Positions 1-64,000 of a stretch of 64,000 bases of DNA are shown piece after piece. Origin of the DNA: Myxococcota bacterium (GTDB lineage: Bacteria > Myxococcota > XYA12-FULL-58-9 > JALHOP01); contig JBGGMJ010000187.1 of NCBI GenBank assembly GCA_041288095.1, forward strand, positions 1-64,000, read 5' to 3'. Within the stretch, counting starts at the first letter, position 1; every line of letters starts with the position of its first letter. The notes beneath the pieces were generated by a model. It did not search any database. It worked only from the letters and a program-made list of their open reading frames with translations, and was not told the DNA's origin. The translations under genes and the position numbers were made by a program.

Positions 1-543
1 GCCGCGTCCGTGGCGCTCGGCTTCGAGCACATTCTCGGTGGCGCCGACCACCTGCTCTTCCTCCTCGGGCTGCTGGTGCTGGTGCGCCGCCCACGCCGCG
101 TTTTTCTCACCGCCACGGCCTTCACGCTGTCGCATAGCGTCACCCTGGCCGCGACTGCCCTCCATTGGGTGAGCATCTCATCGCAAGCCGCCGAGGCCGC
201 TATCGCGTTCAGCCTCGTGCTCCTGGCGGCCGATCTCGGACGCAGCGAAAAGCCCATGCACGCAACCGGGATGGCGTTGGTGTTCGGCCTCGTGCACGGC
301 TTTGGCTTTGCCGGCGCGCTCGCGGAGATCGGCTTGCCCGACGGCGCCGTCCCGCTCGCCCTCGGCAGCTTCAACGTGGGTGTGGAGCTGGGGCAGCTCG
401 CGTTTCTCTGCGCGGCGTCGTTACTCGCCGCGCTCGCCGCGCACTTTCGCCTCCAGCGACCTCTCACTCACGCCGCGGCCCTCGGGATCGGCGGCGTCGG
501 CTCGTTCTGGTTACTCGAGCGCACCGCGGTCTGGTGGCTCTAA
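1..543 (+). CDS. HupE/UreJ family membrane protein (5' end outside window)
   Basis: GFEHILGGADHLLFL, TAFTLSHSVTLA, FGLVHGFGFA and SFNVGVELGQ motifs; multiple TM segments; frame open from base 1. Confidence 0.9.
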   Translation, partial: AASVALGFEHILGGADHLLFLLGLLVLVRRPRRVFLTATAFTLSHSVTLAATALHWVSISSQAAEAAIAFSLVLLAADLGRSEKPMHATGMALVFGLVHGFGFAGALAEIGLPDGAVPLALGSFNVGVELGQLAFLCAASLLAALAAHFRLQRPLTHAAALGIGGVGSFWLLERTAVWWL

Positions 544-560
544 CAACAAGGGAGTGTGTC

Positions 561-2450
561 ATGCGTTTGAGCTCGAGGTCATTGATGGTGCTGGCGCTGT
601 GCTCGTTACTTGGCTGCGGCGACGAGGAGGCGACCGACGACGAGATGCTCTTCGAAGAAGGCCTCAGCGTCGGCGAGGCCGAGGCGGTTACTTGCGCGAC
701 CAACTCACCGGTCAAGAACGCCTACTTCGGCGATCTCCACGTGCACACGTCGTTGTCCGCTGACGCGTACAAGTTCGGGACCCGCAACGATCCTGCCGCG
801 GCCTATGCCTTCGCGCGAGGTCAGGCCCTGACGCTGGCGGGTGGAGCCACGGCGAAGATCGATCGACCGCTCGACTTCATGGCGGTGACCGACCACTCCG
901 AGTTCCTCCTCGGCAACTGGGCAAGTATTGGCGAATACGCCGATACCGCCAACGACCCATGCAACTTCACGACGTTTCGCGCCTACGAATACACGCAGTC
1001 GCTCGGCGGCGCTAACCAGCACCGCAACGTGATCTTCAAGAACAGCATCGTCCCCAGCACGATGTACACGTCACGGGATTATCCCCAGCCGGCCAATCTC
1101 TGGAACGCGCTCGACACTGGTTGCAAGAACGGCTCTGGCTGCGATGTCGTCGCCATCCCGCACAACTCGAACCAGAGCGCAGGGCAGAAGTTCATCGTCG
1201 AGTCGCACTCGCCCGCGGTCGCCAAGCAGCGGGCCGACATCGAGAGGCTCGCCGAGATCTTCCAGGGCAAGGGTAACAGCGAGTGCTTGAACACCGTCGA
1301 TCCATCGGACGAGGGCTACGACCCGAAGTGCGACTTCGAGCTCCTGACCGAAGGGATGGATCCAGGCGCCGCGCCGGGCTACGTGCGCGCCGGTCTCGGC
1401 AACGGCCTCACCTACTACGCGCAGCACGGCATCAATCCGCTGCAGATGGGCCTCATCGGCTCGACTGACACGCACAACGCAACCGGCGGCAACGTCAAGG
1501 AGAGCACCTGGCCCGGCAACCACGGCGCCAACGACAGCACGCCGACACAACGACTCACCCGAGGCAACGTCGTCGAAAACAATCCCGGTGGCCTCGCGGT
1601 CGCGTGGGCGGAGCAGAACACGCGCGCGTCGATCTTCGCCGCCTTCAAGCGACGTGAAACCTACGCCACCAGTGGACCGCGGATCATCGCGCGCTTCTAC
1701 CAGACCTGGAGCACCACCGACCTGTGCGCCGACCCGAGCTTTCCGGCGCAAGCGCAGGCGAACGGCGTGCCCATGGGCGCCACGATGCCGTCGACCGGCG
1801 CCGTCAGATATCCGCGCTTCGTGGTCTACGCCGCCAAGGACAAGACCAACCTCGCGGAGATCGACCTCATCAAGGCGACGCTGGTCAACGGTGTCATCAA
1901 AGAGCGCATCGTCACCTTGGCGGCGACCGACGCGACCTTGGGCGACGCGACCATGTGCCGCACCGTGACCGACACTACTTACGATCCGACGCGACCCGCC
2001 TTCTACTATGCCCGCATCGTCGAGAAGCCGACCTGGCGCTGGTCGCACTTCGATTGCCAAAGGGATCCCGCCAACTGCAAGCGCGACGAAAAGATCCAAG
2101 AACGCGCCTGGACCTCGCCGATCTGGAACCAGCCGGTGATCTCCTCACCGGGCTACCTGACCGCGAATCCGACGTCTTGCACCGCCGGCGCGAACAATCT
2201 GTGCACGAGCACCATCACCTGGAACGCGAGCGATCCCTCGACGCACCTCGAGGTCTTCGTGAGCGTGGACGGAGGGGGACCGCAGCTCTTCGCCTGTGGC
2301 GCCGGGACGTTCAGCTCCAAGGCACCGTGGATTCAGGGGGGGCATGACTATCAGTTCACTGCCTATCGCTCACCTGACTGCGCCCACCTGACTCCCACGG
2401 GGCTAACGTGGCTGTCGGCCATCTCGGTCACCGGGGTGCGCGCACAGTAG
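561..2450 (+). CDS. DUF3604 (PHP-like) domain lipoprotein with extra C-terminal domain
   Basis: GGAG RBS before ATG 561; lipobox LLGC; YFGDLHVHTSLS, PLDFMAVTDHSE, IPHNSN, GSTDTH, ETYATSGPRI and QERAWTSPIW motifs; HupE/UreJ neighbour is typical. Confidence 0.85.
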   Translation: MRLSSRSLMVLALCSLLGCGDEEATDDEMLFEEGLSVGEAEAVTCATNSPVKNAYFGDLHVHTSLSADAYKFGTRNDPAAAYAFARGQALTLAGGATAKIDRPLDFMAVTDHSEFLLGNWASIGEYADTANDPCNFTTFRAYEYTQSLGGANQHRNVIFKNSIVPSTMYTSRDYPQPANLWNALDTGCKNGSGCDVVAIPHNSNQSAGQKFIVESHSPAVAKQRADIERLAEIFQGKGNSECLNTVDPSDEGYDPKCDFELLTEGMDPGAAPGYVRAGLGNGLTYYAQHGINPLQMGLIGSTDTHNATGGNVKESTWPGNHGANDSTPTQRLTRGNVVENNPGGLAVAWAEQNTRASIFAAFKRRETYATSGPRIIARFYQTWSTTDLCADPSFPAQAQANGVPMGATMPSTGAVRYPRFVVYAAKDKTNLAEIDLIKATLVNGVIKERIVTLAATDATLGDATMCRTVTDTTYDPTRPAFYYARIVEKPTWRWSHFDCQRDPANCKRDEKIQERAWTSPIWNQPVISSPGYLTANPTSCTAGANNLCTSTITWNASDPSTHLEVFVSVDGGGPQLFACGAGTFSSKAPWIQGGHDYQFTAYRSPDCAHLTPTGLTWLSAISVTGVRAQ

Positions 2451-2452
2451 AA

Positions 2453-2479
2453 GCAACGCTTTCGGCACTCGCCCGATAC
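2453..2479 (+). promoter_or_regulatory. sigma-28-like promoter GCAAC-N16-CGATAC
   Basis: GCAAC 2453-2457, CCCGATAC 2472-2479; same motif upstream of five other units. Confidence 0.55.
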
Positions 2480-2489
2480 TGGTCACACG

Positions 2490-2765
2490 ATGACCGAGTT
2501 AGAGGGAGCTTTTGCCGAGAAGCCGGCGACGACTGAGCGGCGCACGTATGTGGCGCTGCTCAACGACGTCCAGGCGGTCCAAGGCGAGCTCCATCCGGTC
2601 ATCGCCGACATGCCGTACGAGGCTCGCGTCGAGCTTCTGCGGCAGGCCAAGGAGGACGGCGTCGTCCTCGGCAAGGCTGAAATCGACGCGCATATGCAGG
2701 AGCTCGACGAGCGCATCGCCGTGGTGCGTCGCCTCGCCGCTCTGTTGAACCGGAGCACCCAATGA
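2490..2765 (+). CDS. small acidic hypothetical protein
   Basis: 91 aa ORF; ATGA overlap with the next gene. Confidence 0.65.
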   Translation: MTELEGAFAEKPATTERRTYVALLNDVQAVQGELHPVIADMPYEARVELLRQAKEDGVVLGKAEIDAHMQELDERIAVVRRLAALLNRSTQ

Positions 2766-3856
2766 TTCTCGACATCGCCTATCATCAGACCGCCGCCTTC
2801 CGCGCCCGCTCCGAAGCACGCGCCGACCGCCTTACCGCCAAAGCGGACAGGCCGACGCCACCCGCAGTCGACATCGAGGTCCTGCAAGCAGGCGCACGCA
2901 GCATCGGCCTCGACACCAAGCTCAAGGTGAAGCAAAGCGCCAGCGGCGCCGAAACCGTGATCACCGTGCGCAACGGCGACGTCACCAACATCGACGAGAT
3001 GATCCTCGCGCGTTTGCCGCGGATCGCCGACATGGTCCGCGCCAAGACGGGTTGGCCGCTCGACCTCGCGAACGTCACCTTCGAGTTCGCCGATGGCGCG
3101 ACCTGCCGCAAGCGCTCGCTTCAAGAAGCCGTGAAGCGCATCGGTATCGAAGATCCGTTCGCCAAGACCTCGTGGTGGTCGCGTATGCAGACCGCCGTCA
3201 TGTTGCGGATGATGCCACCGCCGGTCGCGGTGTGGCTCCCGAGCGAAGAGGTCATGATGTTCAACCTCGACGCCTTGAACAAAGTCGACGCCGACATGGC
3301 CTGCGAGATCACCTTCCACGAGCTCGTGCATACGGCGCAGGACCACCACGCGCCGGAGTTCTGCGAGAGCATCAACAAGCTCGCGGCCCAAGCCGTGCAA
3401 GTCCGCAAGGAGCGCGGCAAGCGCGACCCAGAGTATGTCGAGATCATGGACACGGTCGGCGCACGCATGGCGCTCATCGAGGGCCAGGCAACAGCGTTGC
3501 AGGCGGAAGCGAAAGCGGAAGCCTTTCCGAACGGCAAGCTGAACGTGACGGTCGGTGCCATCCTCCTGAGCCTTGGCTCGCTCGTGCTGTCCGCGAACCG
3601 CCGCAAGCTCATGCAATATCTCGCGGGCAGTGAGGCGTATAAGAAGATCCGCAACGAGCCAGAGCTCATCAAGGCCGTCTTCGCCAACCCATCGCTCTGT
3701 GACCTGATGCTGCGAACCCAAGGCAAGGTCACGGTGACGGTGCCGGCGGCGTCGGCCGACGAAGCCGCGACGCTCATCACCCCCCTCGTCAAGGCAAACG
3801 GGCGTGCTGGTCAGCTCGAAATCGAGCTCGCGCTCGCCGAGCCCAAAGCGGCCTGA
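2762..3856 (+). CDS. zincin-like metallopeptidase, no signal peptide
   Basis: FHELVHTAQ (HEXXH) and downstream MALIEGQA (third ligand E). Confidence 0.7.
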   Translation: MILDIAYHQTAAFRARSEARADRLTAKADRPTPPAVDIEVLQAGARSIGLDTKLKVKQSASGAETVITVRNGDVTNIDEMILARLPRIADMVRAKTGWPLDLANVTFEFADGATCRKRSLQEAVKRIGIEDPFAKTSWWSRMQTAVMLRMMPPPVAVWLPSEEVMMFNLDALNKVDADMACEITFHELVHTAQDHHAPEFCESINKLAAQAVQVRKERGKRDPEYVEIMDTVGARMALIEGQATALQAEAKAEAFPNGKLNVTVGAILLSLGSLVLSANRRKLMQYLAGSEAYKKIRNEPELIKAVFANPSLCDLMLRTQGKVTVTVPAASADEAATLITPLVKANGRAGQLEIELALAEPKAA

Positions 3857-3867
3857 GCGCCGCGTGA

Positions 3868-3888
3868 GCGGAGGCGACTTGCCTCCGC
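3868..3888 (+). terminator. GC-rich hairpin after the zincin gene
   Basis: GCGGAGGC-GACTT-GCCTCCGC; no U-tract. Confidence 0.35.
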
Positions 3889-3953
3889 GCCAACGCGTTA
3901 CCAACTCAGTGTAGGTCGTTCGAGGGCGACGACCGCTAGACACTGGGGTGTCA

Positions 3954-6080
3954 ATGGCGCGGCTGTCCAAGAACCTGCTGCCACTTGTGCTCGTCGTGCT
4001 TGCGAGCATCGCCACCTCGACGTCCGCGCGAGCGGGCATCATGGTCGTCGTCGCGCATCCGGATGACGACGTCATCATCGCCGCGGGAGTCATCCAGGCG
4101 GCGAGGCTGCGCGGTGAACAGGTCAATGTCGTCTACGTGACGAACGGTGAGCTGGTGGGCGGGCCGGTCACTGGGCTTGCGCGTCAGGGCGAGGCTGTCA
4201 ACGCCCAGAGCTTCCTCGGCGTCGGCGAGAACGCGCTCGTCTTCCTCGGCCATCCCGACAATCGGCTCTCCGATCTCTACTCGAACCCCGCGTTCGCGGA
4301 ACCCGGCGCCGTACTGACCACCGTGCACGGGCAATCCGTCACCTTCGGCAATCGCGGGCTCGGCCAAGCCGACTACCACCAGCACCGCTTCGGCATGCAC
4401 GCGTCCTTCAACAAGAAGAACTTCATCGCCGACCTCGTCGACGTCGTCGCCAAGTACCGGCCCACCCACGTGATCACGCACGCCGACTTCGACGTGCACC
4501 CCGACCACAAGACGGTGAGCATCGCGATCCGCGAGGCGATGAAGAGCGTCGCCGGCACGGACCCGAAATACGCCGCCACCCTCTTCCACGGTTTGGTTTG
4601 GAGCATCGACGCCAAGGGTTGGCCGCTGCCTCCCAACCCGACCACTTACCTCACGGAGCCGCCGGGTCTCGCTCCCACCGGCGTGCGCTGGGTCGATCGC
4701 CACAGCATCGACGTCCCGCGCACCATGCAAAACACGACGCCGGAGCTGAACACGAAGTACCTCGCCATGAACGCGCACGAGAGCCAGGGTGGCTCCGGCG
4801 CCTTCATCGGCAAGTCCATCCACCGAGACGAAGTCTTCTGGGCGGAGAACCCGCTCGGCAAGGACCGACCACCACGCGTCGACGCCGGCCAACCGCTCAC
4901 GGTCGCGCCCGGCGCCAAAGCGCAGCTCGACGGCTCGCGCAGCAGCGACCTCGACGGCCCGCTGACGTTCAAGTGGACACAGCGTGACGGCCCGCCAGTG
5001 GCGCTCGCTGGAGCGGACACGGCGAGGCCGAGTTTCACCGCTCCCGCGGACATCGCGAAAGACGAAGTGCTCAACTTCGCGCTCGTGGTCAGCGAAGGCG
5101 GGCTACAGAGCCTCGAGGACCGCGTCTCGGTGCTGGTCTCGGCGGGCGGAGGGCCCGCCGTTGCGTCCGCGAACATCGCGCCGCGGGCGAAGGTCACGGC
5201 GTCGTCCGCGAAGCCGGGACAAGAAGCACACAAGGTCGTCGACGAAATGGTCGGTGGCGCGCCCAAGGACCCTGGGCAGGAATGGGTGAGCGCCGGCGAG
5301 CGTACCGGCGCGTGGTTGCAACTCGAATGGGCGAGCCCGTTCACGGTGGACCGCATCGTCATGCACGACCGGCCAGGCCTCACCGACCACATCACCAAGG
5401 TGACCCTCGTCTTCGATGGCGGAGTGACGCGCGGCGAGGGTCCGCTCGACAACAGCGGCGCCGGCTCCGCGATTACCTTCCCGCCGGTCTCGACCAAGAC
5501 CCTGCGCGTCGTCATCGACGGCACGAGTCCCGAGACCACCGCGACGGGTCTCGCCGAGATCGTCGTGTACGGCGGCGCCACGCAAGATGGTGCCGCGGTC
5601 GCGGGCGCAAGCGACGGCAATATCGCCGCCCTCGCGAGCGTCAGCTCGTCGTCACCGGGTGGCGGCAGCATTCAAGACGCAACCAAGGCGGTCGACGGTG
5701 TCGTCGATGGTTGGCCGAACGACTTCAGCAAGGAGTGGGTCACCGCCGGCGAGCGCAGCGGCGCCTGGCTGCTCTTGGAATGGAGTGACGAGCACGTCAT
5801 CGATCGGGTGGTGCTCCATGACCGCGTGAACCCCTCCGACAACATCGCCAACGCGACGCTCGTCTTCGATGACGGCCCGCCGATCCGCACTGGCGCGCTG
5901 CCCGCGAACGGCACGGCGCGTGAAGTGAAGTTCCCGCCGGTGTCGGCGCGCAAGCTGCGCATCGCGCTGACCACGAGCGCCGGCACGCAAAACGCGGGGC
6001 TCGCGGAGCTCAAGGTCTACGAGAGCAAGCTGCCACCCGCCGCGCGAACAGCGGACAGCGGCTCACGTCGCCGTCGCTGA
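3954..6080 (+). CDS. secreted PIG-L family deacetylase with PKD-like and two discoidin/F5-8-like domains
   Basis: signal peptide ending ARA; AHPDDD, VTNGE and HPDH motifs; DAG...LDGSRSSDLDG..FKW PKD-like module; two NIA..A.V..SS...EW...GAWL modules. Confidence 0.85.
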   Translation: MARLSKNLLPLVLVVLASIATSTSARAGIMVVVAHPDDDVIIAAGVIQAARLRGEQVNVVYVTNGELVGGPVTGLARQGEAVNAQSFLGVGENALVFLGHPDNRLSDLYSNPAFAEPGAVLTTVHGQSVTFGNRGLGQADYHQHRFGMHASFNKKNFIADLVDVVAKYRPTHVITHADFDVHPDHKTVSIAIREAMKSVAGTDPKYAATLFHGLVWSIDAKGWPLPPNPTTYLTEPPGLAPTGVRWVDRHSIDVPRTMQNTTPELNTKYLAMNAHESQGGSGAFIGKSIHRDEVFWAENPLGKDRPPRVDAGQPLTVAPGAKAQLDGSRSSDLDGPLTFKWTQRDGPPVALAGADTARPSFTAPADIAKDEVLNFALVVSEGGLQSLEDRVSVLVSAGGGPAVASANIAPRAKVTASSAKPGQEAHKVVDEMVGGAPKDPGQEWVSAGERTGAWLQLEWASPFTVDRIVMHDRPGLTDHITKVTLVFDGGVTRGEGPLDNSGAGSAITFPPVSTKTLRVVIDGTSPETTATGLAEIVVYGGATQDGAAVAGASDGNIAALASVSSSSPGGGSIQDATKAVDGVVDGWPNDFSKEWVTAGERSGAWLLLEWSDEHVIDRVVLHDRVNPSDNIANATLVFDDGPPIRTGALPANGTAREVKFPPVSARKLRIALTTSAGTQNAGLAELKVYESKLPPAARTADSGSRRRR

Positions 6081-6100
6081 GCGCGCCCGCCCATTCACGC

Positions 6101-7588
6101 TTAGTCGGCCTTCGACGCCTTTTTCATCAGGTGCAGACCGGTGGCGTACACCTGCTTCTTGAAGAGCGCGTCGAAGTCGAAGCTCAAGCCCTCGCCTTCC
6201 TTCTTGAGGAACTCGAGGAACTGCTCCGTGGTGAAGACCTTCTTGGTGTACGCGTCGAAGAACTTCGTCAGCACCGGGCGCAAGCCGCCCTTCGGCGCGA
6301 AGACACTGTCGAGGTAAGCCATGACGCTCGCGCCGTGGCTGTAGGCGGCCTGGGGCGTGATGCGGTGCCATGCCGGGAAACCGGAGAGCTTGCGCGCGCT
6401 CCAGGGCTCCGAGCGTGAGGTCGGATAGCCGTTGTCGTGCCACGAGGCCAAGGCTTCGTCGATCCAACCGGCGTTGCCGTTCGCCGGCTGGGCCGAGCGC
6501 GCGAACCACTGGTGGTGCAGCTCGTGCTGCAATGCATTCAAGCTGGTCTCGGTGGCGCCCGAATACTCCATGCCGCCCGAGCCCGAGACCCGCACGAGGA
6601 CGCGTGGATGCGGATACGGAGCGATGTCCTTCTCGTGCTTGGCGAGCGCCTGCTTGGTGAGCTCGACGCCGCGGTGAGCGGCTTCCTCGGCGCTGAGGGG
6701 CACGTCGCCGTTAGGGACGGTCGGAGCCGGCGGCTTCAAACCAACGCCGTCGCCGAAGCGCTCGGGGAGCTTGCCGACGACGAGGTTACCGGGCGTGTAC
6801 ACCGTGATCGGGATCTGGGCGCCGGTGGAGCTCTTGAAGACGTCCTCGCTGATCGAGAAGCGCGCCGGATTGATGACGTTCAAGAAGAGTGACGCCGTGT
6901 TGTAGTGCGCCGGGAACGTGACCACGAGCTTGCCGTCGACCTTGCTCACCTCACCATTGCTCATGATGCGGTGCTCGGCCTGGGTGCCGCGGATGTCGAA
7001 CGTGATCGAGCCCGGGTACTGGTCGTACTCGAGGTTCGTGGGGAAGTACTGCTCGTCCATCGAGCGGTTGTCGAGATCGCTCTTGCGCGCGAAGAACTCG
7101 ACCGAGTCTCCGCTATAGCGAACACCGGCAGTGAGCTCGTATTCGACTTCGATGCGGTGCACGCCGGGCTCGAGCTCGACGCCGAGGACGCGGAAGTTCG
7201 ATTCGTTGCCGGGGTCGCGCACGTCGCTGTAGCTCGCCGGATCGACTTCCTTGCCGTCGACGACGACTTTGCTGGCGCGCGGCACCAGCTCGATGGCCGG
7301 CTGACCCTTCTCGGAAAGCTCGATTTCGACGACCGCTTTGACGGTGCTCTTCTTCGACGCGACGTCGAGGACCACCGTGCTGTCGACCTTCTTGATGTCT
7401 CCGAACACGACCGTCTTGCCGTTGACCTGGAAGGACGGCGGGGCATGCAAAGCCGCGTCCGAGCGTACGGACCGGCCAGCCGAGTAAGTGTCGACCGCGT
7501 CGCGGCGCACGGCCGGCTGGGCGGAAGCTTCGGACTGAGCGGGCGAAGACGTACGGGTAGCAGCTAGCAGCGGCTTGATGGCCTGCAT
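6101..7588 (-). CDS. M1 family aminopeptidase-like gluzincin, no signal peptide
   Basis: GGMEY (GAMEN-like) and HELHH-X18-E; S/T/A/P-rich N-terminus. Confidence 0.85.
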   Translation of the reverse strand: MQAIKPLLAATRTSSPAQSEASAQPAVRRDAVDTYSAGRSVRSDAALHAPPSFQVNGKTVVFGDIKKVDSTVVLDVASKKSTVKAVVEIELSEKGQPAIELVPRASKVVVDGKEVDPASYSDVRDPGNESNFRVLGVELEPGVHRIEVEYELTAGVRYSGDSVEFFARKSDLDNRSMDEQYFPTNLEYDQYPGSITFDIRGTQAEHRIMSNGEVSKVDGKLVVTFPAHYNTASLFLNVINPARFSISEDVFKSSTGAQIPITVYTPGNLVVGKLPERFGDGVGLKPPAPTVPNGDVPLSAEEAAHRGVELTKQALAKHEKDIAPYPHPRVLVRVSGSGGMEYSGATETSLNALQHELHHQWFARSAQPANGNAGWIDEALASWHDNGYPTSRSEPWSARKLSGFPAWHRITPQAAYSHGASVMAYLDSVFAPKGGLRPVLTKFFDAYTKKVFTTEQFLEFLKKEGEGLSFDFDALFKKQVYATGLHLMKKASKAD

Positions 7589-7657
7589 GACGACATCCGG
7601 ATTTTGAGGGTTTCGAAGAGATACGCGCCCGAGCGGACGCGTGATGGGCAGCGCCCA

Positions 7658-7685
7658 GTATCGAAGCCTGAGCCCTCGAGGTTGC
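7658..7685 (-). promoter_or_regulatory. sigma-28-like promoter GCAAC-N17-CGATAC
   Basis: minus strand gcaac ctcgagggctcaggctt cgatactgg; shares CGATACTGG with the 2474 site. Confidence 0.45.
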
Positions 7686-7707
7686 CGGAAACGACCGGAA
7701 ACTTGGG

Positions 7708-10194
7708 CTATCCGGACAAGCCGTCGCGAATGTCGTCGCAGCCCGGTTCATCGAAATCCTGGCCACAATAGAGCAAGGCGCAGATGCCGAGGGCGTTGAG
7801 CTCGTCCTCGCAGACGTTCTCGGCGCAAAGATCGGCGCCGCGCTCGCACTCGAGGAGCTCGTCGTACTCCTTGCCGCAGTTGCTCTCGGTCATGGCGTCG
7901 AGCCCGGCGCAGAACTCCTCACACTCGATGTTGTCGTCGGTGGTCTCTTCGCAGGCGTTGCCCTCTAGGCAGAGATCCTTGCAGTCCTTGCCGGCGCAGG
8001 CGGTGAGCGAGGCGAGGCCCAACATCGCGGTCATGATGGTCATGCGCATGCCGCGGCGAGATGCCCACAGCGCGATAGCCAAGGCAACGAGCGACGCGCT
8101 GGGCGCCCCGGTGGCGCAGCCGCGCTCCGGCGGGATGTAGACGCCGGGGGGAGTCGTTGGATCACCGCCGTTCGAGTCGGGATCGGCACCAGGATCCGCA
8201 TCGCCCGGTGGTGGCCCCCCGTCGGCTGTCGGCGTGTCGTCGCCGAGGACACAGGTCGCCGAGCAGCCATCGCCATCGCTGGTATTGCCGTCGTCGCAGG
8301 TCTCGCTACCGCGGACCACGCCGTCGCCGCAGACCACGAGCACGCGCACGCTCACGTCGTCGACGGCGACTCCCAAACCGACGACGGTGGTGTCCGAGGT
8401 CAACGCGTAGCTCACCGTGATGGTGCGTCCGGCGAATGCGCTGATGTCGGCGCGATACCCCCCCCACCCGGCCGCGCTCGCCACGACGACGCCGGGCTCA
8501 CCCACCGTCTGATGCACGCCCATGCCGATGTTGGCGTCGAGGTGCCGGAAGACCTCGCGGTCGGGCACCACACCGCCGACGTCCTCGACGGTCACGACCA
8601 ATGTGTCGAAGCTCGCGGACTCGATCTGATACTTCATCGCCCAGGTGAGCTCGATGGCGTCACTGTCGGGCACGACGATGGAGGGAGAGAGCAGGCGCTG
8701 GTTGGTATTGCTCCCGTAGGTGTTGTCGAGGTCCGTCTTCCAGCAGGCGACTCCGCTATTGCAATCATTGAGCGGCGGCGCCGTGGGCGTTCCGAGCTCC
8801 CATTCGTCGCCCGAGCCTCCGTGGGTCCAGCCGGCCGCCCCGCCTTCGAAGTCGGCCGTGTAGAACGGAGCTTCGCCTTCCGGCGCCGCCGCTTCGCAGA
8901 TGCGGATCGACCACGAGACCAGCGAGCCGGTGTTGTCGGCTGCGTCGTCGAACAGCGTGAGTGTCCACACCCCGCCCGCGTCTTGGCCGTCGAACCAGGA
9001 CAAACGGTAATAGGGCTCCGGCTGGAAGCGCAGGCCCTTGAGGACCGGTTGGTCGATCGGAAGCGCCGCTTCGTCGTCGAGGACGATGTTCATTTGCTCT
9101 TGTCCACCGCTGCCGCTAGCGCCGACGTCGGTCAGCAGCACCTTGGGAATGCCCGCTGGATCCGTGAGCGTGATGTCGAGGTCCTGCATCAGCGGATGGG
9201 TGAGCGTGATGGCAACGTCGAGGTCGGCGATACGCGGATGCCCCGGCACCGTGATCGACGACGTCAGCGAGCCCAGGTCCGCTATGACGACCGCTGTGGA
9301 GCTGCTGTACGTGGTGCAGGTTTCGCCCGGCGCCGCGGGCAACGGGAAGACCGTCGCGCTCACGCGATAGGTGTACGCCGGATCGCCGTTCACGACGCCC
9401 GCGTCGACGTACGCGTAGTAGGTGCCGGCGTCCTTCACCGTGACGAAGAGCGCTTCGGAATTCGGCGAGGCGCCGTTTGGGTCGTTGACGAGGATGGTCT
9501 GGTCAGCCGCGTCGCCGAAGAGACCGAAGGCCAAGCGGCCGTTCCACGTCGAGACGTCGCGCTCAGGATCGAGATCGAGGCTCAGGTAAACCGAGTCGCC
9601 CGCGTCGAGCTCGATGCTCCAAATGTCGAGATCGGAGTCCGGATCACGCGCTCCTTGCCCCCAACCGGATGTCAGCGGCGTCGCCGTGGCGGTGGTGCCG
9701 TTTGGTTCCTGCTCGGCGGCCGGCGCGCCGGTGCGAAGTTGAAAATAGAGGTCGTACGGCCGGATCTGATTGGTGCCGGGCCCGCGAACGCGCAGGTAAT
9801 ACGTACCGCTCGCCGGCAGGACGGCGCCGGCGATGGACGACGCAAGCGATGTCGCCGTGCCGTCGTCGGTGTCGGTCTCGATGACGGTCGTCCCGTCCGA
9901 GCCCACGAGCTCGAGCATGGTGTCGCCGCCGCTCGTGCTGATCGCCGTCATGGTGGCGGCGTAGACGACGTCGCCCGCCCCGCCAACGAAGCTGTAAACG
10001 TCGATGTCGGCGAGCGGGAGGATGGGCGCGCGTACGAACGCCGGGTTGGTGATTGGCGTCGCCTCCGCGATCGCGTCGTTGGGCTCGACCTCGGATAGCG
10101 CCTGACTCTCCGCGAACGGCCAGAGTCCCGCGCCATCGTGCTGACAGCCGCCTACGAAAAGCATCGCGAACGCCAACGCCGGTGACCTGCGCAT
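7708..10194 (-). CDS. surface lipoprotein: PPC domains, proprotein-convertase P domain, DUF4215 Cys repeat, MYXO-CTERM-like segment, in-frame Cys-rich lipoprotein tail
   Basis: MRRSPALAFAMLFVGGC lipobox; EVEPND/EQEPNG; ITLTHP..DLDITLT..GVWTLT..WSI; CGDGVV..ETCDDGN..DGDGCSATC; GCATGAPSASLVALAIALWASRR. Confidence 0.8.
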   Translation of the reverse strand: MRRSPALAFAMLFVGGCQHDGAGLWPFAESQALSEVEPNDAIAEATPITNPAFVRAPILPLADIDVYSFVGGAGDVVYAATMTAISTSGGDTMLELVGSDGTTVIETDTDDGTATSLASSIAGAVLPASGTYYLRVRGPGTNQIRPYDLYFQLRTGAPAAEQEPNGTTATATPLTSGWGQGARDPDSDLDIWSIELDAGDSVYLSLDLDPERDVSTWNGRLAFGLFGDAADQTILVNDPNGASPNSEALFVTVKDAGTYYAYVDAGVVNGDPAYTYRVSATVFPLPAAPGETCTTYSSSTAVVIADLGSLTSSITVPGHPRIADLDVAITLTHPLMQDLDITLTDPAGIPKVLLTDVGASGSGGQEQMNIVLDDEAALPIDQPVLKGLRFQPEPYYRLSWFDGQDAGGVWTLTLFDDAADNTGSLVSWSIRICEAAAPEGEAPFYTADFEGGAAGWTHGGSGDEWELGTPTAPPLNDCNSGVACWKTDLDNTYGSNTNQRLLSPSIVVPDSDAIELTWAMKYQIESASFDTLVVTVEDVGGVVPDREVFRHLDANIGMGVHQTVGEPGVVVASAAGWGGYRADISAFAGRTITVSYALTSDTTVVGLGVAVDDVSVRVLVVCGDGVVRGSETCDDGNTSDGDGCSATCVLGDDTPTADGGPPPGDADPGADPDSNGGDPTTPPGVYIPPERGCATGAPSASLVALAIALWASRRGMRMTIMTAMLGLASLTACAGKDCKDLCLEGNACEETTDDNIECEEFCAGLDAMTESNCGKEYDELLECERGADLCAENVCEDELNALGICALLYCGQDFDEPGCDDIRDGLSG

Positions 10195-10449
10195 CCTATC
10201 TCCCTGAAAAGTCGAGATCGCGGCGAAACATGCAGCTTGGGCACTTCCGATCGACGCAAACCCCTGACGCAATGTCGCGAGACCCAGCGCACGATATTGG
10301 GGAAGGACTTTGCGTGTCGAGCCTGGAAAACAGACGAAAAGCCGCAGTGCGACGCCCACATAGCGCACCCGGTTTTTCCTGACATTGGGGTTGACGACAA
10401 CTACCGAGAATCGTTATCTTCGCCATCCCCTAGGGAGTGTTTGAGAACC

Positions 10450-10635
10450 ATGACCATCCGAATTCGACCGATCACCGTGCAGCTCGATGACGACCGCGAA
10501 ATGGCGGCGCACTTGACGCCGACGTTGCTTGGCTCGCTCAAAGATGATGCTCCGGACGGGACCGCCCACGCCAAGCCCGGCACTGCCTGGCTGCGCTGGA
10601 GCAGCGCGAAACCGCAAAATCCCGGTCTCGACTAA
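10450..10635 (+). CDS. short hypothetical ORF or gene remnant
   Basis: GGGAG upstream; 61 aa; no recognisable motif. Confidence 0.3.
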   Translation: MTIRIRPITVQLDDDREMAAHLTPTLLGSLKDDAPDGTAHAKPGTAWLRWSSAKPQNPGLD

Positions 10636-11549
10636 GCCTCAGCGCGCGTCCACGGTGCGAGCAGCTTGAGTCGCTTCGGGAGCACCTCGAAGCGCACCGG
10701 TGCCTTGCCCATTTGCTCGCCGTCACAATCGACGGGGATATCGCTGTCTCCCGACAGTGGCGTCACCAGCACGTTCGCGCCGCGGAACATGCGCACCTCG
10801 GGCAACGTACCGTGGGTGCCGGCGTAGATTTTGCCGCTATGGCGGACAAAGAACCCGACGCCGATGTCGCCGATGACCACGACCTCGAGCTGGCCGTCAG
10901 CTAGGCTCGCTTCCGGGGCGACTTTCATGCCGCCGCCGAAGTACCGACCGTTGGCGACCGCGACCGTGTTGGCGAGGATCTCTTCCTCGAACGTGTCGTC
11001 GATGCGCAAACGCACGCGCTGATTCCTGTACTGGGTGAGGCCTTTCAGCGTGCCGAGCATGAACGAAGCTTTGGCGCCAAAGCGTTTGCTCGTGGTGTTC
11101 ACCTTCTCGACGACCAGGCCGCTCGCGCCAAAGCTCGCGACATTCAAGAAGTAGCGCTCGCCTTTGTCGTTCGTGACACGGCCAACATCGACGAGTCGCT
11201 CATCGAGCGCTAGGCGCTCCACGTCGGCATCGCGCATGCCGATGCTGCGCGCGAAGTCGCCTCCCGTGCCGAGAGGAAAGACCGCGAGCTGCGCCGCCGC
11301 CGGCTTGTCGTCCGCGAAAGCAAACCCGTTCAAGCACTCGTTGACGGTGCCGTCGCCGCCCACCGCGACGATGCGTTCGGCGCCCTCGGCGATGGCCTTG
11401 CGCACGATGGTGGTCGCGTCGCCGGGCCCCTTGGTGAAAGCGACGTCGAGCAAGCCGAAGCAAGCGTGGACCTTGCGGACGTGCTCGTTCCAGCGCTTGC
11501 CGACGACGCCGGCCGCTGCTGCTGGATTTGCCACGATGAGGCCACGCAT
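10632..11549 (-). CDS. diacylglycerol/lipid kinase (YegS/BmrU family)
   Basis: NPAA, GGDGTVNE, PLGTGGDFAR, NGRYFGGGM and DGE motifs. Confidence 0.92.
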   Translation of the reverse strand: MRGLIVANPAAAAGVVGKRWNEHVRKVHACFGLLDVAFTKGPGDATTIVRKAIAEGAERIVAVGGDGTVNECLNGFAFADDKPAAAQLAVFPLGTGGDFARSIGMRDADVERLALDERLVDVGRVTNDKGERYFLNVASFGASGLVVEKVNTTSKRFGAKASFMLGTLKGLTQYRNQRVRLRIDDTFEEEILANTVAVANGRYFGGGMKVAPEASLADGQLEVVVIGDIGVGFFVRHSGKIYAGTHGTLPEVRMFRGANVLVTPLSGDSDIPVDCDGEQMGKAPVRFEVLPKRLKLLAPWTRAEA

Positions 11550-11561
11550 TGTTCGAGTCCT

Positions 11562-11972
11562 CTAACGCTTGAGCCGTGCCAGCGTCTCGGCGTTGGCACG
11601 AATGAGCCGCGCCACGTCTTCCACGGGGACGCGCGCCGGGCAAATGGCGGCGATCTCGCGAGCGAGCTCGTCGAGGCGTTCAGCTCTGCCGAGCGCGAGA
11701 TTCGCCGTGGATGGCTCGCGAGCGTCCCGTGCGAGCCACTGCGACGGTGCTTCGTCCGGCAACGCTACCGCGTCGCAAAGGCCGCAGCCGATGCACCGGG
11801 ACGTACCGCCAACATAGCTCCAGAGCTGGTCCGGCACGGCGGCGAGGTCTTCGGTGGCGAGCTTCGCGAGCCACGGCTTGGGGCCGTGGTCGGGCAGCAC
11901 CGGCGCGAGGAAGACGCGGCGCAGCAGCGCCGTGCCGAGCACCATGCGAGCCTTGAACCAACGCATCATCAT
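11562..11972 (-). CDS. small 4Fe-4S ferredoxin-like protein in glpC position
   Basis: CIGCGLC ... ICP; ATGA overlap with glpB. Confidence 0.65.
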   Translation of the reverse strand: MMMRWFKARMVLGTALLRRVFLAPVLPDHGPKPWLAKLATEDLAAVPDQLWSYVGGTSRCIGCGLCDAVALPDEAPSQWLARDAREPSTANLALGRAERLDELAREIAAICPARVPVEDVARLIRANAETLARLKR

Positions 11973-13231
11973 GCGATCGCTCCTCGGGCGGAGAGCACGC
12001 CGGTCGCAAGAGCCACACCGTCGGCGCAGAGAGCGAAGCGCGACGCGAAGCCCCCCACCACCATACCGGCGGCAAAGAGGTTGGCGAAAGCAACGCGCCC
12101 TTCGACGATAGGCTGCATCGCCGCGTTCACCTGAACACCGGCGGTCATGAGCGGATGCGATTCGCGTGGATCGGCGCGGACGATGTTCTGCGGCGCGTCC
12201 TTTTCGAGGGCGCCTAGCTCGGTCACGGTGGGCAACCCGAAGAGAGCCTCGCGGCAGCCAAAGTCGAAGACGACGCCACCTGCGATGAACCGGCCGGAGG
12301 CGAGCACGAACGCCTTGGCAGGCAAGCGCTCCCCACCCTTCCCCTGCACCGCGTCCACACGGTTCCCCGAAGTCTCGGCGGCGACGACCTCGCCCACCAG
12401 AACGACGCCGGCGGCGCGCAACGCCTGGTCGAGAGCGCGTTGCAAGCGGACGCCTGGGACTGACGGCAGGTGGGCGAGCGCCTCGATCACCGGCACACCA
12501 ACGGCGTCTTGGATAGTCGCAAGCGTCTCGCGATGGCGGGTGAGACCAAGCACCGGCGGCAAGATGACGGCCGCGGCTCCACGCACCGCGCTCTTCAGCT
12601 CGGTCGCGAGCTCGTGCACGGTCCCGAGATCATCGAGGCGCTGCGCGAGCCCAATCGGCGGCAGTCGTCCGTCGAAGCGGAGCGTAATGGGTTCGATGGT
12701 GAGGGAGCGGCCCCAGGTGGCGCGGCCGTCGTGCACCGCGGCTTTGGCGACGTGCTTGGCGTCGAAGTGCAGGTCACCCGCGAGCTGGACACAGGCCATG
12801 GCGCCGCTGCTCACCGGCGCATGCGACGCGAGCGCGGTCGCCGCCGGCACCAAGGCACCGAGCGAGGACACGTAAGGCTGATTCGGCTGAATGGCCTCCA
12901 AGGCGCGCGGCGTAAGCCCCGCCGGCTCGAGCGCGGCAACGAGATGCTTCATTCCGTCCGCGATAGCGACAAGGGTGTTGCTGCTGCCCATGACCGCATA
13001 GGGATGACGGGCGCGGCTCGCGGCGATGGCGTGAACGTGGCCTTCGACGCTGCGAGTAACCGTGGGTTCGGAGGGTGAGCCGGGCGCGAAGGCGATGTCG
13101 AGAGCGCCGGTCGACATGGCGGTAGCGCCCCAGGAACGCTGCGCCAGCGCCACACGCGCGCCACGAGCACGCGCTTCGAGCGCCGCTGTCACCCCGGCGA
13201 GTCCGCCTCCGATGATGAGCAGATCGAACAT
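11969..13231 (-). CDS. glpB: anaerobic glycerol-3-phosphate dehydrogenase subunit B
   Basis: IIGGGLAG FAD motif; STGALD, LPPVLG, PSVPGVRLQ, LASGRFIAGG and NLFAAG motifs. Confidence 0.85.
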   Translation of the reverse strand: MFDLLIIGGGLAGVTAALEARARGARVALAQRSWGATAMSTGALDIAFAPGSPSEPTVTRSVEGHVHAIAASRARHPYAVMGSSNTLVAIADGMKHLVAALEPAGLTPRALEAIQPNQPYVSSLGALVPAATALASHAPVSSGAMACVQLAGDLHFDAKHVAKAAVHDGRATWGRSLTIEPITLRFDGRLPPIGLAQRLDDLGTVHELATELKSAVRGAAAVILPPVLGLTRHRETLATIQDAVGVPVIEALAHLPSVPGVRLQRALDQALRAAGVVLVGEVVAAETSGNRVDAVQGKGGERLPAKAFVLASGRFIAGGVVFDFGCREALFGLPTVTELGALEKDAPQNIVRADPRESHPLMTAGVQVNAAMQPIVEGRVAFANLFAAGMVVGGFASRFALCADGVALATGVLSARGAIA

Positions 13232-14880
13232 CAGGCCACCGGGTTCAGGGTCGGGATCTGCCAGAGCCCAGTGTATTGGGTCATCACCAGCTCGGCCTGC
13301 GCCAGCTGCTGTCCGGTCATCACCGGCCGTACCGCGCGCCAGCGTGAACGCAAGAAGCCCATGAGCTCTTCACGCATGCTGGTCGTGTCGAGACCGCGCT
13401 CTTCCGCGAAGACCTGCGCCGCGCGTAGGCCACCGCGCATACCTTGGTCAGCGCCGACACCGAGTCGGCATCGCATGGTGAGATCCGACAGCCGCTTCAC
13501 CATCTCGTTGCGGATGCAATAGCGGAGCTCGCACTCCAGCACCGGCTCGGCGGGCTCGACCACGGCATAGCCCGTCGCAGTCTCGCGGCCGATGTCGAGC
13601 ACCTTGGTCGCGAGCGACCCATGGCGATTCACCAAGCGCCGCGCCGTCAGGCGATCGATAGGATAGGCGCGCACGAGATCGTTCTCGTTGGGAATCGCGT
13701 CGCCGCCCGGCAGGTGGTCTTCGTGCGTGGTGCAGCGCGCCGAGACGCCGAGCTGGATGCACACCGCGTCCGCGGCCTCCTCGGCCTGGACGCGATAGCT
13801 CGCGAGCTTGCCTCCGACCAGTGAGTAGAAGCCCTTGGTGCCGGCGTCCGCATGGTCGACGATCCGGTAGCCACGCGACAACGCGTCCTCGTGGACACCC
13901 CAGCCGTGCATGGTGTTGCGCACCCCGACGCGCGTCGAGATGAGCCGCTGGTGCTTGATGCCCGGGAGGATGCGCTCGACCGCCTCGCGCAGATAGGCAA
14001 CCTCGTCGTGGGTCGCCGAGAGATCGTTCAAGTCGCCGTAGAAATCGTCGTCGGTCGTCCCGATCCAGCTCTCGTTGAGATACGGCATGACGAAGACTTC
14101 GCGGCCATCGACGGCGTTGCAGATGACGGCGAAGTTCGTGAGGCGCTTCTCGTAGACGAGATGCACGCCCTTGCCCGGCCGGAGCTTGACGTTCGCCTTG
14201 TCGGGCGTGAGGCCCGCGAGCTTCTCCGCCCATGGACCGCCGCAGTTCACCACGACCTTGGCTTCGATGTCCTGGACCGTGGCCTCTCCGCGGCGGCGGA
14301 CGCGCGCGCCGGTGACCTCGCCGTTGGCGCCGCGCGTGATGCCGACGACCTCGGTGTAGGTCGCGACCGTCGCGCCATGCGCCACCGCGTCGATGGCGTT
14401 GAGCACGCACAAGCGGCCCGGGTCGATGCCCCATTCGTCGAGCGTCACTCCACCCCAGAAGTCGCCGACCAGGCCGGGCTCGATGCGCAGCATCTCCTCG
14501 ACGCTGAGCTTCGCGTGCGGGATGCCGTTCTTGTAGCCGCTATAGCGGTCGTAAACGTCGAAGTAGACATCGTGCAGCAACAACGACGCCCGTCCGTACG
14601 GGAAGCTCTTCGGCACCGGCACCAGGAAGGGAATTCGGAACACCAGGTGCTGGGCGATCTTCTGGATGTAGCCGCTGTCGACGCACGAGTGCTTGGTGGT
14701 CTCGACGTCATTCAAGAGGTAGCGCGGGCCGCCGTGGATCATCGCGCTCGAGGCGCCGGTCGCCCCACGCGCGAAGTCGCCCATCTCGCAGAGCATGACC
14801 TGAACGCCACGCTTCGCCAGGTCGCGCGCCAAACCGGTGCCGTTCGAGCCGCCACCGATGATCAGGACGTCGGTCTTCAC
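13231..14880 (-). CDS. glpA: FAD-dependent glycerol-3-phosphate dehydrogenase (GlpA/GlpD family)
   Basis: IIGGGSNG..ARDLAKRG, GATGASS.MIHGGPRYL, GKGVHL, IGTTD and GGKL motifs; GTGA overlap with aspS. Confidence 0.85.
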   Translation of the reverse strand: MKTDVLIIGGGSNGTGLARDLAKRGVQVMLCEMGDFARGATGASSAMIHGGPRYLLNDVETTKHSCVDSGYIQKIAQHLVFRIPFLVPVPKSFPYGRASLLLHDVYFDVYDRYSGYKNGIPHAKLSVEEMLRIEPGLVGDFWGGVTLDEWGIDPGRLCVLNAIDAVAHGATVATYTEVVGITRGANGEVTGARVRRRGEATVQDIEAKVVVNCGGPWAEKLAGLTPDKANVKLRPGKGVHLVYEKRLTNFAVICNAVDGREVFVMPYLNESWIGTTDDDFYGDLNDLSATHDEVAYLREAVERILPGIKHQRLISTRVGVRNTMHGWGVHEDALSRGYRIVDHADAGTKGFYSLVGGKLASYRVQAEEAADAVCIQLGVSARCTTHEDHLPGGDAIPNENDLVRAYPIDRLTARRLVNRHGSLATKVLDIGRETATGYAVVEPAEPVLECELRYCIRNEMVKRLSDLTMRCRLGVGADQGMRGGLRAAQVFAEERGLDTTSMREELMGFLRSRWRAVRPVMTGQQLAQAELVMTQYTGLWQIPTLNPVA

Positions 14881-16673
14881 TTCTTCGGCGGCGGGACCAC
14901 CGTCTTGATCATCAGCTCTTTCAGCTGCGCCTCGGCCAGCTCGCTCGGTGCGTTGAGCATCAAGTCGGTCTGCTTTTGCGTCTTCGGGAAAGCGATGACG
15001 TCACGGATCGAATCGGTGCCGCAGATGAGCATCATGATGCGGTCGACGCCGAGGGCGAGACCACCGTGCGGAGGCGGGCCGTATTGGAAAGCGTCGAGCA
15101 AGAAGCCGAACTTCTGGCGCTGCTCTTCCTCTTCGATACCGAGGGCGCGAAACAGGTCCGACTGCAGCTGATGGTCGAAGATACGAATCGAGCCACCGCC
15201 GATCTCGATACCGTTCAAGACGATGTCGTAGGCCAAGGCTTTGACGTTGCCCTGATCGGTGAGGAGCTTGTCGCGATCTTCCGGGCGCGGCGAGGTGAAC
15301 GGATGGTGCGCGGCGTACCAGCGCTTGTCGTCCTCGTTGTACTCGAACAGCGGGAAGTCGGTGACCCAGCAGAAACGATGGGTCGCCTTGTCGATGAGGT
15401 TCTTGGTCTTGGCGAGGTGCTTGCGGAGGTTCCCCAACGCCGCGTTGACCACGGTCTTCTTGTCGGCCACGAAAGCGGCGATGTCGCCGGGCTTCAGCGC
15501 CAGACGCTCGGCGATGGCCTTGCGCTCGGCGTCAGTGAAGAACTTGGCGATCGGAGACTGCCACTCGCCGTCCTCTTTGACCTTGGCCCAAGCAAGACCC
15601 TTGGCGCCGTAGATCTTCACGACGTCCGTCAATGCGTCGAGCTCGGTGCGTGACAGATCGCCCAAGCCGCTGATGTTGATCGCCTTGACGATGCCGCCGG
15701 CACGGGTGACGTCGGCGAAGACCTTGAAACCGCTATCGCGGACGAGGTCACTGACCTCACGCAGCTCGAGGCCGTAGCGCAGGTCGGGCGCGTCGACGCC
15801 GAAGCGGTCCATCGCGTCCTTGTAGGTGATGCGCTCGAACGGGAGCTTGAGATCGACGCCGAGCAGCTCTTTCCAGGCGCGCGCCAGGAGCTTTTCGACC
15901 ACGGCCTGCACGTCGCCGGGCTCGCAGAAGCTCATTTCGAGGTCAACCTGGGTGAATTCCGGCTGGCGCTCGGCGCGTAGGTCTTCGTCGCGGAAACAGC
16001 GGGCGATCTGGAAGTAGCGGTCGTACCCCGCCACCATGAACAGCTGCTTGAAGAGCTGCGGCGACTGCGGCAGCGCGAAGAACTGACCGGGGTTCACGCG
16101 CGACGGCACGACGTAGTCGCGGGCGCCTTCGGGCGTCGACTTGATGAGGAACGGCGTCTCGAGCTCGAGGAAGCCATCTTCGTCGAGAGTGCGGCGGACG
16201 ATCTGGTTGAACTTGCTGCGCATCTGCAGGTTCCGCTGCAGCGGAGTACGTCGCAAGTCGAGGTAGCGGTACTGCAGGCGTGTCTCTTCGGCCGTCTGCT
16301 CGGCATGATCATCGAGCGGGAACGGCGGGGTCTTGGCGCGTGTGAAGATTTCGATGAGGTTCGCGGCAATCTCGATGGCGCCGGTGGCGAGCTTGGGATT
16401 GACGTTGCCGCCGCGGCTGCGGACCTTGCCGCGCACGGCGAAGCACCACTCGGAGCGCAGTTGGCTCGCGACCTCGTGCGCCTTGGCGTCGATCGACTGG
16501 TCGAAGACGATCTGGGTGACGCCCTCGCGGTCGCGCAAATCGATGAAGATCGCGCCGCCGTGGTCGCGTCGGTTCTGCACCCAACCCATGAGGATGACTT
16601 CTTTGCCGATATCCGTGTCGCGCAGTGAGCCAGCGCGATGGGTGCGCTTCAGATCGTAAATAAAGCGAGTCAC
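14877..16673 (-). CDS. aspS: aspartate--tRNA ligase (probably non-discriminating)
   Basis: RRDHGG, RYLDLRR, STPEGARDY, LPQSPQLFKQ, FRDEDLRAERQPEFTQ, PPHGG and FPKT motifs; His in RRDHGG is typical of ND-AspRS. Confidence 0.98.
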   Translation of the reverse strand: MTRFIYDLKRTHRAGSLRDTDIGKEVILMGWVQNRRDHGGAIFIDLRDREGVTQIVFDQSIDAKAHEVASQLRSEWCFAVRGKVRSRGGNVNPKLATGAIEIAANLIEIFTRAKTPPFPLDDHAEQTAEETRLQYRYLDLRRTPLQRNLQMRSKFNQIVRRTLDEDGFLELETPFLIKSTPEGARDYVVPSRVNPGQFFALPQSPQLFKQLFMVAGYDRYFQIARCFRDEDLRAERQPEFTQVDLEMSFCEPGDVQAVVEKLLARAWKELLGVDLKLPFERITYKDAMDRFGVDAPDLRYGLELREVSDLVRDSGFKVFADVTRAGGIVKAINISGLGDLSRTELDALTDVVKIYGAKGLAWAKVKEDGEWQSPIAKFFTDAERKAIAERLALKPGDIAAFVADKKTVVNAALGNLRKHLAKTKNLIDKATHRFCWVTDFPLFEYNEDDKRWYAAHHPFTSPRPEDRDKLLTDQGNVKALAYDIVLNGIEIGGGSIRIFDHQLQSDLFRALGIEEEEQRQKFGFLLDAFQYGPPPHGGLALGVDRIMMLICGTDSIRDVIAFPKTQKQTDLMLNAPSELAEAQLKELMIKTVVPPPKK

Positions 16674-16749
16674 TTATGCCCTCTCGAATGACGCGCGCGG
16701 ACCGTAGCAAAGGCGGGTCGCGAGGTCGAGAGAGGGGCGGACTGCCTCG

Positions 16750-17367
16750 TTAGCGGTTCACCAGGACCGGCGGGGACACCGGCTTGGCCCCCTTGGGCGC
16801 CGGCGTCTCCCAGCGCGCGCGAATATCCCGGCCCACGAGGGCGAATCGCCGCCAGGCGAAGACGAAGCCATCCGAGCCGTCGCTGTTCTTCGCCTTCGCA
16901 TCGCGAGCCTGAGAGGCGTACATGCGCACGAAGGTGGAGCGCACCTCGAGGGCGCTGGTCGTGTAGCCCAGGGCCTGGGGAATGAACACGCGGCGGTCCT
17001 TGGCGTCGACCACCACGGAGATGACGAAGGGGATCCCCGGACGGTGATCGACGGTCACGAAGACCATCGCCGCGTCGCTGTCGAGCATGAGCGCGGCGGT
17101 GCTATCGCAGACGCTCGTCGAGTCGCTCGTTGCCTTGGTTGGCCGGTAGAGCTTCTCGGGGAGCGGCGCCACACGCGTCTCCCCCGCCGCCTTCAGGCGC
17201 ACCTGCATGTCATCGGCGTAGGCGTCACCCGTCTGCGAATCGAAGGTCAAAACGAACGTGTGGACACCGACCTTGCACTTGGCCTTCCAGCTGGGCATCG
17301 CGTCCTGCGCCCGGGCCGTGCCCGCATGTAGGCACACGGCGCCGACGACCCACAAAGCTCGACGCAT
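16750..17367 (-). CDS. secreted hypothetical protein
   Basis: MRRALWVVGAVCLHAGTARA signal peptide; the upstream part of the listed 522 aa ORF is antisense to the lipase. Confidence 0.65.
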   Translation of the reverse strand: MRRALWVVGAVCLHAGTARAQDAMPSWKAKCKVGVHTFVLTFDSQTGDAYADDMQVRLKAAGETRVAPLPEKLYRPTKATSDSTSVCDSTAALMLDSDAAMVFVTVDHRPGIPFVISVVVDAKDRRVFIPQALGYTTSALEVRSTFVRMYASQARDAKAKNSDGSDGFVFAWRRFALVGRDIRARWETPAPKGAKPVSPPVLVNR

Positions 17368-17463
17368 GCAAGAACGCACGTAGCGACGGTAGCCGCGGAT
17401 CGACTTCTTCGCACGCCGAGTTGGGTCATGCGGCCCCAGTGCCAGACGCGTCACTTGGCCAAC

Positions 17464-17490
17464 GCAACCGCGGGAATCACGTGCCGATAC
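17464..17490 (+). promoter_or_regulatory. sigma-28-like promoter GCAA-N15-GCCGATAC
   Basis: exact FliA geometry (TAAA/TCAA-N15-GCCGATAA). Confidence 0.6.
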
Positions 17491-17535
17491 CGGAAAGTCG
17501 AGCGAGCGATTACCGGGGCTCGTACGGGGCGAAAC

Positions 17536-18747
17536 ATGATCGAACAAGCCGTCCGCACCCACCCCGGGCTCCCCACCGGAGTGCTTACCGTAGCTCCCGC
17601 CGGCGCCAACGCCCTCGTGGCCAGGGGCATACCGACCGACAAGCTCCTGGGCTCGACCCTCGCCATCGACACACGCGGCTGCACGACCGTGACCAACGTG
17701 CTGCCCGGCGAGAACGCCTATTATCTGCGGGGTGTGCGTGAAGCCCTCAGCCTTAGCCATCTGGCGCACGAAGGCGCCGCGGTCTGCCTCAATAGCGGCA
17801 CGACCATCGGCAACGCGAAGTTGCTGCCCCCAGCCAAGACGCCGCACTGGCTCGATAAGGCTGAGCGCTCTTGCCAGACCAAGGTGCTCCACAAGCTCTT
17901 CGGCCGCCTCGATTTCTTTCCCAAGTTCGAGCTCAAACCCGGCAGCCTCGACGTGCCGTTGCCCGAGGACATCCGCCAATCGAGCTCGGCATTGCGCTTC
18001 TTTTGCATCGAGATGTGCGGTGCGGCCCTCGCGGTACCCTTCGACGACGCGCGCAAGGAGCTCACGGCCCAGGGCTATGCGGACACCCGCTGGTTCGAGC
18101 GTGGCGAATCGCTCGCCCTCGTCACTGTCTCTCCCGACAAGCGCGCCATCGTCGTCGCCTGGCGCTGCGCCGCCGACATCACCACCCTCATCGGCGCTTT
18201 CGACCGCCGCACCTTCGACGACGGCGCCGGCGAGCATGTGTTTCGCGGAGTCAACCGCTATATCGGACAGATCCGCGAGCCGCTGAACGAGTACCTGCGC
18301 GAGCTCATGGCCAAGCACCCCAAGGCGGAGCTCGTCATGACGTCGAACAGCTTGGGCGGCGCCGCCATCGTGCAGTGGGCCGAGCAGGAGATCCGCGGCG
18401 GCCTCATTCCGCAGGAGCGGATTGCCCAGATGACCGTCTTCAACCCACCGGCTGGTCTCGGTCCCGAGCGCACGGCGGCCTTGGCGACGAAGCTAGGCAA
18501 GCGGCTCGACGTGGTCGTGAACCTCAAGGACCCGGTGCGCTGGCTCTTCGGTCTCGACCGCGTGCACAAGAAGCACGCGACCTACATCGACGACGGTTCG
18601 TCGCGCTTCAATTGGTTCGGCCTCCCGAGCATCAAGAACGCCGTCAAAGCGCACCTCTTGGGAGCGCTCCGCCGCGTCATCAAGAGCGACCTCAAGATTG
18701 GGGTCAGTGGTTCCCTACCAACACGAAATCTTCGGCCAGAATCATAG
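17536..18747 (+). CDS. class-3 lipase-like alpha/beta hydrolase, no signal peptide
   Basis: IVVAWR, GEHVFRG, LVMTSNSLGGA (GHSLGG-like elbow), FNPP, VVNLKDPV and AHLL motifs. Confidence 0.7.
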   Translation: MIEQAVRTHPGLPTGVLTVAPAGANALVARGIPTDKLLGSTLAIDTRGCTTVTNVLPGENAYYLRGVREALSLSHLAHEGAAVCLNSGTTIGNAKLLPPAKTPHWLDKAERSCQTKVLHKLFGRLDFFPKFELKPGSLDVPLPEDIRQSSSALRFFCIEMCGAALAVPFDDARKELTAQGYADTRWFERGESLALVTVSPDKRAIVVAWRCAADITTLIGAFDRRTFDDGAGEHVFRGVNRYIGQIREPLNEYLRELMAKHPKAELVMTSNSLGGAAIVQWAEQEIRGGLIPQERIAQMTVFNPPAGLGPERTAALATKLGKRLDVVVNLKDPVRWLFGLDRVHKKHATYIDDGSSRFNWFGLPSIKNAVKAHLLGALRRVIKSDLKIGVSGSLPTRNLRPES

Positions 18748-20251
18748 GGAAGCCGCTCGGCGGATCGAGGAGGTTATCGCCCTCGAGCAGCCGCACCTCG
18801 CGGCGTGCGCGATAGAAGACCGGGTCACCCGCGAGATCGACCGGCCGGAACACGGCCCAGATCTCGACACGGTTCAAGCCCTCCGCCGTGATCCGCGTCG
18901 CCTGCGTCTCACGCAACGCGATGTTGTCGACGGTGAGGTCGTAACAGACCTTTTCGCTCGCCACGGCGCCCGCGGGCGGCAAGACCGGATCGAGGCCGTA
19001 GAGGTAGCTCCACTCGCCGGCGATACCCGGCTCGGTCGGCGTGCGCACTGGGAGGTGAGCTCGGGTCTCGAGACTGTCGAGATAACCGTCGAGATCCGCG
19101 TCGCCGGTCGGATCGTCCTTCACCGGCAAGCCGCCGATCTGCGCCTCGAGGCCGTCGGGCAGCAGGTCACCGTCGCTGTCGATGAGCGCGGGGCTTGTGC
19201 CGATGGCGACCTCTTCGCAGTCGTAGAGGCCGTCGTCGTCGGTGTCGACGCCCGGATTGGTGCAGTTGCCGTCGAGGCGCGTCGGCGAGCGCAATGGCTG
19301 AACGAGCACCTCGATGCCATCGCGGACACCGTCGTTGTCACTGTCGAGGTTCACCGAGTCGGTCTTCCAGTGAACTTCCTCGGCGTCGAGCAAGCCGTCG
19401 CCGTCACTGTCGGGCGCCGGACCGTATTGGCCCAGACGAACGTTGAGGTTCGTCGCCGCATAGAGGGCGAGCTCGTATTTGCGGATCACCGGATCGGTGT
19501 TGACGTCGAAGCTGAAGGACCCGCCAGACGGAATGTTGAAGTATCGCCCGTTGCACTCGTCCGCCATGTCGGACAGCAGCGCCTGGGCGTTGGCGACATC
19601 CGTTACGTCACCAGCGCCGCCCAAGAATGCCGAGTTGAACGAAAGATTCGCGACGCGCGGACCGAAGGCGTCGCACAGGTGGGTGACGCCGGGTGTGATC
19701 GCCGCCGGCTCGGTGACACCAACAGTCGGAAAACCGTCAGAGAGCCAGAACACGATGTAATGCGTGCGCGCGGCCTCAGCGACGCTCAACGACTCGATGT
19801 CGTTCTGAATGAAGTCGATCGCCGCCCACAGCGTGTTGGAGTAGTTGGTGCCGCCTTGCGCCTGCGCGATGTTCTCGAGGGCGCCAGCGAGCACGGTGGT
19901 GTCGCGCGTGTAGCCGAAGGTCTGACGTACCGGCTCGTCGGAGAACGTGATGACTCCGAACGAGACGTTGGTCTTGCTGATGTGCGCGTTGATGGCGTTG
20001 CGGACCGCGATCTCGCGGCGCGGCGCGCCACCAGGCGGCGTCGGGTCGCTCGTCATGTTCGAGCCCGACGTGTCGATCACGAACAACAGCTTGTACGGGA
20101 CTTCTTCGCGGAGAGCGTCGGGGACGCATAGCTGCGCCTTCGACATCTCGCGCATCGCTTCCGGCAACAACTCCTGGTCAACGTAGAGCTCTGCACCGGT
20201 GCACGCGGTCATCCCAAACACCATCGCCGCCGCCCACACCAACCGCTTCAT
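18704..20251 (-). CDS. VWA + thrombospondin-type-3-like repeat lipoprotein (CglB/MtsD-like)
   Basis: lipobox MTAC; LLFVIDTSGS MIDAS; GGTNY and WLSDGFP motifs; DSDGDGL.D.EE repeats; ATGA coupling to the upstream gene. Confidence 0.8.
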   Translation of the reverse strand: MKRLVWAAAMVFGMTACTGAELYVDQELLPEAMREMSKAQLCVPDALREEVPYKLLFVIDTSGSNMTSDPTPPGGAPRREIAVRNAINAHISKTNVSFGVITFSDEPVRQTFGYTRDTTVLAGALENIAQAQGGTNYSNTLWAAIDFIQNDIESLSVAEAARTHYIVFWLSDGFPTVGVTEPAAITPGVTHLCDAFGPRVANLSFNSAFLGGAGDVTDVANAQALLSDMADECNGRYFNIPSGGSFSFDVNTDPVIRKYELALYAATNLNVRLGQYGPAPDSDGDGLLDAEEVHWKTDSVNLDSDNDGVRDGIEVLVQPLRSPTRLDGNCTNPGVDTDDDGLYDCEEVAIGTSPALIDSDGDLLPDGLEAQIGGLPVKDDPTGDADLDGYLDSLETRAHLPVRTPTEPGIAGEWSYLYGLDPVLPPAGAVASEKVCYDLTVDNIALRETQATRITAEGLNRVEIWAVFRPVDLAGDPVFYRARREVRLLEGDNLLDPPSGFPMILAEDFVLVGNH

Positions 20252-21807
20252 TGACACACCGGGCATGTCGACGAGACCCAAGAGCACGTTGCCGCATCGC
20301 ATGTGCGGGTTCTGTGCACTGAGGGACATAGCGGACATGCGCCTAAATCCTCCATATCACCGGGATTACACTGGACGTCATTCGACTGGCATTGGGTGAT
20401 CTGCTGCCAACCGCCGCAGCCACCGGCGCACCGCCATAGCGACGTGCCGGGCTTGTTGCAGGCAGCGGTACAGCTACGCATCTGCTCTTCGCCGGGCGTA
20501 CACTCGGAAGCGCGCGGCGTGCAGGTCGACCAAGAACCCCAGTCGCAGCCGCTGGTGCACGAGCGTGTCTCGCTGCCGCAGCCGCCGGTCCCGGTCGTGC
20601 AATCGCGCGTTTGGGTCTGGCCACTGGTGCAGCTACCGCACGACCCGCTGACGACCTCGGTCCAGCCGCAACCGTTTCCGAGACAGGTGCTGGTGAGCGT
20701 ACGCGTCCGTCCGCAAGAGCCGGCACCGCACTGCAGCGTCTGGGTCTGCACCTGGTTCGGCGTGCAGGTGTTCGGAGCCTCGACGTCGTCGCACTCGTCC
20801 TTGATGGTCGTCTGCGTGTACTGGCCCTGGATGAGCGGCTCGTCCTGGCACGAGTTGACCGTCGTTTGGCCGATGCACTGGCGGCGCATGATGCGCTCAC
20901 CGCACTGGGGCGCGTTGTCGACGCAGTTGATGTGGACGTCGGTTGGCGGACCAGGGGCGCAGCCGTCACAGGTGCCGGGGATCCACGAGCACTGATCGTT
21001 GCATCGCGCCATGGCGGTGAAGCCGTCGGTGCAAGCGTTCGAGAAGCAGGGAGTGGCATGCGAATCACCGGGCTCGCAAGCGCCCTGGTCTTGGCACGGC
21101 CCCTCGACGAAGAAGCAGCCGTCGCAGGTCACGTCGTGTCGGCCGCAGAGGCCACACTCCTCGACGCGTTTGCTATCGCGGTCACAGACGGGTGGCCGCA
21201 CTTGGCAGGCGCTGACCTGCTCCCACTCGCAGCCCGCGGTGCAACGGAACGTCGCGCCGATGCAGGAGGAGCCGCAGTCTTGGCCCACCGGGCACATGTC
21301 GCAGCGGCGGATGCGCTCTTCACCAGGGCGGCAAACCGCATTGACACCGCACGAATCGGTCGTGAGCTTGTCGCAACCATCGCAGACACCGTTCACCCAG
21401 CGACCGCTGTCATTGCAAACGTCGTCCGTGTCGATGCCGCAGCCGCAGGTGCGCGTCTTCTTCTCGCCGGGCGTGCACTCCTGACAAACCATCTTGCCGG
21501 CAACGCAGCGCTCGACGCCCGCGCCGCCCGAGGGGCCGGTGCAATTCTCGCCGCCGAGGTCTTCGTCGGCATCACCGTCTAGATCGTTGTCGAGCCCGTC
21601 GCACTTCTCTTCGGACGGACCACCTTGCTGCGAGCCGGGCCCGTTGTTCGGGCCGCCCGACGTGCCGTCGCCTTCCCACCAGGCTGAACCATCGCCGCCG
21701 GCCAATGCTTCGACGTCGTTGGTTACATCACTCTGCTTTCCACAGGCGACGGCACACACGGCAGCGATGAACGCTACAGCGGTCAGTCGAGCTTTGAGAT
21801 GAACCAT
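20248..21807 (-). CDS. Cys-rich repeat lipoprotein with MopE-related/putative metal-binding motif
   Basis: lipobox AVAC; EKCDGLDNDLDGDADE; repeated CxPG....C..C..G.....C...C.W modules; start 21807 or 21828. Confidence 0.75.
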   Translation of the reverse strand: MVHLKARLTAVAFIAAVCAVACGKQSDVTNDVEALAGGDGSAWWEGDGTSGGPNNGPGSQQGGPSEEKCDGLDNDLDGDADEDLGGENCTGPSGGAGVERCVAGKMVCQECTPGEKKTRTCGCGIDTDDVCNDSGRWVNGVCDGCDKLTTDSCGVNAVCRPGEERIRRCDMCPVGQDCGSSCIGATFRCTAGCEWEQVSACQVRPPVCDRDSKRVEECGLCGRHDVTCDGCFFVEGPCQDQGACEPGDSHATPCFSNACTDGFTAMARCNDQCSWIPGTCDGCAPGPPTDVHINCVDNAPQCGERIMRRQCIGQTTVNSCQDEPLIQGQYTQTTIKDECDDVEAPNTCTPNQVQTQTLQCGAGSCGRTRTLTSTCLGNGCGWTEVVSGSCGSCTSGQTQTRDCTTGTGGCGSETRSCTSGCDWGSWSTCTPRASECTPGEEQMRSCTAACNKPGTSLWRCAGGCGGWQQITQCQSNDVQCNPGDMEDLGACPLCPSVHRTRTCDAATCSWVSSTCPVCQ

Positions 21808-21841
21808 AGCGAGCCTCATCTCGAACACACTCCCAGATGAC

Positions 21842-21858
21842 CCACGAGCAGCTCGTGG
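21842..21858. promoter_or_regulatory. perfect dyad CCACGAGC-A-GCTCGTGG (operator-like)
   Basis: 17 bp palindrome just upstream of the Cys-rich lipoprotein operon. Confidence 0.35.
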
Positions 21859-22090
21859 TGCCCCTAGCGTGTGGGGCGTGTGGGTGCGTGTGCAACGTGC
21901 ATACCACCCGCGATTACATTACGCGGAGGGCGGATTCTGGCGGCTTTACGGCTCTGATCGCCTGTCAGGATGCAGTGCGGTGTGGGGGCTGGTGTCCGCA
22001 AGTGTGGTCCGCAAGCCACGCAAATTGTGAGCTCGGACACACACTTGCATGGCGACAGAGGCCCCTCCGTCGTCGGCTATAGCGGACGCC

Positions 22091-24370
22091 TCAGATGCGC
22101 TCGACGCCGATCACACCGCGCATCGCTTTGATCTCGTTCACGACCTTGTGGAGCTGGTCGGTGTCCTTGATCATGACTTCGAAGGTGTTCACGGCGCGGT
22201 CCTTCGCGGTCACCTTGCAGGTGGCCTGCGCGATGTTGACGCCGTTGTTGGTGAAGCACTGCGAGATGGTCGCGAGGATGCCGGGGCGGTCGCCGGTCAT
22301 GACGCGCAAGGTAACCGGGCGCGCGTAGGTTGCGTGCTCGTCCCACGAGACTTCGATGCGTCGCGCCGGATCGAGATCGGCGGCACGCGTGCAGGTCGCG
22401 AGGTGCACGGTGATGCCCTTACCGCGCGAGATGAAGCCGGTGATCGGATCACCCGGCAACGGCGAGCAACACTTGCCGAAGCGCACGAGCATGTCGTCGA
22501 TGCCTTGGACGACTACGCCCCCAGTAGCCCGGCGCTTGCGCGTGACCGCGCGCTTGAACAGCGACGTGAACACCGACGCGGACTCGGCGACCGCGCCCTT
22601 CTTGGTGGCCTCGGGATCGATCTTCTCGACGATGCTCTGCGGCGTCGTGCGCCCGTAGCCGATGCTGATGAACAAGCTGTCGACGGTGCCGTGGCGCGAC
22701 TCTTCGGCGATTTGTTGCAGCCTGCCCTCTTTGAGCAGCTTCTGCAGCGACAGGTTCGAGCGCTTGAGCTCGCGCTCGAGCATCTCGGAGCCGAGCTCCT
22801 TGCTACGGGCGCGCTCGTTGGCGCGGATGAACGCGCGGATGCGGCTCTTGGCTTTACCGGTCCGCGCCAGCGCCAGCCAATCCTTCGATGGCCGCTGTTG
22901 CGGATTGGTCATGATCTCGACCATGTCGCCGGACTTGAGCTCGGTGCGCAGCGGCACCATGCGGCCATTTACTTTCGCCCCAGCGCAGTGAATGCCGACC
23001 TCGGAGTGAATGGCGAAGGCGAAGTCGACCGGCGTCGCGCCGCGCTTGAGCGAGATGACCTCGCCCTTCGGCGTGAACACGAAGACTTCGTCGGTGAAGA
23101 GGTCGTATTTGACGGTGTCGAGGAACTCACTCGGGTCTTCGAGATCACGCTGCCACTCGAGGAGCTGGCGCAGCCAAGCGAACTGCTGCTTCGACTTCTC
23201 GCCGATCTTGCCCGACTCCTTGTACTCCCAGTGCGCGGCGATGCCGTCCTCGGAGACACGGTGCATCTCGTGCGTGCGGATCTGGATCTCGATGCGCTCG
23301 CCGCCCGGCCCGACCACGCTGGTGTGGAGCGACTGGTAGTTATTGGGCTTGGGCATGGCGATGTAGTCTTTGAAGCGGCCGGGGATCGGATGCCACAATG
23401 AGTGCACGTGCCCGAGCACCTCGTAACACTTGCCGACGCTGTCGGTGAGGACGCGGAAGGCAATGAGGTCGTGCACCTGCTCGAAGTCGAGCTGGCGCAG
23501 CGTCATCTTCTTGTAAATCGAGTAGAGGTGCTTCGGGCGGCCCTGGAGGTCAGCGGTGATGCCGCGCTTGTGCAGCTCGGCGCTCAAGGTCTTCGAGACG
23601 TCGGCGACATATTCTTCGCGCTTGGCGTAGAGCTCGGTGATGCGACCATCGAGCTTCTGGAAGTCGAGCGGCTGCAGATAGCGGAACGAAAGGTCCTCGA
23701 GCTCGCTCTTGATCCAGTTGATGCCCAAGCGGTTCGCGAGCGGCGCGTAGATGTCGATGGTCTCTTGGGCGATGCGCGCCTGCTTCGCCGGGCTCATGTG
23801 CTCGAGCGTCCGCATGTTGTGCAAACGGTCGGCGAGCTTTACGAGCACGACGCGGATGTCCTTGGCCATCGCCACGAGCATCTTGCGGAAGTTCTCCGCT
23901 TGCTTGTGCTGGTCGTTGTCGAAGTGGATCTGCGACAGCTTGGTGACGCCGTCGACGAGCGTCGCCGTCTCGGCGCCGAACATCGTCCTGATGTCGTCGA
24001 GCGTCGCGAGCGTGTCCTCGACGGTATCGTGGAGCAGACCCGTGGCGATGCTGGCCTCGTCGAGACGCAGCTGCGTCAGGATGTAAGCGACCTCGAGCGG
24101 ATGAATGAGATACGGCTCTCCGCTTTTGCGGAGCTGCCCGGCGTGCACCTTCGCCGAGTACATGTAGGCGCGCTGGATGAGCCCCAAGTCGGGCGACGGG
24201 TGATAGCCCTGGACCGACTCGATGATGTCCTCGAAGCGGCGCATGATGAGCTTCTTACCGGGCGAGTCGCCGGTCCCGGTCTGCGAACGTTCGGGTGCCA
24301 TGGGCTCCGGCTTGGGAGCCTCACGCTGCGCGGCCGGTGCCGCGCCATTTGTCGCCGGCGTGCTCGTCAT
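22091..24370 (-). CDS. rel: bifunctional (p)ppGpp synthetase/hydrolase (long RSH)
   Basis: RKSGEPY, LLHDTVED (intact HD), KLADRLHNMRT, RFKDYI and YQSLHT motifs; TGS and ACT domains. Confidence 0.97.
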   Translation of the reverse strand: MTSTPATNGAAPAAQREAPKPEPMAPERSQTGTGDSPGKKLIMRRFEDIIESVQGYHPSPDLGLIQRAYMYSAKVHAGQLRKSGEPYLIHPLEVAYILTQLRLDEASIATGLLHDTVEDTLATLDDIRTMFGAETATLVDGVTKLSQIHFDNDQHKQAENFRKMLVAMAKDIRVVLVKLADRLHNMRTLEHMSPAKQARIAQETIDIYAPLANRLGINWIKSELEDLSFRYLQPLDFQKLDGRITELYAKREEYVADVSKTLSAELHKRGITADLQGRPKHLYSIYKKMTLRQLDFEQVHDLIAFRVLTDSVGKCYEVLGHVHSLWHPIPGRFKDYIAMPKPNNYQSLHTSVVGPGGERIEIQIRTHEMHRVSEDGIAAHWEYKESGKIGEKSKQQFAWLRQLLEWQRDLEDPSEFLDTVKYDLFTDEVFVFTPKGEVISLKRGATPVDFAFAIHSEVGIHCAGAKVNGRMVPLRTELKSGDMVEIMTNPQQRPSKDWLALARTGKAKSRIRAFIRANERARSKELGSEMLERELKRSNLSLQKLLKEGRLQQIAEESRHGTVDSLFISIGYGRTTPQSIVEKIDPEATKKGAVAESASVFTSLFKRAVTRKRRATGGVVVQGIDDMLVRFGKCCSPLPGDPITGFISRGKGITVHLATCTRAADLDPARRIEVSWDEHATYARPVTLRVMTGDRPGILATISQCFTNNGVNIAQATCKVTAKDRAVNTFEVMIKDTDQLHKVVNEIKAMRGVIGVERI

Positions 24371-25689
24371 GAATGTCCCCCGGCGGTCGCTACGACGGCC
24401 GGGCTCTCACCATTCTTCTGCGTCGTTTCCCCACTCTTCACCAAGGCCCAGCGATAGACAACTGGTGCAATCAGCTCATTCAGGGCAACGACGGCCAAAG
24501 TCAAAGCGCCCGCCTCGGCGCCCAGGCCCGGGAAAGTCCGCGCCATGAGGTGCGACAATCCGAGCGCAAGGCCGGCCTGCGGCAGCAATCCATAGGGGGC
24601 ATAACGTCGAACCTCGGGAGGCGAGCCTCCTAGCTTCGCCCCTAGTCTACCGCCCAGCAAGAGTCCAACAGCCCTGGTCAGGGCGAAAACCGGGGCCAAC
24701 AAGCCTACGGTACGAAGGGCCTCGAGATGCAGCGAAGCCCCTGCGACCGCGAAAAACAGCACGTAGACCGGCAAGCCGGCCCCGGAAATGACCTCGTGTA
24801 AGGTCAGTCCCTGATCAGAGAAATTGCGCACGAAAAGGCCCGCCGACAACGCGAGAAGCAAGGGATCGAGCCCCAGCCGCTGACCGACCTCGGCAATGAC
24901 GAAGGCCATGAGCATGACGAAGAGCGGCGAGCTCTTGGGCACCCGCCGCAAGACCACCGCCAGGAGCAAGCCAAGGACGGCTCCGAACCCGAGGGAGCCG
25001 AAGATTGCCCACGACACCCCAGCCGCCGCTTCGAGTGCCGAGGCACCGTCACCCAAGGCGGCCTTGGCGACCGCCGAAACGAACGCAAACAGGACAACGA
25101 CCGTGAGGTCGCCGAGGATGACGCTCGCCGTAGCGGTGCGCGAAACGATGCCCTGGGCCTGCATCTCGTCACGCAAGGCGATGACCACCGCGGGCGAGCG
25201 TGCCGACATCACGGTCGCCAACATGACGGCGACCGCGATGCGCGGTCCGAGCGGCAGGTCGCGCAAGAACGGCATCCAGTCGCTGGCGATGAAGATGGCG
25301 CCGGTCAGCAGCAACGCCGTCACGGCAAGCGCCACGAAGCTGATGGACAGCACGCTGCGGATGAGCGGGCGCATGCTCTTCATCTCCAGCTCCGCTCCAG
25401 CGGACATGGCGATGAGCGCGATGGCCATGCCGCTGACGACCTCGAGGCTCTCCAGCATGGCGTGCGACACGAGGTCGAAGAGCGGCGGTCCAACGATGAT
25501 CCCAGTCACCAGGTACCCGGTCAGCTTCGGCAAGCTCACCGCCTTGAAGTACCCGCCCACGAAAAAGGCCACGAGCAAGAGGTAGCCGAAGGCCAGAGTC
25601 GTGCCGTTGCTCATCACGTCCATGCTGGCGCTGAACGAGCGCATCGCGTGCATGATGGCTGTAAGGACCAGCAAGAGGACGAAGTTCAC
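24367..25689 (-). CDS. cation:proton antiporter family protein
   Basis: LPKLTGYLVTGIIVGP, SPAVVIA, FFAVAGASL and PQAGLALGL motifs; many TM segments. Confidence 0.85.
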   Translation of the reverse strand: MNFVLLLVLTAIMHAMRSFSASMDVMSNGTTLAFGYLLLVAFFVGGYFKAVSLPKLTGYLVTGIIVGPPLFDLVSHAMLESLEVVSGMAIALIAMSAGAELEMKSMRPLIRSVLSISFVALAVTALLLTGAIFIASDWMPFLRDLPLGPRIAVAVMLATVMSARSPAVVIALRDEMQAQGIVSRTATASVILGDLTVVVLFAFVSAVAKAALGDGASALEAAAGVSWAIFGSLGFGAVLGLLLAVVLRRVPKSSPLFVMLMAFVIAEVGQRLGLDPLLLALSAGLFVRNFSDQGLTLHEVISGAGLPVYVLFFAVAGASLHLEALRTVGLLAPVFALTRAVGLLLGGRLGAKLGGSPPEVRRYAPYGLLPQAGLALGLSHLMARTFPGLGAEAGALTLAVVALNELIAPVVYRWALVKSGETTQKNGESPAVVATAGGHS

Positions 25690-27113
25690 ATCGCCCCCAC
25701 GCGCACGAAGAGGCGACGACCGGCCTGGAGAATGATTTCGGTGAGCAAAGCCCCGCCGACGACCGCCGACGCGACGAGAGCAATCGCGCCGCCACGGTAG
25801 AGGAGCTGACCGCTGACCGCGATAGCGATGGCAATCGGCCCCATGGGCGCGAGCGCCAGCGCACGGCGCAGCTCTAGATTTTCACGACGCCAGGTGAGAC
25901 GCGCCGCCAGGTACTTGCCAGTGAGGCGCATGGCCGCGAAGAGCACCGCGAGCGCCCAGCTCCGCCAATCGGCGACGTTCCAGATGGCGCCGACCACGAA
26001 AAGAAACAACAAGTAGATGGGGCGCTCGAAGCGCCGCAAGGTCGGTTGCAGCTGCTCCTTCAAGGACCCAGGCAAGTTCGCGACCATGACGCCGGCGACG
26101 AAGGCTACGACGACCGGCGACAGCGAGAGGTACGCGGCGGCGCCTCCCGCGAAAGCAATGGAGCCCAGGACCAACACCGGAAAGTCGAGAGCGCCGCTCG
26201 TCCGCAATAAAAGAGCATAAACGACGGCGCCTAGGACGAACCCCATACCGAGCGTCAGGAACAACCAGGCGGTGCCGGGGAGCTGCCAAGTGGCGTTCAC
26301 CGTGGGACGGAAGTACGCCGCGACCACCATGAGGCCGGCGATGCCGGCGAGCTCTTCGAGGCGCACCAGGCGGCGGCGCGCGGGCTCGGCATCGGGCCCG
26401 TCGGGCGCGGTCATCGCAGCCGCGGTCCCTAGGAGAATGGCGTCGCGCAAGAACACGGGATTGTTCACGAGCTCGTGTCCGACGTTTTCGATGCCGAAGA
26501 GCAAAGCGCCGCAAGCGGCGACGACGCACGCGAACGGCAGCACGGTCACCGCCAGCACCGCGCGGGCGGCGCTCGCGGGCACGTCGGCGAAGAGCCGCGT
26601 GTCGAAGCGCACGCCGATGACGAACCCGATCCACGCGAGCGCGAACCGCAGAGCCGGGCCGAGCTCGGTGAGCACCGCGTCGCTCACGATACCGACGCTC
26701 GGCAAGCGCGCGATGACGCCCATGATGACGAACGGAAAGCCGGACGTGATCATTTGCGACAGGCCTAACCTGCCTTCGATCTCGCGCACCTTACGGTGGC
26801 CACCGAGGTAAGCGAGGACCGCTACTGCGACCAGGCAGACCAACGTCCCGAGGACGGTCCGCCTGGCATCGGTCGTGGGCTGCGGCGACCCGGAGTCGGC
26901 AAAGAGCGGCGCCACCGTGGGGTCGGCGGGTACCGGCGCGACGTTCGGGCTCCAGGGTCCGAGAATGTCGTCTTCATCCGCCGGAGCGGACTCGGGCTCG
27001 GCCTCGGGCACCACGAGGTCTTCGTGGAACGGCTCGAGGAGACGTTCGGCGCGCGTGGGAAACGAGAGCAAGGCCGTCGACACGGCAATGATGACCAACA
27101 CTCCGCGTCTCAT
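25686..27113 (-). CDS. second cation:proton antiporter-like membrane protein with N-terminal extension
   Basis: signal-like N-terminus, acidic Pro-rich linker, many TM segments; WIGFVIG, LSP..VAF.AG and ERP.Y motifs. Confidence 0.7.
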   Translation of the reverse strand: MRRGVLVIIAVSTALLSFPTRAERLLEPFHEDLVVPEAEPESAPADEDDILGPWSPNVAPVPADPTVAPLFADSGSPQPTTDARRTVLGTLVCLVAVAVLAYLGGHRKVREIEGRLGLSQMITSGFPFVIMGVIARLPSVGIVSDAVLTELGPALRFALAWIGFVIGVRFDTRLFADVPASAARAVLAVTVLPFACVVAACGALLFGIENVGHELVNNPVFLRDAILLGTAAAMTAPDGPDAEPARRRLVRLEELAGIAGLMVVAAYFRPTVNATWQLPGTAWLFLTLGMGFVLGAVVYALLLRTSGALDFPVLVLGSIAFAGGAAAYLSLSPVVVAFVAGVMVANLPGSLKEQLQPTLRRFERPIYLLFLFVVGAIWNVADWRSWALAVLFAAMRLTGKYLAARLTWRRENLELRRALALAPMGPIAIAIAVSGQLLYRGGAIALVASAVVGGALLTEIILQAGRRLFVRVGAM

Positions 27114-27116
27114 CCG

Positions 27117-28550
27117 CTAGCGCGCGATCTCCGTGGCGCGCGCTTCGCGAACCACCGTGACACGGACCTCACCTGGGTAGGTGAGCTCGTCTTGAATCTT
27201 GCGGGCGATGTCCTGGGACAAGACGAGCGCCTTGGCATCGTCGATGCGCGCGAAGTCGACCAAGACGCGCACCTCGCGGCCGGCCTGGACCGCGTAGACC
27301 TTCTCGACCCCCTCGAAGGCCATGGCCGTTTTCTCGAGCTCGCTCGCCCGCTTGATGAAGCTGTCGATCTGGTCGCGCCGGGCTCCGGGGCGGGTCTTGC
27401 TGATGACGTTGGCGACGTAGACCAACGTGCCCAGCACTGTGTCCGGATCGGTGTCGTGATGCGTACGGATGGCGCGAACGATGTCGGGCCGTTCGCCATA
27501 GCGGGCGGCGAGGTCCGCTCCAACGTCGGCGTGATGCCCCTCGCCTTCGTGACCCACGGCCTTGCCGACGTCGTGCAGCAGACCAGCGCGCCGCGCGTGG
27601 GTAGCGGACATGCCAAGCTCGGCCGCCAAGGCGCCCGTAAGCATCGCGGTCTCGAGGCTGTGCGTGAGGACGTTCTGGCCGCCCACGACGTGGTGCTTCA
27701 AGCGTCCGAGCAGCTTGATGAGCTCGGGGTGCACGCCGGTGAGCCCGAGCTCGTTCACCGCTTGCTCACCCGCGACGATGAGCGTCTCGTTCACCTCGGC
27801 CGTCACCTTGCCGACGATCTCTTCGATGCGCGCCGGGTGGATGCGGCCATCGGCGACCAGGCGTTCGAGCGACGTCTTGGCGACGTGGCGGCGCACCGGG
27901 TTGAAGGCGCTCACCACCACGGCCTCCGGCGTATCGTCGATAATGACGTCGGCGCCGGTCGCGGCTTCGAGAGCGCGGATGTTGCGTCCCTCGCGGCCGA
28001 TGATGCGCCCTTTCATCTCATCGTTGGGAAGGTCGACCACCGCGACCGTGGTCTCGGCGACGAAGGCGCTCGCTTGCCGCTGCATGGCCTCGGACAGAAG
28101 ACGCGCGGCGCGTTCCTTGCTCTCTTCCTGGAGGGTCTTGTCGATCTCTCGCAGTCGCTTGGCGGCGAGCTCGCGCGCCTCGCCCTCGATGCTGGCGCGC
28201 AAAGCGTCGCGAGCTTCGGCGGCGCTCATGCCGGACACTCGTTCCAGCTCGCGACGCGCTTCTTCGACCCGCTCGTCGATGCGCTTGAGGCGCTCGTCGA
28301 CGACCCTCTCGTTGTCCGCGATCGAGGACGCACGTTTCTCGATGTCGCGGTCCCGCTGGGCAAGCACGCGGGCTCGCTCGTCGATAGAGGCCTCGCGCTC
28401 GCGCAGCCGGCGCTCCATCTCGCGCAGCTCGTCGCCGCGATTGTCATCGCGCGGCACGACCTCCGGCGGCCGTTTGCGCGACATGAGCACGCGCGCGAAC
28501 ATCAGCGAGAAGGCAGCGAGCATCACGAGAAACGGCCAGAGGTCCTTCAC
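27117..28550 (-). CDS. rny: ribonuclease Y
   Basis: N-terminal TM and coiled coil; KGRIIGREGRNIR (KH), DGRIHPARIEE, LLHDVGK (HD), RPGAR and AVQAGRE motifs; GTGA overlap with ygfA. Confidence 0.97.
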   Translation of the reverse strand: MKDLWPFLVMLAAFSLMFARVLMSRKRPPEVVPRDDNRGDELREMERRLREREASIDERARVLAQRDRDIEKRASSIADNERVVDERLKRIDERVEEARRELERVSGMSAAEARDALRASIEGEARELAAKRLREIDKTLQEESKERAARLLSEAMQRQASAFVAETTVAVVDLPNDEMKGRIIGREGRNIRALEAATGADVIIDDTPEAVVVSAFNPVRRHVAKTSLERLVADGRIHPARIEEIVGKVTAEVNETLIVAGEQAVNELGLTGVHPELIKLLGRLKHHVVGGQNVLTHSLETAMLTGALAAELGMSATHARRAGLLHDVGKAVGHEGEGHHADVGADLAARYGERPDIVRAIRTHHDTDPDTVLGTLVYVANVISKTRPGARRDQIDSFIKRASELEKTAMAFEGVEKVYAVQAGREVRVLVDFARIDDAKALVLSQDIARKIQDELTYPGEVRVTVVREARATEIAR

Positions 28551-29110
28551 GCGGGCACCTCGTGGACTCCACCATCGTAGGCGATAGCGGACACGTGACA
28601 ATCGTGGGCCGCGCGCGGCAGGGGCTGGTCGATCACCTGGAAGCGGTAGCAAAACCCGAGAGTCGCGCCCCCGTAACCGTCGAGGCTGCGGTCGTAGTAA
28701 CCCGCCCCGTACCCGAGACGCCCGCCGCTCTTGTCGAAGGCGAGCCCCGGCACGACCACGATATCGACGGACTGCAGCGGCACGGCAGGACCTCGTGGCT
28801 CGAGGAGACGGAACGGACCGGGCACCAGGTCGTTTAGGTCGTGCGCGAGAACGAAATCAAGGGAGGTGTCGGCGACGCGTACCCGCGGCAGCACCACCTC
28901 GACCCCAGCGGCGCGCAGCAGGTCGAAGAGCGGCTGGGTGTCGATCTCGTCCTTGAGTGAGACGAAGAGCGCGACACGCTTGGGCGTCTTGGCGAGCAGC
29001 CACGGGTGCGCGGCGCTCGCGGCCTCTTTCGATGCTTCGATGCGCACGGTCGGTGGGACGGCCCGACGTCGTTCGCGAAATTGGTGACGAAGCTCTTGTT
29101 TGCCGTGCAA
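28547..29110 (-). CDS. ygfA: 5-formyltetrahydrofolate cyclo-ligase
   Basis: VVPGLAFD..GGRLGYGAGYYDR and HD motifs. Confidence 0.95.
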   Translation of the reverse strand: MHGKQELRHQFRERRRAVPPTVRIEASKEAASAAHPWLLAKTPKRVALFVSLKDEIDTQPLFDLLRAAGVEVVLPRVRVADTSLDFVLAHDLNDLVPGPFRLLEPRGPAVPLQSVDIVVVPGLAFDKSGGRLGYGAGYYDRSLDGYGGATLGFCYRFQVIDQPLPRAAHDCHVSAIAYDGGVHEVPA

Positions 29111-29120
29111 CGAACGAACC

Positions 29121-29342
29121 GTCGAAGATGCCCCGCTATGGCCGTGTCGAGGGGATTCTAGACCTGGCGAACCAGGTGGGAGCAGACCGCTAGAGCTTTA
29201 GGCTTCCTCTGCAACCCCCGCCGAAATGAATCGACGTGGGTCCGGGGCATGCACACGGCTCTAAGCGCAGCCACTCCCGTTAGTGCAACATTGGTCCAGA
29301 GTTTCCACCAAAAGCACGAACCGAGCAGGGCGATTCTTCGAC
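29121..29342 (-). ncRNA. ssrS: 6S RNA
   Basis: immediately upstream of ygfA; ends pair (GTCGAAGA..GCCCTGCT / AGCGGGGC..TCTTCGAC) into a long rod; internal GGAAGCCT and CCCACCTGG..CCAGGT segments typical of deltaproteobacterial 6S; boundaries approximate. Confidence 0.85.
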
Positions 29343-29378
29343 TTGCTCGAGCGCGGTATTCCCGCGCCGGATTCACCT

Positions 29379-29407
29379 ATAGTCCGGCATCCAGGCTGAG
29401 CCGTCAA
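29379..29407 (-). promoter_or_regulatory. sigma-70-type promoter TTGACG-N17-GACTAT for the 6S operon
   Basis: minus strand -35 at 29407-29402, -10 at 29384-29379. Confidence 0.5.
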
Positions 29408-29428
29408 CCGGTTATTGCGGGCTGCGAC

Positions 29429-29455
29429 GCACCGTCACGGGCGCGCTGACGATAT
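29429..29455 (+). promoter_or_regulatory. sigma-28-like promoter GCACC-N16-CGATAT
   Basis: matches the shared motif and spacing. Confidence 0.45.
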
Positions 29456-29496
29456 TCCAGACCGCTTCTCTCTTCTCCCCTTACCCATTGAAAATC

Positions 29497-30276
29497 ATGG
29501 CTACTTTACTCGAAGTCCGCCGGGGCGACCTCGTCCTGCGCCGCTCGGGCGACGCCCCCACCGGGGACAAGCTCGTCGACCGCGCGTTCGACAATCTGGT
29601 CCGCATCGACCGCTTCTTGCGCACGGAGCTCGGCCGCGACGGCTGGGACGGCAAGGGCAGCCCTCTCCGCGCCGACCTCGCGGGTCTCAAGAATCGCAAC
29701 GCCACCTTCTCCACGGCGACCGGCACCATCGTGCTCGGCCTGCGTCCGTCGGTCCCCTTGGGCGTCGGTTCGCTCGGGTTCTCCCCCACCATCATGGGTC
29801 ACGAGGTCGGCCACGGCATCCAGATCGCCCTCGGAAAATACTCGTACGAGAACCACGAAATGAGCGCTATCGCGGAGTCCTTCGGGGACGTCATGGGCAC
29901 CGGCGCCGATGACAGCAACTGGGTCGTCGGCGACGAGATTCCGGGCGGTGAGCCCGCTTTGGGGGAGGACCTGCGCGACCTCGCCAAGCCGCCGTACAAG
30001 ACGCTGCAGGAGATCCCAGAGTCAGGTGCGCGCTCCGAGGGCTACAGCCAGCTCCTAAGCTACGCCGCCGTGCTGGTCGCCGAAAAAGTCGGCAACCCCG
30101 CGATGCGCAAGCTCTGGTTCGAAGGCATGAAGCGCATGCCCGACGACCCGACGAAACACGGCTTCGAGGCCTGGGTGAAGGCGGTGCAGCGGGCAGCGGT
30201 CGATCTGCACGGCAAGGGCAGCCCGGCCGAGGCGGCGGTCCTCGCGGCGTTCAAGGCGGTCGGCGTCCTTCGCTGA
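29497..30276 (+). CDS. M4 (thermolysin/protealysin-like) metallopeptidase, no signal peptide
   Basis: [37 protein letters not shown] and LRDL motifs. Confidence 0.8.
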
Positions 30277-30281
30277 GACCC

Positions 30282-30497
30282 ATGCCGCCCGATCCACTGC
30301 ACGGCATCACCCTGGCGATGATCCTCGAGCGACTCGTCGCACGTTACGGGTTCGAGGAGCTCGGCCGCCGGGTCGAGATCCGCTGCTTCACCATCGACCC
30401 GAGCATCCCCTCGAGCTTGAAGTTCCTGCGGCGGACGCCATGGGCGCGCAAGAAGGTCGAAGACCTCTATCTCGACATGCTCGACGAGCCCGGGTGA
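30282..30497 (+). CDS. VF530/DUF2132 family small protein
   Basis: [17 protein letters not shown]...[26 protein letters not shown]. Confidence 0.92.
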
Positions 30498-30532
30498 TCC
30501 CGCGAACGGCGGCGGTGTGCCAGGAGAACAGC

Positions 30533-30559
30533 GCACGGGTCGCCCCGACTAGCCGAGAA
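30533..30559 (+). promoter_or_regulatory. sigma-28-like promoter GCAC-N15-GCCGAGAA
   Basis: matches the shared motif; ends 12 nt before ATG 30572. Confidence 0.5.
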
Positions 30560-30571
30560 TTTCTGGGTTCA

Positions 30572-31753
30572 ATGGCCGGAATCACAACACGCGGTGCCGC
30601 AACGACGGCCATACTCACCGAGCCAATCCCGGTCCGCGAAGCCACGCCGACGCCACCTACTCCAGGGCCTTGGCGACTTCATACCGGCAAGCCCGAGTGG
30701 CGCATGGACATCATCAGCGCGCTTCGCGTGCGCGGGCTCGCGGTCCAGACTCCCCCGCCGAACGCCACTGCCCGCCATTGCGAAGCGGCAGCCGCCAACA
30801 TCGCGCAGATGGTCGTCCATGGCTGCCTGAGCTACGTGCCGTCGCTGCTGGTCGGCCTTGGCACGCCCAAGGACCGGCTCACGGCCGTCGCGAGTCACGT
30901 GGTGCTGGGAGCCTGGGATCCGAATGGTGCCTGGGAGAACCAACCGGAGATCGCCGAGGCGGCCAAGGCGCTCGCAGCCGAGCTGCGCCGTGGTGGCTTG
31001 AGCTTCAATCGCGATACCGAGCGCCTGGCGCGGCTCGAGCGGCGGCTCAACTTCCGCGAGACACCTGGCCGCCACACCCGCCTCAGTCCAGTCGTAGGCA
31101 GCCGGGCCAGCGAGCTCGAGTCCGTCCGCTCAGCGCCCCATGCTCGCGAGCTGTTCGAGCTCGTCGGCGCTATCTACAAGGCGGAATGCATCGCCCTCAT
31201 TCCGTGGTCGCGCGCGGTCGAAGCCGAGCGGCTCGCCGCCAAGCGTTTCGCGGAATACATCGCCCGCTATAGCGGAAGCGGCCTGACCCCCGAGAACGCG
31301 GTCACCTGGGATCCCAGCGCACAGAGTTGGAACTTCACCCACGACAAGGAGACCGCGGACAACACCTGGTCGATGCAACCGGTCGTGGGCAGCCCGCTGA
31401 GTGTCGGCGACTACCACCTACCCATCGGGATCGCTGCCATCCACGAGATCATGCATGTCGAGGAGGGCTGGCACGGGGCGCTGCCGGGCAGCTCGTCCTT
31501 TGATCCCATGGTCGAGCTCTTGACCGCGGCTGCGACCCTGGTCGAGGCCGACGCGCTCCGCAAGCGGCTCGACAACAAGGGCACGGGCGCGGTCGTCGAC
31601 TACGGGCACACCGTCCAGTGGGGCAACCACGACGTGCCCCTCGGCGTGCTAGCGAACCGCATCCGTGAGCTCGTCGCTCGTCACGGCAGCTATGGCGCCG
31701 CCTTCGCCTCACCCGAGGCGTTCCCGCTCCTTACCGGCGTCGCGCTCAGTTAG
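30572..31753 (+). CDS. hypothetical HEXXH protein, no signal peptide
   Basis: T/P-rich N-terminus; AAIHEIMHVEE...MVELL. Confidence 0.65.
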   Translation: MAGITTRGAATTAILTEPIPVREATPTPPTPGPWRLHTGKPEWRMDIISALRVRGLAVQTPPPNATARHCEAAAANIAQMVVHGCLSYVPSLLVGLGTPKDRLTAVASHVVLGAWDPNGAWENQPEIAEAAKALAAELRRGGLSFNRDTERLARLERRLNFRETPGRHTRLSPVVGSRASELESVRSAPHARELFELVGAIYKAECIALIPWSRAVEAERLAAKRFAEYIARYSGSGLTPENAVTWDPSAQSWNFTHDKETADNTWSMQPVVGSPLSVGDYHLPIGIAAIHEIMHVEEGWHGALPGSSSFDPMVELLTAAATLVEADALRKRLDNKGTGAVVDYGHTVQWGNHDVPLGVLANRIRELVARHGSYGAAFASPEAFPLLTGVALS

Positions 31754-31796
31754 TCGCGCCGAGACTGGGGCATGCAACGCGCGCGCTTCTCGCGCG

Positions 31797-31826
31797 TTGA
31801 CACCGGCGCTCCCATTCGTTTAGAAA
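31797..31826 (+). promoter_or_regulatory. sigma-70-type promoter TTGACA-N18-TAGAAA
   Basis: consensus -35; implies the downstream ORF starts at GTG 31859 after GGAGG. Confidence 0.4.
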
Positions 31827-31858
31827 ACCCGCGGTTTTTGGGAGGGGTTTGGCCGCTC

Positions 31859-32266
31859 GTGAGAAACGCACCGAGACCCGTTTTCGTATGCGTGCTCGCG
31901 TTGTTGCCAGCCCTATTGATGCCACTCGTGGCGCAAGCCGAAGTGCCGGTGAAAGCCCCTGTCGCAGCTGGTGCCTCGCCTCTGGGCGAGCCCGGTCGTT
32001 ACAAGGTGAATCGAAGCTTCGACGACGCCATCGAGTACTACAAGAGGATGTTCAAGCAGGAATCCGGGGTCCGTTGGTACAACATCATCAACCAACCCGG
32101 CATCCGAGCGAAGCACCTGGCGTCGCTCCGCAAGAACACCGAATGGGAAGGCATCAACATCTACGAACGCGGCGGTGAAGTTCGCCTCTACGTCGTACCC
32201 CGCGGCAAACGGCCTCCGGCCAAAGCCAAGGGGAAACCGAGAGCGCAGCAGAGCAGTACGCAGTAG
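31859..32266 (+). CDS. secreted hypothetical protein
   Basis: signal peptide ending AQA; basic C-terminal tail. Confidence 0.6.
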   Translation: MRNAPRPVFVCVLALLPALLMPLVAQAEVPVKAPVAAGASPLGEPGRYKVNRSFDDAIEYYKRMFKQESGVRWYNIINQPGIRAKHLASLRKNTEWEGINIYERGGEVRLYVVPRGKRPPAKAKGKPRAQQSSTQ

Positions 32267-32283
32267 CGGTCAGTGATAGATCT

Positions 32284-32354
32284 TGGGGAATCGTCTAACG
32301 GCAGGACAACGGACTCTGACTCCGTTTATCTAGGTTCGAATCCTAGTTCCCCAA
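32284..32354 (+). tRNA. tRNA-Gln (anticodon CTG), CCA not encoded
   Basis: acceptor TGGGGAA/TTCCCCA; anticodon arm ACGGA-CTCTGAC-TCCGT; T arm CTAGG-TTCGAAT-CCTAG. Confidence 0.95.
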
Positions 32355-32420
32355 TTTTTCCCGCAACTCGACTGAGTGAGCCCAATCCGTCCTAGGCTCG
32401 TTGCGGGAAAAATTGTTTTT
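32352..32420 (+). terminator. long hairpin with 16 bp perfect outer stem plus T-tract
   Basis: CAATTTTTCCCGCAAC (32352-32367) / GTTGCGGGAAAAATTG (32400-32415) followed by TTTTT. Confidence 0.6.
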
Positions 32421-32660
32421 ATCGGCGCTTCGCGCCTAACGGTCGGGACCGCCTTTAGGGCGGACCCGACGGCTGCTTGGCAGCACTGCGAAACTCGCGC
32501 GTTGCGCCGTGTCGGGGGCTCCGCTCCGGGGGTTTGCGGACCGCCGCCGGTTGTCGTGCGCCCGCGCTCCGGATGTCCGCTCCCAGCTTGAGTCGGAGGG
32601 TGTCGCCCGTCGCTGCGCGGGAGGGCGCCGCTGGCGCGGCGGCGGCTTCGCCGCAAGGCA

Positions 32661-32683
32661 CGAGAAGGTTCCTGGTCGATCAC
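32661..32683 (+). repeat. dispersed intergenic repeat copy 1 (CGAGAAGGTTCCTGGTCGATCAC)
   Basis: identical 23-mer at 51255-51277; 19 nt identical on the minus strand at 42002-42020. Confidence 0.85.
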
Positions 32684-32692
32684 TCGTCGCCG

Positions 32693-34378
32693 CTAGGGCG
32701 CGGCTCCCGTGGCAATCCAAGCCCTGATGACATCGATCTCCGCCGCCGTCAGCGGTGTCTCCCCTTCGGGCATCCGTTCATTACCGCCACAGATGCCGCT
32801 CCCCGTGAGCTTGTTGACGAGATAGCTCCCCGCGATGTCGTTGGGCTTCACGAGCAGCTTGCCGGTGCACTGGCGCGAGGTCACGTTGACGAGCTCGCTG
32901 TACGCCTTGGTCACCGACGAGAGGTCGAGGTTCTCTTCGTTGTCCGAGGCGTTGTGGCAGCTTTGCGCGCAGCGATTGGTGCGACTCCCGGTGGGCTTCT
33001 GGAAGAGCGGGTACACGTCGGTCGCGAAGGTCTTCACGGGCCAGGCGCACACGCCGGTGTTGCAGGATTGGATGGAAGCGCAGGTGCCGCACGTGCCACC
33101 GCAGCCGTCGCTCCCACAGGTCTTGCCGCTGCAGCTCGGCGTGCAGCCGCACTGACCTGAAGCGTTGCAGCTCGCGCCCCCGCCGCACGAGCCACACGAG
33201 CCACCGCAGCCATCGCTCCCGCAGGTGCGACCGCTGCAGTCGGGCGTGCAACCGCATTGGCCGCCGGCGCTGCACTGGAGACCCGCTCCGCAGCTGCCGC
33301 ACGAGCCACCGCAACCATTCGAGCCGCACGACTTGCCGACGCAATTCGGCACGCATTGGCACTGACCGGCGGTGCTGCACGTGGTGCCCGAGCCGCAGGT
33401 GCCACACGACCCGCCGCACCCGTTCGAGCCGCACACGCGCCCGCTACAGCTCGGCGTGCACGTCGTCACGCACTGACCGCTGGTCGTATTGCACGAGGTG
33501 CCTGACCCGCAGACGCCGCACGATCCGCCGCATCCGTCGTCGCCGCACTCCTTGCTGTTGCAGCTGGGCACACATTGGCACGTGCCCGAGGAGGTACACG
33601 TCGAGCCGACGGCGCACGATCCGCACGCGTTGCCGCAGCCGTCGTCACCGCACTCTTTGCCGTTGCAGTTGGGCACGCAGATGCACTGCCCCTGCGAACA
33701 CGCACCGTTGACCGCGGTGCATTCGCCGCACGCGCCGCCGCAGCCGTCCTCGCCGCAAACCTTGCCGTTACAGTTCGGCATGCACTCGCACGCGCGCACG
33801 TCCGAGCACAGCGTGCCCGACCCGCAGCTGCCGCAGCTCCCAGCGCAGCCATCGTCGCCGCACGCCGCGCCCTCACAGTCGGGGAGGCAGACCTCTTGGA
33901 TGCACTGGCCACCCCCGGTGCAGGCGAGGCCCGCGTCGCACGTGCCGCACGAGCCGCCGCACCCGTCCTCGCCGCAGGCGCGACCCGAGCACGCGGGCTG
34001 ACAGGGCGCATCGGCGAGGCGCTGAAGCTCTTCGAAGAGTAGCGCGCGGTCGCAATCGGACAGCCGCTGGTTGGGGGGCATGACCCCGTCTTCGATAGCG
34101 GTACGGATGTCGTTCGAGAGGGCGCGGATGTCGCCGGGGGTGTCGAAATTCACTCCCGCCGGGGATCCGAATCGCCCCGTGCTCGGCAGGGTCGCCGAAT
34201 GGCACCCCAAGCACTGGTTTTCGATGACCAATGCGCCGCTCTCCTCGCACGAGCTTTGCAATTGCAGGGGATCGTGGATGATCCCCTCGACGACGCAGCC
34301 CGCTGCCGCCACCGCCAGGCAACAGCTAGTGATGGCGAGGAGCAGGCTTCGGCGGAAGGTCGTGCTCGAACGTGGCAT
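32693..34378 (-). CDS. lipoprotein with N- and C-terminal c-type cytochrome-like domains flanking 9 Cys-rich repeats
   Basis: lipobox AAGC; CLGCH...MPP; 9x CxPxCxGKxCGxDGCGGxCGxC; CAQSCH...RMP...IRAWIATGA. Confidence 0.8.
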   Translation of the reverse strand: MPRSSTTFRRSLLLAITSCCLAVAAAGCVVEGIIHDPLQLQSSCEESGALVIENQCLGCHSATLPSTGRFGSPAGVNFDTPGDIRALSNDIRTAIEDGVMPPNQRLSDCDRALLFEELQRLADAPCQPACSGRACGEDGCGGSCGTCDAGLACTGGGQCIQEVCLPDCEGAACGDDGCAGSCGSCGSGTLCSDVRACECMPNCNGKVCGEDGCGGACGECTAVNGACSQGQCICVPNCNGKECGDDGCGNACGSCAVGSTCTSSGTCQCVPSCNSKECGDDGCGGSCGVCGSGTSCNTTSGQCVTTCTPSCSGRVCGSNGCGGSCGTCGSGTTCSTAGQCQCVPNCVGKSCGSNGCGGSCGSCGAGLQCSAGGQCGCTPDCSGRTCGSDGCGGSCGSCGGGASCNASGQCGCTPSCSGKTCGSDGCGGTCGTCASIQSCNTGVCAWPVKTFATDVYPLFQKPTGSRTNRCAQSCHNASDNEENLDLSSVTKAYSELVNVTSRQCTGKLLVKPNDIAGSYLVNKLTGSGICGGNERMPEGETPLTAAEIDVIRAWIATGAAP

Positions 34379-34406
34379 ACGAGGGCGTTGTTACGGGAGC
34401 GGCTTT

Positions 34407-34415
34407 GGTTACAGG
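34407..34415 (-). promoter_or_regulatory. putative ECF -35 box CCTGTAACC
   Basis: identical 9-mer upstream of the ECF sigma gene at 37548-37556. Confidence 0.4.
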
Positions 34416-34455
34416 CGGTCGCGCAGAAAAGGTCGGAGCGTGCTAAGCCCCGGAC

Positions 34456-36327
34456 ATGCTGCTCGCTGCGGCACTCCTGACGATCGACTCACTGGTGCGC
34501 GCGGCGTCACCTGTGGCCGCCGTCGTGCCCGATGCCGTGATCATCGACGAGGTTGCGGTGGTCGAGCTGACGGCGCGCGATGTCGACCCAGCGACGCACG
34601 CGTGGGTCGTCGAAGCCGGTGAGCTCGAGAGCATCGCCGGCGGCGCGGCCGAGGTTCGAGCGCGCTGGCGTCTACCGCTCGATGTGAAGCCGCGACGGCT
34701 GGCGGCGGCGCTCGTCGACTACGCGACGCCACGTGCGACGTTCGTCACCGTTCCCATCTCGCGGCGAGCACGCGTGCAAATCGAGGCGACGCCGCTTGCC
34801 CAGGTGAGTCTCTTCCTCGGCAACACCTTGGCCGCGTCGGGCACGACCGACGCTCAGGGCAAGCTCGAGCTGCGCGTCGTCGTGCCCCCCGCGAGCCTTT
34901 CCGCGCGTGTCGAGCAAACGACCCGGCGCGGTCAGGTCCCACCCCGCTTCGACCGTCTCGACGTCGCCGATGAGCTGCACGTCTTCACCGTGCCGATGGT
35001 GCGCACTCTCGTGCCCGACGGCGTGGCCAGCGCGCCGCTTGCGACCCTGGTCTACAGCGATGGGCAGTCCGCGGTCGACGCCGAGGTGAGCATCCGCGCC
35101 GCCGGCAAGGTGCTGCGCGCGACGCCGATCACCGCGCCTGGTGAGCGTGCCGCGCGGGTGTCCGCCGCCGCAGCGCACGCCGCCGCGGCGGATGCTCTCA
35201 CCATCATCACGCGCGCTGCCGCCGGCGAGCGCCACGCGGAGCACCGGGCGACGCTCATGTTCGCACCGCTGCCGGCGTCGACCCTCGAGGTGATAGCGCC
35301 CGCGGAGCCGTGGAGCGCGGGCGCCCCGATCGAGCTCGCGGCGACCGCCCGCGATGAGCTTGGACGCGCCGTTGCGACCGAGGTGAGCGTCATGGCCCTG
35401 CCGCCGCATGACGACCTCGTCATCGACGCCGGCGACGCGGCGCACGTCCGCTTGCGGGCACCGACGAACATCGACTCCGCGTTGACGCTCGAGGTGCGCG
35501 CGACGACGGCAGCGACAACGCGGCGGACCTTTCGCCTCGTCGCCGCCGAGCCCGCGACCGTGCGCCTCGAGCGCGCGGGGGATCATGGGTTCATGCTCGC
35601 GGTCGACGACGCCTTCGGCAATCCGAGCCCAGGGGTGACGCCCACTCTGGTGGCTGGGTCCGGCGAGGTCGAGGCGCTCGTAGAGACCGCGCCGGGACGC
35701 TGGCAGGGAGTATGGGTGCCCGCCATAGCGGACCAGCGCGAGGAGACGCGCCTCAACGCCTCCCTGCCCACGAGCAGCGCTGAGACGGTCATGCGTCACT
35801 ACGGCAGCGCCTGGGCGGTTCAGGTGAGCGGCTATGGCGGAGCGTTGGTCGGTCGCGGCTCCTTGCTCGGTGTCGGCGGCTTGGTCCTCGTCGAGGCGCG
35901 CCTGCCGAAGCTGCCGTCGCGGCTCAGCATCGATGCGGCCGCGGGCGGCTGGTACGCGGCGCGCGAACAAACCGCCGAGCCGGGACTCGCGGCGACGCGA
36001 CGTGCCGCCCTGGTGCCGCTAGGCCTCGGTGTGAGCTGGGAGATGCCGCTCGCGATCGGCTGGCGCTGCGACGTCGGAGTCATGGGCGGCGTGCTCCTCA
36101 CCAGTACGTCGACGACTGTACGCGAAAACGGTGTGACCGTCGCCGGCCCGCGGAGCCTGAAGGGAAGCACGGCACAGCTGACTCCCTGGGTGCGTGTCGG
36201 ACGGCAGGCCGGGCCGGGACTGGTCGCCGTCCTGGTGAGCGGCCTCATCGCGCTCGGCGGCGTCTCGACATGGACGGAACCGCCGCTGGTCGCCTCGCTG
36301 GCGCTGGGCTACGCTTGGGAACCATGA
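34456..36327 (+). CDS. exported protein with Ig-like segments and probable C-terminal outer-membrane beta-barrel
   Basis: hydrophobic N-terminus; ARDELGR and VDDAFGNP invasin-like motifs; amphipathic strands ending LALGYAW. Confidence 0.55.
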   Translation: MLLAAALLTIDSLVRAASPVAAVVPDAVIIDEVAVVELTARDVDPATHAWVVEAGELESIAGGAAEVRARWRLPLDVKPRRLAAALVDYATPRATFVTVPISRRARVQIEATPLAQVSLFLGNTLAASGTTDAQGKLELRVVVPPASLSARVEQTTRRGQVPPRFDRLDVADELHVFTVPMVRTLVPDGVASAPLATLVYSDGQSAVDAEVSIRAAGKVLRATPITAPGERAARVSAAAAHAAAADALTIITRAAAGERHAEHRATLMFAPLPASTLEVIAPAEPWSAGAPIELAATARDELGRAVATEVSVMALPPHDDLVIDAGDAAHVRLRAPTNIDSALTLEVRATTAATTRRTFRLVAAEPATVRLERAGDHGFMLAVDDAFGNPSPGVTPTLVAGSGEVEALVETAPGRWQGVWVPAIADQREETRLNASLPTSSAETVMRHYGSAWAVQVSGYGGALVGRGSLLGVGGLVLVEARLPKLPSRLSIDAAAGGWYAAREQTAEPGLAATRRAALVPLGLGVSWEMPLAIGWRCDVGVMGGVLLTSTSTTVRENGVTVAGPRSLKGSTAQLTPWVRVGRQAGPGLVAVLVSGLIALGGVSTWTEPPLVASLALGYAWEP

Positions 36328-37547
36328 GACGCGCGGCGCTTCTGGGTGCGGTCGTGCTGGGTGGGTGCTTCGCCGACGCGACCTCGCGCGTGGTCGCGGT
36401 CGATCCGACGAGCGGTGTGAACGACGCGAGCACGCCCATCACCATCTCGGGGCACCACCTCGACGTGGGAGTCGACGAGCGCTTCGACACCGAAGTGCTG
36501 AGCATCGATCGCTCTTACTCCGCGCGTCTGGGCGAGCGCGACCTCACCGACGTGCGCTGGATTGACACGCAGACCATCAGCGCCAGCGTTCCCGCGGGGC
36601 TTTTGCCGGGGACGTACGACTTGCTGGTCGTGGGACCGCGCCGCCGGCTCACGTTGCCGCGGGCGTTCACGGTCGTGTCAGAGGTCTTGCGCCAGGATTG
36701 CGCACCGGAAGCCACGCGCGTCGTCGACGCGGCGACGCTTGCTGCCGCCGTGAGCAGCGCCAACTCCAGCCCCGGAGAGCAGCAGATCTGTGTCGACGCG
36801 ATCATCACCCTCACGGCGACCCTCACCATGACAGACGATCTCGTGCTTTACGGCACGCCGCGCGGCGCCTTGGCTGGTGACGGGCTGGCTCCGGGCGCGA
36901 CCGGGCTAGTCATCGACGGCGGTGACGTGCGTATCGAGGATCTGCGCTTCACGACCTTCTCCACGCTGGCGGTGGAATCCGATAGCGGCACCTTGGTCGT
37001 GCGGCGCAGCGTCTTCGTCGACTGCACCGAGGCGATCGATGGGAACACGCAGATCGAAGTCGATCGGTGCACTTTCGACGGCGGCAACGGCGCCGCCATC
37101 CGCGCCAGCAGCGTGCGCGGCGCGGTCGTTCGCATTCACCACAACATCGTCGCCAATCACGCGCGCGCCGTGCAGGTCGACGACCTCGACGAGATCCGCA
37201 TCGACAACAACACCTTCCACCGTCTGACGGACGACGCCTTGCGTGTCGACTTCGTCGCCGCGGTTCGTGTCCGCAATAACATCTTCAACCTGTTCACAGG
37301 TGATGCCGCCGAGCTCCCGGGCTCGACCATGGCCGAGCCGGCCACCGCGAACGCGCTCACCCCGGCAGTGGCCTGCTCGTCGTGCATCTTCGGCGCCGGC
37401 AACCCCGTGGTCGACTGCCGCCTCACCGATCCGGACAACGGCGATTTCACGCTGGATGCGACGAGCCCATGCATCGATGCCGGGGTCGATGTAGGCTCGT
37501 TGTTCGAGGGAGCAGCTCCGGATCTAGGGGCGCTCGAGAGCCGATGA
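36324..37547 (+). CDS. lipoprotein with IPT/TIG-like domain and right-handed beta-helix (choice-of-anchor-Q-like end)
   Basis: lipobox LGGC; TPITISG, GLLPGTYDL, NNTF..RNNIF, GDFTL..SPCIDAG and APDLGALE motifs; ATGA coupling. Confidence 0.75.
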   Translation: MRRAALLGAVVLGGCFADATSRVVAVDPTSGVNDASTPITISGHHLDVGVDERFDTEVLSIDRSYSARLGERDLTDVRWIDTQTISASVPAGLLPGTYDLLVVGPRRRLTLPRAFTVVSEVLRQDCAPEATRVVDAATLAAAVSSANSSPGEQQICVDAIITLTATLTMTDDLVLYGTPRGALAGDGLAPGATGLVIDGGDVRIEDLRFTTFSTLAVESDSGTLVVRRSVFVDCTEAIDGNTQIEVDRCTFDGGNGAAIRASSVRGAVVRIHHNIVANHARAVQVDDLDEIRIDNNTFHRLTDDALRVDFVAAVRVRNNIFNLFTGDAAELPGSTMAEPATANALTPAVACSSCIFGAGNPVVDCRLTDPDNGDFTLDATSPCIDAGVDVGSLFEGAAPDLGALESR

Positions 37548-37578
37548 CCTGTAACCGTTCTCCCGGTCGCGACTAGGT

Positions 37579-38229
37579 ATGGCAACGTCCATATCGCGGC
37601 AGGTGTCTGCGACCGAGTGCGCAACTGTGCGATCTGGCGAGGGTGCGGGAGATCAACGTGTGGTGCGTGGCACACCTGAGTGGGAGCGCGATTGCGTCGA
37701 GCGCAGCCGCCGCGGCGACGAGGACGCGTTCGGCGAGCTCCTGGCCACCTACCAGAGCCGTGTGTTCAGCCTTGTGGCGCGTTGGGTGGGACGGCGGGAC
37801 GAAGCCCACGAGCTCACACAGGAGGCGTTCTTGATCGCCTTTCGCGAACAGGAGCGCTTCGACGTGACGCGGCCATTTCGACCCTGGCTGCTCAAGATTG
37901 CCGTCAATGTCTGCCGCAACCACATGCGCCGCCACGCGCGCCGCGAAGTTCCCCACAGCCCCGAGCCTGTGAGTCAGGGCTTGTGGCAGCTCGCCGAGCC
38001 GACCCCCGAAGCCTCGGCGGCCCAACGCGCCGAAGGCCGCCGCCTCGCCGCTGCGATGCAAGAGCTCAGCACCGACGATCGCACCATCCTGCTGCTACGC
38101 TTTCGTGAGGACCTGCCGTACGAGGAGCTTGCTGTCGTGCTAGGTCGGCCACAGACCCTGCTCAAAGTGCGTGTCCACCGCGCCTTGAAACGCCTGCGGC
38201 GCATGCTCGAACAGGAGCCGGCGCCATGA
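37579..38229 (+). CDS. ECF RNA polymerase sigma factor
   Basis: GDEDAFGEL, ELTQEAFL, FRPWLLKIAVN and LPYEELA..VRVHRAL motifs; true start may be downstream. Confidence 0.93.
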   Translation: MATSISRQVSATECATVRSGEGAGDQRVVRGTPEWERDCVERSRRGDEDAFGELLATYQSRVFSLVARWVGRRDEAHELTQEAFLIAFREQERFDVTRPFRPWLLKIAVNVCRNHMRRHARREVPHSPEPVSQGLWQLAEPTPEASAAQRAEGRRLAAAMQELSTDDRTILLLRFREDLPYEELAVVLGRPQTLLKVRVHRALKRLRRMLEQEPAP

Positions 38230-39233
38230 GCAGCCCAACCGACGATCAGGTGCGCAAAGCGCTGCGTAGCCTCGAGTCACTCACGCCCGACCGCGATCTG
38301 GTCGAAGCAGCGCGCATGCGTCATCGCGCGGAGCAGACGCGAGTCAAGCGGCCGCGTCGTGCCTGGCCCTTGCTGGTGCTCGGTGGCGGCGTCGCCGCCG
38401 TTGCGGCGTTGCTGGTGGCGATTGCCCCGCTACCGCGTCACCCCGAGGGTCAGTCCGCGATAGCGACGCTAGTCGTCCTCGAGGTCCAGGGCACGGCATG
38501 GCAAGGAGAAGGCGCCGCGCGGGTCGCGCTCCACCCTGGAGACCACGTCCGCCGCGATACCGCCTTCAGCACCGACGACGGCGCGCGTGCCACCTTTCTC
38601 GATGCCGGCGCGAGCGCGCTCACCCTGAGCGAAGCCTCGCGAGCGCGCTGGCTCACCGCCGAAGCGGACGCGAGCCGGGTCGAGGTCGAGCACGGCGTCA
38701 TGCGCATCGATGCGAAGAGCGCGGTGATTCCGCTGGTCGTGACCATCGCCGGCGCGAGCGAGGCATTGCGCATCGAGGCTGGGAGCCTGGGCGTCGTCGC
38801 CGGCTCGGGCACGGGGAGCTTCGCGGTGCTCGAGGGAGAAGCGTTGCTCACCCGCGGGGCGGCAGCCGAAACCATCAAGCGCGGCCGAGAAGTGGTCGCG
38901 CGCCGCGACGCCACCGAAGCCGTCGCAACCGAGCTGCGCCTCACCCTGGCGTCGGTCGGTGCGCTCACGAGTGCCACGCAGAGCGTGGTGGTGAGCGGCG
39001 AGACGCGACCCGGAGTGCTCGTCACCATCAACGGTGTCGACGCGCTGGTCGACGCCGAGGGTCGCTTCTCGGCGAAGATCACCCTCACGGCATCCACGCG
39101 TCGCATCGTCATCATCGCGCGTGACGCTCTCGACCGCTCCCGCCGCGCCGTGCTCGCGGTGCAGCGGCCGGTGCGCGAGCCGCGCGAGCGCCCAGCCGAG
39201 ACGCACTGGCAGTGGGAGCGCACTCCGGGCTGA
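38226..39233 (+). CDS. FecR-like anti-sigma factor with C-terminal Ig-like domain
   Basis: single TM; FecR-like T..GARA....GA..LTL.E.S and VLEGEA; VSGETRPG..VTING...DAEGRFS; ATGA overlap with the sigma gene. Confidence 0.75.
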   Translation: MSSPTDDQVRKALRSLESLTPDRDLVEAARMRHRAEQTRVKRPRRAWPLLVLGGGVAAVAALLVAIAPLPRHPEGQSAIATLVVLEVQGTAWQGEGAARVALHPGDHVRRDTAFSTDDGARATFLDAGASALTLSEASRARWLTAEADASRVEVEHGVMRIDAKSAVIPLVVTIAGASEALRIEAGSLGVVAGSGTGSFAVLEGEALLTRGAAAETIKRGREVVARRDATEAVATELRLTLASVGALTSATQSVVVSGETRPGVLVTINGVDALVDAEGRFSAKITLTASTRRIVIIARDALDRSRRAVLAVQRPVREPRERPAETHWQWERTPG

Positions 39234-39359
39234 CGACGCACCCACTGAAGCGGGTACGTTGCGAGCCATGGCCGCTCCTGTCTGACTCGAGGTCAGCCGT
39301 CGACATCAACCGTTCCGCGGCTCGGCAGCGAATGTTCACCAGCTGGAGGTTTTCCGTTC

Positions 39360-39737
39360 ATGGCTGGTGCCGCCCCGTTGACTGATGTTTCCCCCGAAGT
39401 AACCTCGTTCTTGATCCGAGCCGCGGCGATGAGCAGTGGCAATCCCGACGAGCTGACCTCGCAAGAGCTCGACTCCCAGATCGCGTCGCAGAACCGCATC
39501 GGCTTGGAGCGGCTCGGTGCCTATGCCGCGGCCGCCAAGGGCCAACCGGCCGAGCGCGACGTCCTCAGCGCAGAGAACCACCATCGCACCGCGAACCACC
39601 TGCTCGGCATCCGACGCGCGCTGTTCGGTGATGGCCAAGGGGCCATGAAGACGCCCGATGCGCTGTCACGCGCCAGCGGCTTCAGACTGCAATGGAACCA
39701 GGTTCCCGGCGAGTTCCCGACGCGCTGCTCGCGCTAG
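39360..39737 (+). CDS. hypothetical protein
   Basis: GGAGG RBS; 125 aa. Confidence 0.5.
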   Translation: MAGAAPLTDVSPEVTSFLIRAAAMSSGNPDELTSQELDSQIASQNRIGLERLGAYAAAAKGQPAERDVLSAENHHRTANHLLGIRRALFGDGQGAMKTPDALSRASGFRLQWNQVPGEFPTRCSR

Positions 39738-39850
39738 TTGTGGTCCGTTGACGCCGTGACCGTCGCGCCAGCGGACTGGGAGGCGGCTATCGCCAACCTA
39801 GCAAGCCGCCTCGAGTGACAGCGGTTCCCGCGCTCGCGCGTCCTAGAGTT

Positions 39851-40330
39851 CTAGGGCGACGACGGCGCAGACGGTGGCGAGCACTGCATGATCCGACATT
39901 CGCGGATGACGAGCGATCCCGGGTCGAGCACGGGATTCGCTTGGAGATGCAACAGGCCCGAGCAAGCGTCCAAGGCCGCGATGCCGGCCGCGTCGCGCGT
40001 CTTGCCATTCTTGGTCATCGAGACGCGCCGCTCATCCGAGTAGTCCGCCCCGCCGCTGTCATTGGGAGGAAGCCACGTCCCCGCAGCCAAGCAAGACCAG
40101 CCTGAGGGGCGCATCTCGGCCGCTAGCTTTTTGCACGACCACTTCGACTGAGCCAGGGTTTCGGCGGGCTTGGTATTACGCGGCGCGCAGTAGTTCATGC
40201 AGAAATCGTAAGTCCAAAGCTTGCACTCGCTGATCTTGCCGCAGAGAGCGTTGCACGACTTGTCCGCTTGCGCGGTGGCCGGCAGCAGCGAGAATACGAG
40301 GGGCAGCAGAAACAACGAGATGGCGCGCAT
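39851..40330 (-). CDS. small secreted Cys-rich protein
   Basis: signal peptide ending AQA; C..LC.KI.EC....C...C pattern. Confidence 0.7.
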   Translation of the reverse strand: MRAISLFLLPLVFSLLPATAQADKSCNALCGKISECKLWTYDFCMNYCAPRNTKPAETLAQSKWSCKKLAAEMRPSGWSCLAAGTWLPPNDSGGADYSDERRVSMTKNGKTRDAAGIAALDACSGLLHLQANPVLDPGSLVIRECRIMQCSPPSAPSSP

Positions 40331-40399
40331 GAAGCCACTTACCCGCCGCTTGCCGTCCGTGGCTCGACTCCTGTAGGGGGCCCTCGCTGGACCCCCACG

Positions 40400-41992
40400 A
40401 TGATCACCACTGAAGGCCTTTCGTTAGCGTACGGCAGACGCGTCCTGTTCGAGTCTGTTTCGGTAAAGCTCACCCCCGGGAACTGCTACGGGCTCATCGG
40501 TGCCAACGGCGCCGGCAAGTCGTCGTTCCTGAAGATCCTGGCAGGAGAGATCGAGCCCAGCGCGGGTAAAGTCTCCGTCCCCAAGGGTCTGCGCATGAGC
40601 GTGCTCAAGCAGGATCACTACGCCTTCGACGAGGTGACCGCGCTCGACACCGTGATCATGGGCCACCATCATCTCCACGAGCTGATGCGCGCCAAGGACG
40701 CGCTCTACGCCAAGCCCGATTTCAACGACGATGACGGGCTGCGCGTCTCCGAGCTCGAGGCCGAGTTCACCGACCTCGGTGGCTGGGATGCCGAAACCAA
40801 CGCGGCGCAGCTCCTGAGCAGTCTCGGCATCGCCACCGAGCAACACCGCCGTCTGATGAAGGAGCTCTCGGGCAATGAGAAGGTGCGCGTGCTTCTCGCG
40901 CAGGCGCTCTTCGGTGATCCCGAGATCTTGCTGATGGACGAGCCGACCAACCATCTCGACGTCGCCTCCATCCTCTGGCTCGAGGAGTTCTTGGCGGAGT
41001 TCAAGAACACCGTCGTCGTCGTCTCCCACGACCGGCACTTCTTGAACAACGTCTGCACGAACATCGCCGACATCGACTTTCAAAAGGTGCAGCTCTACAC
41101 CGGCAACTACGAGTTTTGGTACGAGTCGAGTCAGCTCGCGCTCAAGCAGAGCCGCGAGCAAAACAAGAAGACCGAAGACAAGATGAAGGAGCTGCAGGAG
41201 TTCGTCAGGCGCTTCAGCGCCAACGCCTCCAAGTCGCGGCAAGCCACTTCACGCAAGAAGGTCCTGGAGAAGCTGGACCTCGCCGAGATCAAACCATCCT
41301 CGCGCAAGTATCCGCACATCATCTTCCGAGACATGAAGGAGCTCGGCAAGGACGTCCTCACCGTGACCGGGCTTGCCAAGGCTCTCGAGCAGCCACTGCT
41401 CGACAAGGTCAGCTTCAACGTCGGCCGCGGGGAAAAGGTCGCGGTGGTGGGCGACGACCAAGCGGTTTCGGTCTTGCTGCGCACGCTGGCGGGTGAAGAC
41501 AAGCCGGACAAGGGCGAAGTGCGCTGGGGTCAGTCGGTCGCCTTGGGTTACATGCCGAGCGACAACGCGCGGTACTTCAACTCGCAGCTGAACCTCATCG
41601 ACTGGCTCCGCCAGTACTCCGAGGAGCAGAGCGAAAACTTCATCCGAACCTATCTCGGCCGGATGTTGTTTTCCGGCGAGGAATCGTTGAAGCCGGTCTC
41701 GGTGTTGTCAGGCGGCGAGCGCGTGCGCTGCATGCTCGCAAAGGCCATGCTGCTCGCGCCCAACGTGCTCTTGCTCGACCAGCCAACCGGCCACCTCGAT
41801 CTCGAATCCATCACCGCGCTCAACGACGCGCTGATCGCTTATCAAGGCACGGTCATCTTCGGTTCGCACGACGTGCAGTTTGCCCAGAGCCTGGCGACAC
41901 GCGTCGTCGAGGTCACGCCGACACGCTTCACCGACCTCGCGATGAGCTACGACGAGTACATGGATCGCACGAAGGCCGCGCAGCAATCCTAA
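40400..41992 (+). CDS. ABC-F family ATPase (YbiT/YkpA-like)
   Basis: GANGAGKS, DEPTNHLD, SHDRHFL, ANASKSRQATSR linker, second NBD LSGGE; no TM segments. Confidence 0.93.
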   Translation: MITTEGLSLAYGRRVLFESVSVKLTPGNCYGLIGANGAGKSSFLKILAGEIEPSAGKVSVPKGLRMSVLKQDHYAFDEVTALDTVIMGHHHLHELMRAKDALYAKPDFNDDDGLRVSELEAEFTDLGGWDAETNAAQLLSSLGIATEQHRRLMKELSGNEKVRVLLAQALFGDPEILLMDEPTNHLDVASILWLEEFLAEFKNTVVVVSHDRHFLNNVCTNIADIDFQKVQLYTGNYEFWYESSQLALKQSREQNKKTEDKMKELQEFVRRFSANASKSRQATSRKKVLEKLDLAEIKPSSRKYPHIIFRDMKELGKDVLTVTGLAKALEQPLLDKVSFNVGRGEKVAVVGDDQAVSVLLRTLAGEDKPDKGEVRWGQSVALGYMPSDNARYFNSQLNLIDWLRQYSEEQSENFIRTYLGRMLFSGEESLKPVSVLSGGERVRCMLAKAMLLAPNVLLLDQPTGHLDLESITALNDALIAYQGTVIFGSHDVQFAQSLATRVVEVTPTRFTDLAMSYDEYMDRTKAAQQS

Positions 41993-42001
41993 ACAAAGAC
42001 A

Positions 42002-42051
42002 GATCGACCAGGAACCTTCTTGCGCAGGTCGTTGATTCGCCTGATCGATCA
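42002..42051 (-). repeat. dispersed repeat copy 2 with an imperfect inverted partner
   Basis: GATCGACCAGGAACCTTCT 42002-42020; CCTGATCGATCA 42040-42051. Confidence 0.75.
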
Positions 42052-42056
42052 AGTCC

Positions 42057-42806
42057 CTACCTGACTTGGCTGCTCCGAGGATCGAACGCGCCCGCCCAGG
42101 GATAAGCCGAGCCAAATGGCTTAGGGCACTCGCGCCACTCGATTTCCCCCTTCGTAGGGTCGAAGACCGCGGCCCAGGGTGCCTCATCGTAGGCACCGCG
42201 CTTCCACTCGAGCGCGCCCTTCGCGGGGTTGAAGGCAGCGGTCCAGGGGAGAACTTTTCCAAAGTCGTACTCCGCCCGCTTCCATTCGACCTTGCCGGTG
42301 GTTGGGTCGAACGCGCCACCGAACGGGTAGATGTAGTTGTTGATGTTCTTGGCCTTGACCCACTCGAGCTCGCCCTTCACTGGATTGAAGACGCCGCTCC
42401 ACGGATAAACGTAGCCGTTGACGTTCTCCGCCTCGCGCCAGACCACCTCGCCCTTTATCGGATCGAATACGCCGGTCCACGGACGGGGGTCGTCGAGACG
42501 GAATTCGGCCTGCTTCCACTCGACCGTTCCTTTGACCGGGTCAAAAGCCGCCGCCCAGGGAAGAGCCGGGCCAATCTTGCCCCGCGAAGCCTGCCGCCAT
42601 TGCGGAGCACCGCTTGGACCAGCGCCAGGCCTCAAGCCGTACGTCGACTCGATCCAGGCATCGATCTGGGCGTCGCTGAGCTTCGAGCCGAGCGTCTTCA
42701 AACGCTGCTTGAGGGCGGTGGGCCAAGCAGGCACGGTCGCCGAGCCGGCCACGGTACCGTGAACGTTCGAGACTCCGCGCGCAAACCCCGTGCGTTCAAA
42801 TTGCAT
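42057..42806 (-). CDS. hypothetical Trp-rich tandem-repeat protein, no signal peptide
   Basis: 7 copies (last truncated) of a ~26 aa PWxxxF(D/N)PxKGxxEW unit. Confidence 0.75.
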   Translation of the reverse strand: MQFERTGFARGVSNVHGTVAGSATVPAWPTALKQRLKTLGSKLSDAQIDAWIESTYGLRPGAGPSGAPQWRQASRGKIGPALPWAAAFDPVKGTVEWKQAEFRLDDPRPWTGVFDPIKGEVVWREAENVNGYVYPWSGVFNPVKGELEWVKAKNINNYIYPFGGAFDPTTGKVEWKRAEYDFGKVLPWTAAFNPAKGALEWKRGAYDEAPWAAVFDPTKGEIEWRECPKPFGSAYPWAGAFDPRSSQVR

Positions 42807-42852
42807 GCGTCGATCCTACGAGGCTTCCGCGCCGGATTGGCGCCAGGGCTGT

Positions 42853-42879
42853 GAATCGGCCCACAGGCGCAGAAGTTTC
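42853..42879 (-). promoter_or_regulatory. sigma-28-like promoter GAAA-N15-GCCGATTC
   Basis: minus strand gaaac ttctgcgcctgtgg gccgattc. Confidence 0.55.
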
Positions 42880-42962
42880 GCCTTTGGCACGGTCGCACCA
42901 GTGCCGGGCCTGCACCGAGCGCGCCGCAACATGCGGGGAGGCGGTCGCGCGCCGGCTCTGCC

Positions 42963-45900
42963 TCAATGCGCCGGCACGATGCCGACGTTGTTGTCCTCGA
43001 GACACTCACGCTCGCCGATGCCAAACGGGTCGTCGTCCGCTCGCACGTAGACGTCCACCGACAGCGGGCAAGAGAGAGCGAGGCTGATGACCTGACACCG
43101 GACGCTGCTGCACTCACCGGACTCAAGCCCCGTCGCCGGGGTGATGCGGCACAAGAGCTCGCCCCCGGCGCTCGGATCTCCCAGGTAGAACCCCACCGGA
43201 ACCGGACCGATGTCAGCGGTGCCGCGATTGCATAGCTGAGCCAAGACTGTGAGCTCGGCGCCGGCCTCGCCATAGCTACACGTGACGCGGGGTCTCACGG
43301 TGGCGTCCGGTGAGCTCTCTGGGTTCACGTCGGTCAGTAGATTCTGGCGAAAGTTGTTGAGCCCAGGGACGGCCCAGTTCCTGGTTGCAGCCGGTGTGGC
43401 AACGCCAAGCTCGCCGGTGTGCGCGATCGAGTAGGCGTGCTGGTTCCAGATGCGGCGCGTGTCGACCCAGCGGTCCAAGATGTCGCGGTACACCACGACA
43501 CCATTAAAGGCACCGGGGCGGTAGGCACGGCAGGTGCTGCGGCTTCCCAGAAAGTCGTACGCGGCATCCGGCTTGCGATCGGAGCAGATGTGGAAGGTGG
43601 ACGCTGGCCCGCAATGCGCGTCGTTCGCGCAGGTGCACAAGCCGAGCTCGACATCGTTCGGATCGGCGCCCGCAAGGCATCGACCATCCGGGCCCGCCCC
43701 GTACTTACACGCGCAAGAGCCCGGTGGCCCTGCGCAGTCTGCGTCCGTCTCGCACCGCAGGCCGGCGAATTGAGCGTCGACCCGGCGCGCGTCACTGGCC
43801 GAGGCAGCAACCGTGCTGCTGGTGCAGTCGATGTCGCAGTTGCTGTTCGAGGGCACGACGACCTCGGCGTTGAAGTCGCCGTCGACGTCCGCGATGACGG
43901 GGTTTTCGTACCAAGTGCACGAGGAGTGATACTGCGAGTAGAGCACCGAGCCGCTGCGTCCATCGTAAACGCGCGTGAAGCACTCGTCGGCGTACACCGA
44001 CTCTGCCCGGCCGTCGCCCTCGAAGTCGAAGACCGATGAGCCGGTCACGTTCGAGCTATTGTCCTGGCTGGCGATCCGGAAGAGCACGCCCTTCGGGAAG
44101 CCCTTGCCATGCGTCGGGCACGTCGAGACGTTGGCGACACCTTTGCAGGTCACGACTTCGGGTGTCTCGCCGTCGCAGTCGGGATCATAGACACCGAAGA
44201 AGTTCTGCGAGGCGACCGCGACCTCGGCGCGACAATCGCCGTCGAAGTCGGCCACCGTCGGCGGTCCGCCGGTACCTACGCCCAGGGCCACGACGAAATC
44301 CGTCGCCGCGGCATCCGGGTAGTCGATGATGCGACCGGAGGTCGTCTGGATATAGACGCTGCCGCTGCTCACGACGGCGATCTCGGCAGCTGCGTCTCGG
44401 GTAGCGCGGTCGTTGGCGACGGGGCCGTAGGTGCCGAAGTCCGCGATAGCGACTTGGCCATAGTTCCCCGCGATGGTCTGCTCGTTGACGGCGCTCCAGG
44501 CCCGACCCACTCCGTCCCAGGCGTAGACGTGCGCGCCATCCACCCATTCGACGATGCCGTCGGCATCGACATCGCCGACGATCGGAAAGATGCCGAGGCT
44601 GTAGGGTTGGCAAGAAACCGCGCCGTTACCGGCGACGCTGAGAAAGCGTCCATTGGCGGCGTAGGTATAGGGCCCGTAGAGCACCTCGGGCGGACCATCA
44701 CCATCGAGGTCGAAGACCGACGGACCAGACCACAAGACGGGCGCGTCACTGCAGGCGTTGTCCCAGGCGCTACCCGCACCGTTGGTGGAATGCCACGCGA
44801 GCTCGAACGCGCCACGACCGGCGCGCGCCGCGGGCGCGTAGCGGAAGGCAACGAGCCCACCATAGTCCGGCGAGAGGCTTCCCGAAGTCGAGGCATGTGC
44901 CACGATCTCGGAGCGGGTCGGCGCCGTGCGATCGAGATCCGCGAGTGCCACCGGATTGCAGGCCCGCACATCGGGAAAGCTCCCGACTCGTGCAGCCGGC
45001 GCTAGATCCGCAGGAGTGTAGAGGTCGTCACGCCGGCGGTTCACCACGAACTGCGTGCGGCAATCGCGACCGTCGATGACGCGGATGATGCCGCTGTCCT
45101 GGCAGTCGATGCTACCGCCGCCGTCGTGGTCGGTGGCGACGAAGACGATGGACGGATTGAGGGTGTTTGGATTGCCGTCGAAATCGAAGTCCACCACGGT
45201 CGGCGTCGACAGCACTCGCGTGTGAGCGGCATAGGGATCGACGCAATACCCGCGAACGCAAGTGAGGCCGCCATAGCAGTCGGTGTCGGTCGCCGTATCG
45301 ACACATTCGTAGCAGGCTGGCCGCGTGCCCGGCGCGACGCGGCAGGTTTCGGTCGCGGCGCAGGCCGCTGGGCTTGCGGCGCAGCTCGTGTGGCACGTGC
45401 CGCCTTCGCAGATTTCCCGGGTGCTGCAATCGCTGTCGGCGCCGCAGCCGACGCATAGCCCGTCCTGGCAAGTCTTGGCGTCGCCGGCGGGGTTTTCGCA
45501 GGTGCCGCAGTGGGCAACACGGTCGGTTGGACCGGTCCATATGCATTGATGACCCGGCGCAAAAACGCCGACGACGATCTCGTTGGCGCAGTCCTCGTTG
45601 AACGGCGGGTGGTCGGGGTCGAGACCATACGGAAGACACGACCCCGCTGGATTGCACGGCGCACCGCCGGGGCAGTTGCAATACGAGTCGTCCTCGCATT
45701 CACCGTCCTCGATGCAGGGACCCTGATCACGAATGCAGGTGTCGAAGGCACAGACCTCACCGCCGGTGCAGCAGCTCTGACCGCAGGCCACCTCGCCGCC
45801 GCTACATTGCTCGGCACATTCTCCGCCGGAGCAGAAGTAACCCACGTCGCAGCAGGTCTGGGCCGCGCCGCACCGTATCGAGCTCTCGCAAGCAAAGGTG

Positions 45901-46826
45901 CAGGCGCCGAGCACGCACTCGTCGCCCGGCGGGCAGTGCCCATCGAAGTGATCGCCATCGCAGGGCGTCTGGCAGCTGCCGTACGCCGGGTCGGAAATGT
46001 CCGCAATGCACACGTCGACGCCGCCGCACGTGCCTGTAATCTGTTCCTCCGAGCACGTCGGAACACCGCACTCCCCAGCAACACATGCTTCGCCTGCGGC
46101 ATAGCAGCCGCCTTCGAGGTGCTCGCTCGAGCACGGGAGGCGAACGCAGGTGCCGCTATTGCAGACGTCGTCGGGATGGAAGCAGCGCCCGTCGGGATAG
46201 GCGCCACTGCACGGTTGCGGCTGGCAGCTGCCGGTGACGCAGATCGAGCGATTCGTCACACAATGCCCGGCAGGGTGAGACACGGAGCATGCGAACGCTT
46301 CGCAAGCTCCCGCGTCACAGTATTGGTCGCCCGGGCAGTAGCCCGCTAGGTAAGCCGCCGAGCACGCAGGCATCGGTTTGCATGCACCAACGAGGCAGTA
46401 CTCACCTTCGGGACAGGCTCCGTTCTGGTTGCCCGGCGAGCACGGCGGCTGGACGCGGCAGGTGCCGTCGATACATGTCAGAGCGCCAGCGCATGTACCG
46501 TACGGGTTGCTCTTCGAGCACGGCGTCTCTGCGCAGCCGGCTGCCGTACACTCGGCCCCGGGCGGGCAGAGCTGCGCGGAAGGCCCGCACTCGGCGCGGC
46601 ATGCTCCGCCCGTGCAGATGAAATCCGGTGCACACGCGCCATCGGGATGAGCAGAATCGCAGCGCACCACCTGCAGCGAGTCGAGAGGCTCCTCCATGAC
46701 GAAGAGCCCACCAGAGCAGGACACAGACAAGCTCGCGGCCACGATGATCCCAAAACCGCGCCACCAATTCCTTAGCTGCTCCAAGAGAGCCCCCAGGGGG
46801 AGGCGGATATACGAATAGAGCGGCAT
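42963..46826 (-). CDS. large Cys-rich FG-GAP/VCBS (integrin-like) lipoprotein with CARDB-like C-terminus
   Basis: SVSC lipobox-like; CS...P.G.C repeats; DFDFDG, DLDGDG, GGPPTVADFDGD, SSVFDFEGDG and ENPVIADVDGD; ECLEDNN end; start uncertain. Confidence 0.85.
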   Translation of the reverse strand: MPLYSYIRLPLGALLEQLRNWWRGFGIIVAASLSVSCSGGLFVMEEPLDSLQVVRCDSAHPDGACAPDFICTGGACRAECGPSAQLCPPGAECTAAGCAETPCSKSNPYGTCAGALTCIDGTCRVQPPCSPGNQNGACPEGEYCLVGACKPMPACSAAYLAGYCPGDQYCDAGACEAFACSVSHPAGHCVTNRSICVTGSCQPQPCSGAYPDGRCFHPDDVCNSGTCVRLPCSSEHLEGGCYAAGEACVAGECGVPTCSEEQITGTCGGVDVCIADISDPAYGSCQTPCDGDHFDGHCPPGDECVLGACTFACESSIRCGAAQTCCDVGYFCSGGECAEQCSGGEVACGQSCCTGGEVCAFDTCIRDQGPCIEDGECEDDSYCNCPGGAPCNPAGSCLPYGLDPDHPPFNEDCANEIVVGVFAPGHQCIWTGPTDRVAHCGTCENPAGDAKTCQDGLCVGCGADSDCSTREICEGGTCHTSCAASPAACAATETCRVAPGTRPACYECVDTATDTDCYGGLTCVRGYCVDPYAAHTRVLSTPTVVDFDFDGNPNTLNPSIVFVATDHDGGGSIDCQDSGIIRVIDGRDCRTQFVVNRRRDDLYTPADLAPAARVGSFPDVRACNPVALADLDRTAPTRSEIVAHASTSGSLSPDYGGLVAFRYAPAARAGRGAFELAWHSTNGAGSAWDNACSDAPVLWSGPSVFDLDGDGPPEVLYGPYTYAANGRFLSVAGNGAVSCQPYSLGIFPIVGDVDADGIVEWVDGAHVYAWDGVGRAWSAVNEQTIAGNYGQVAIADFGTYGPVANDRATRDAAAEIAVVSSGSVYIQTTSGRIIDYPDAAATDFVVALGVGTGGPPTVADFDGDCRAEVAVASQNFFGVYDPDCDGETPEVVTCKGVANVSTCPTHGKGFPKGVLFRIASQDNSSNVTGSSVFDFEGDGRAESVYADECFTRVYDGRSGSVLYSQYHSSCTWYENPVIADVDGDFNAEVVVPSNSNCDIDCTSSTVAASASDARRVDAQFAGLRCETDADCAGPPGSCACKYGAGPDGRCLAGADPNDVELGLCTCANDAHCGPASTFHICSDRKPDAAYDFLGSRSTCRAYRPGAFNGVVVYRDILDRWVDTRRIWNQHAYSIAHTGELGVATPAATRNWAVPGLNNFRQNLLTDVNPESSPDATVRPRVTCSYGEAGAELTVLAQLCNRGTADIGPVPVGFYLGDPSAGGELLCRITPATGLESGECSSVRCQVISLALSCPLSVDVYVRADDDPFGIGERECLEDNNVGIVPAH

Positions 46827-46913
46827 GGGAGAGTGAAGCCCTGACACTCTTCGGCGCCGTCACCTATTGAATACGGGTTCTGCCAACCGCGTCGAGGGAT
46901 GATGCCCACCTGC

Positions 46914-47843
46914 ATGCCACGCCTCCTTGGTCTTTTCTCCCTGCTGGTGCTCGCCGCCTGCGGCGACGACGACAGTACGGGCGGCAGCTGGACGCCCGTG
47001 ACCTCGTCGCCGATGCAGATGGTGCTGGACGTCTGGGCGTTCTCCGCGAACGACGTTTGGTTCGTCGACGGCACCACGACGGTGCGACGCTTCGATGGCT
47101 CGACCTGGACCGACTTGCCGACGCCGGCGACCAGTGGCCTGGGCTGCATCTTCGCGCTTTCGCCAACCGACGTTTGGCTGTGCGCCGATACGACCGTATT
47201 GCATTACGACGGCGCGACCTTCGAGACGCTACCGTCGACGGACGCCATCGGCCTCGACGGCCTCACGAGTATCTGGGCCACTTCGGCATCCAGCGTCTGG
47301 GCGGTTGGCGACGACGCCATCGTCGCCCGCTATAACGGTGCGTCGTGGAGTGCCGCATACGTGTCGAGCAACTTCAACAGCTCGATCTGGGGCACCTCGC
47401 CCACCAACATCTACGTCCTCGGGACCTTCGATCTCCTCCACTACAACGGCAGCAACTGGAGCTCCGTCGAGACCCCCGACCGTACCTCCGGTGACGGCCA
47501 GGTGTGGGGCACGAGCGCGTCCGATGTCTGGGTCATCACGGACTCGAGCGACCTCGCGCATTTCGACGGTGACCAATGGGAGAGCGTCCGCGACTTGGAG
47601 CTCATCGGCGACCTGAGCGCGATATGGGGCGCGTCCGCCGACAATCTCTGGGCGGCCGGCTCCGCGGGACAAATCGCCCACTTCGACGGCAGCACTTGGA
47701 CTGACGTCCAGCACCAACAGATCGGCGCGCCGTACCTGCAACGGTTTCTCGCGGTGCACGGCTCCGGAGCGAGCGACGTGTGGGCCGTCGGTCAGCAGCT
47801 CGGTGAAGGCGGCTCGACCGCCCTCGTCTACCGCCTTCGTTAG
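46914..47843 (+). CDS. beta-propeller repeat lipoprotein (WGxxxxDVWAVG type)
   Basis: lipobox LAAC; about 7 repeats of IWG.S..DVWA.G.....HFDG..W. Confidence 0.85.
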   Translation: MPRLLGLFSLLVLAACGDDDSTGGSWTPVTSSPMQMVLDVWAFSANDVWFVDGTTTVRRFDGSTWTDLPTPATSGLGCIFALSPTDVWLCADTTVLHYDGATFETLPSTDAIGLDGLTSIWATSASSVWAVGDDAIVARYNGASWSAAYVSSNFNSSIWGTSPTNIYVLGTFDLLHYNGSNWSSVETPDRTSGDGQVWGTSASDVWVITDSSDLAHFDGDQWESVRDLELIGDLSAIWGASADNLWAAGSAGQIAHFDGSTWTDVQHQQIGAPYLQRFLAVHGSGASDVWAVGQQLGEGGSTALVYRLR

Positions 47844-47856
47844 CGTCGAGCCTGGC

Positions 47857-50800
47857 TCAAGGGTCACAGACAACGCCGCCGGTGTAGGCGGAGACCCCGT
47901 GCAGGTAGGCAGCGCCGGTGTCGACTCCGGACGCGTCATTGAGCAGCGCGCCCGTCATGAGCCAGGCGCCGCACAAGCTCACACGCTGCCCGAAGATGTC
48001 GAGTCGTCGATCCGCCTGGTCGCGCTGCAGGAGGATCTCTTGCCGCGCATTGGCCCAGCTGGAGGTGCGCGTGATCATGAACACAGCTCCGCCACCGCCG
48101 AAGGCCACCGGCGCTCCCGCGGCGATGACGTTGCCTTGGATCGCCACCGAGTGACCGAAGGCGTAAGCGGCACGAGGCGTCGTCGGCTTGATGATCGTCT
48201 CGACGGCGCTCGCCCAAGTAGCGCCCTTCTCGTAGACATAGACGGCGCCGCTGCTCGGGTAGCGCTTGCCCGAAATCGGCTCCACATCGCCCGTCTGCCA
48301 GGCGCCGGTGACGATGGTGTCTTGCCCCTGGTTGATGGCGACGGTGCTCCCGAATGGCCCGTTGATCTGCGTGAGCGATGGGGTGATCGTGGTTTGCTGC
48401 GTCGAAGACCAGTTGCCGGCCTGCGCCTCGATGACCGTAAGCTCGCCGACCTGATTGACCCCGGTGATCCCCGCGACCACGGTGTTCCCGACAACGGCGA
48501 CGCTGTTGTAGATGTAGCCGTTCGCCGCGCCCGCGCTGGTGAAGCGATGCTCGGTGGCATTGGCCCAGCCCGAGCCTCCGTTGACCCAGACCATGATGTT
48601 TCGCCCCCCGCCGACCGTGGCGATGACGTTGCCATGGATGGCGACCCCTGTGCCTTGGGCTTCGCCAGCGACCGGTGCGCTCGGCACGAGACGCGTCTCG
48701 ACAGCGCTCGGCCAACCCGTGCCGGTGTTCTCGAAGACGTAGACCAAGCCGGCGCCGGCGGCCAATGCGTCGTTGCCGCTATCGCCGACAACGACGTCGT
48801 CGCCGTAGACGGCCACCGCGCCTTTCTGACCGAAGGTGCCGGATCGGTCCGAGCCCAGGACGCGCCCAGCTTCAGTCCATGCTTCACCGGATCGCGTCGC
48901 CACGATGACATCGTTGCCGAAAAAGTTGCCGAAAGCGGCCACGTGCTCGCCGACGTCCACCGAGTCACCGTAGTAAGACGTGCCCGAACTGGGGGCGAGA
49001 AGCGTCTCGGTCCCGGCCGCGGGATCCAACGTCTGAACGAACCACTCAGTGACTGAGTCGCCGAGCCGCACCTCCGCTGTCTTTGCAGCGTGGCCGCTCG
49101 CTGACGATGTCATGCGCGCCTCGACAGTGTCGCCCGAGCGGACACTCACCGACGCTCCCCACGGTCCGGCATCGGTGACGTTCCTGAGCTCCGCTGTCCC
49201 CAAGATCGACGCTGTGGAGGTGCCCGTGATGCCAGTCACCACCGCGGAGCGGACATACAGAGTGTTGGCCGCCGCGCCTTCGACGTCGGCGAAGCCGAAG
49301 GGCGCGCGTCCAGGCGTGACCAGACACATCAGGTGCCGAGGCACGCCGCAGGCCCCACTCGCGCTCGACCAACGCTGGCTGCCTCCCGCGCCGAGATCGC
49401 CGAAGTTGCCAGCGACACCGGAGGTACTAGTCCACCCAGCGCAGGTGTCGGCGTGCGAGCTCGCTGGCCAAAGTGTCGCGGTGCCCGCTTGGCGGCCCGT
49501 CCACCACCCCACCACGGACGGGAAAAACGGATAGCTGAAGTAGCTGGAAAAAGGCGGCGCCCAATCCGAGTCGTTGCCCGGACCAGCGCCGCTGCCGTCG
49601 CTGATGAAGAAGCCACCACCCACGGTGAAGCTGCCGCTATTGGCGAAGAAGTACTTGGTGCCGGGCGCCGGCCCTTGGCAGGTGGAGCCGTCGCACAACA
49701 TGGCGCGCACGCTCGATGCGTCGAGAACCACGCGCCCCACCCCCAACCACGGGAGGCGCTGAAGCTCATCGAGGCAGCGCGCATTGGCACCCGCGAGCCC
49801 GCCGAGATTGCCGTCGTACAGGTCGCGGCTGAGCACCATGTAGCCGTTGTTGACCTCGGGTGACGGCGCGCGTGTGCCGATATTCCACGCGAACAACTGC
49901 GACCCGAGGCTCACCTCCACCGGCATCGTCGTGCCGAGATAGGGCGATGAGGTCGTGCGCACCTCCAGCGTGTCACCGGGCCTTATCACCGCGGCGTTCG
50001 ACCACGGCGACGCTGTCGTCGCGTTGCGTAGCTCGGCCGTCCATTGCGTCGTGTCGAACACATCGACGGTCGCGACGACGGCCGGGATCGACGTGTCGAT
50101 GCCTCGCACCACGACGGTCTGGGTGAGAACCTCACCGGGGCCGACATTGCTCGAGCTCGCGAAGGCGAAGTTCTCCGGAGCGCGGTCTTGCGGTGCCGTG
50201 GGTTCGACGATGCACAACAGTCTGAGGTTCGCGGAGCTGCAGGCGCCGCCACCGCTGTCCCACTGACGCTCGGCGCAACAGCCCGCGGGGTTCGTCGTCG
50301 CAAACTCGCCATTTTGCCCGGCGGCGTTGCTCGTCCATCCGGCGCACGACACGCCCTTGGGCTCGGTCGGGAACACCTGGTCTTCCCAAGCAAAGCCGTC
50401 AACCAGCTGTGAGAATTGATCACGTCCGGCCCAGTAGTTGGCTGCGACACCGAAGTAGGCGCCACCTTGCCAGGGGTTGGCGGTGGCGTGCTGGAACGGC
50501 CCGCGGCCGAGGTGATCGACGAGCAGAGTGTTGCCGCCCGCAGTCGCCGAGCCGGCGCGCGCGAACTTGTAGAGCACCCCCGGGGTGTGGTTCTGGCAGG
50601 TCGTGTCGTCGCATAGCCAAGCGCGCACGTTTGCGGACGTGAGCGACGCCGACGCCTTCCCGAGCCAGTTACTGCCTTGCAGATCGGAGAGGCAACGCGC
50701 GTTGGCGCCGGCCAGGCCACCGAGGTTTCCATCGTACGCCGCGCTCGTCATCACGAAGTAGCCGTAGACGAAACAGGCCGCGGGGTCGTTGACGCAGGTG

Positions 50801-51222
50801 TCGTTGCCCTCATCGCAGCTGTCGACGCTGCAGCTCACGCCGTCGTCGCACGTAAACGTCGTTGCAGCCTGGCAGCCCGCGAGCGCATCGCAGCGCTCGG
50901 CACCGTCACAAAACGTCCCATTGTCGCAGAAGGTGTCGTCGGGCCGGTGACAGCCAAAGGCAGGGTCGCAACTCTCCGAGGTGCATGCGACACCATCGTC
51001 ATCGCAGGTCTCTAGCTCGGTAGCGACGCAAGCACCGCCCGTGCAGATCGAGGCGCGCGTGCAGGCGTCGGCATCGTCGCACGCGGCCCCTTCGCTCACA
51101 CCGAGGCACGGCAGCGAGGCGATGACGTCATCCACGGGCGCCTCGAGCTCGTACCCGACGCGCCCGCAAGCAACGGCGCTCGCGAGCAGGTACAGCAAGG
51201 GTGATGGAGCGCGACGCGACAC
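47857..51222 (-). CDS. surface lipoprotein: Dictyostelium-type Cys repeats, two DUF1554/endostatin-like domains, FG-GAP repeats
   Basis: AVACGRVGY; CDDG..CT.DSC repeats; 2x YDGNLGGLAGANARC; FG.SVAI.G..I..GA...GAVYV repeats. Confidence 0.8.
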   Translation of the reverse strand: MSRRAPSPLLYLLASAVACGRVGYELEAPVDDVIASLPCLGVSEGAACDDADACTRASICTGGACVATELETCDDDGVACTSESCDPAFGCHRPDDTFCDNGTFCDGAERCDALAGCQAATTFTCDDGVSCSVDSCDEGNDTCVNDPAACFVYGYFVMTSAAYDGNLGGLAGANARCLSDLQGSNWLGKASASLTSANVRAWLCDDTTCQNHTPGVLYKFARAGSATAGGNTLLVDHLGRGPFQHATANPWQGGAYFGVAANYWAGRDQFSQLVDGFAWEDQVFPTEPKGVSCAGWTSNAAGQNGEFATTNPAGCCAERQWDSGGGACSSANLRLLCIVEPTAPQDRAPENFAFASSSNVGPGEVLTQTVVVRGIDTSIPAVVATVDVFDTTQWTAELRNATTASPWSNAAVIRPGDTLEVRTTSSPYLGTTMPVEVSLGSQLFAWNIGTRAPSPEVNNGYMVLSRDLYDGNLGGLAGANARCLDELQRLPWLGVGRVVLDASSVRAMLCDGSTCQGPAPGTKYFFANSGSFTVGGGFFISDGSGAGPGNDSDWAPPFSSYFSYPFFPSVVGWWTGRQAGTATLWPASSHADTCAGWTSTSGVAGNFGDLGAGGSQRWSSASGACGVPRHLMCLVTPGRAPFGFADVEGAAANTLYVRSAVVTGITGTSTASILGTAELRNVTDAGPWGASVSVRSGDTVEARMTSSASGHAAKTAEVRLGDSVTEWFVQTLDPAAGTETLLAPSSGTSYYGDSVDVGEHVAAFGNFFGNDVIVATRSGEAWTEAGRVLGSDRSGTFGQKGAVAVYGDDVVVGDSGNDALAAGAGLVYVFENTGTGWPSAVETRLVPSAPVAGEAQGTGVAIHGNVIATVGGGRNIMVWVNGGSGWANATEHRFTSAGAANGYIYNSVAVVGNTVVAGITGVNQVGELTVIEAQAGNWSSTQQTTITPSLTQINGPFGSTVAINQGQDTIVTGAWQTGDVEPISGKRYPSSGAVYVYEKGATWASAVETIIKPTTPRAAYAFGHSVAIQGNVIAAGAPVAFGGGGAVFMITRTSSWANARQEILLQRDQADRRLDIFGQRVSLCGAWLMTGALLNDASGVDTGAAYLHGVSAYTGGVVCDP

Positions 51223-51254
51223 TCTACGACTGTACCCTTCAGCGCATCGCGGCT

Positions 51255-51295
51255 CGAGAAGGTTCCTGGTCGATCACGCCCTGGTCGATCACGCC
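51255..51295 (+). repeat. dispersed repeat copy 3 with a 15 nt tandem duplication
   Basis: 23-mer at 51255-51277; CTGGTCGATCACGCC repeated at 51266-51280 and 51281-51295. Confidence 0.85.
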
Positions 51296-51330
51296 CACGT
51301 TCCGCCGTCAAAACAAGTAGAAGTAGGCCA

Positions 51331-53190
51331 ATGCTGCTCCTCCTCGCGCTCCTCGCGACTCCCTTGACCGACGACCCCTTCGACGCCTTGCGACGCCGAG
51401 AAGTGGCGCGCATCGCCGCGGGCACGCCGGTGGACGATGAAAGTCTCGCGGAGGCGTTTCGCACCGCTGGCACGAACAACGACGCACTCATGCACTTGGC
51501 CGCTCGCATCGTGGCGATCGGTGACCGCGAGCCCGAGCGCGCCATGCGTTGGGTGACCAAGCTCCCGAACAAGGGGAACGACATCCCGCGCAGGCGCGCC
51601 ACCGAGCATCTGTTCCGACGCTGGGTGCGACGTGACGCGCAGCCCGCGGCCGGTGCCGCGCTGCAGTTTTGGCGTGACGGCCAAGGACACCCAGTGAGCG
51701 ATCTCTTGCACGAGTGGGCAAGCGTTGCGCCGCGCGACAGTATCGCCTGGGTGCGGGCCTTGGACGACCGGGAGCGCACGCAGCTTGCCGCTTACGAGCA
51801 GCTCCTCGGCGTGTTGCCGTCAGTCGACCACCGGCTTGCCCTCGAGCTCGCCGAGGTCGTGCCGGAGCGCTACGGTTCCGCGCTCATCGGCGCCTACAGT
51901 CAGATCCTGCCGGCCCTCGTGGCGACTGACGTCGAGGCGGCGCTCGCCGCCTACGCGCGCTACGAGGCGCGTGCGCCTGCCAACGCCGCGCGGTGCGTAG
52001 CCGCAATGGTGCGTGCGTGGAGCGCGCGCGAGCCCCAGAAGGCCGTCGCCTTCGCCGAGAGCAAGCTCACCCCCGACGATCCGGGCCGCTACCTGGCGCT
52101 GCATGGGATCGCCACCACGTGGGCCACGAAAGATCCGCGAGCCGCGGCTAACCTGTCGCTGCGCGCCGTCCTCGAGCAGCGACAGAACCGAGCCTTCGAT
52201 CACGACGACAACCATCACCGCCCCAGGCAGGACCCGCTCGCCGACATCGTCACAGGCTGGGCGAAAGCCAAACGCTCCGCCGCGGTGGCTTGGGTCGAGA
52301 AAATAGAGGAGGCCGATCTGCGCGAGCATCTGCAGCAGGTCCTCGGCGTCCAGCGCCCGAAAACAGCTCCGCCGCCAAAACCGCAACCCAGTCGCGACAT
52401 CGGCAAGGCGAACACGCCGTCCGCGATCAAGTACGGTCTCATCGACTACTACCCCGACTTCTTCTACTGCGACCCCGATATGTGGCCCGTGCACGACTCT
52501 GCTGGTGAGCAGAGTCGCGCGCTCGCGGCGCTTCCAAGCATCGCCGCCGACGCCGCGCACTACGCCGCGGTCCTCGAGCGGCTGGGCGCAACGCAGCAGC
52601 CGAATCCCGGGCCCGAGCAAAAACTGAAGGTCTACCGCGAGCACAAGAAGCTCGAAGCGGTGAAGCTCGAGTCGACGCCCACCGGTTACCGCTACGAGCT
52701 CAACCTCAGCAATGCCGTGGTGCAGGGCAACGTCGAGCAAGCGACGATCACCGAGACCAACCGCAGGCGGCAGTTCAACAGCTGCCCCCGATGCCTCGCC
52801 GCCACGACGCGCATCGCCACACCGACCGGCGCCGTGCCCGTGACGCAGCTACGCGCCGGGAGCCTGGTGTGGACACGCAATGCGGCCGGGGCGCGGGTCG
52901 CCGCGCCGGTCTTGCGACTAGCCAGTACACCGGCGCCGCGCGACCACGTCATGATCCTGCTCGTGCTCAGCGACGGCCGCACCGTCGCTGCTTCGCCCAA
53001 CCATCCGCTAGCCGACGGTCGGAGCATGGGTAACCTGCGGGCCGGGCACGAGGTTGACGGCGCGGTGATCACATCGGTTACGTTCGTAGCGTACGACAGC
53101 AGCGCGACGTACGACGTGCTGCCGGCGGGCGACACCGGCGTGTACTGGGCCGACGGCGTCCCGCTCGCGACTACGCTCGTCGAGCGTTAG
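51331..53190 (+). CDS. exported helical-repeat protein with C-terminal Hint domain
   Basis: hydrophobic N-terminus; W...DP.AA..W helical repeats; CLAATTRIATPTG.VPV..L.AG..VW, SPNHPL and TYD.....YWADGV. Confidence 0.8.
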   Translation: MLLLLALLATPLTDDPFDALRRREVARIAAGTPVDDESLAEAFRTAGTNNDALMHLAARIVAIGDREPERAMRWVTKLPNKGNDIPRRRATEHLFRRWVRRDAQPAAGAALQFWRDGQGHPVSDLLHEWASVAPRDSIAWVRALDDRERTQLAAYEQLLGVLPSVDHRLALELAEVVPERYGSALIGAYSQILPALVATDVEAALAAYARYEARAPANAARCVAAMVRAWSAREPQKAVAFAESKLTPDDPGRYLALHGIATTWATKDPRAAANLSLRAVLEQRQNRAFDHDDNHHRPRQDPLADIVTGWAKAKRSAAVAWVEKIEEADLREHLQQVLGVQRPKTAPPPKPQPSRDIGKANTPSAIKYGLIDYYPDFFYCDPDMWPVHDSAGEQSRALAALPSIAADAAHYAAVLERLGATQQPNPGPEQKLKVYREHKKLEAVKLESTPTGYRYELNLSNAVVQGNVEQATITETNRRRQFNSCPRCLAATTRIATPTGAVPVTQLRAGSLVWTRNAAGARVAAPVLRLASTPAPRDHVMILLVLSDGRTVAASPNHPLADGRSMGNLRAGHEVDGAVITSVTFVAYDSSATYDVLPAGDTGVYWADGVPLATTLVER

Positions 53191-53195
53191 TTGGT

Positions 53196-53777
53196 CTACT
53201 GCGCAACCAGCTGCGCCACATCATCGAAGTGGTGCGCCTCGAGCGCGCCGCGGCGCACGCACCGTACTTTCCCGTTCGGATCAACGAAGATGTGGATGGG
53301 AATAGACGCCGCGCTATCGAGCCCCAGCATCGTGAGCCACGGAGTGAGCGCGTCCATGGCACGAACGCGTGGCCCACGGCCGACCCCGTTGGTCTCGCGG
53401 AACGCCGCCACAGCCGCGGCGTCGTCGTCGACCGAGAGATAAACGAGATCGACCGCCTTCCCCTGTTGCCCGAGGCGCTGCCGCCATCGCTCGAGTAGAG
53501 GCATCTCCGCGACACACGGTGCGCACCAAGTCGCCCACACGTTGATCCAACGCCACGCGCGACTCGGCGTCGGCGCGGGCTCGGCGAGCTCCGGGTAGCT
53601 GAAGCTGGGTGCCTCGGCACCTTCGCTGTGCACGTCGCAGAAGTCCGCGGTAACGGATTTCTTGGTGGTGGCGGCGGCCACGGCGTCCACACGGCGCGAC
53701 GGGGCTTGCGGAGCAGTCCCAGGCGCGTCGCAGGCGGCAAGCGCCACGGCAAGGATCAAAGGCGGCAGTCGATCCAC
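53196..53777 (-). CDS. TlpA-like thioredoxin lipoprotein
   Basis: probable GTG start MDRLPPLILAVALAAC; WATWCAPCVAEMP; IP.HIFVD. Confidence 0.88.
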   Translation of the reverse strand: MDRLPPLILAVALAACDAPGTAPQAPSRRVDAVAAATTKKSVTADFCDVHSEGAEAPSFSYPELAEPAPTPSRAWRWINVWATWCAPCVAEMPLLERWRQRLGQQGKAVDLVYLSVDDDAAAVAAFRETNGVGRGPRVRAMDALTPWLTMLGLDSAASIPIHIFVDPNGKVRCVRRGALEAHHFDDVAQLVAQ

Positions 53778-54448
53778 GCGATGAAAGCCCCCCGGTTGAT
53801 GTCGGCGGCGCCGCAGCTCTCGGAGCTGCCGCTGCGCTTCCAGCCGCAGAACTTCTCCTCGAGTTGCGCGAACTCCTCGCCTAGCCATAACAGGCCAACC
53901 TCTTTCTCCAGGTCGGGGTCATCGACCTTGCTGGTCAGGTGGCTCAGCACGGCGTTGGCGCGCGCCTTGGAAAGCTCACGGTTGTAGGTCACGGCGCCCT
54001 CCGGCGACGAGCGCGCGACCACGAAGAAGTAGCTGGCACCCCGTTGGTCCGCGAAGGCCTGGTCGAGCAGTTGCTCGTCGTCGGCATCGAGCTCGGACTT
54101 GCCCGCGTCGAACTGAATGATGCCGCCACGCTCACGCATCGGCTCGAACAAGGCATTGAAGTCGGCGCCGCTCACGGTGGCCAAGGTCTTGGCCTCCAGA
54201 GGCTGGCAACCGCGCGTGCCTTCGCGCCCGAGGAGGCCGCAGCTCTGAAGGACGCGCCGCAAGATCTTCTTGAGCTCGGGGTTGCAGTAGTTGGCGTCGC
54301 TCGCCGCCGCCACAGCCACCCCGTTCTTGGGCTCTGATGCAGGCGCTTGGGCCAGACGCGCTTTGGCGGAGCTCACCCAAATGAGGACCAGCGCTATGGG
54401 GACGACCAAACACGCGACGAGTGGAGCGAGCCGGACAGAGCGTGTCAT
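53756..54448 (-). CDS. OmpA-like domain protein with Cys pairs
   Basis: IQFDAGKSEL, YNRELSKARANAV and INR motifs; N-terminal TM or signal. Confidence 0.7.
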   Translation of the reverse strand: MTRSVRLAPLVACLVVPIALVLIWVSSAKARLAQAPASEPKNGVAVAAASDANYCNPELKKILRRVLQSCGLLGREGTRGCQPLEAKTLATVSGADFNALFEPMRERGGIIQFDAGKSELDADDEQLLDQAFADQRGASYFFVVARSSPEGAVTYNRELSKARANAVLSHLTSKVDDPDLEKEVGLLWLGEEFAQLEEKFCGWKRSGSSESCGAADINRGAFIAWIDCRL

Positions 54449-55908
54449 GGGGCCTCCCCGTTTTCTTTCGGCGCGGGCCCCGGGACCTGGTCGGGCTGGG
54501 GCGAAGGCGCGGGGGCGGCTACCTCGGTGTCGTCACTCGGCGCGTCCGCTTCAGCGGATCCTACGAGCTCGGGCTCGGGCACGGCGGCAGCGGCTTTGGC
54601 CCGCGCGGCCGCCTCGGCGAGCGGCTGCGTGTCGGGGAAATTCGGAGGCTCGGGCTTCACCTTCGGGATGGGGAGTGTGCCCTTGGCGTGCATATCGAGC
54701 ATCGTCGTCAGCGCGTAGTCGAGGCCGAGGTCGACGTCTTGGTCGCACAGCTTGACCCCCTCGACGTAGAACTGCGGGGTCAACACCTGCATTTGGTTCT
54801 TCACCGCCCACCGCAACGACTTGTTCAAGCGGGTACGCACCGCGGCCGAGCCGATGCAGTTGCGCAAGCGTGGAAACGCGGCGCCCGCCATACGGGCGGC
54901 GGCATTCGTGTCCTTGGCCGCCGCTTCCTTGATCGCATCTTGGTGCTCGAAAGCCCAGGCGACCACCGCCGGTGCCTGATCCCCGGCGCAGAGCACGGCC
55001 TCGCTGACGGCGCAGGCGCCCGGATGCACGGCGCTGCCCACCATCCAGTTGCAGGTGTTGTCGAGCGGGAACAAGAGGCCTTGCCGGGAGAAGCGCGTCG
55101 CGAGCCCGGAAGCGCCGAAGCGCTCTTCGAAGGCGCGGCACGACGGGCAGAGTGGATCGAGCACCTCGATAGCGGACACGGCGGAGGGTGAGCCCCCGAG
55201 CGGGACCATCACTTTGTACGAGTCTTGGGGCCAATCGAGCGCGCCGCAGCTCGCGACGCGTTCGCGATGGTCGGGGACGACGAGCACATAGGCGAGTGTC
55301 GGCAGCGCGACGAAGGCGACGCCAAGCGCGAACATCCACCAGAGAGCCGGTGTGACCGGCGGCTCGGGCCGGGACGACTGCCAGTCTTCGGCCTCAGCGG
55401 CGGAGGCTGACCGCCGCGCCAGCGCCTCGCGCCACAGCAAGACCGCGCCGCCCAAGCCGACGGCGCTCGAGACGTAAATGCCAATGCACAACTTGCACGC
55501 CGCCCCGAGCGTGGCGAACGAGATGATGCCCATGAGCACCGACATGAGCGCGGGCAGTGCGAAGCCGAGAGCCAAGAAGCCCGTCGCCTTGCGATCCGCG
55601 TGGCGTCGCGACAAGCCGATCTCGAGGGTCCAGAAGAGCAAGAACGCGAAGACCCCCATCGCGGGCAGCGAGATCGGCACCCCACCCCACAGCGCCGTGC
55701 GAAACACCGACGAGTAGGGGCTCATCATCGTGACCTGACAGCCCGAGCTGCCGCTCGCGTCGGCGGCAGCGAGGCCCGGCACGAACGAGCAGTGAATTGC
55801 GTGCACCTCGCGGTCCAAGTGCTGCGCGAAGTCGTAGGTGGCGAACGACGCGAAAGCGAAGCCGAGAAGCGCGGCCAAGCCAACCGCGAGGAGATAGCGA
55901 TGGCGCAA
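54445..55908 (-). CDS. VKOR family protein fused to a DsbA-like thioredoxin domain
   Basis: C...C....SPYS, GVP and CKLC (VKOR); DPLCPSC and TP motif (DsbA); TTG start after GGGGGAAG. Confidence 0.85.
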   Translation of the reverse strand: MRHRYLLAVGLAALLGFAFASFATYDFAQHLDREVHAIHCSFVPGLAAADASGSSGCQVTMMSPYSSVFRTALWGGVPISLPAMGVFAFLLFWTLEIGLSRRHADRKATGFLALGFALPALMSVLMGIISFATLGAACKLCIGIYVSSAVGLGGAVLLWREALARRSASAAEAEDWQSSRPEPPVTPALWWMFALGVAFVALPTLAYVLVVPDHRERVASCGALDWPQDSYKVMVPLGGSPSAVSAIEVLDPLCPSCRAFEERFGASGLATRFSRQGLLFPLDNTCNWMVGSAVHPGACAVSEAVLCAGDQAPAVVAWAFEHQDAIKEAAAKDTNAAARMAGAAFPRLRNCIGSAAVRTRLNKSLRWAVKNQMQVLTPQFYVEGVKLCDQDVDLGLDYALTTMLDMHAKGTLPIPKVKPEPPNFPDTQPLAEAAARAKAAAAVPEPELVGSAEADAPSDDTEVAAPAPSPQPDQVPGPAPKENGEAP

Positions 55909-55994
55909 GGTCTTCCCCCGGTGGGTGTTGAAGCCAATCGTCCCCGAAAACGGACGTGCCGGCAACAAAGCCTCAATCGCGTTATGCTGCACCT

Positions 55995-57893
55995 ATGCTT
56001 CGGTTCGTTTTCCAGTGGGTCTTCTGGCTCTCGGTCGGCCTGGCGCTTGCCGAGGGCGCCCTTTGGCTCCGTGACGACGGCGCGTTCCCGCACCTGAATA
56101 TCTACGTCGAGGATGCCGAGCTCGGCGTGCGCTTGCGGCCGGGAGCGACTCAGCGTGTCCGCTTTGGCGGCGGCCCGACGACGCGCGTGCGTATCAACAC
56201 GCACGGCTACCGCGGCGCCGAATGGCCGGCGGACCTTCGCGACGCCATTGCCGTGCTGGGCGATTCACAGGTGTTCGGCTTGGGCGTCGACGAGGCCGAG
56301 ACATTCAGCGCCCGCCTCGCCGGGCTCTCCGGCCGCACGGTGCTCAACGCCGGCGTGCCCACTCTCGGTCCGCCCGAGATGCTGCGGATCGCGCGCGAGC
56401 TCGTCGCAACCCAGAAGCCCCGCACCTTGATCTTGACCATCAACCTGGCCAACGACCTCTTCGAGATCCGTCGGCCAAACCGCGAGCGACACCGCGTGTG
56501 GGACGGCTGGGCGGTACGTGTCGAGACGGCGCCGGAGACCACGATCCCGTTCCCTGGGCGCGACATCCTCACGACCAAGTCCCACTTCATCTACGCGGTG
56601 CGGCAGCTGAGCTACGAGAAGAAGGCCGCAAAGGCCGCCCCCTTGTCGCTGCCCTCCGAGGGCTCTTGGAGGGATCTGCTGGCGCTCGAGACCCCGAGCG
56701 CCGATGCACCGGCGACGCCGCCACCCGCGCAGGCGGAGCGCGGCAACCCAGTCGACATCGTCGCCGCGTCTCTCATCGGCGAGGCAGCGCGCTCGCCTGA
56801 GCTCTCCGCCTTCCAGCTGCAGCGCGCGTTACACGCCCCGCACGCTCATCCGCTATCGCCACTCGATGGCATCCTCGGCGACATCGTCAAGCTATGCCGC
56901 CCTCCGAGCTGCGAGCCGATGCTCGTGGTGCTGCCGTTCGATCTGCAGGTGTCACCCGACGAGTGGCGCAAATACGAGCTCGAGCCGCACAACCTCGACG
57001 ACCTTCAGCCGCTCACCGATCAGCTCGTGCGGAGCGCCATCGCTTACGGCATCCGCGCCGTCGATGCGACGCCGATACTACGCGCTAGCGAGCCTGGCGC
57101 GTTCTTGAGCCGCTCCATCCATCTGACACCCAAGGGTCACGCGGCGGTGGCTGGCGCAATTCACGACGCGCTCGCCGAGCCCGCACCGCTTCCGCGGTCG
57201 ACCGGAGCGCTTCCCGAGGGTCGCACTCGGGCGCCTACCCTGGAGAAGCTCCGCGGCGCCGCCGCAATCGTCATTCGCGGAGCGGGCAAGAGCGGCTGCG
57301 AAGCGGTCCAGGTGGACGAATGGCTGCGCGTACGATGCCGGCGCGGACCGCGCAACGTGCCGCGCCGCATCGCCGTCGTCACCGGGAGCAGCGACGCCTT
57401 CATCAACGTCGCGAGCGAGGCCATGAGCATCGTCACTCCCGTGCTCGCCGGCGCGCCGCTCACCGTCGACCTGGCCTGGGCGGATCACACGCAACGCTTG
57501 CAGGCAACGCGCGGCGCGAACGGCAAGATCTCCGCTGGCCTCACTCCGCCAAAGCGGGCAGTGGCGGCGGCGCTCCCCGCGAGCTCCGAGCAGGAGATGC
57601 TCTGCGCCTGTGCGCGTCTGGTGACCCCGGCCAACGACTGCGGTGACCTCCACGGATCGACGCGCCCTCACTGCTTTACGACCTACCCCGTCAAGCAGCC
57701 CGAGCTCGAAGCCTGTCAGCATCTCCTCGCGTGTGCCCAGGGCGCTCCCGAAAGCCCACCATCGTGCCCCGACGGCTACACCATCGCGGGCGGCACCCGT
57801 CAGTGTTTTCCTCAGTGCAGCGAGGCTGTTCCGTGCAAGTTAGGGCAATGCGTACCCTGGCCGGGGACCCAGGTTTGCATGGGCCACCAATGA
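55995..57893 (+). CDS. SGNH/GDSL hydrolase-like protein with Cys-rich C-terminus
   Basis: N-terminal TM; RINTHGYRG, LGDSQVFG, LNAGVP, NLANDL and IHLTPKGH motifs. Confidence 0.8.
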   Translation: MLRFVFQWVFWLSVGLALAEGALWLRDDGAFPHLNIYVEDAELGVRLRPGATQRVRFGGGPTTRVRINTHGYRGAEWPADLRDAIAVLGDSQVFGLGVDEAETFSARLAGLSGRTVLNAGVPTLGPPEMLRIARELVATQKPRTLILTINLANDLFEIRRPNRERHRVWDGWAVRVETAPETTIPFPGRDILTTKSHFIYAVRQLSYEKKAAKAAPLSLPSEGSWRDLLALETPSADAPATPPPAQAERGNPVDIVAASLIGEAARSPELSAFQLQRALHAPHAHPLSPLDGILGDIVKLCRPPSCEPMLVVLPFDLQVSPDEWRKYELEPHNLDDLQPLTDQLVRSAIAYGIRAVDATPILRASEPGAFLSRSIHLTPKGHAAVAGAIHDALAEPAPLPRSTGALPEGRTRAPTLEKLRGAAAIVIRGAGKSGCEAVQVDEWLRVRCRRGPRNVPRRIAVVTGSSDAFINVASEAMSIVTPVLAGAPLTVDLAWADHTQRLQATRGANGKISAGLTPPKRAVAAALPASSEQEMLCACARLVTPANDCGDLHGSTRPHCFTTYPVKQPELEACQHLLACAQGAPESPPSCPDGYTIAGGTRQCFPQCSEAVPCKLGQCVPWPGTQVCMGHQ

Positions 57894-58445
57894 TTAGTGC
57901 CCCAGCAAGAGCTCCCGCTCCGCGAGGCCCAAGCCCATACGCGTAACTTCCCACGCGACGATGATGTCGCGCAGTTGCGCCGCCTCGGTCTTGAGCTTCT
58001 TCGAGCGGCGGCCAAGGTATTCGGCGACGAAGCCGTCGAGCTTGTGCGCCAAGAACGCACTGGCAAGGACCGTCTTGGCATCATCGATGTACTCGGTGAA
58101 ACGCATGCCGAAGCCGGACTTCAACTTGGACGAAGGCCGGCGCTCGTCGATACGCACCTCGCGGACGATCATCCCCCGCACCCGCACCATCCGATCGTCA
58201 CCGGGCATCTGGAACTCGAGGTCGAGCACCGTGCCCGTCTTCAGAAAGAAATCGGAGGCGAAGAAGATACCTGTGAGGCTGATGTCGGTGGTGTAGATCC
58301 GAGCGCTGAACTCACGGTCGCGAGTCTGCACGCGGAGCTGCACCGGGACGCTTTGCTCGACGCGCGGAAACCTTCGTTTGTCTTCTTTGCGTGGTGCCAC
58401 GGCTCGGGAGCCTCCGTCTTCACCAACCGCTAACGCATCCATCAA
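57894..58445 (-). CDS. PilZ domain protein
   Basis: RRFPR (RxxxR), DISLTG (DxSxxG) and GFGMRF. Confidence 0.9.
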   Translation of the reverse strand: MMDALAVGEDGGSRAVAPRKEDKRRFPRVEQSVPVQLRVQTRDREFSARIYTTDISLTGIFFASDFFLKTGTVLDLEFQMPGDDRMVRVRGMIVREVRIDERRPSSKLKSGFGMRFTEYIDDAKTVLASAFLAHKLDGFVAEYLGRRSKKLKTEAAQLRDIIVAWEVTRMGLGLAERELLLGH

Positions 58446-58478
58446 TCGCGGCGCAATGGCGATCTCGAGCCGTCGCTC

Positions 58479-61400
58479 TCACGTCGCCTCGTCGCCGTCG
58501 GTGGCGCTCGAGCACTGCTCCTCGGCGGGATAGTCGACGACGCCGTCGTCGTCGTTGTCGAGGTCGTCATCGCAGACGTGCGCCGGACCGCGCTCGCTCA
58601 CGTCGTAGAAGCCCGTGCAGCCCGCGTCGCCGCTCGACGAGCGGAAGTCGGGCGTGCCGTCGCCGTCGTTGTCCAGACCGTCATCGCAGGGCAACCCTGA
58701 TGCGGTCTCGCTGTCGTCCGTCGAGCCGTCGAGGCAGCCTGGGTCGCCGCTTGCCCCGCCGAAGTCCACACGGCCGTCACCGTCGTCGTCGATGCCGTTG
58801 TCGCAGAGCAAACACCCCAAGGTACCCGGGACGCAGCGTTCGTTGCCGTCCGCGAGTGAGGTGCATCCTGGGTCGCCGACGTTCGGATTGATGTTGAAGT
58901 CGACGCGGCCGTCGCCATCGTTGTCGATGCCGTCGTCACACACGCTCGAGCCCCGCTCACTAGTGTCACTGGAGCTCGAACAGCCGGGGTCCCCAGCCAC
59001 ACCCCCAGAGTCGATGAGGCCGTCGCCATCGTCATCGACGTTGTTGTTGCAGGCCGCTTGTCCGCCGTTCTCGCTGGCGTCGCTGGGACCGACGCATTGG
59101 GGATCGCCGCTGCCGTTCACCACGTAGTCTTTCAAGCCGTCTTGTTGACCTTCGTTATCAGCGTTGTCGTCGCAAGCTGGGCATCCGGTAGTGCCCCGCA
59201 CACAGCGCTCGCTGTCGTCCCCGGGCCCATCGCAGCCTGGATCGTGAGCGCCTGCGCTGAAGTCGATGACTCCATCACTGTCGTTGTCGATGCCGTCGTC
59301 GCATGCCGTCGACCCACGCTCGCTGATGTCGCCCGGGCTGCCGCAGCCAGGGTCCGTGAGCGCCGTATCGACCACGCCACCGGCGGTCACGTGGACGTCG
59401 GCGCGACCGTCGTTGTCGTTGTCGAGGCCGTCATCGCACATGAAACCATTTTGACGCTCACTCGCGTCGCTTGGATCCATACATCCAGGATCGGAGAGCA
59501 CCGCGTCGACCACACCGGCGGTCACGCGAAAATCGGCGCGGCCGTCGGCGTCGTTGTCTTGCCCGTCGTCGCACTCGTTGGCGCCACGCTCGCTGTCGTC
59601 GCCGGGTCCACTGCATCCCGGGTCGGACAACGCCGGGTTCACGTTGTAGTCGCTTCGGCCATCATTGTCGTCGTCGGTGCCGTTGTCGCAGGCCGGACAA
59701 CCGACACCAGGCGCGCACTTTTCGCTAGCATCCGGATCGGCCGGCGAAGCGCAGCCGGGATCGCCGCCGCCGATTGCCGAGAAGCCGACGAGCCCGTCGC
59801 GATCGTCATCCACTCCGTTATCACAGACAAGTGTCGGCTCGCGCTCGCTCAGATCCGCGAGGCTCGTGCAACCTGGGTCCCCGTTTCCGTCGTCGCGAAA
59901 ATCGGCGCGGCCGTCGCCGTCGTTGTCGATGCCATCGGCGCAGGCTGAATAGCCCGTCTCGTCAATGTCCACGGCGCTCGTACACTGCGGGTCGCCGCTC
60001 GCGTCGAGTCGGAAGTCGATCGCGCCGTCGGGAATGGCCTCGTTGTCGATGCCGTCGTCGCACGCGGCGCAGCCGACGCCCGGCGTGCAGCGCTCGCCAT
60101 CATCGATGGGGCTCGAGCAACCAAGATCGCCGGTGCCGTCGAGACGGAAGTCCCGGGAGCCGTCACCGTCGTCGTCGACTCCGTTGTCGCAGACCGCGCA
60201 GCTCGGCTCACCGCAGCGTTCGCTAGCGGCGATGAGCGACGTGCAGCCGGGATCGCCGCCGCTCGCGCGGAAGTCCTTGAGCCCATCGTTGTCCTCGTCG
60301 ATGCCGTTATCGCAGACTTGATCCGGGGTCCCTACCTCGCTCGCGTCGCTCAAGCTTACGCAGCCGGGATCACCAGAGGTACCATCGTCGATGAAGTCGG
60401 CTCGACCGTCACCATCGTCGTCGACGCCGTTGTCGCAGACATCGACGCCGCGCTCGGCGGTCGCGGACGTCGGCAGGTTGTCGCGTGGGCTCGTACAGCC
60501 GGCGTCGCCGCTGCCGTCGCTTTGGTAGTCGGTGCGCCCGTCGCCGTCGTTGTCGATACCGTCGTCACAGACATCGTTTCCGAGCTCGGACGGGTCCGAT
60601 GGGCTATCGCAACCGGGATCGCTGCCGGCCGCCGGCGAGCCCAGACCACCGTCGACATAGTCGGCGATGCCGTCCCCGTCGTCGTCCAGGCCATCGTCGC
60701 AGGCCAGAGTGCCGCGCTCATTGGCGTCGGTCGATGTCGAGCATCCCGGATCGTTGACGTCGACTAGACCGTCGGCGTCGTTATCCGAGCCATCGCTGCA
60801 GGCCGGGAGTCCGCCTTCGTCGTTATCGTTCGGTCCAGTGCATTCGGGATCACCGATGTCGTCAAGGCGCGCATCGATCAAGCCGTCCGCGTCGGCGTTG
60901 TCGATACCGTCGTCGCACAAGGGGCAGCCCAAACCTGGATCGCATCTTTCGCTGCCGTCCGTCGGGCCGCCGCAACCTGGGTCGCTGACCTGGTCATCGA
61001 CGTTGAAATCGCCGCGACCATCGCTGTCGTCATCGAAGCCGTTGTCACAAGCGAAGCCGCCGCGCTCGGACAGATCGAGCAACGAGTCACAGCCCTGATC
61101 GCCCATGCCGGCGGGATGGAAGTCGGCGAGGCCGTCGTTATCGTTGTCGTTGCCGTCGTCGCAGACGCGCGAGCCGCGTTCGTTGTCGTCGAACGGAGAG
61201 TCGCAGCCCGGGTCGATGAGAGTCGCGTTGACGTTGAAGTCGTGGCGGCCGTCGTCGTCGTTGTCGATGCCGTCGTCGCAAGCGAGCGCGCCACGCTCCG
61301 ATGAGTCGAGCACGGTGCCACACCCGGGGTCACCCCTGCCGTCGATGGCGAAGTCGGACCGTCCGTCGCCGTCGTTGTCGACTCCGTCATCGCAGACAAC

Positions 61401-62285
61401 CGTGCCGCGCTCGCTGGTATCGCTGGGACCATCGCAGCCTGGGTCGTTGGAGGCACCCTGGCCGGCGTCGACGAGACCGTCGTTGTCGTCGTCGATGCCG
61501 TCATCGCAGGCGTTGGCGCCATGCTCCGAGAAATCGAAGATGTCGGCGCAGCCGGGGTCGCCGCGCTCGTCGATGCGAAAGTCGGGGTGTCCGTCGCCAT
61601 CGTCGTCGATGCCGTTGTCACAGGGGAGCGCGGCGGCATCGCCCCGCTCACTGGTGTCTCCAGCGGCGGCACAGCCGGGGTCCTCCGCGTCGGCAAGCCC
61701 GTCTCCGTCGTCGTCGATGGCGTTGCCGCACGCGGGCGCGAAGCGCGACACACAGGTCGTCTGCGAGCCAATGAGGATGCAGACGAAATTCTGCTCGATG
61801 AAGCAGTACGGGTCGCAGCCATCTCCCGATGAGCCGTTGCCGTCGTCGCATTCCTCGACACCGAGGCTCGTGATGCGGTCGCCGCAGGTCGCGGCCGCAC
61901 CGAGCATCACCGTCGCCTCGAGGAGTTGCCGCCGTCCAAGCGTGAGCTCGACGAGCCCCGATGCGACGATGGCGCCGGCTCGAAGCCCATCCGCCCGCAG
62001 GATCATCGGGCGGCCGGCATTCTCGTCGTCGAAGACGATGACGACGGTGGCGGAGGCCCCCTCCAGGGGAGCGGGCTGCTCGGGGCGGACGATCGGAGCA
62101 AAGATGTTGCCGCCGCCGTGCGCGAAGTTGGCGTAGATCCGCACCTGGTCGAGCCCGCTCGCGTCCGCGAAAGCGATGGTCAGCTTGACCGCGGTCACGA
62201 CCTCCGTCTCGGGGTCCGGCCTGCACGCGATGGCGGTGGTTAGCGCCAAGCTCAACACGAGGGTGAGTGCGCGCTGTATCGTCAT
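58479..62285 (-). CDS. giant Asp/Cys-rich repeat lipoprotein (about 27 CDDGxDNDGDG..D..DPGC repeats plus DUF4215)
   Basis: lipobox AIAC; ATGA overlap with the TPR gene; CGD..EECDDGN..GDGC; repeats counted by eye. Confidence 0.85.
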   Translation of the reverse strand: MTIQRALTLVLSLALTTAIACRPDPETEVVTAVKLTIAFADASGLDQVRIYANFAHGGGNIFAPIVRPEQPAPLEGASATVVIVFDDENAGRPMILRADGLRAGAIVASGLVELTLGRRQLLEATVMLGAAATCGDRITSLGVEECDDGNGSSGDGCDPYCFIEQNFVCILIGSQTTCVSRFAPACGNAIDDDGDGLADAEDPGCAAAGDTSERGDAAALPCDNGIDDDGDGHPDFRIDERGDPGCADIFDFSEHGANACDDGIDDDNDGLVDAGQGASNDPGCDGPSDTSERGTVVCDDGVDNDGDGRSDFAIDGRGDPGCGTVLDSSERGALACDDGIDNDDDGRHDFNVNATLIDPGCDSPFDDNERGSRVCDDGNDNDNDGLADFHPAGMGDQGCDSLLDLSERGGFACDNGFDDDSDGRGDFNVDDQVSDPGCGGPTDGSERCDPGLGCPLCDDGIDNADADGLIDARLDDIGDPECTGPNDNDEGGLPACSDGSDNDADGLVDVNDPGCSTSTDANERGTLACDDGLDDDGDGIADYVDGGLGSPAAGSDPGCDSPSDPSELGNDVCDDGIDNDGDGRTDYQSDGSGDAGCTSPRDNLPTSATAERGVDVCDNGVDDDGDGRADFIDDGTSGDPGCVSLSDASEVGTPDQVCDNGIDEDNDGLKDFRASGGDPGCTSLIAASERCGEPSCAVCDNGVDDDGDGSRDFRLDGTGDLGCSSPIDDGERCTPGVGCAACDDGIDNEAIPDGAIDFRLDASGDPQCTSAVDIDETGYSACADGIDNDGDGRADFRDDGNGDPGCTSLADLSEREPTLVCDNGVDDDRDGLVGFSAIGGGDPGCASPADPDASEKCAPGVGCPACDNGTDDDNDGRSDYNVNPALSDPGCSGPGDDSERGANECDDGQDNDADGRADFRVTAGVVDAVLSDPGCMDPSDASERQNGFMCDDGLDNDNDGRADVHVTAGGVVDTALTDPGCGSPGDISERGSTACDDGIDNDSDGVIDFSAGAHDPGCDGPGDDSERCVRGTTGCPACDDNADNEGQQDGLKDYVVNGSGDPQCVGPSDASENGGQAACNNNVDDDGDGLIDSGGVAGDPGCSSSSDTSERGSSVCDDGIDNDGDGRVDFNINPNVGDPGCTSLADGNERCVPGTLGCLLCDNGIDDDGDGRVDFGGASGDPGCLDGSTDDSETASGLPCDDGLDNDGDGTPDFRSSSGDAGCTGFYDVSERGPAHVCDDDLDNDDDGVVDYPAEEQCSSATDGDEAT

Positions 62286-62971
62286 GGAGTGGTTCGGGTG
62301 TCGATCGTCTGGAGATCGCCCCGCGGCGGCACGGTCGCGGCGTCGCGCGTCGCCAAAATCACGCTCGTCGCCGCGACGGCGACCACGGTGCCCGCGGCCG
62401 CCCAGAACCACCACTTCGCGTAGATGGGTGTCGGTGGCGGCGGCGCGGACATACGCAGGCGCTCGACATCGAGCTCCGCCTGCTTTGCCGCCGCGACCCG
62501 CGAGTGCTCTTGCAGCCGCATCGCCAGCTGCTCGTGCTGCCGCTCCGCGCCATCCGCGCGGATCCGCTTGTCCTCGGCCGCGGCCTGGGCTGTCCTTGCC
62601 TGGTGAAGGCGCTGCTTCACCAACGCGCGCTGCTTGGCGTCGAGATCGTTACCGAGTGACAACTCGTAGAAGAAGATGGCGCGCTCGTGATCGCCGAGCT
62701 CGAAGTGGCACTGGCCGATATTGAAGAGCAGCGCCGGCATCGGCTTGGCCTCGTAAGCCTTTGCGTAGCCGTCGAGTGCCTCTTTGAAGCGGCCCAAGGC
62801 AAAGCTGGTCTCAGCCGCCTTGAAGCGGGCTCGCGCGGTGCGCGTCGCCTCGTCCTCGACCGGACGTGGAGCAGCGGCGTGCGCGTTGGCGGACAGGAGC
62901 GCGGACACCAGCGCTACCGCGACGAGGCGTCGTGCGGTCGCCGGGATGGCTCCGCGTGGGGGGGACTTCAT
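62282..62971 (-). CDS. secreted tetratricopeptide-repeat protein
   Basis: signal peptide; F..GRF.EAL..Y..AY...P.PALLFNIGQC; P.Y.KWWFW TM-like segment. Confidence 0.8.
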   Translation of the reverse strand: MKSPPRGAIPATARRLVAVALVSALLSANAHAAAPRPVEDEATRTARARFKAAETSFALGRFKEALDGYAKAYEAKPMPALLFNIGQCHFELGDHERAIFFYELSLGNDLDAKQRALVKQRLHQARTAQAAAEDKRIRADGAERQHEQLAMRLQEHSRVAAAKQAELDVERLRMSAPPPPTPIYAKWWFWAAAGTVVAVAATSVILATRDAATVPPRGDLQTIDTRTTP

Positions 62972-63031
62972 TCGCCGAGAGGCGCGTGCCTGATCGTACC
63001 GAGGGAGTCAATGCCACGGCCTTGGGACGGC

Positions 63032-64000
63032 TTACCTGCCGAGCTTCCAGTCTTCGGGCACGGCGACGTTGAAATAGAAGTCGACTTGGCTGGTCTTGCC
63101 GCGGGGCACGTCGAGCTTCCAGGTGACGAACCCGCGGTCGGTATCGATTTTGGCGCCCGCGGTGCTGCGCTTGTCGTCGAGCCGGACTTCGATCTCCGAG
63201 CGCTTGGACACCGGAAAATGCTCACGGATCTCGACGCTCTCCGCCCGGGTTCCGCCGTTGCGGACCGTCGTGCGGAAGCCGCGCTCGATGGTGCGCTTGG
63301 AGCCGAACAAGGGGGCTTCCTTGTGCATATCGATGAGCGCCACCCGCTCGAGGTGCAGCTCGTCGTCCGTGCCGAGGGAGACCTCCATGGGCGCGCCCGG
63401 CGCCGTGTAAGGGAGCTGCGAGTCGCCCACGTAAGTGCCGTCGCGGAAAGCGTGGAGCGTGCCCGCCGGCAGTGCGAAAGGGGCCGGGCTCTTCAGGGAG
63501 ATGACCTGGTAGACGTGCGCGGCGAGCTTGGAAATGGCGACGAGCTTGGAGTTGGCCTTGGTGGCGAATGACTCCGCGGGAAACCACTGCCTCCGCCCAT
63601 CGGAGACGACATTCACGGGTTTCTTGAGTTGGAGGCGAAAGGCCACGCCGCCGTCCTCGACCGTAACCCCATCACCTGTGCCGTCGCTCGCGGCCCCGCC
63701 GCCCTCACGCAGACGCTGGCGGCGCTCACTCCCCTCGACCACGACGCGCTCTTCTTGGACCTTCGCGCCGCTCACCACGATGGGCGCGAGCTCAGGAGCC
63801 GCGGCTCCGAGACTCGGCTTGGCGGTGGTGAGCGCCAGCATGACTCCAGACCAGTCTTCGCCAGTCGTTTGGCGCACGACGGCGCTGATGACGAGCTCGG
63901 CTTCGCCGTCGCCGTTCTTGCGACCCGGCGGGCTCGTGAAGCGAATATCGTACTCAGGCGCCCACGTGGCGCCCTGCACGACATAGCTCAAGGTGACGCG
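63032..64000 (-). CDS. DUF4139 / mucoidy inhibitor MuiA family protein (5' end outside window)
   Basis: SY.V.GATWAPEYD, VRQTTGEDW, SDG and LG.D motifs. Confidence 0.85.
   Translation of the reverse strand, partial: RVTLSYVVQGATWAPEYDIRFTSPPGRKNGDGEAELVISAVVRQTTGEDWSGVMLALTTAKPSLGAAAPELAPIVVSGAKVQEERVVVEGSERRQRLREGGGAASDGTGDGVTVEDGGVAFRLQLKKPVNVVSDGRRQWFPAESFATKANSKLVAISKLAAHVYQVISLKSPAPFALPAGTLHAFRDGTYVGDSQLPYTAPGAPMEVSLGTDDELHLERVALIDMHKEAPLFGSKRTIERGFRTTVRNGGTRAESVEIREHFPVSKRSEIEVRLDDKRSTAGAKIDTDRGFVTWKLDVPRGKTSQVDFYFNVAVPEDWKLGR

Follow-up and report, generated by a model that had tools for sequence, protein, structure and literature searches.

In Pseudomonas syringae and Erwinia, the ECF sigma factor HrpL reads a hrp box (GGAACC-N15/16-CCACNNA) that marks the genes of type III secretion system (T3SS) effectors, and both the T3SS and translocation are proven. 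The 64-kb stretch of Myxococcota DNA analysed here (the window) recalls HrpL in that a short, apparently ECF-type tag precedes scattered, fast-evolving genes without signal peptides, some with a small upstream ORF; it differs in motif and phylum, and its products are hydrolases with putative export only.

A validated ECF factor, sigma-D of Corynebacterium glutamicum, recognises GTAAC(A/G) at -35 and GAT at -10 (PMC6338062). As described there, sigma-D promoters of Corynebacterium and Mycobacterium are bipartite like the motif of the window and share with it 'AAC' at -35 and '(C)GAT' at -10; GTAAC is one base away from the GCAAC found here. Sigma-D belongs to a different phylum, its reported regulon serves the cell envelope (mycolate, peptidoglycan) and contains the gene of its own anti-sigma, whereas here the motif was found before no sigma or anti-sigma gene and -10 conservation extends to CGATA rather than GAT (PMC6338062). 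In Bdellovibrio bacteriovorus, TTAAG-N16-CCGATA was reported in 92 of 140 attack-phase promoters, through which FliA runs non-flagellar genes, proteases included, in a predator; the -10 core and spacing are the same as here, and the -35 box differs (TTAAG against GCAAC; PMC3627812). T3SS export-apparatus genes have been reported in predatory Myxococcota and are upregulated during predation in Bradymonabacteria (PMC7460792). Within the same phylum as the window, Myxococcus xanthus has a non-Sec machine for prey lysis that pairs Kil (Tad-like) with a needle-less T3SS* required for lysis; the pair is apparently restricted to one myxobacterial suborder (PMC12428579), and the ORF scan of the window found no kil or sct gene and there is no known link to the motif.

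A conserved, gene-facing intergenic motif

The initial annotation had proposed one bipartite motif ahead of six separate units, and all six strings lie where, and in the orientation in which, it had placed them (6/6). We searched the window and its dinucleotide shuffles for exact GCAAC-N16/17-CGATAC and retrieved three matches, at 2453-2479 (plus strand), 7658-7685 (minus) and 17464-17490 (plus), against a shuffle mean of 0.03 (at least three in 0/100 shuffles), all within the non-coding 9% of the window. The 10-base core GCAAC-N16/17-CGATA occurred three times in 5,551 intergenic bases and never in 58,449 coding bases (shuffle mean 0.115; at least three in 0/200 shuffles). Neither box repeats the other, and both keep a fixed orientation relative to the gene; no sigma-70-like consensus was found in the three intergenic regions.

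This excess above shuffled sequence is confined to the strict motif and to sites 1-3, since a degenerate pattern covering all six sites gave 24 matches for 23.4 expected (at least 24 in 47/100 shuffles) and the mismatches of sites 4-6 occur at background rate. One-mismatch core matches numbered 11 in coding and 1 in intergenic DNA (1.04 intergenic expected from the coding rate), two-mismatch matches 115 and 8 (10.9 intergenic expected), and G.AAC-N16/17-CGAT gave 7 matches for 4.5 expected, of which 4 were intergenic. Site 4 (GCACC-N16-CGATAT, 29429-29455, plus), before an M4-like gene (29497-30276), is not supported: its single mismatch (GCACC/CGATA) hits the otherwise invariant A of 'AAC', and one-mismatch matches are background. 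Site 5 (GCACG-N16-CGAGAA, 30533-30559, plus), before the gene of a HEXXH protein (30572-31753), was rejected, having four mismatches to the core (GCACG/CGAGA) and fitting only the at-chance loose pattern. Site 6 (GAAAC-N16-CGATTC, 42853-42879, minus), before the gene of a Trp-repeat protein (42057-42806), has two mismatches (GAAAC/CGATT), a background rate, and retains 'AAC' and 'CGAT'; it is a possible, unproven site. The strict motif is thus missing before the genes of the three signal-less proteins behind sites 4-6, so its association with signal-less hydrolases is not general.

We then compared 56.7 kb of loci from three related Myxococcota MAGs (L001, L002 and L003), making four genomes with the window. 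The core occurred 3, 1 and 4 times respectively (shuffle means 0.075, 0.035 and 0.060), compared with only 2 matches in 1.18 Mb of the other 77 loci, and each of the relatives' sites (8/8) faces a downstream ORF that lacks a signal peptide. Ahead of the orthologues of the M1-like peptidase gene, the lipase gene and the zincin operon, spacers diverge but neither box changes, a footprint that covers the M1-like promoter in all four genomes, the lipase promoter in L001 and L003, and the zincin promoter in L003. Over the 11 sites, GCAAC is invariant (11/11) and the -10 box is conserved over five bases, preceded by C (CCGATA) in 6. The same promoter also precedes two further signal-less units in the relatives: in L001, a homologue of site 1 (12017-12042, minus) stands ahead of a different gene, an unrelated 139-aa ORF, and in L003 an exact site stands ahead of a 146-aa and 441-aa pair inserted in a neighbouring gene. 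Sister genomes thus appear to carry other signal-less units behind the same promoter at the same chromosomal spots. Because the relatives are close (AspRS about 96% identical; L002 at 75%), the conservation partly reflects common descent; the most independent evidence comes from L002, for one promoter only.

The motif is therefore non-random, intergenic, correctly oriented and conserved, and sites 1-3 with their counterparts very likely represent a real alternative-sigma promoter class. The proposed co-regulated set before signal-less hydrolases among core genes keeps its oriented bipartite promoter, with a footprint in three relatives, and shrinks from six units to three: half of the proposed sites are a real, evolutionarily conserved predicted promoter motif before a few fast-evolving enzymes without export signals, in an uncultured lineage resembling myxobacteria.

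Three gene units behind the motif

The -10 box of the first putative promoter (2453-2479) ends 10 nt before an ATG at 2490, so that a nearly leaderless mRNA is predicted; in its L003 orthologue (19292-19317, minus) the boxes and the -10-to-ATG stretch are identical and the spacer has diverged. It precedes a small ORF (2490-2765, plus; 91 aa, pI 4.96) whose stop overlaps the start of the zincin gene. Position-specific GC across the open frame enclosing it (2451-2765) is 0.73/0.40/0.79, typical of coding DNA, and its L003 counterpart is 81% identical; searches including Pfam found no family for it, and a chaperone or inhibitor would be a guess. The signal-less HEXXH protein, or zincin (2762-3856, plus; 364 aa), has a HELVH motif with EGQA downstream; around HEXXH it weakly matches YgjP-like (E=0.0064) and WLM (E=0.14). 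Its family is rare (44 representatives in 1.84 billion proteins), with variable, P/S/A-rich N-termini in a 25-sequence alignment, where reading by eye found no hydrophobic signal.

The second putative promoter (7658-7685, minus) sits 69 nt ahead of the start codon (ATG, 7588). TTTCYGGCAAC and CGATA(C/A) are invariant across the four genomes with a divergent spacer, GGCAAC and CGATA being among the 42 of 175 aligned upstream positions that are invariant. The gene (6101-7588, minus; 495 aa) encodes a two-domain M1-family zinc peptidase with GGMEY, HELHH and E378 (HEXXH-X18-E); G338, G339, M340, E341, Y342, H355, E356, H359 and E378 are invariant in a 34-sequence alignment. A profile search matched Aminopeptidase N (E=2.4e-9), and Foldseek matched the model (mean pLDDT 81.9) to entries for the two-domain M1 peptidase of Deinococcus radiodurans (best 6koz_B, E=1.2e-20; 6a8z_A, E=5.5e-20); TM-scores were 0.51-0.52 (query) and 0.57 (target). 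The two-domain fold and HEXXH-X18-E are common to both enzymes, at only about 16% identity; the GXMEN-type motif is GGMEY in the window protein, which carries two additional parts of low model confidence, an extension of about 48 residues at the N-terminus and an insert at 269-295 that is specific to the clade. The extension stands in place of a signal peptide and, with residues 1-46 below pLDDT 50, is probably disordered. In the 34-sequence alignment, 27 Bdellovibrionota-type homologues start with short, hydrophobic, Sec-like N-termini and the 7 members of the window's clade carry S/T/P/A-rich extensions instead; identity is 21-67% in N-termini against 64-87% in the remainder.

The third putative promoter (17464-17490, plus) is separated by 45 nt from the ATG at 17536, with orthologous sites in L001 (1928-1953, minus; CGATAT) and L003 (390-415, minus) whose spacers have diverged. 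It precedes the gene of a class-3 lipase-like alpha/beta hydrolase (17536-18747, plus; 403 aa, SNSLGG) that lacks a signal peptide and whose first ~33 residues are variable. The Pfam Lipase_3 score was 22.8 bits (cut-off 22), and Foldseek retrieved Rhizomucor and Rhizopus lipases (E about 1e-5) with a model that is poor overall (mean pLDDT 55) and usable over residues ~140-390. We found only five homologues, all 72-82% identical. In a comparison by region, lipase N-termini were 12-30% identical against 72-83% for the remainder. The enzyme folds of the three units are as assigned.

Location of the products

The six products initially annotated as lacking Sec signals indeed show no N-terminal hydrophobic stretch, nor do the motif-linked products of the relatives: the maximal 12-residue Kyte-Doolittle mean over the first ~50 residues, a crude index and not a signal-peptide predictor, was 0.44-1.42 (exception 2.09, one small ORF of L003), against 1.85-2.96 for four neighbouring secreted proteins or lipoproteins. 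The 45 ORFs scanned in the window include no secretion-system gene, nor do the few ORFs of the relatives that were scanned against Pfam or PHROGs. The Sec-like N-termini of outgroup M1-like homologues indicate that the family is ancestrally extracytoplasmic, and export of the products by a non-Sec route is, from sequences and models, a tentative proposal.

The products might instead be intracellular, with the same alternative-sigma promoter serving a stress, starvation or developmental regulon for protein and lipid turnover. ECF regulons are typically stress regulons, and SprT/YgjP-like zincins and M1 aminopeptidases are commonly cytoplasmic, the latter in many bacteria; the lack of recognised export signals of any kind, and of secretion-system genes nearby, agrees with this. 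We nevertheless consider it rather unlikely, given the Sec-like N-termini of the closest outgroup homologues, the rapid exchange of the genes that follow the promoter among genomes whose proteins are 85% identical, and the long, variable, low-confidence N-termini. Such exchange and variable N-termini would be less expected of housekeeping turnover enzymes than of antagonism or effector genes.

The probable sigma factor and its proposed regulon

An 'AAC' in the -35 box is a hallmark of ECF promoters, and its presence in 11/11 sites with a 16-17-nt spacer suggests that the reading sigma factor is probably of ECF type. The window encodes an ECF sigma factor (37579-38229, plus; Sigma70_r2 and r4_2 domains, ECF superfamily model TIGR02937) and an anti-sigma-like protein (38226-39233, plus; weak FecR match), a pair that the initial annotation had overlooked. 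No GCAAC...CGATA site was found upstream of 37579 or 34456, and we take the pair (37579-39233) as context only for the cognate sigma. No motif-bearing sigma gene was found, and since the window's only ECF gene lacks the motif, the ECF assignment is drawn from motif shape.

The -10 box (CGATA/CCGATA) resembles sigma-28 boxes no less than it does typical ECF boxes, and the FliA-type geometry originally proposed is borne out (GCAAC-N15/16-NCGATA here, TTAAG-N16-CCGATA in B. bacteriovorus; PMC3627812). The -35 box does not follow: only 'AA' of the invariant GCAAC is common with TAAA, TTAAG and TCAAG, and a sigma-28-like factor is unlikely. Slightly less likely again is a FliA/WhiG-like (group 3) sigma-28 combined with export through a flagellar-type or needle-less T3SS gate using the N-termini, in parallel to the Bdellovibrio attack-phase programme. 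It would draw on the matching -10 box and spacing, on the T3SS export-apparatus genes of predatory Myxococcota (PMC7460792, PMC12428579), on the low-confidence, fast-evolving N-termini, and on the M1-like family, which is shared with Bdellovibrio-like predators and outside this clade occurs almost only in them. Yet the Bdellovibrionota orthologues, with their Sec-like N-termini, differ from the window's clade in promoter too: none of 71 has a sigma-28-like site upstream, and the frequency of CGATA, in 12/71 upstream regions, does not exceed the background (0.26 per 350 nt). The observation that the window holds no sigma-28 or T3SS gene stands across the 45 ORFs scanned, with no flagellar, chemotaxis, fliA or sct gene among them (the relatives' 56.7 kb were partly scanned). 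That the motif is a transcription-factor binding site, or chance or inherited functionless sequence, is very improbable: close relatives make some conservation by descent expected, but three exact, intergenic sites far exceed the shuffles, both boxes are fixed while spacers and flanks diverge, identical boxes precede non-homologous genes, and asymmetric, always gene-facing boxes 16-17 nt apart have a sigma-type geometry, not that of the dyads or direct repeats common for regulators.

We therefore return to the account that we favour and consider moderately likely, in which a single alternative member of the sigma-70 family, most likely an ECF (group 4) sigma, would read sites 1-3 by recognising a -35 GCAAC and a -10 CGATA 16-17 nt apart. 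It would drive a small regulon of signal-less hydrolases, comprising the small ORF with the HEXXH zincin, the two-domain M1 peptidase and the class-3 lipase, genes that would be lineage-specific and turn over fast; the sigma class, the co-expression and the extracytoplasmic action are what we infer. The products, without Sec signals, would act outside the cytoplasm by a non-Sec route using their fast-evolving, low-confidence and probably disordered N-termini. As the effectors of Kil/T3SS* are described as still hypothetical, signal-less lytic enzymes of this sort may be the kind of cargo sought (PMC12428579).

Occurrences of the bipartite motif in the window

We searched the window (66% G+C, with genes including those for DUF4215 Cys-rich repeat, FG-GAP and TSP3 proteins, RNase Y, RelA and AspRS) for exact matches to GCAAC-N16/17-CGATAC, yielding three occurrences against a mean of 0.03 in shuffled sequence, with at least three matches in 0 of 100 shuffles. 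These are located at 2453-2479 on the plus strand (site 1, upstream of a zincin operon), 7658-7685 on the minus strand (site 2, upstream of an M1-like peptidase gene) and 17464-17490 on the plus strand (site 3, upstream of a lipase-like gene), and each faces a start codon, located 10, 69 and 45 nt beyond the -10 box respectively. Using our gene map, the 10-base core GCAAC-N16/17-CGATA was found three times in the 5,551 intergenic bases and never in the 58,449 coding bases, with a shuffle mean of 0.115 for the window. Around the three sites, no mobile element, repeat or longer shared stretch was seen, the two boxes and the string CGATACYGG being all that they have in common.

The initial annotation had grouped six strings into a single motif. 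All six are present at the coordinates it gave, but membership is borne out for sites 1-3 only: a degenerate pattern covering all six gave 24 matches for 23.4 expected, i.e. chance. Site 4 (29429, M4-like gene) carries 1 mismatch, a class with 11 coding matches and 1 intergenic match (1.04 expected), and site 5 (30533, HEXXH protein) carries 4 mismatches; on the available evidence, sites 4 and especially 5 are not supported. Site 6 (42853, Trp-repeat protein) has 2 mismatches, a class with 115 coding and 8 intergenic matches (10.9 expected), yet it retains AAC and CGAT and is still a possible member. The labels proposed for the three products were fair (Peptidase_M4_C with an E-value of 2.3e-9, an HEXXH motif and Trp-containing repeats, respectively).

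Two further genes were located in this part of the window. A small VF530/DUF2132 DNA-binding protein gene (30282-30497, plus strand, Pfam E-value of 3.1e-32) is flanked by the M4-like gene and that of the HEXXH protein, and site 5 is therefore confined to a 74-nt gap 3' of it. A 6S RNA gene (29126-29334, minus strand, Rfam RF00013, 65.1 bits) occupies part of the long "intergenic" DNA immediately ahead of the M4-like gene, and the 5' end of this 6S gene is 95 nt from site 4. Separately, in the leader of a minus-strand gene encoding a secreted 205-aa protein (16750-17367), 47 of the 56 alignment columns at 17368-17423 are invariant across three genomes and the remainder of the intergenic region has diverged; folding of this block was nothing unusual (z=0.25) and Rfam gave no match. 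A tRNA-Ile called by ARAGORN (58110-58196, minus strand, 87 nt) inside a PilZ-domain gene (57894-58445) is a probable false positive, since it was not confirmed by Rfam.

Conservation of the motif and turnover of the genes behind it

To obtain relatives, genome contigs were searched with the M1-like protein in the form of a 34-sequence alignment (A1), yielding a total of 80 loci. The genes named above point to Myxococcota; the lineage is uncultured and the organism is known from metagenome-assembled contigs alone. The nearest relatives found are three metagenome-assembled genomes, two labelled Myxococcota and one Bdellovibrionales, at 85% (loci L001 and L003) and 75% (L002) identity. L001 and L003 are also syntenic with positions ~1-20,000 of the window.

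Upstream of the M1-like gene, all four genomes carry TTTCYGGCAAC-N16/17-CGATA(C/A) with varying spacers and flanks, in an alignment with no more than 42 invariant columns among 175 window positions. The lipase promoter is retained in L003 and, as CGATAT, in L001, and the promoter of the zincin operon is retained in L003, including the ten bases up to the ATG. Matches to the core motif number 3 in L001, 1 in L002 and 4 in L003 (0.075, 0.035 and 0.060 on average after shuffling) and 2 in the 1.18 Mb of the other 77 loci. Judged from these sequence comparisons, the pattern is the footprint of a selected bipartite promoter, to be read with the closeness of L001 and L003 to the window (AspRS ~96% identical).

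We then compared the genes behind the promoter. In L001, a promoter with a spacer recognizably homologous to that of site 1 leads into an unrelated 139-aa ORF in place of the zincin operon. In L003, an extra exact site precedes a pair of genes encoding 146-aa and 441-aa proteins, which lie on the opposite strand in the L003 region 7586-9860 and replace most of a neighbouring 886-aa secreted protein found at 7708-10368 of the window. Because the L001 and L003 promoters drive other genes, the motif precedes five different gene units across the four genomes. None of the 139-aa, 146-aa and 441-aa ORFs has a Pfam family, and no paralogy was found between the motif-linked proteins. The main products of all five units are devoid of an N-terminal hydrophobic stretch, the exception on the hydrophobicity index being the small 146-aa ORF of L003 (2.09). 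Two units start with a small ORF: one of 91 aa (2490-2765) precedes the zincin, and in L003 one of 146 aa precedes the 441-aa protein.

The 886-aa protein carries PPC and P domains; in L003 it is cut down to a 124-aa Cys-rich lipoprotein-like ORF matching its C-terminus only, and the gene is altogether absent from L001. Beyond the PIG-L orthologue, L001 encodes an HNH endonuclease, a terminase-large-subunit-like fragment and PHROG 11698 (15437-21485), and these phage-like genes suggest a mobile element at the variable spot occupied in the window by the zincin operon.

Sigma factor class of the promoters

With the 8 sites of L001-L003 added to the 3 of the window, the -35 box GCAAC and the -10 box CGATA are each present in 11/11. 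CGATA is followed by C, A or T and has a C ahead of it in 6 of these sites; the usual spacer is 16 nt (8 sites), with 17 nt in the other 3. The boxes are asymmetric, 16-17 nt apart and gene-facing in every case, a geometry that fits a sigma-type promoter better than a regulator dyad or direct repeat. We regard sites 1-3 as a conserved class of alternative-sigma promoters with three members in the window, most likely of ECF type.

ECF (group 4) sigma factors, which are very numerous in Myxococcota, recognize promoters with a -35 element bearing an AAC hallmark (GGAAC, GTAAC or GAAAC type) and a -10 element that starts with CG(T/A) 16-17 nt past the -35 pentamer; the boxes of sigma-M, sigma-X and sigma-W of B. 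subtilis are of the same type. ECF sigma factors are usually autoregulated, the cognate sigma/anti-sigma operon having the same promoter. The 11 sites show both the -35 hallmark and the -10 element with its spacing. The window encodes a single ECF pair, overlooked by the initial annotation, which comprises a sigma gene overlapped by an anti-sigma-like gene, the latter matching FecR weakly (37579-39233, plus strand), downstream of two large secreted-looking genes (34456-37547) and with a TGTAACC string ~25 nt ahead of the annotated sigma start. No GCAAC...CGATA was found upstream of this pair, either at 37579 or at the possible operon start at 34456, which lowers the case for ECF membership; the cognate sigma may be encoded elsewhere. 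Among validated ECF promoters, that of C. glutamicum sigma-D has GTAAC(A/G) with GAT (PMC6338062). On these sequence features, we consider an ECF-type sigma factor the somewhat favoured assignment.

A sigma-28-type factor, as proposed in the initial annotation, would be an unlikely one. TAAA and TCAAG are -35 forms of sigma-28 promoters, and their -10 element is GCCGATAA with the core CGA, found here as CGATA in 11/11 sites; in its five bases, this box resembles the sigma-28 form no less than the ECF form. The proposed FliA geometry also holds, since the B. bacteriovorus form TTAAG-N16-CCGATA (PMC3627812) compares with GCAAC-N15/16-NCGATA here. The -35 box fits poorly: GCAAC, invariant in 11/11 sites, has just the central AA in common with the sigma-28 forms TAAA(G), TTAAG and TCAAG. 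When inspecting by eye every CGATA upstream of the Bdellovibrionota M1-like orthologues, we found none with a properly spaced TTAAG or TAAA (0/71 sigma-28-type sites), and thus no sign of an inherited FliA link. No fliA-type sigma, flagellar or chemotaxis gene was found among the 45 window ORFs and the selected ORFs of L001 and L003 that were scanned. Other sigma classes share the remaining probability. The three intergenic regions contain no sigma-70-like consensus for a housekeeping promoter. A sigma-54 promoter was rejected on inspection of sites 1-3, as GGCAAC occurs in the M1-like promoters only and no TTGC lies at -12 distance. The GCAAC-N15/16/17 motif strings were not found in the literature searched, the one paper combining both boxes with ECF sigma factors was unrelated, and the sigma and regulon content of PMC11804543 had no bearing on the motif.

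Gene products, possible export and possible role

The product of 6101-7588 is a divergent two-domain M1 peptidase. In all 34 sequences of A1, H355, E356, H359 and E378 (HEXXH-X18-E) are invariant together with G338, G339, M340, E341 and Y342, and the protein reads GGMEY (GXMEN-type), HELHH and E378. Foldseek matched its model (mean pLDDT of 81.9) to 6koz and 6a8z, entries for a two-domain M1 peptidase from D. radiodurans (E-values of 1.2e-20 to 5.5e-20), so that the catalytic signature, the GXMEN-type motif and the two-domain fold of the M1 family were all found. We call it divergent because it scored 25.4 bits against Pfam Peptidase_M1, under the cut-off of 27.7. Residues 269-295 form a clade-specific Pro/Gly-rich insert of ~27 residues, modelled with low confidence and missing in 27/27 Bdellovibrionota-type homologues of A1. 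Elsewhere, this M1-like two-domain family occurs almost exclusively in Bdellovibrio-like organisms (Bacteriovoracaceae, Halobacteriovorax, Oligoflexia), so that predatory lineages share the enzyme; a few loci titled as Sulfitobacter, Flavobacteriaceae and Polynucleobacter MAGs may be binning errors.

The product of 17536-18747 has a putative class-3 lipase-like alpha/beta domain, as predicted from a Pfam Lipase_3 score of 22.8 bits (cut-off 22) and Foldseek matches to fungal class-3 lipases (E-value ~1e-5), with a model of mean pLDDT 55 that is poor outside residues ~140-390. Its nucleophile motif is SNSLG, the first G of GXSXG being substituted, and the triad Asp and His were not located in it; five homologues were found, all in this lineage. 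The gene at 2762-3856 encodes an HEXXH protein with weak YgjP/WLM-like similarity, whose family is rare (44 representatives in a set of 1.84 billion proteins); a profile search for relatives yielded 3 proteins, and the atlas gave no match above 0.88.

Our best argument for export, which we infer from sequence, is the comparison of N-termini in A1: the 27 Bdellovibrionota-type homologues start with short hydrophobic Sec-like N-termini, and the 7 members of the window's clade have instead S/T/P/A-rich extensions of ~48 residues or more. Residues 1-46 of the M1-like protein have a pLDDT below 50, and the N-termini are 21-67% identical for the M1-like protein (64-87% for the remainder) and 12-30% for the lipase (72-83% for the remainder), evolving 2-4 times faster; neither these features nor the lack of a hydrophobic N-terminus are specific to T3SS. 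These N-termini, together with the turnover of cargo genes, would fit delivery by a non-Sec route, and the products are plausibly exported. Under the rules of thumb for P. syringae T3SS N-termini, which were not devised for this phylum and carry no weight here, the M1-like protein fits and the others do not. No secretion-system gene was found within reach, and it is possible that the products act in the cytoplasm. Candidate routes are provided in the phylum by the T3SS export-gate genes of Bradymonabacteria (PMC7460792) and, in M. xanthus, by the Kil/T3SS* pair, for which effectors are described as hypothetical so far (PMC12428579).

A short, very specific and conserved motif lies ahead of lineage-specific, signal-less genes that are swapped between close relatives, a pattern typical of antagonism or effector genes, and the M1-like family occurs elsewhere in Bdellovibrio-like predators, there with a normal secretion signal. 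By analogy, GCAAC-N16/17-CGATA could be the "hrp-box" of an uncultured, predatory lineage of Myxococcota, i.e. a dedicated-sigma tag on lytic enzymes that use a contact-dependent machine, other than Sec, for delivery, a reading that we hold as speculative and rather doubtful. Such a tag would be highly specific (~0.1 chance matches per 64 kb) and would mark a whole, rapidly exchanging arsenal of lytic enzymes. They would be delivered by a contractile injection system or by a machine that is T3SS*-like or Tad/Kil-linked, with their fast-evolving N-termini (modelled at low confidence) as the signal for it and the small ORFs upstream serving as chaperones or inhibitors. If the products are cytoplasmic, the motif would define an ordinary lineage-specific sigma regulon. 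If the regulon is real, scanning for the motif would list the co-regulated set and point to its sigma factor and export machine. For the contact-dependent killing machines of Myxococcota, a review describes the effectors as hypothetical to date (PMC12428579); if the hrp-box-like reading is true, a tag scan of these genomes would reveal the cargo that has long been sought for machines of this kind in the phylum.
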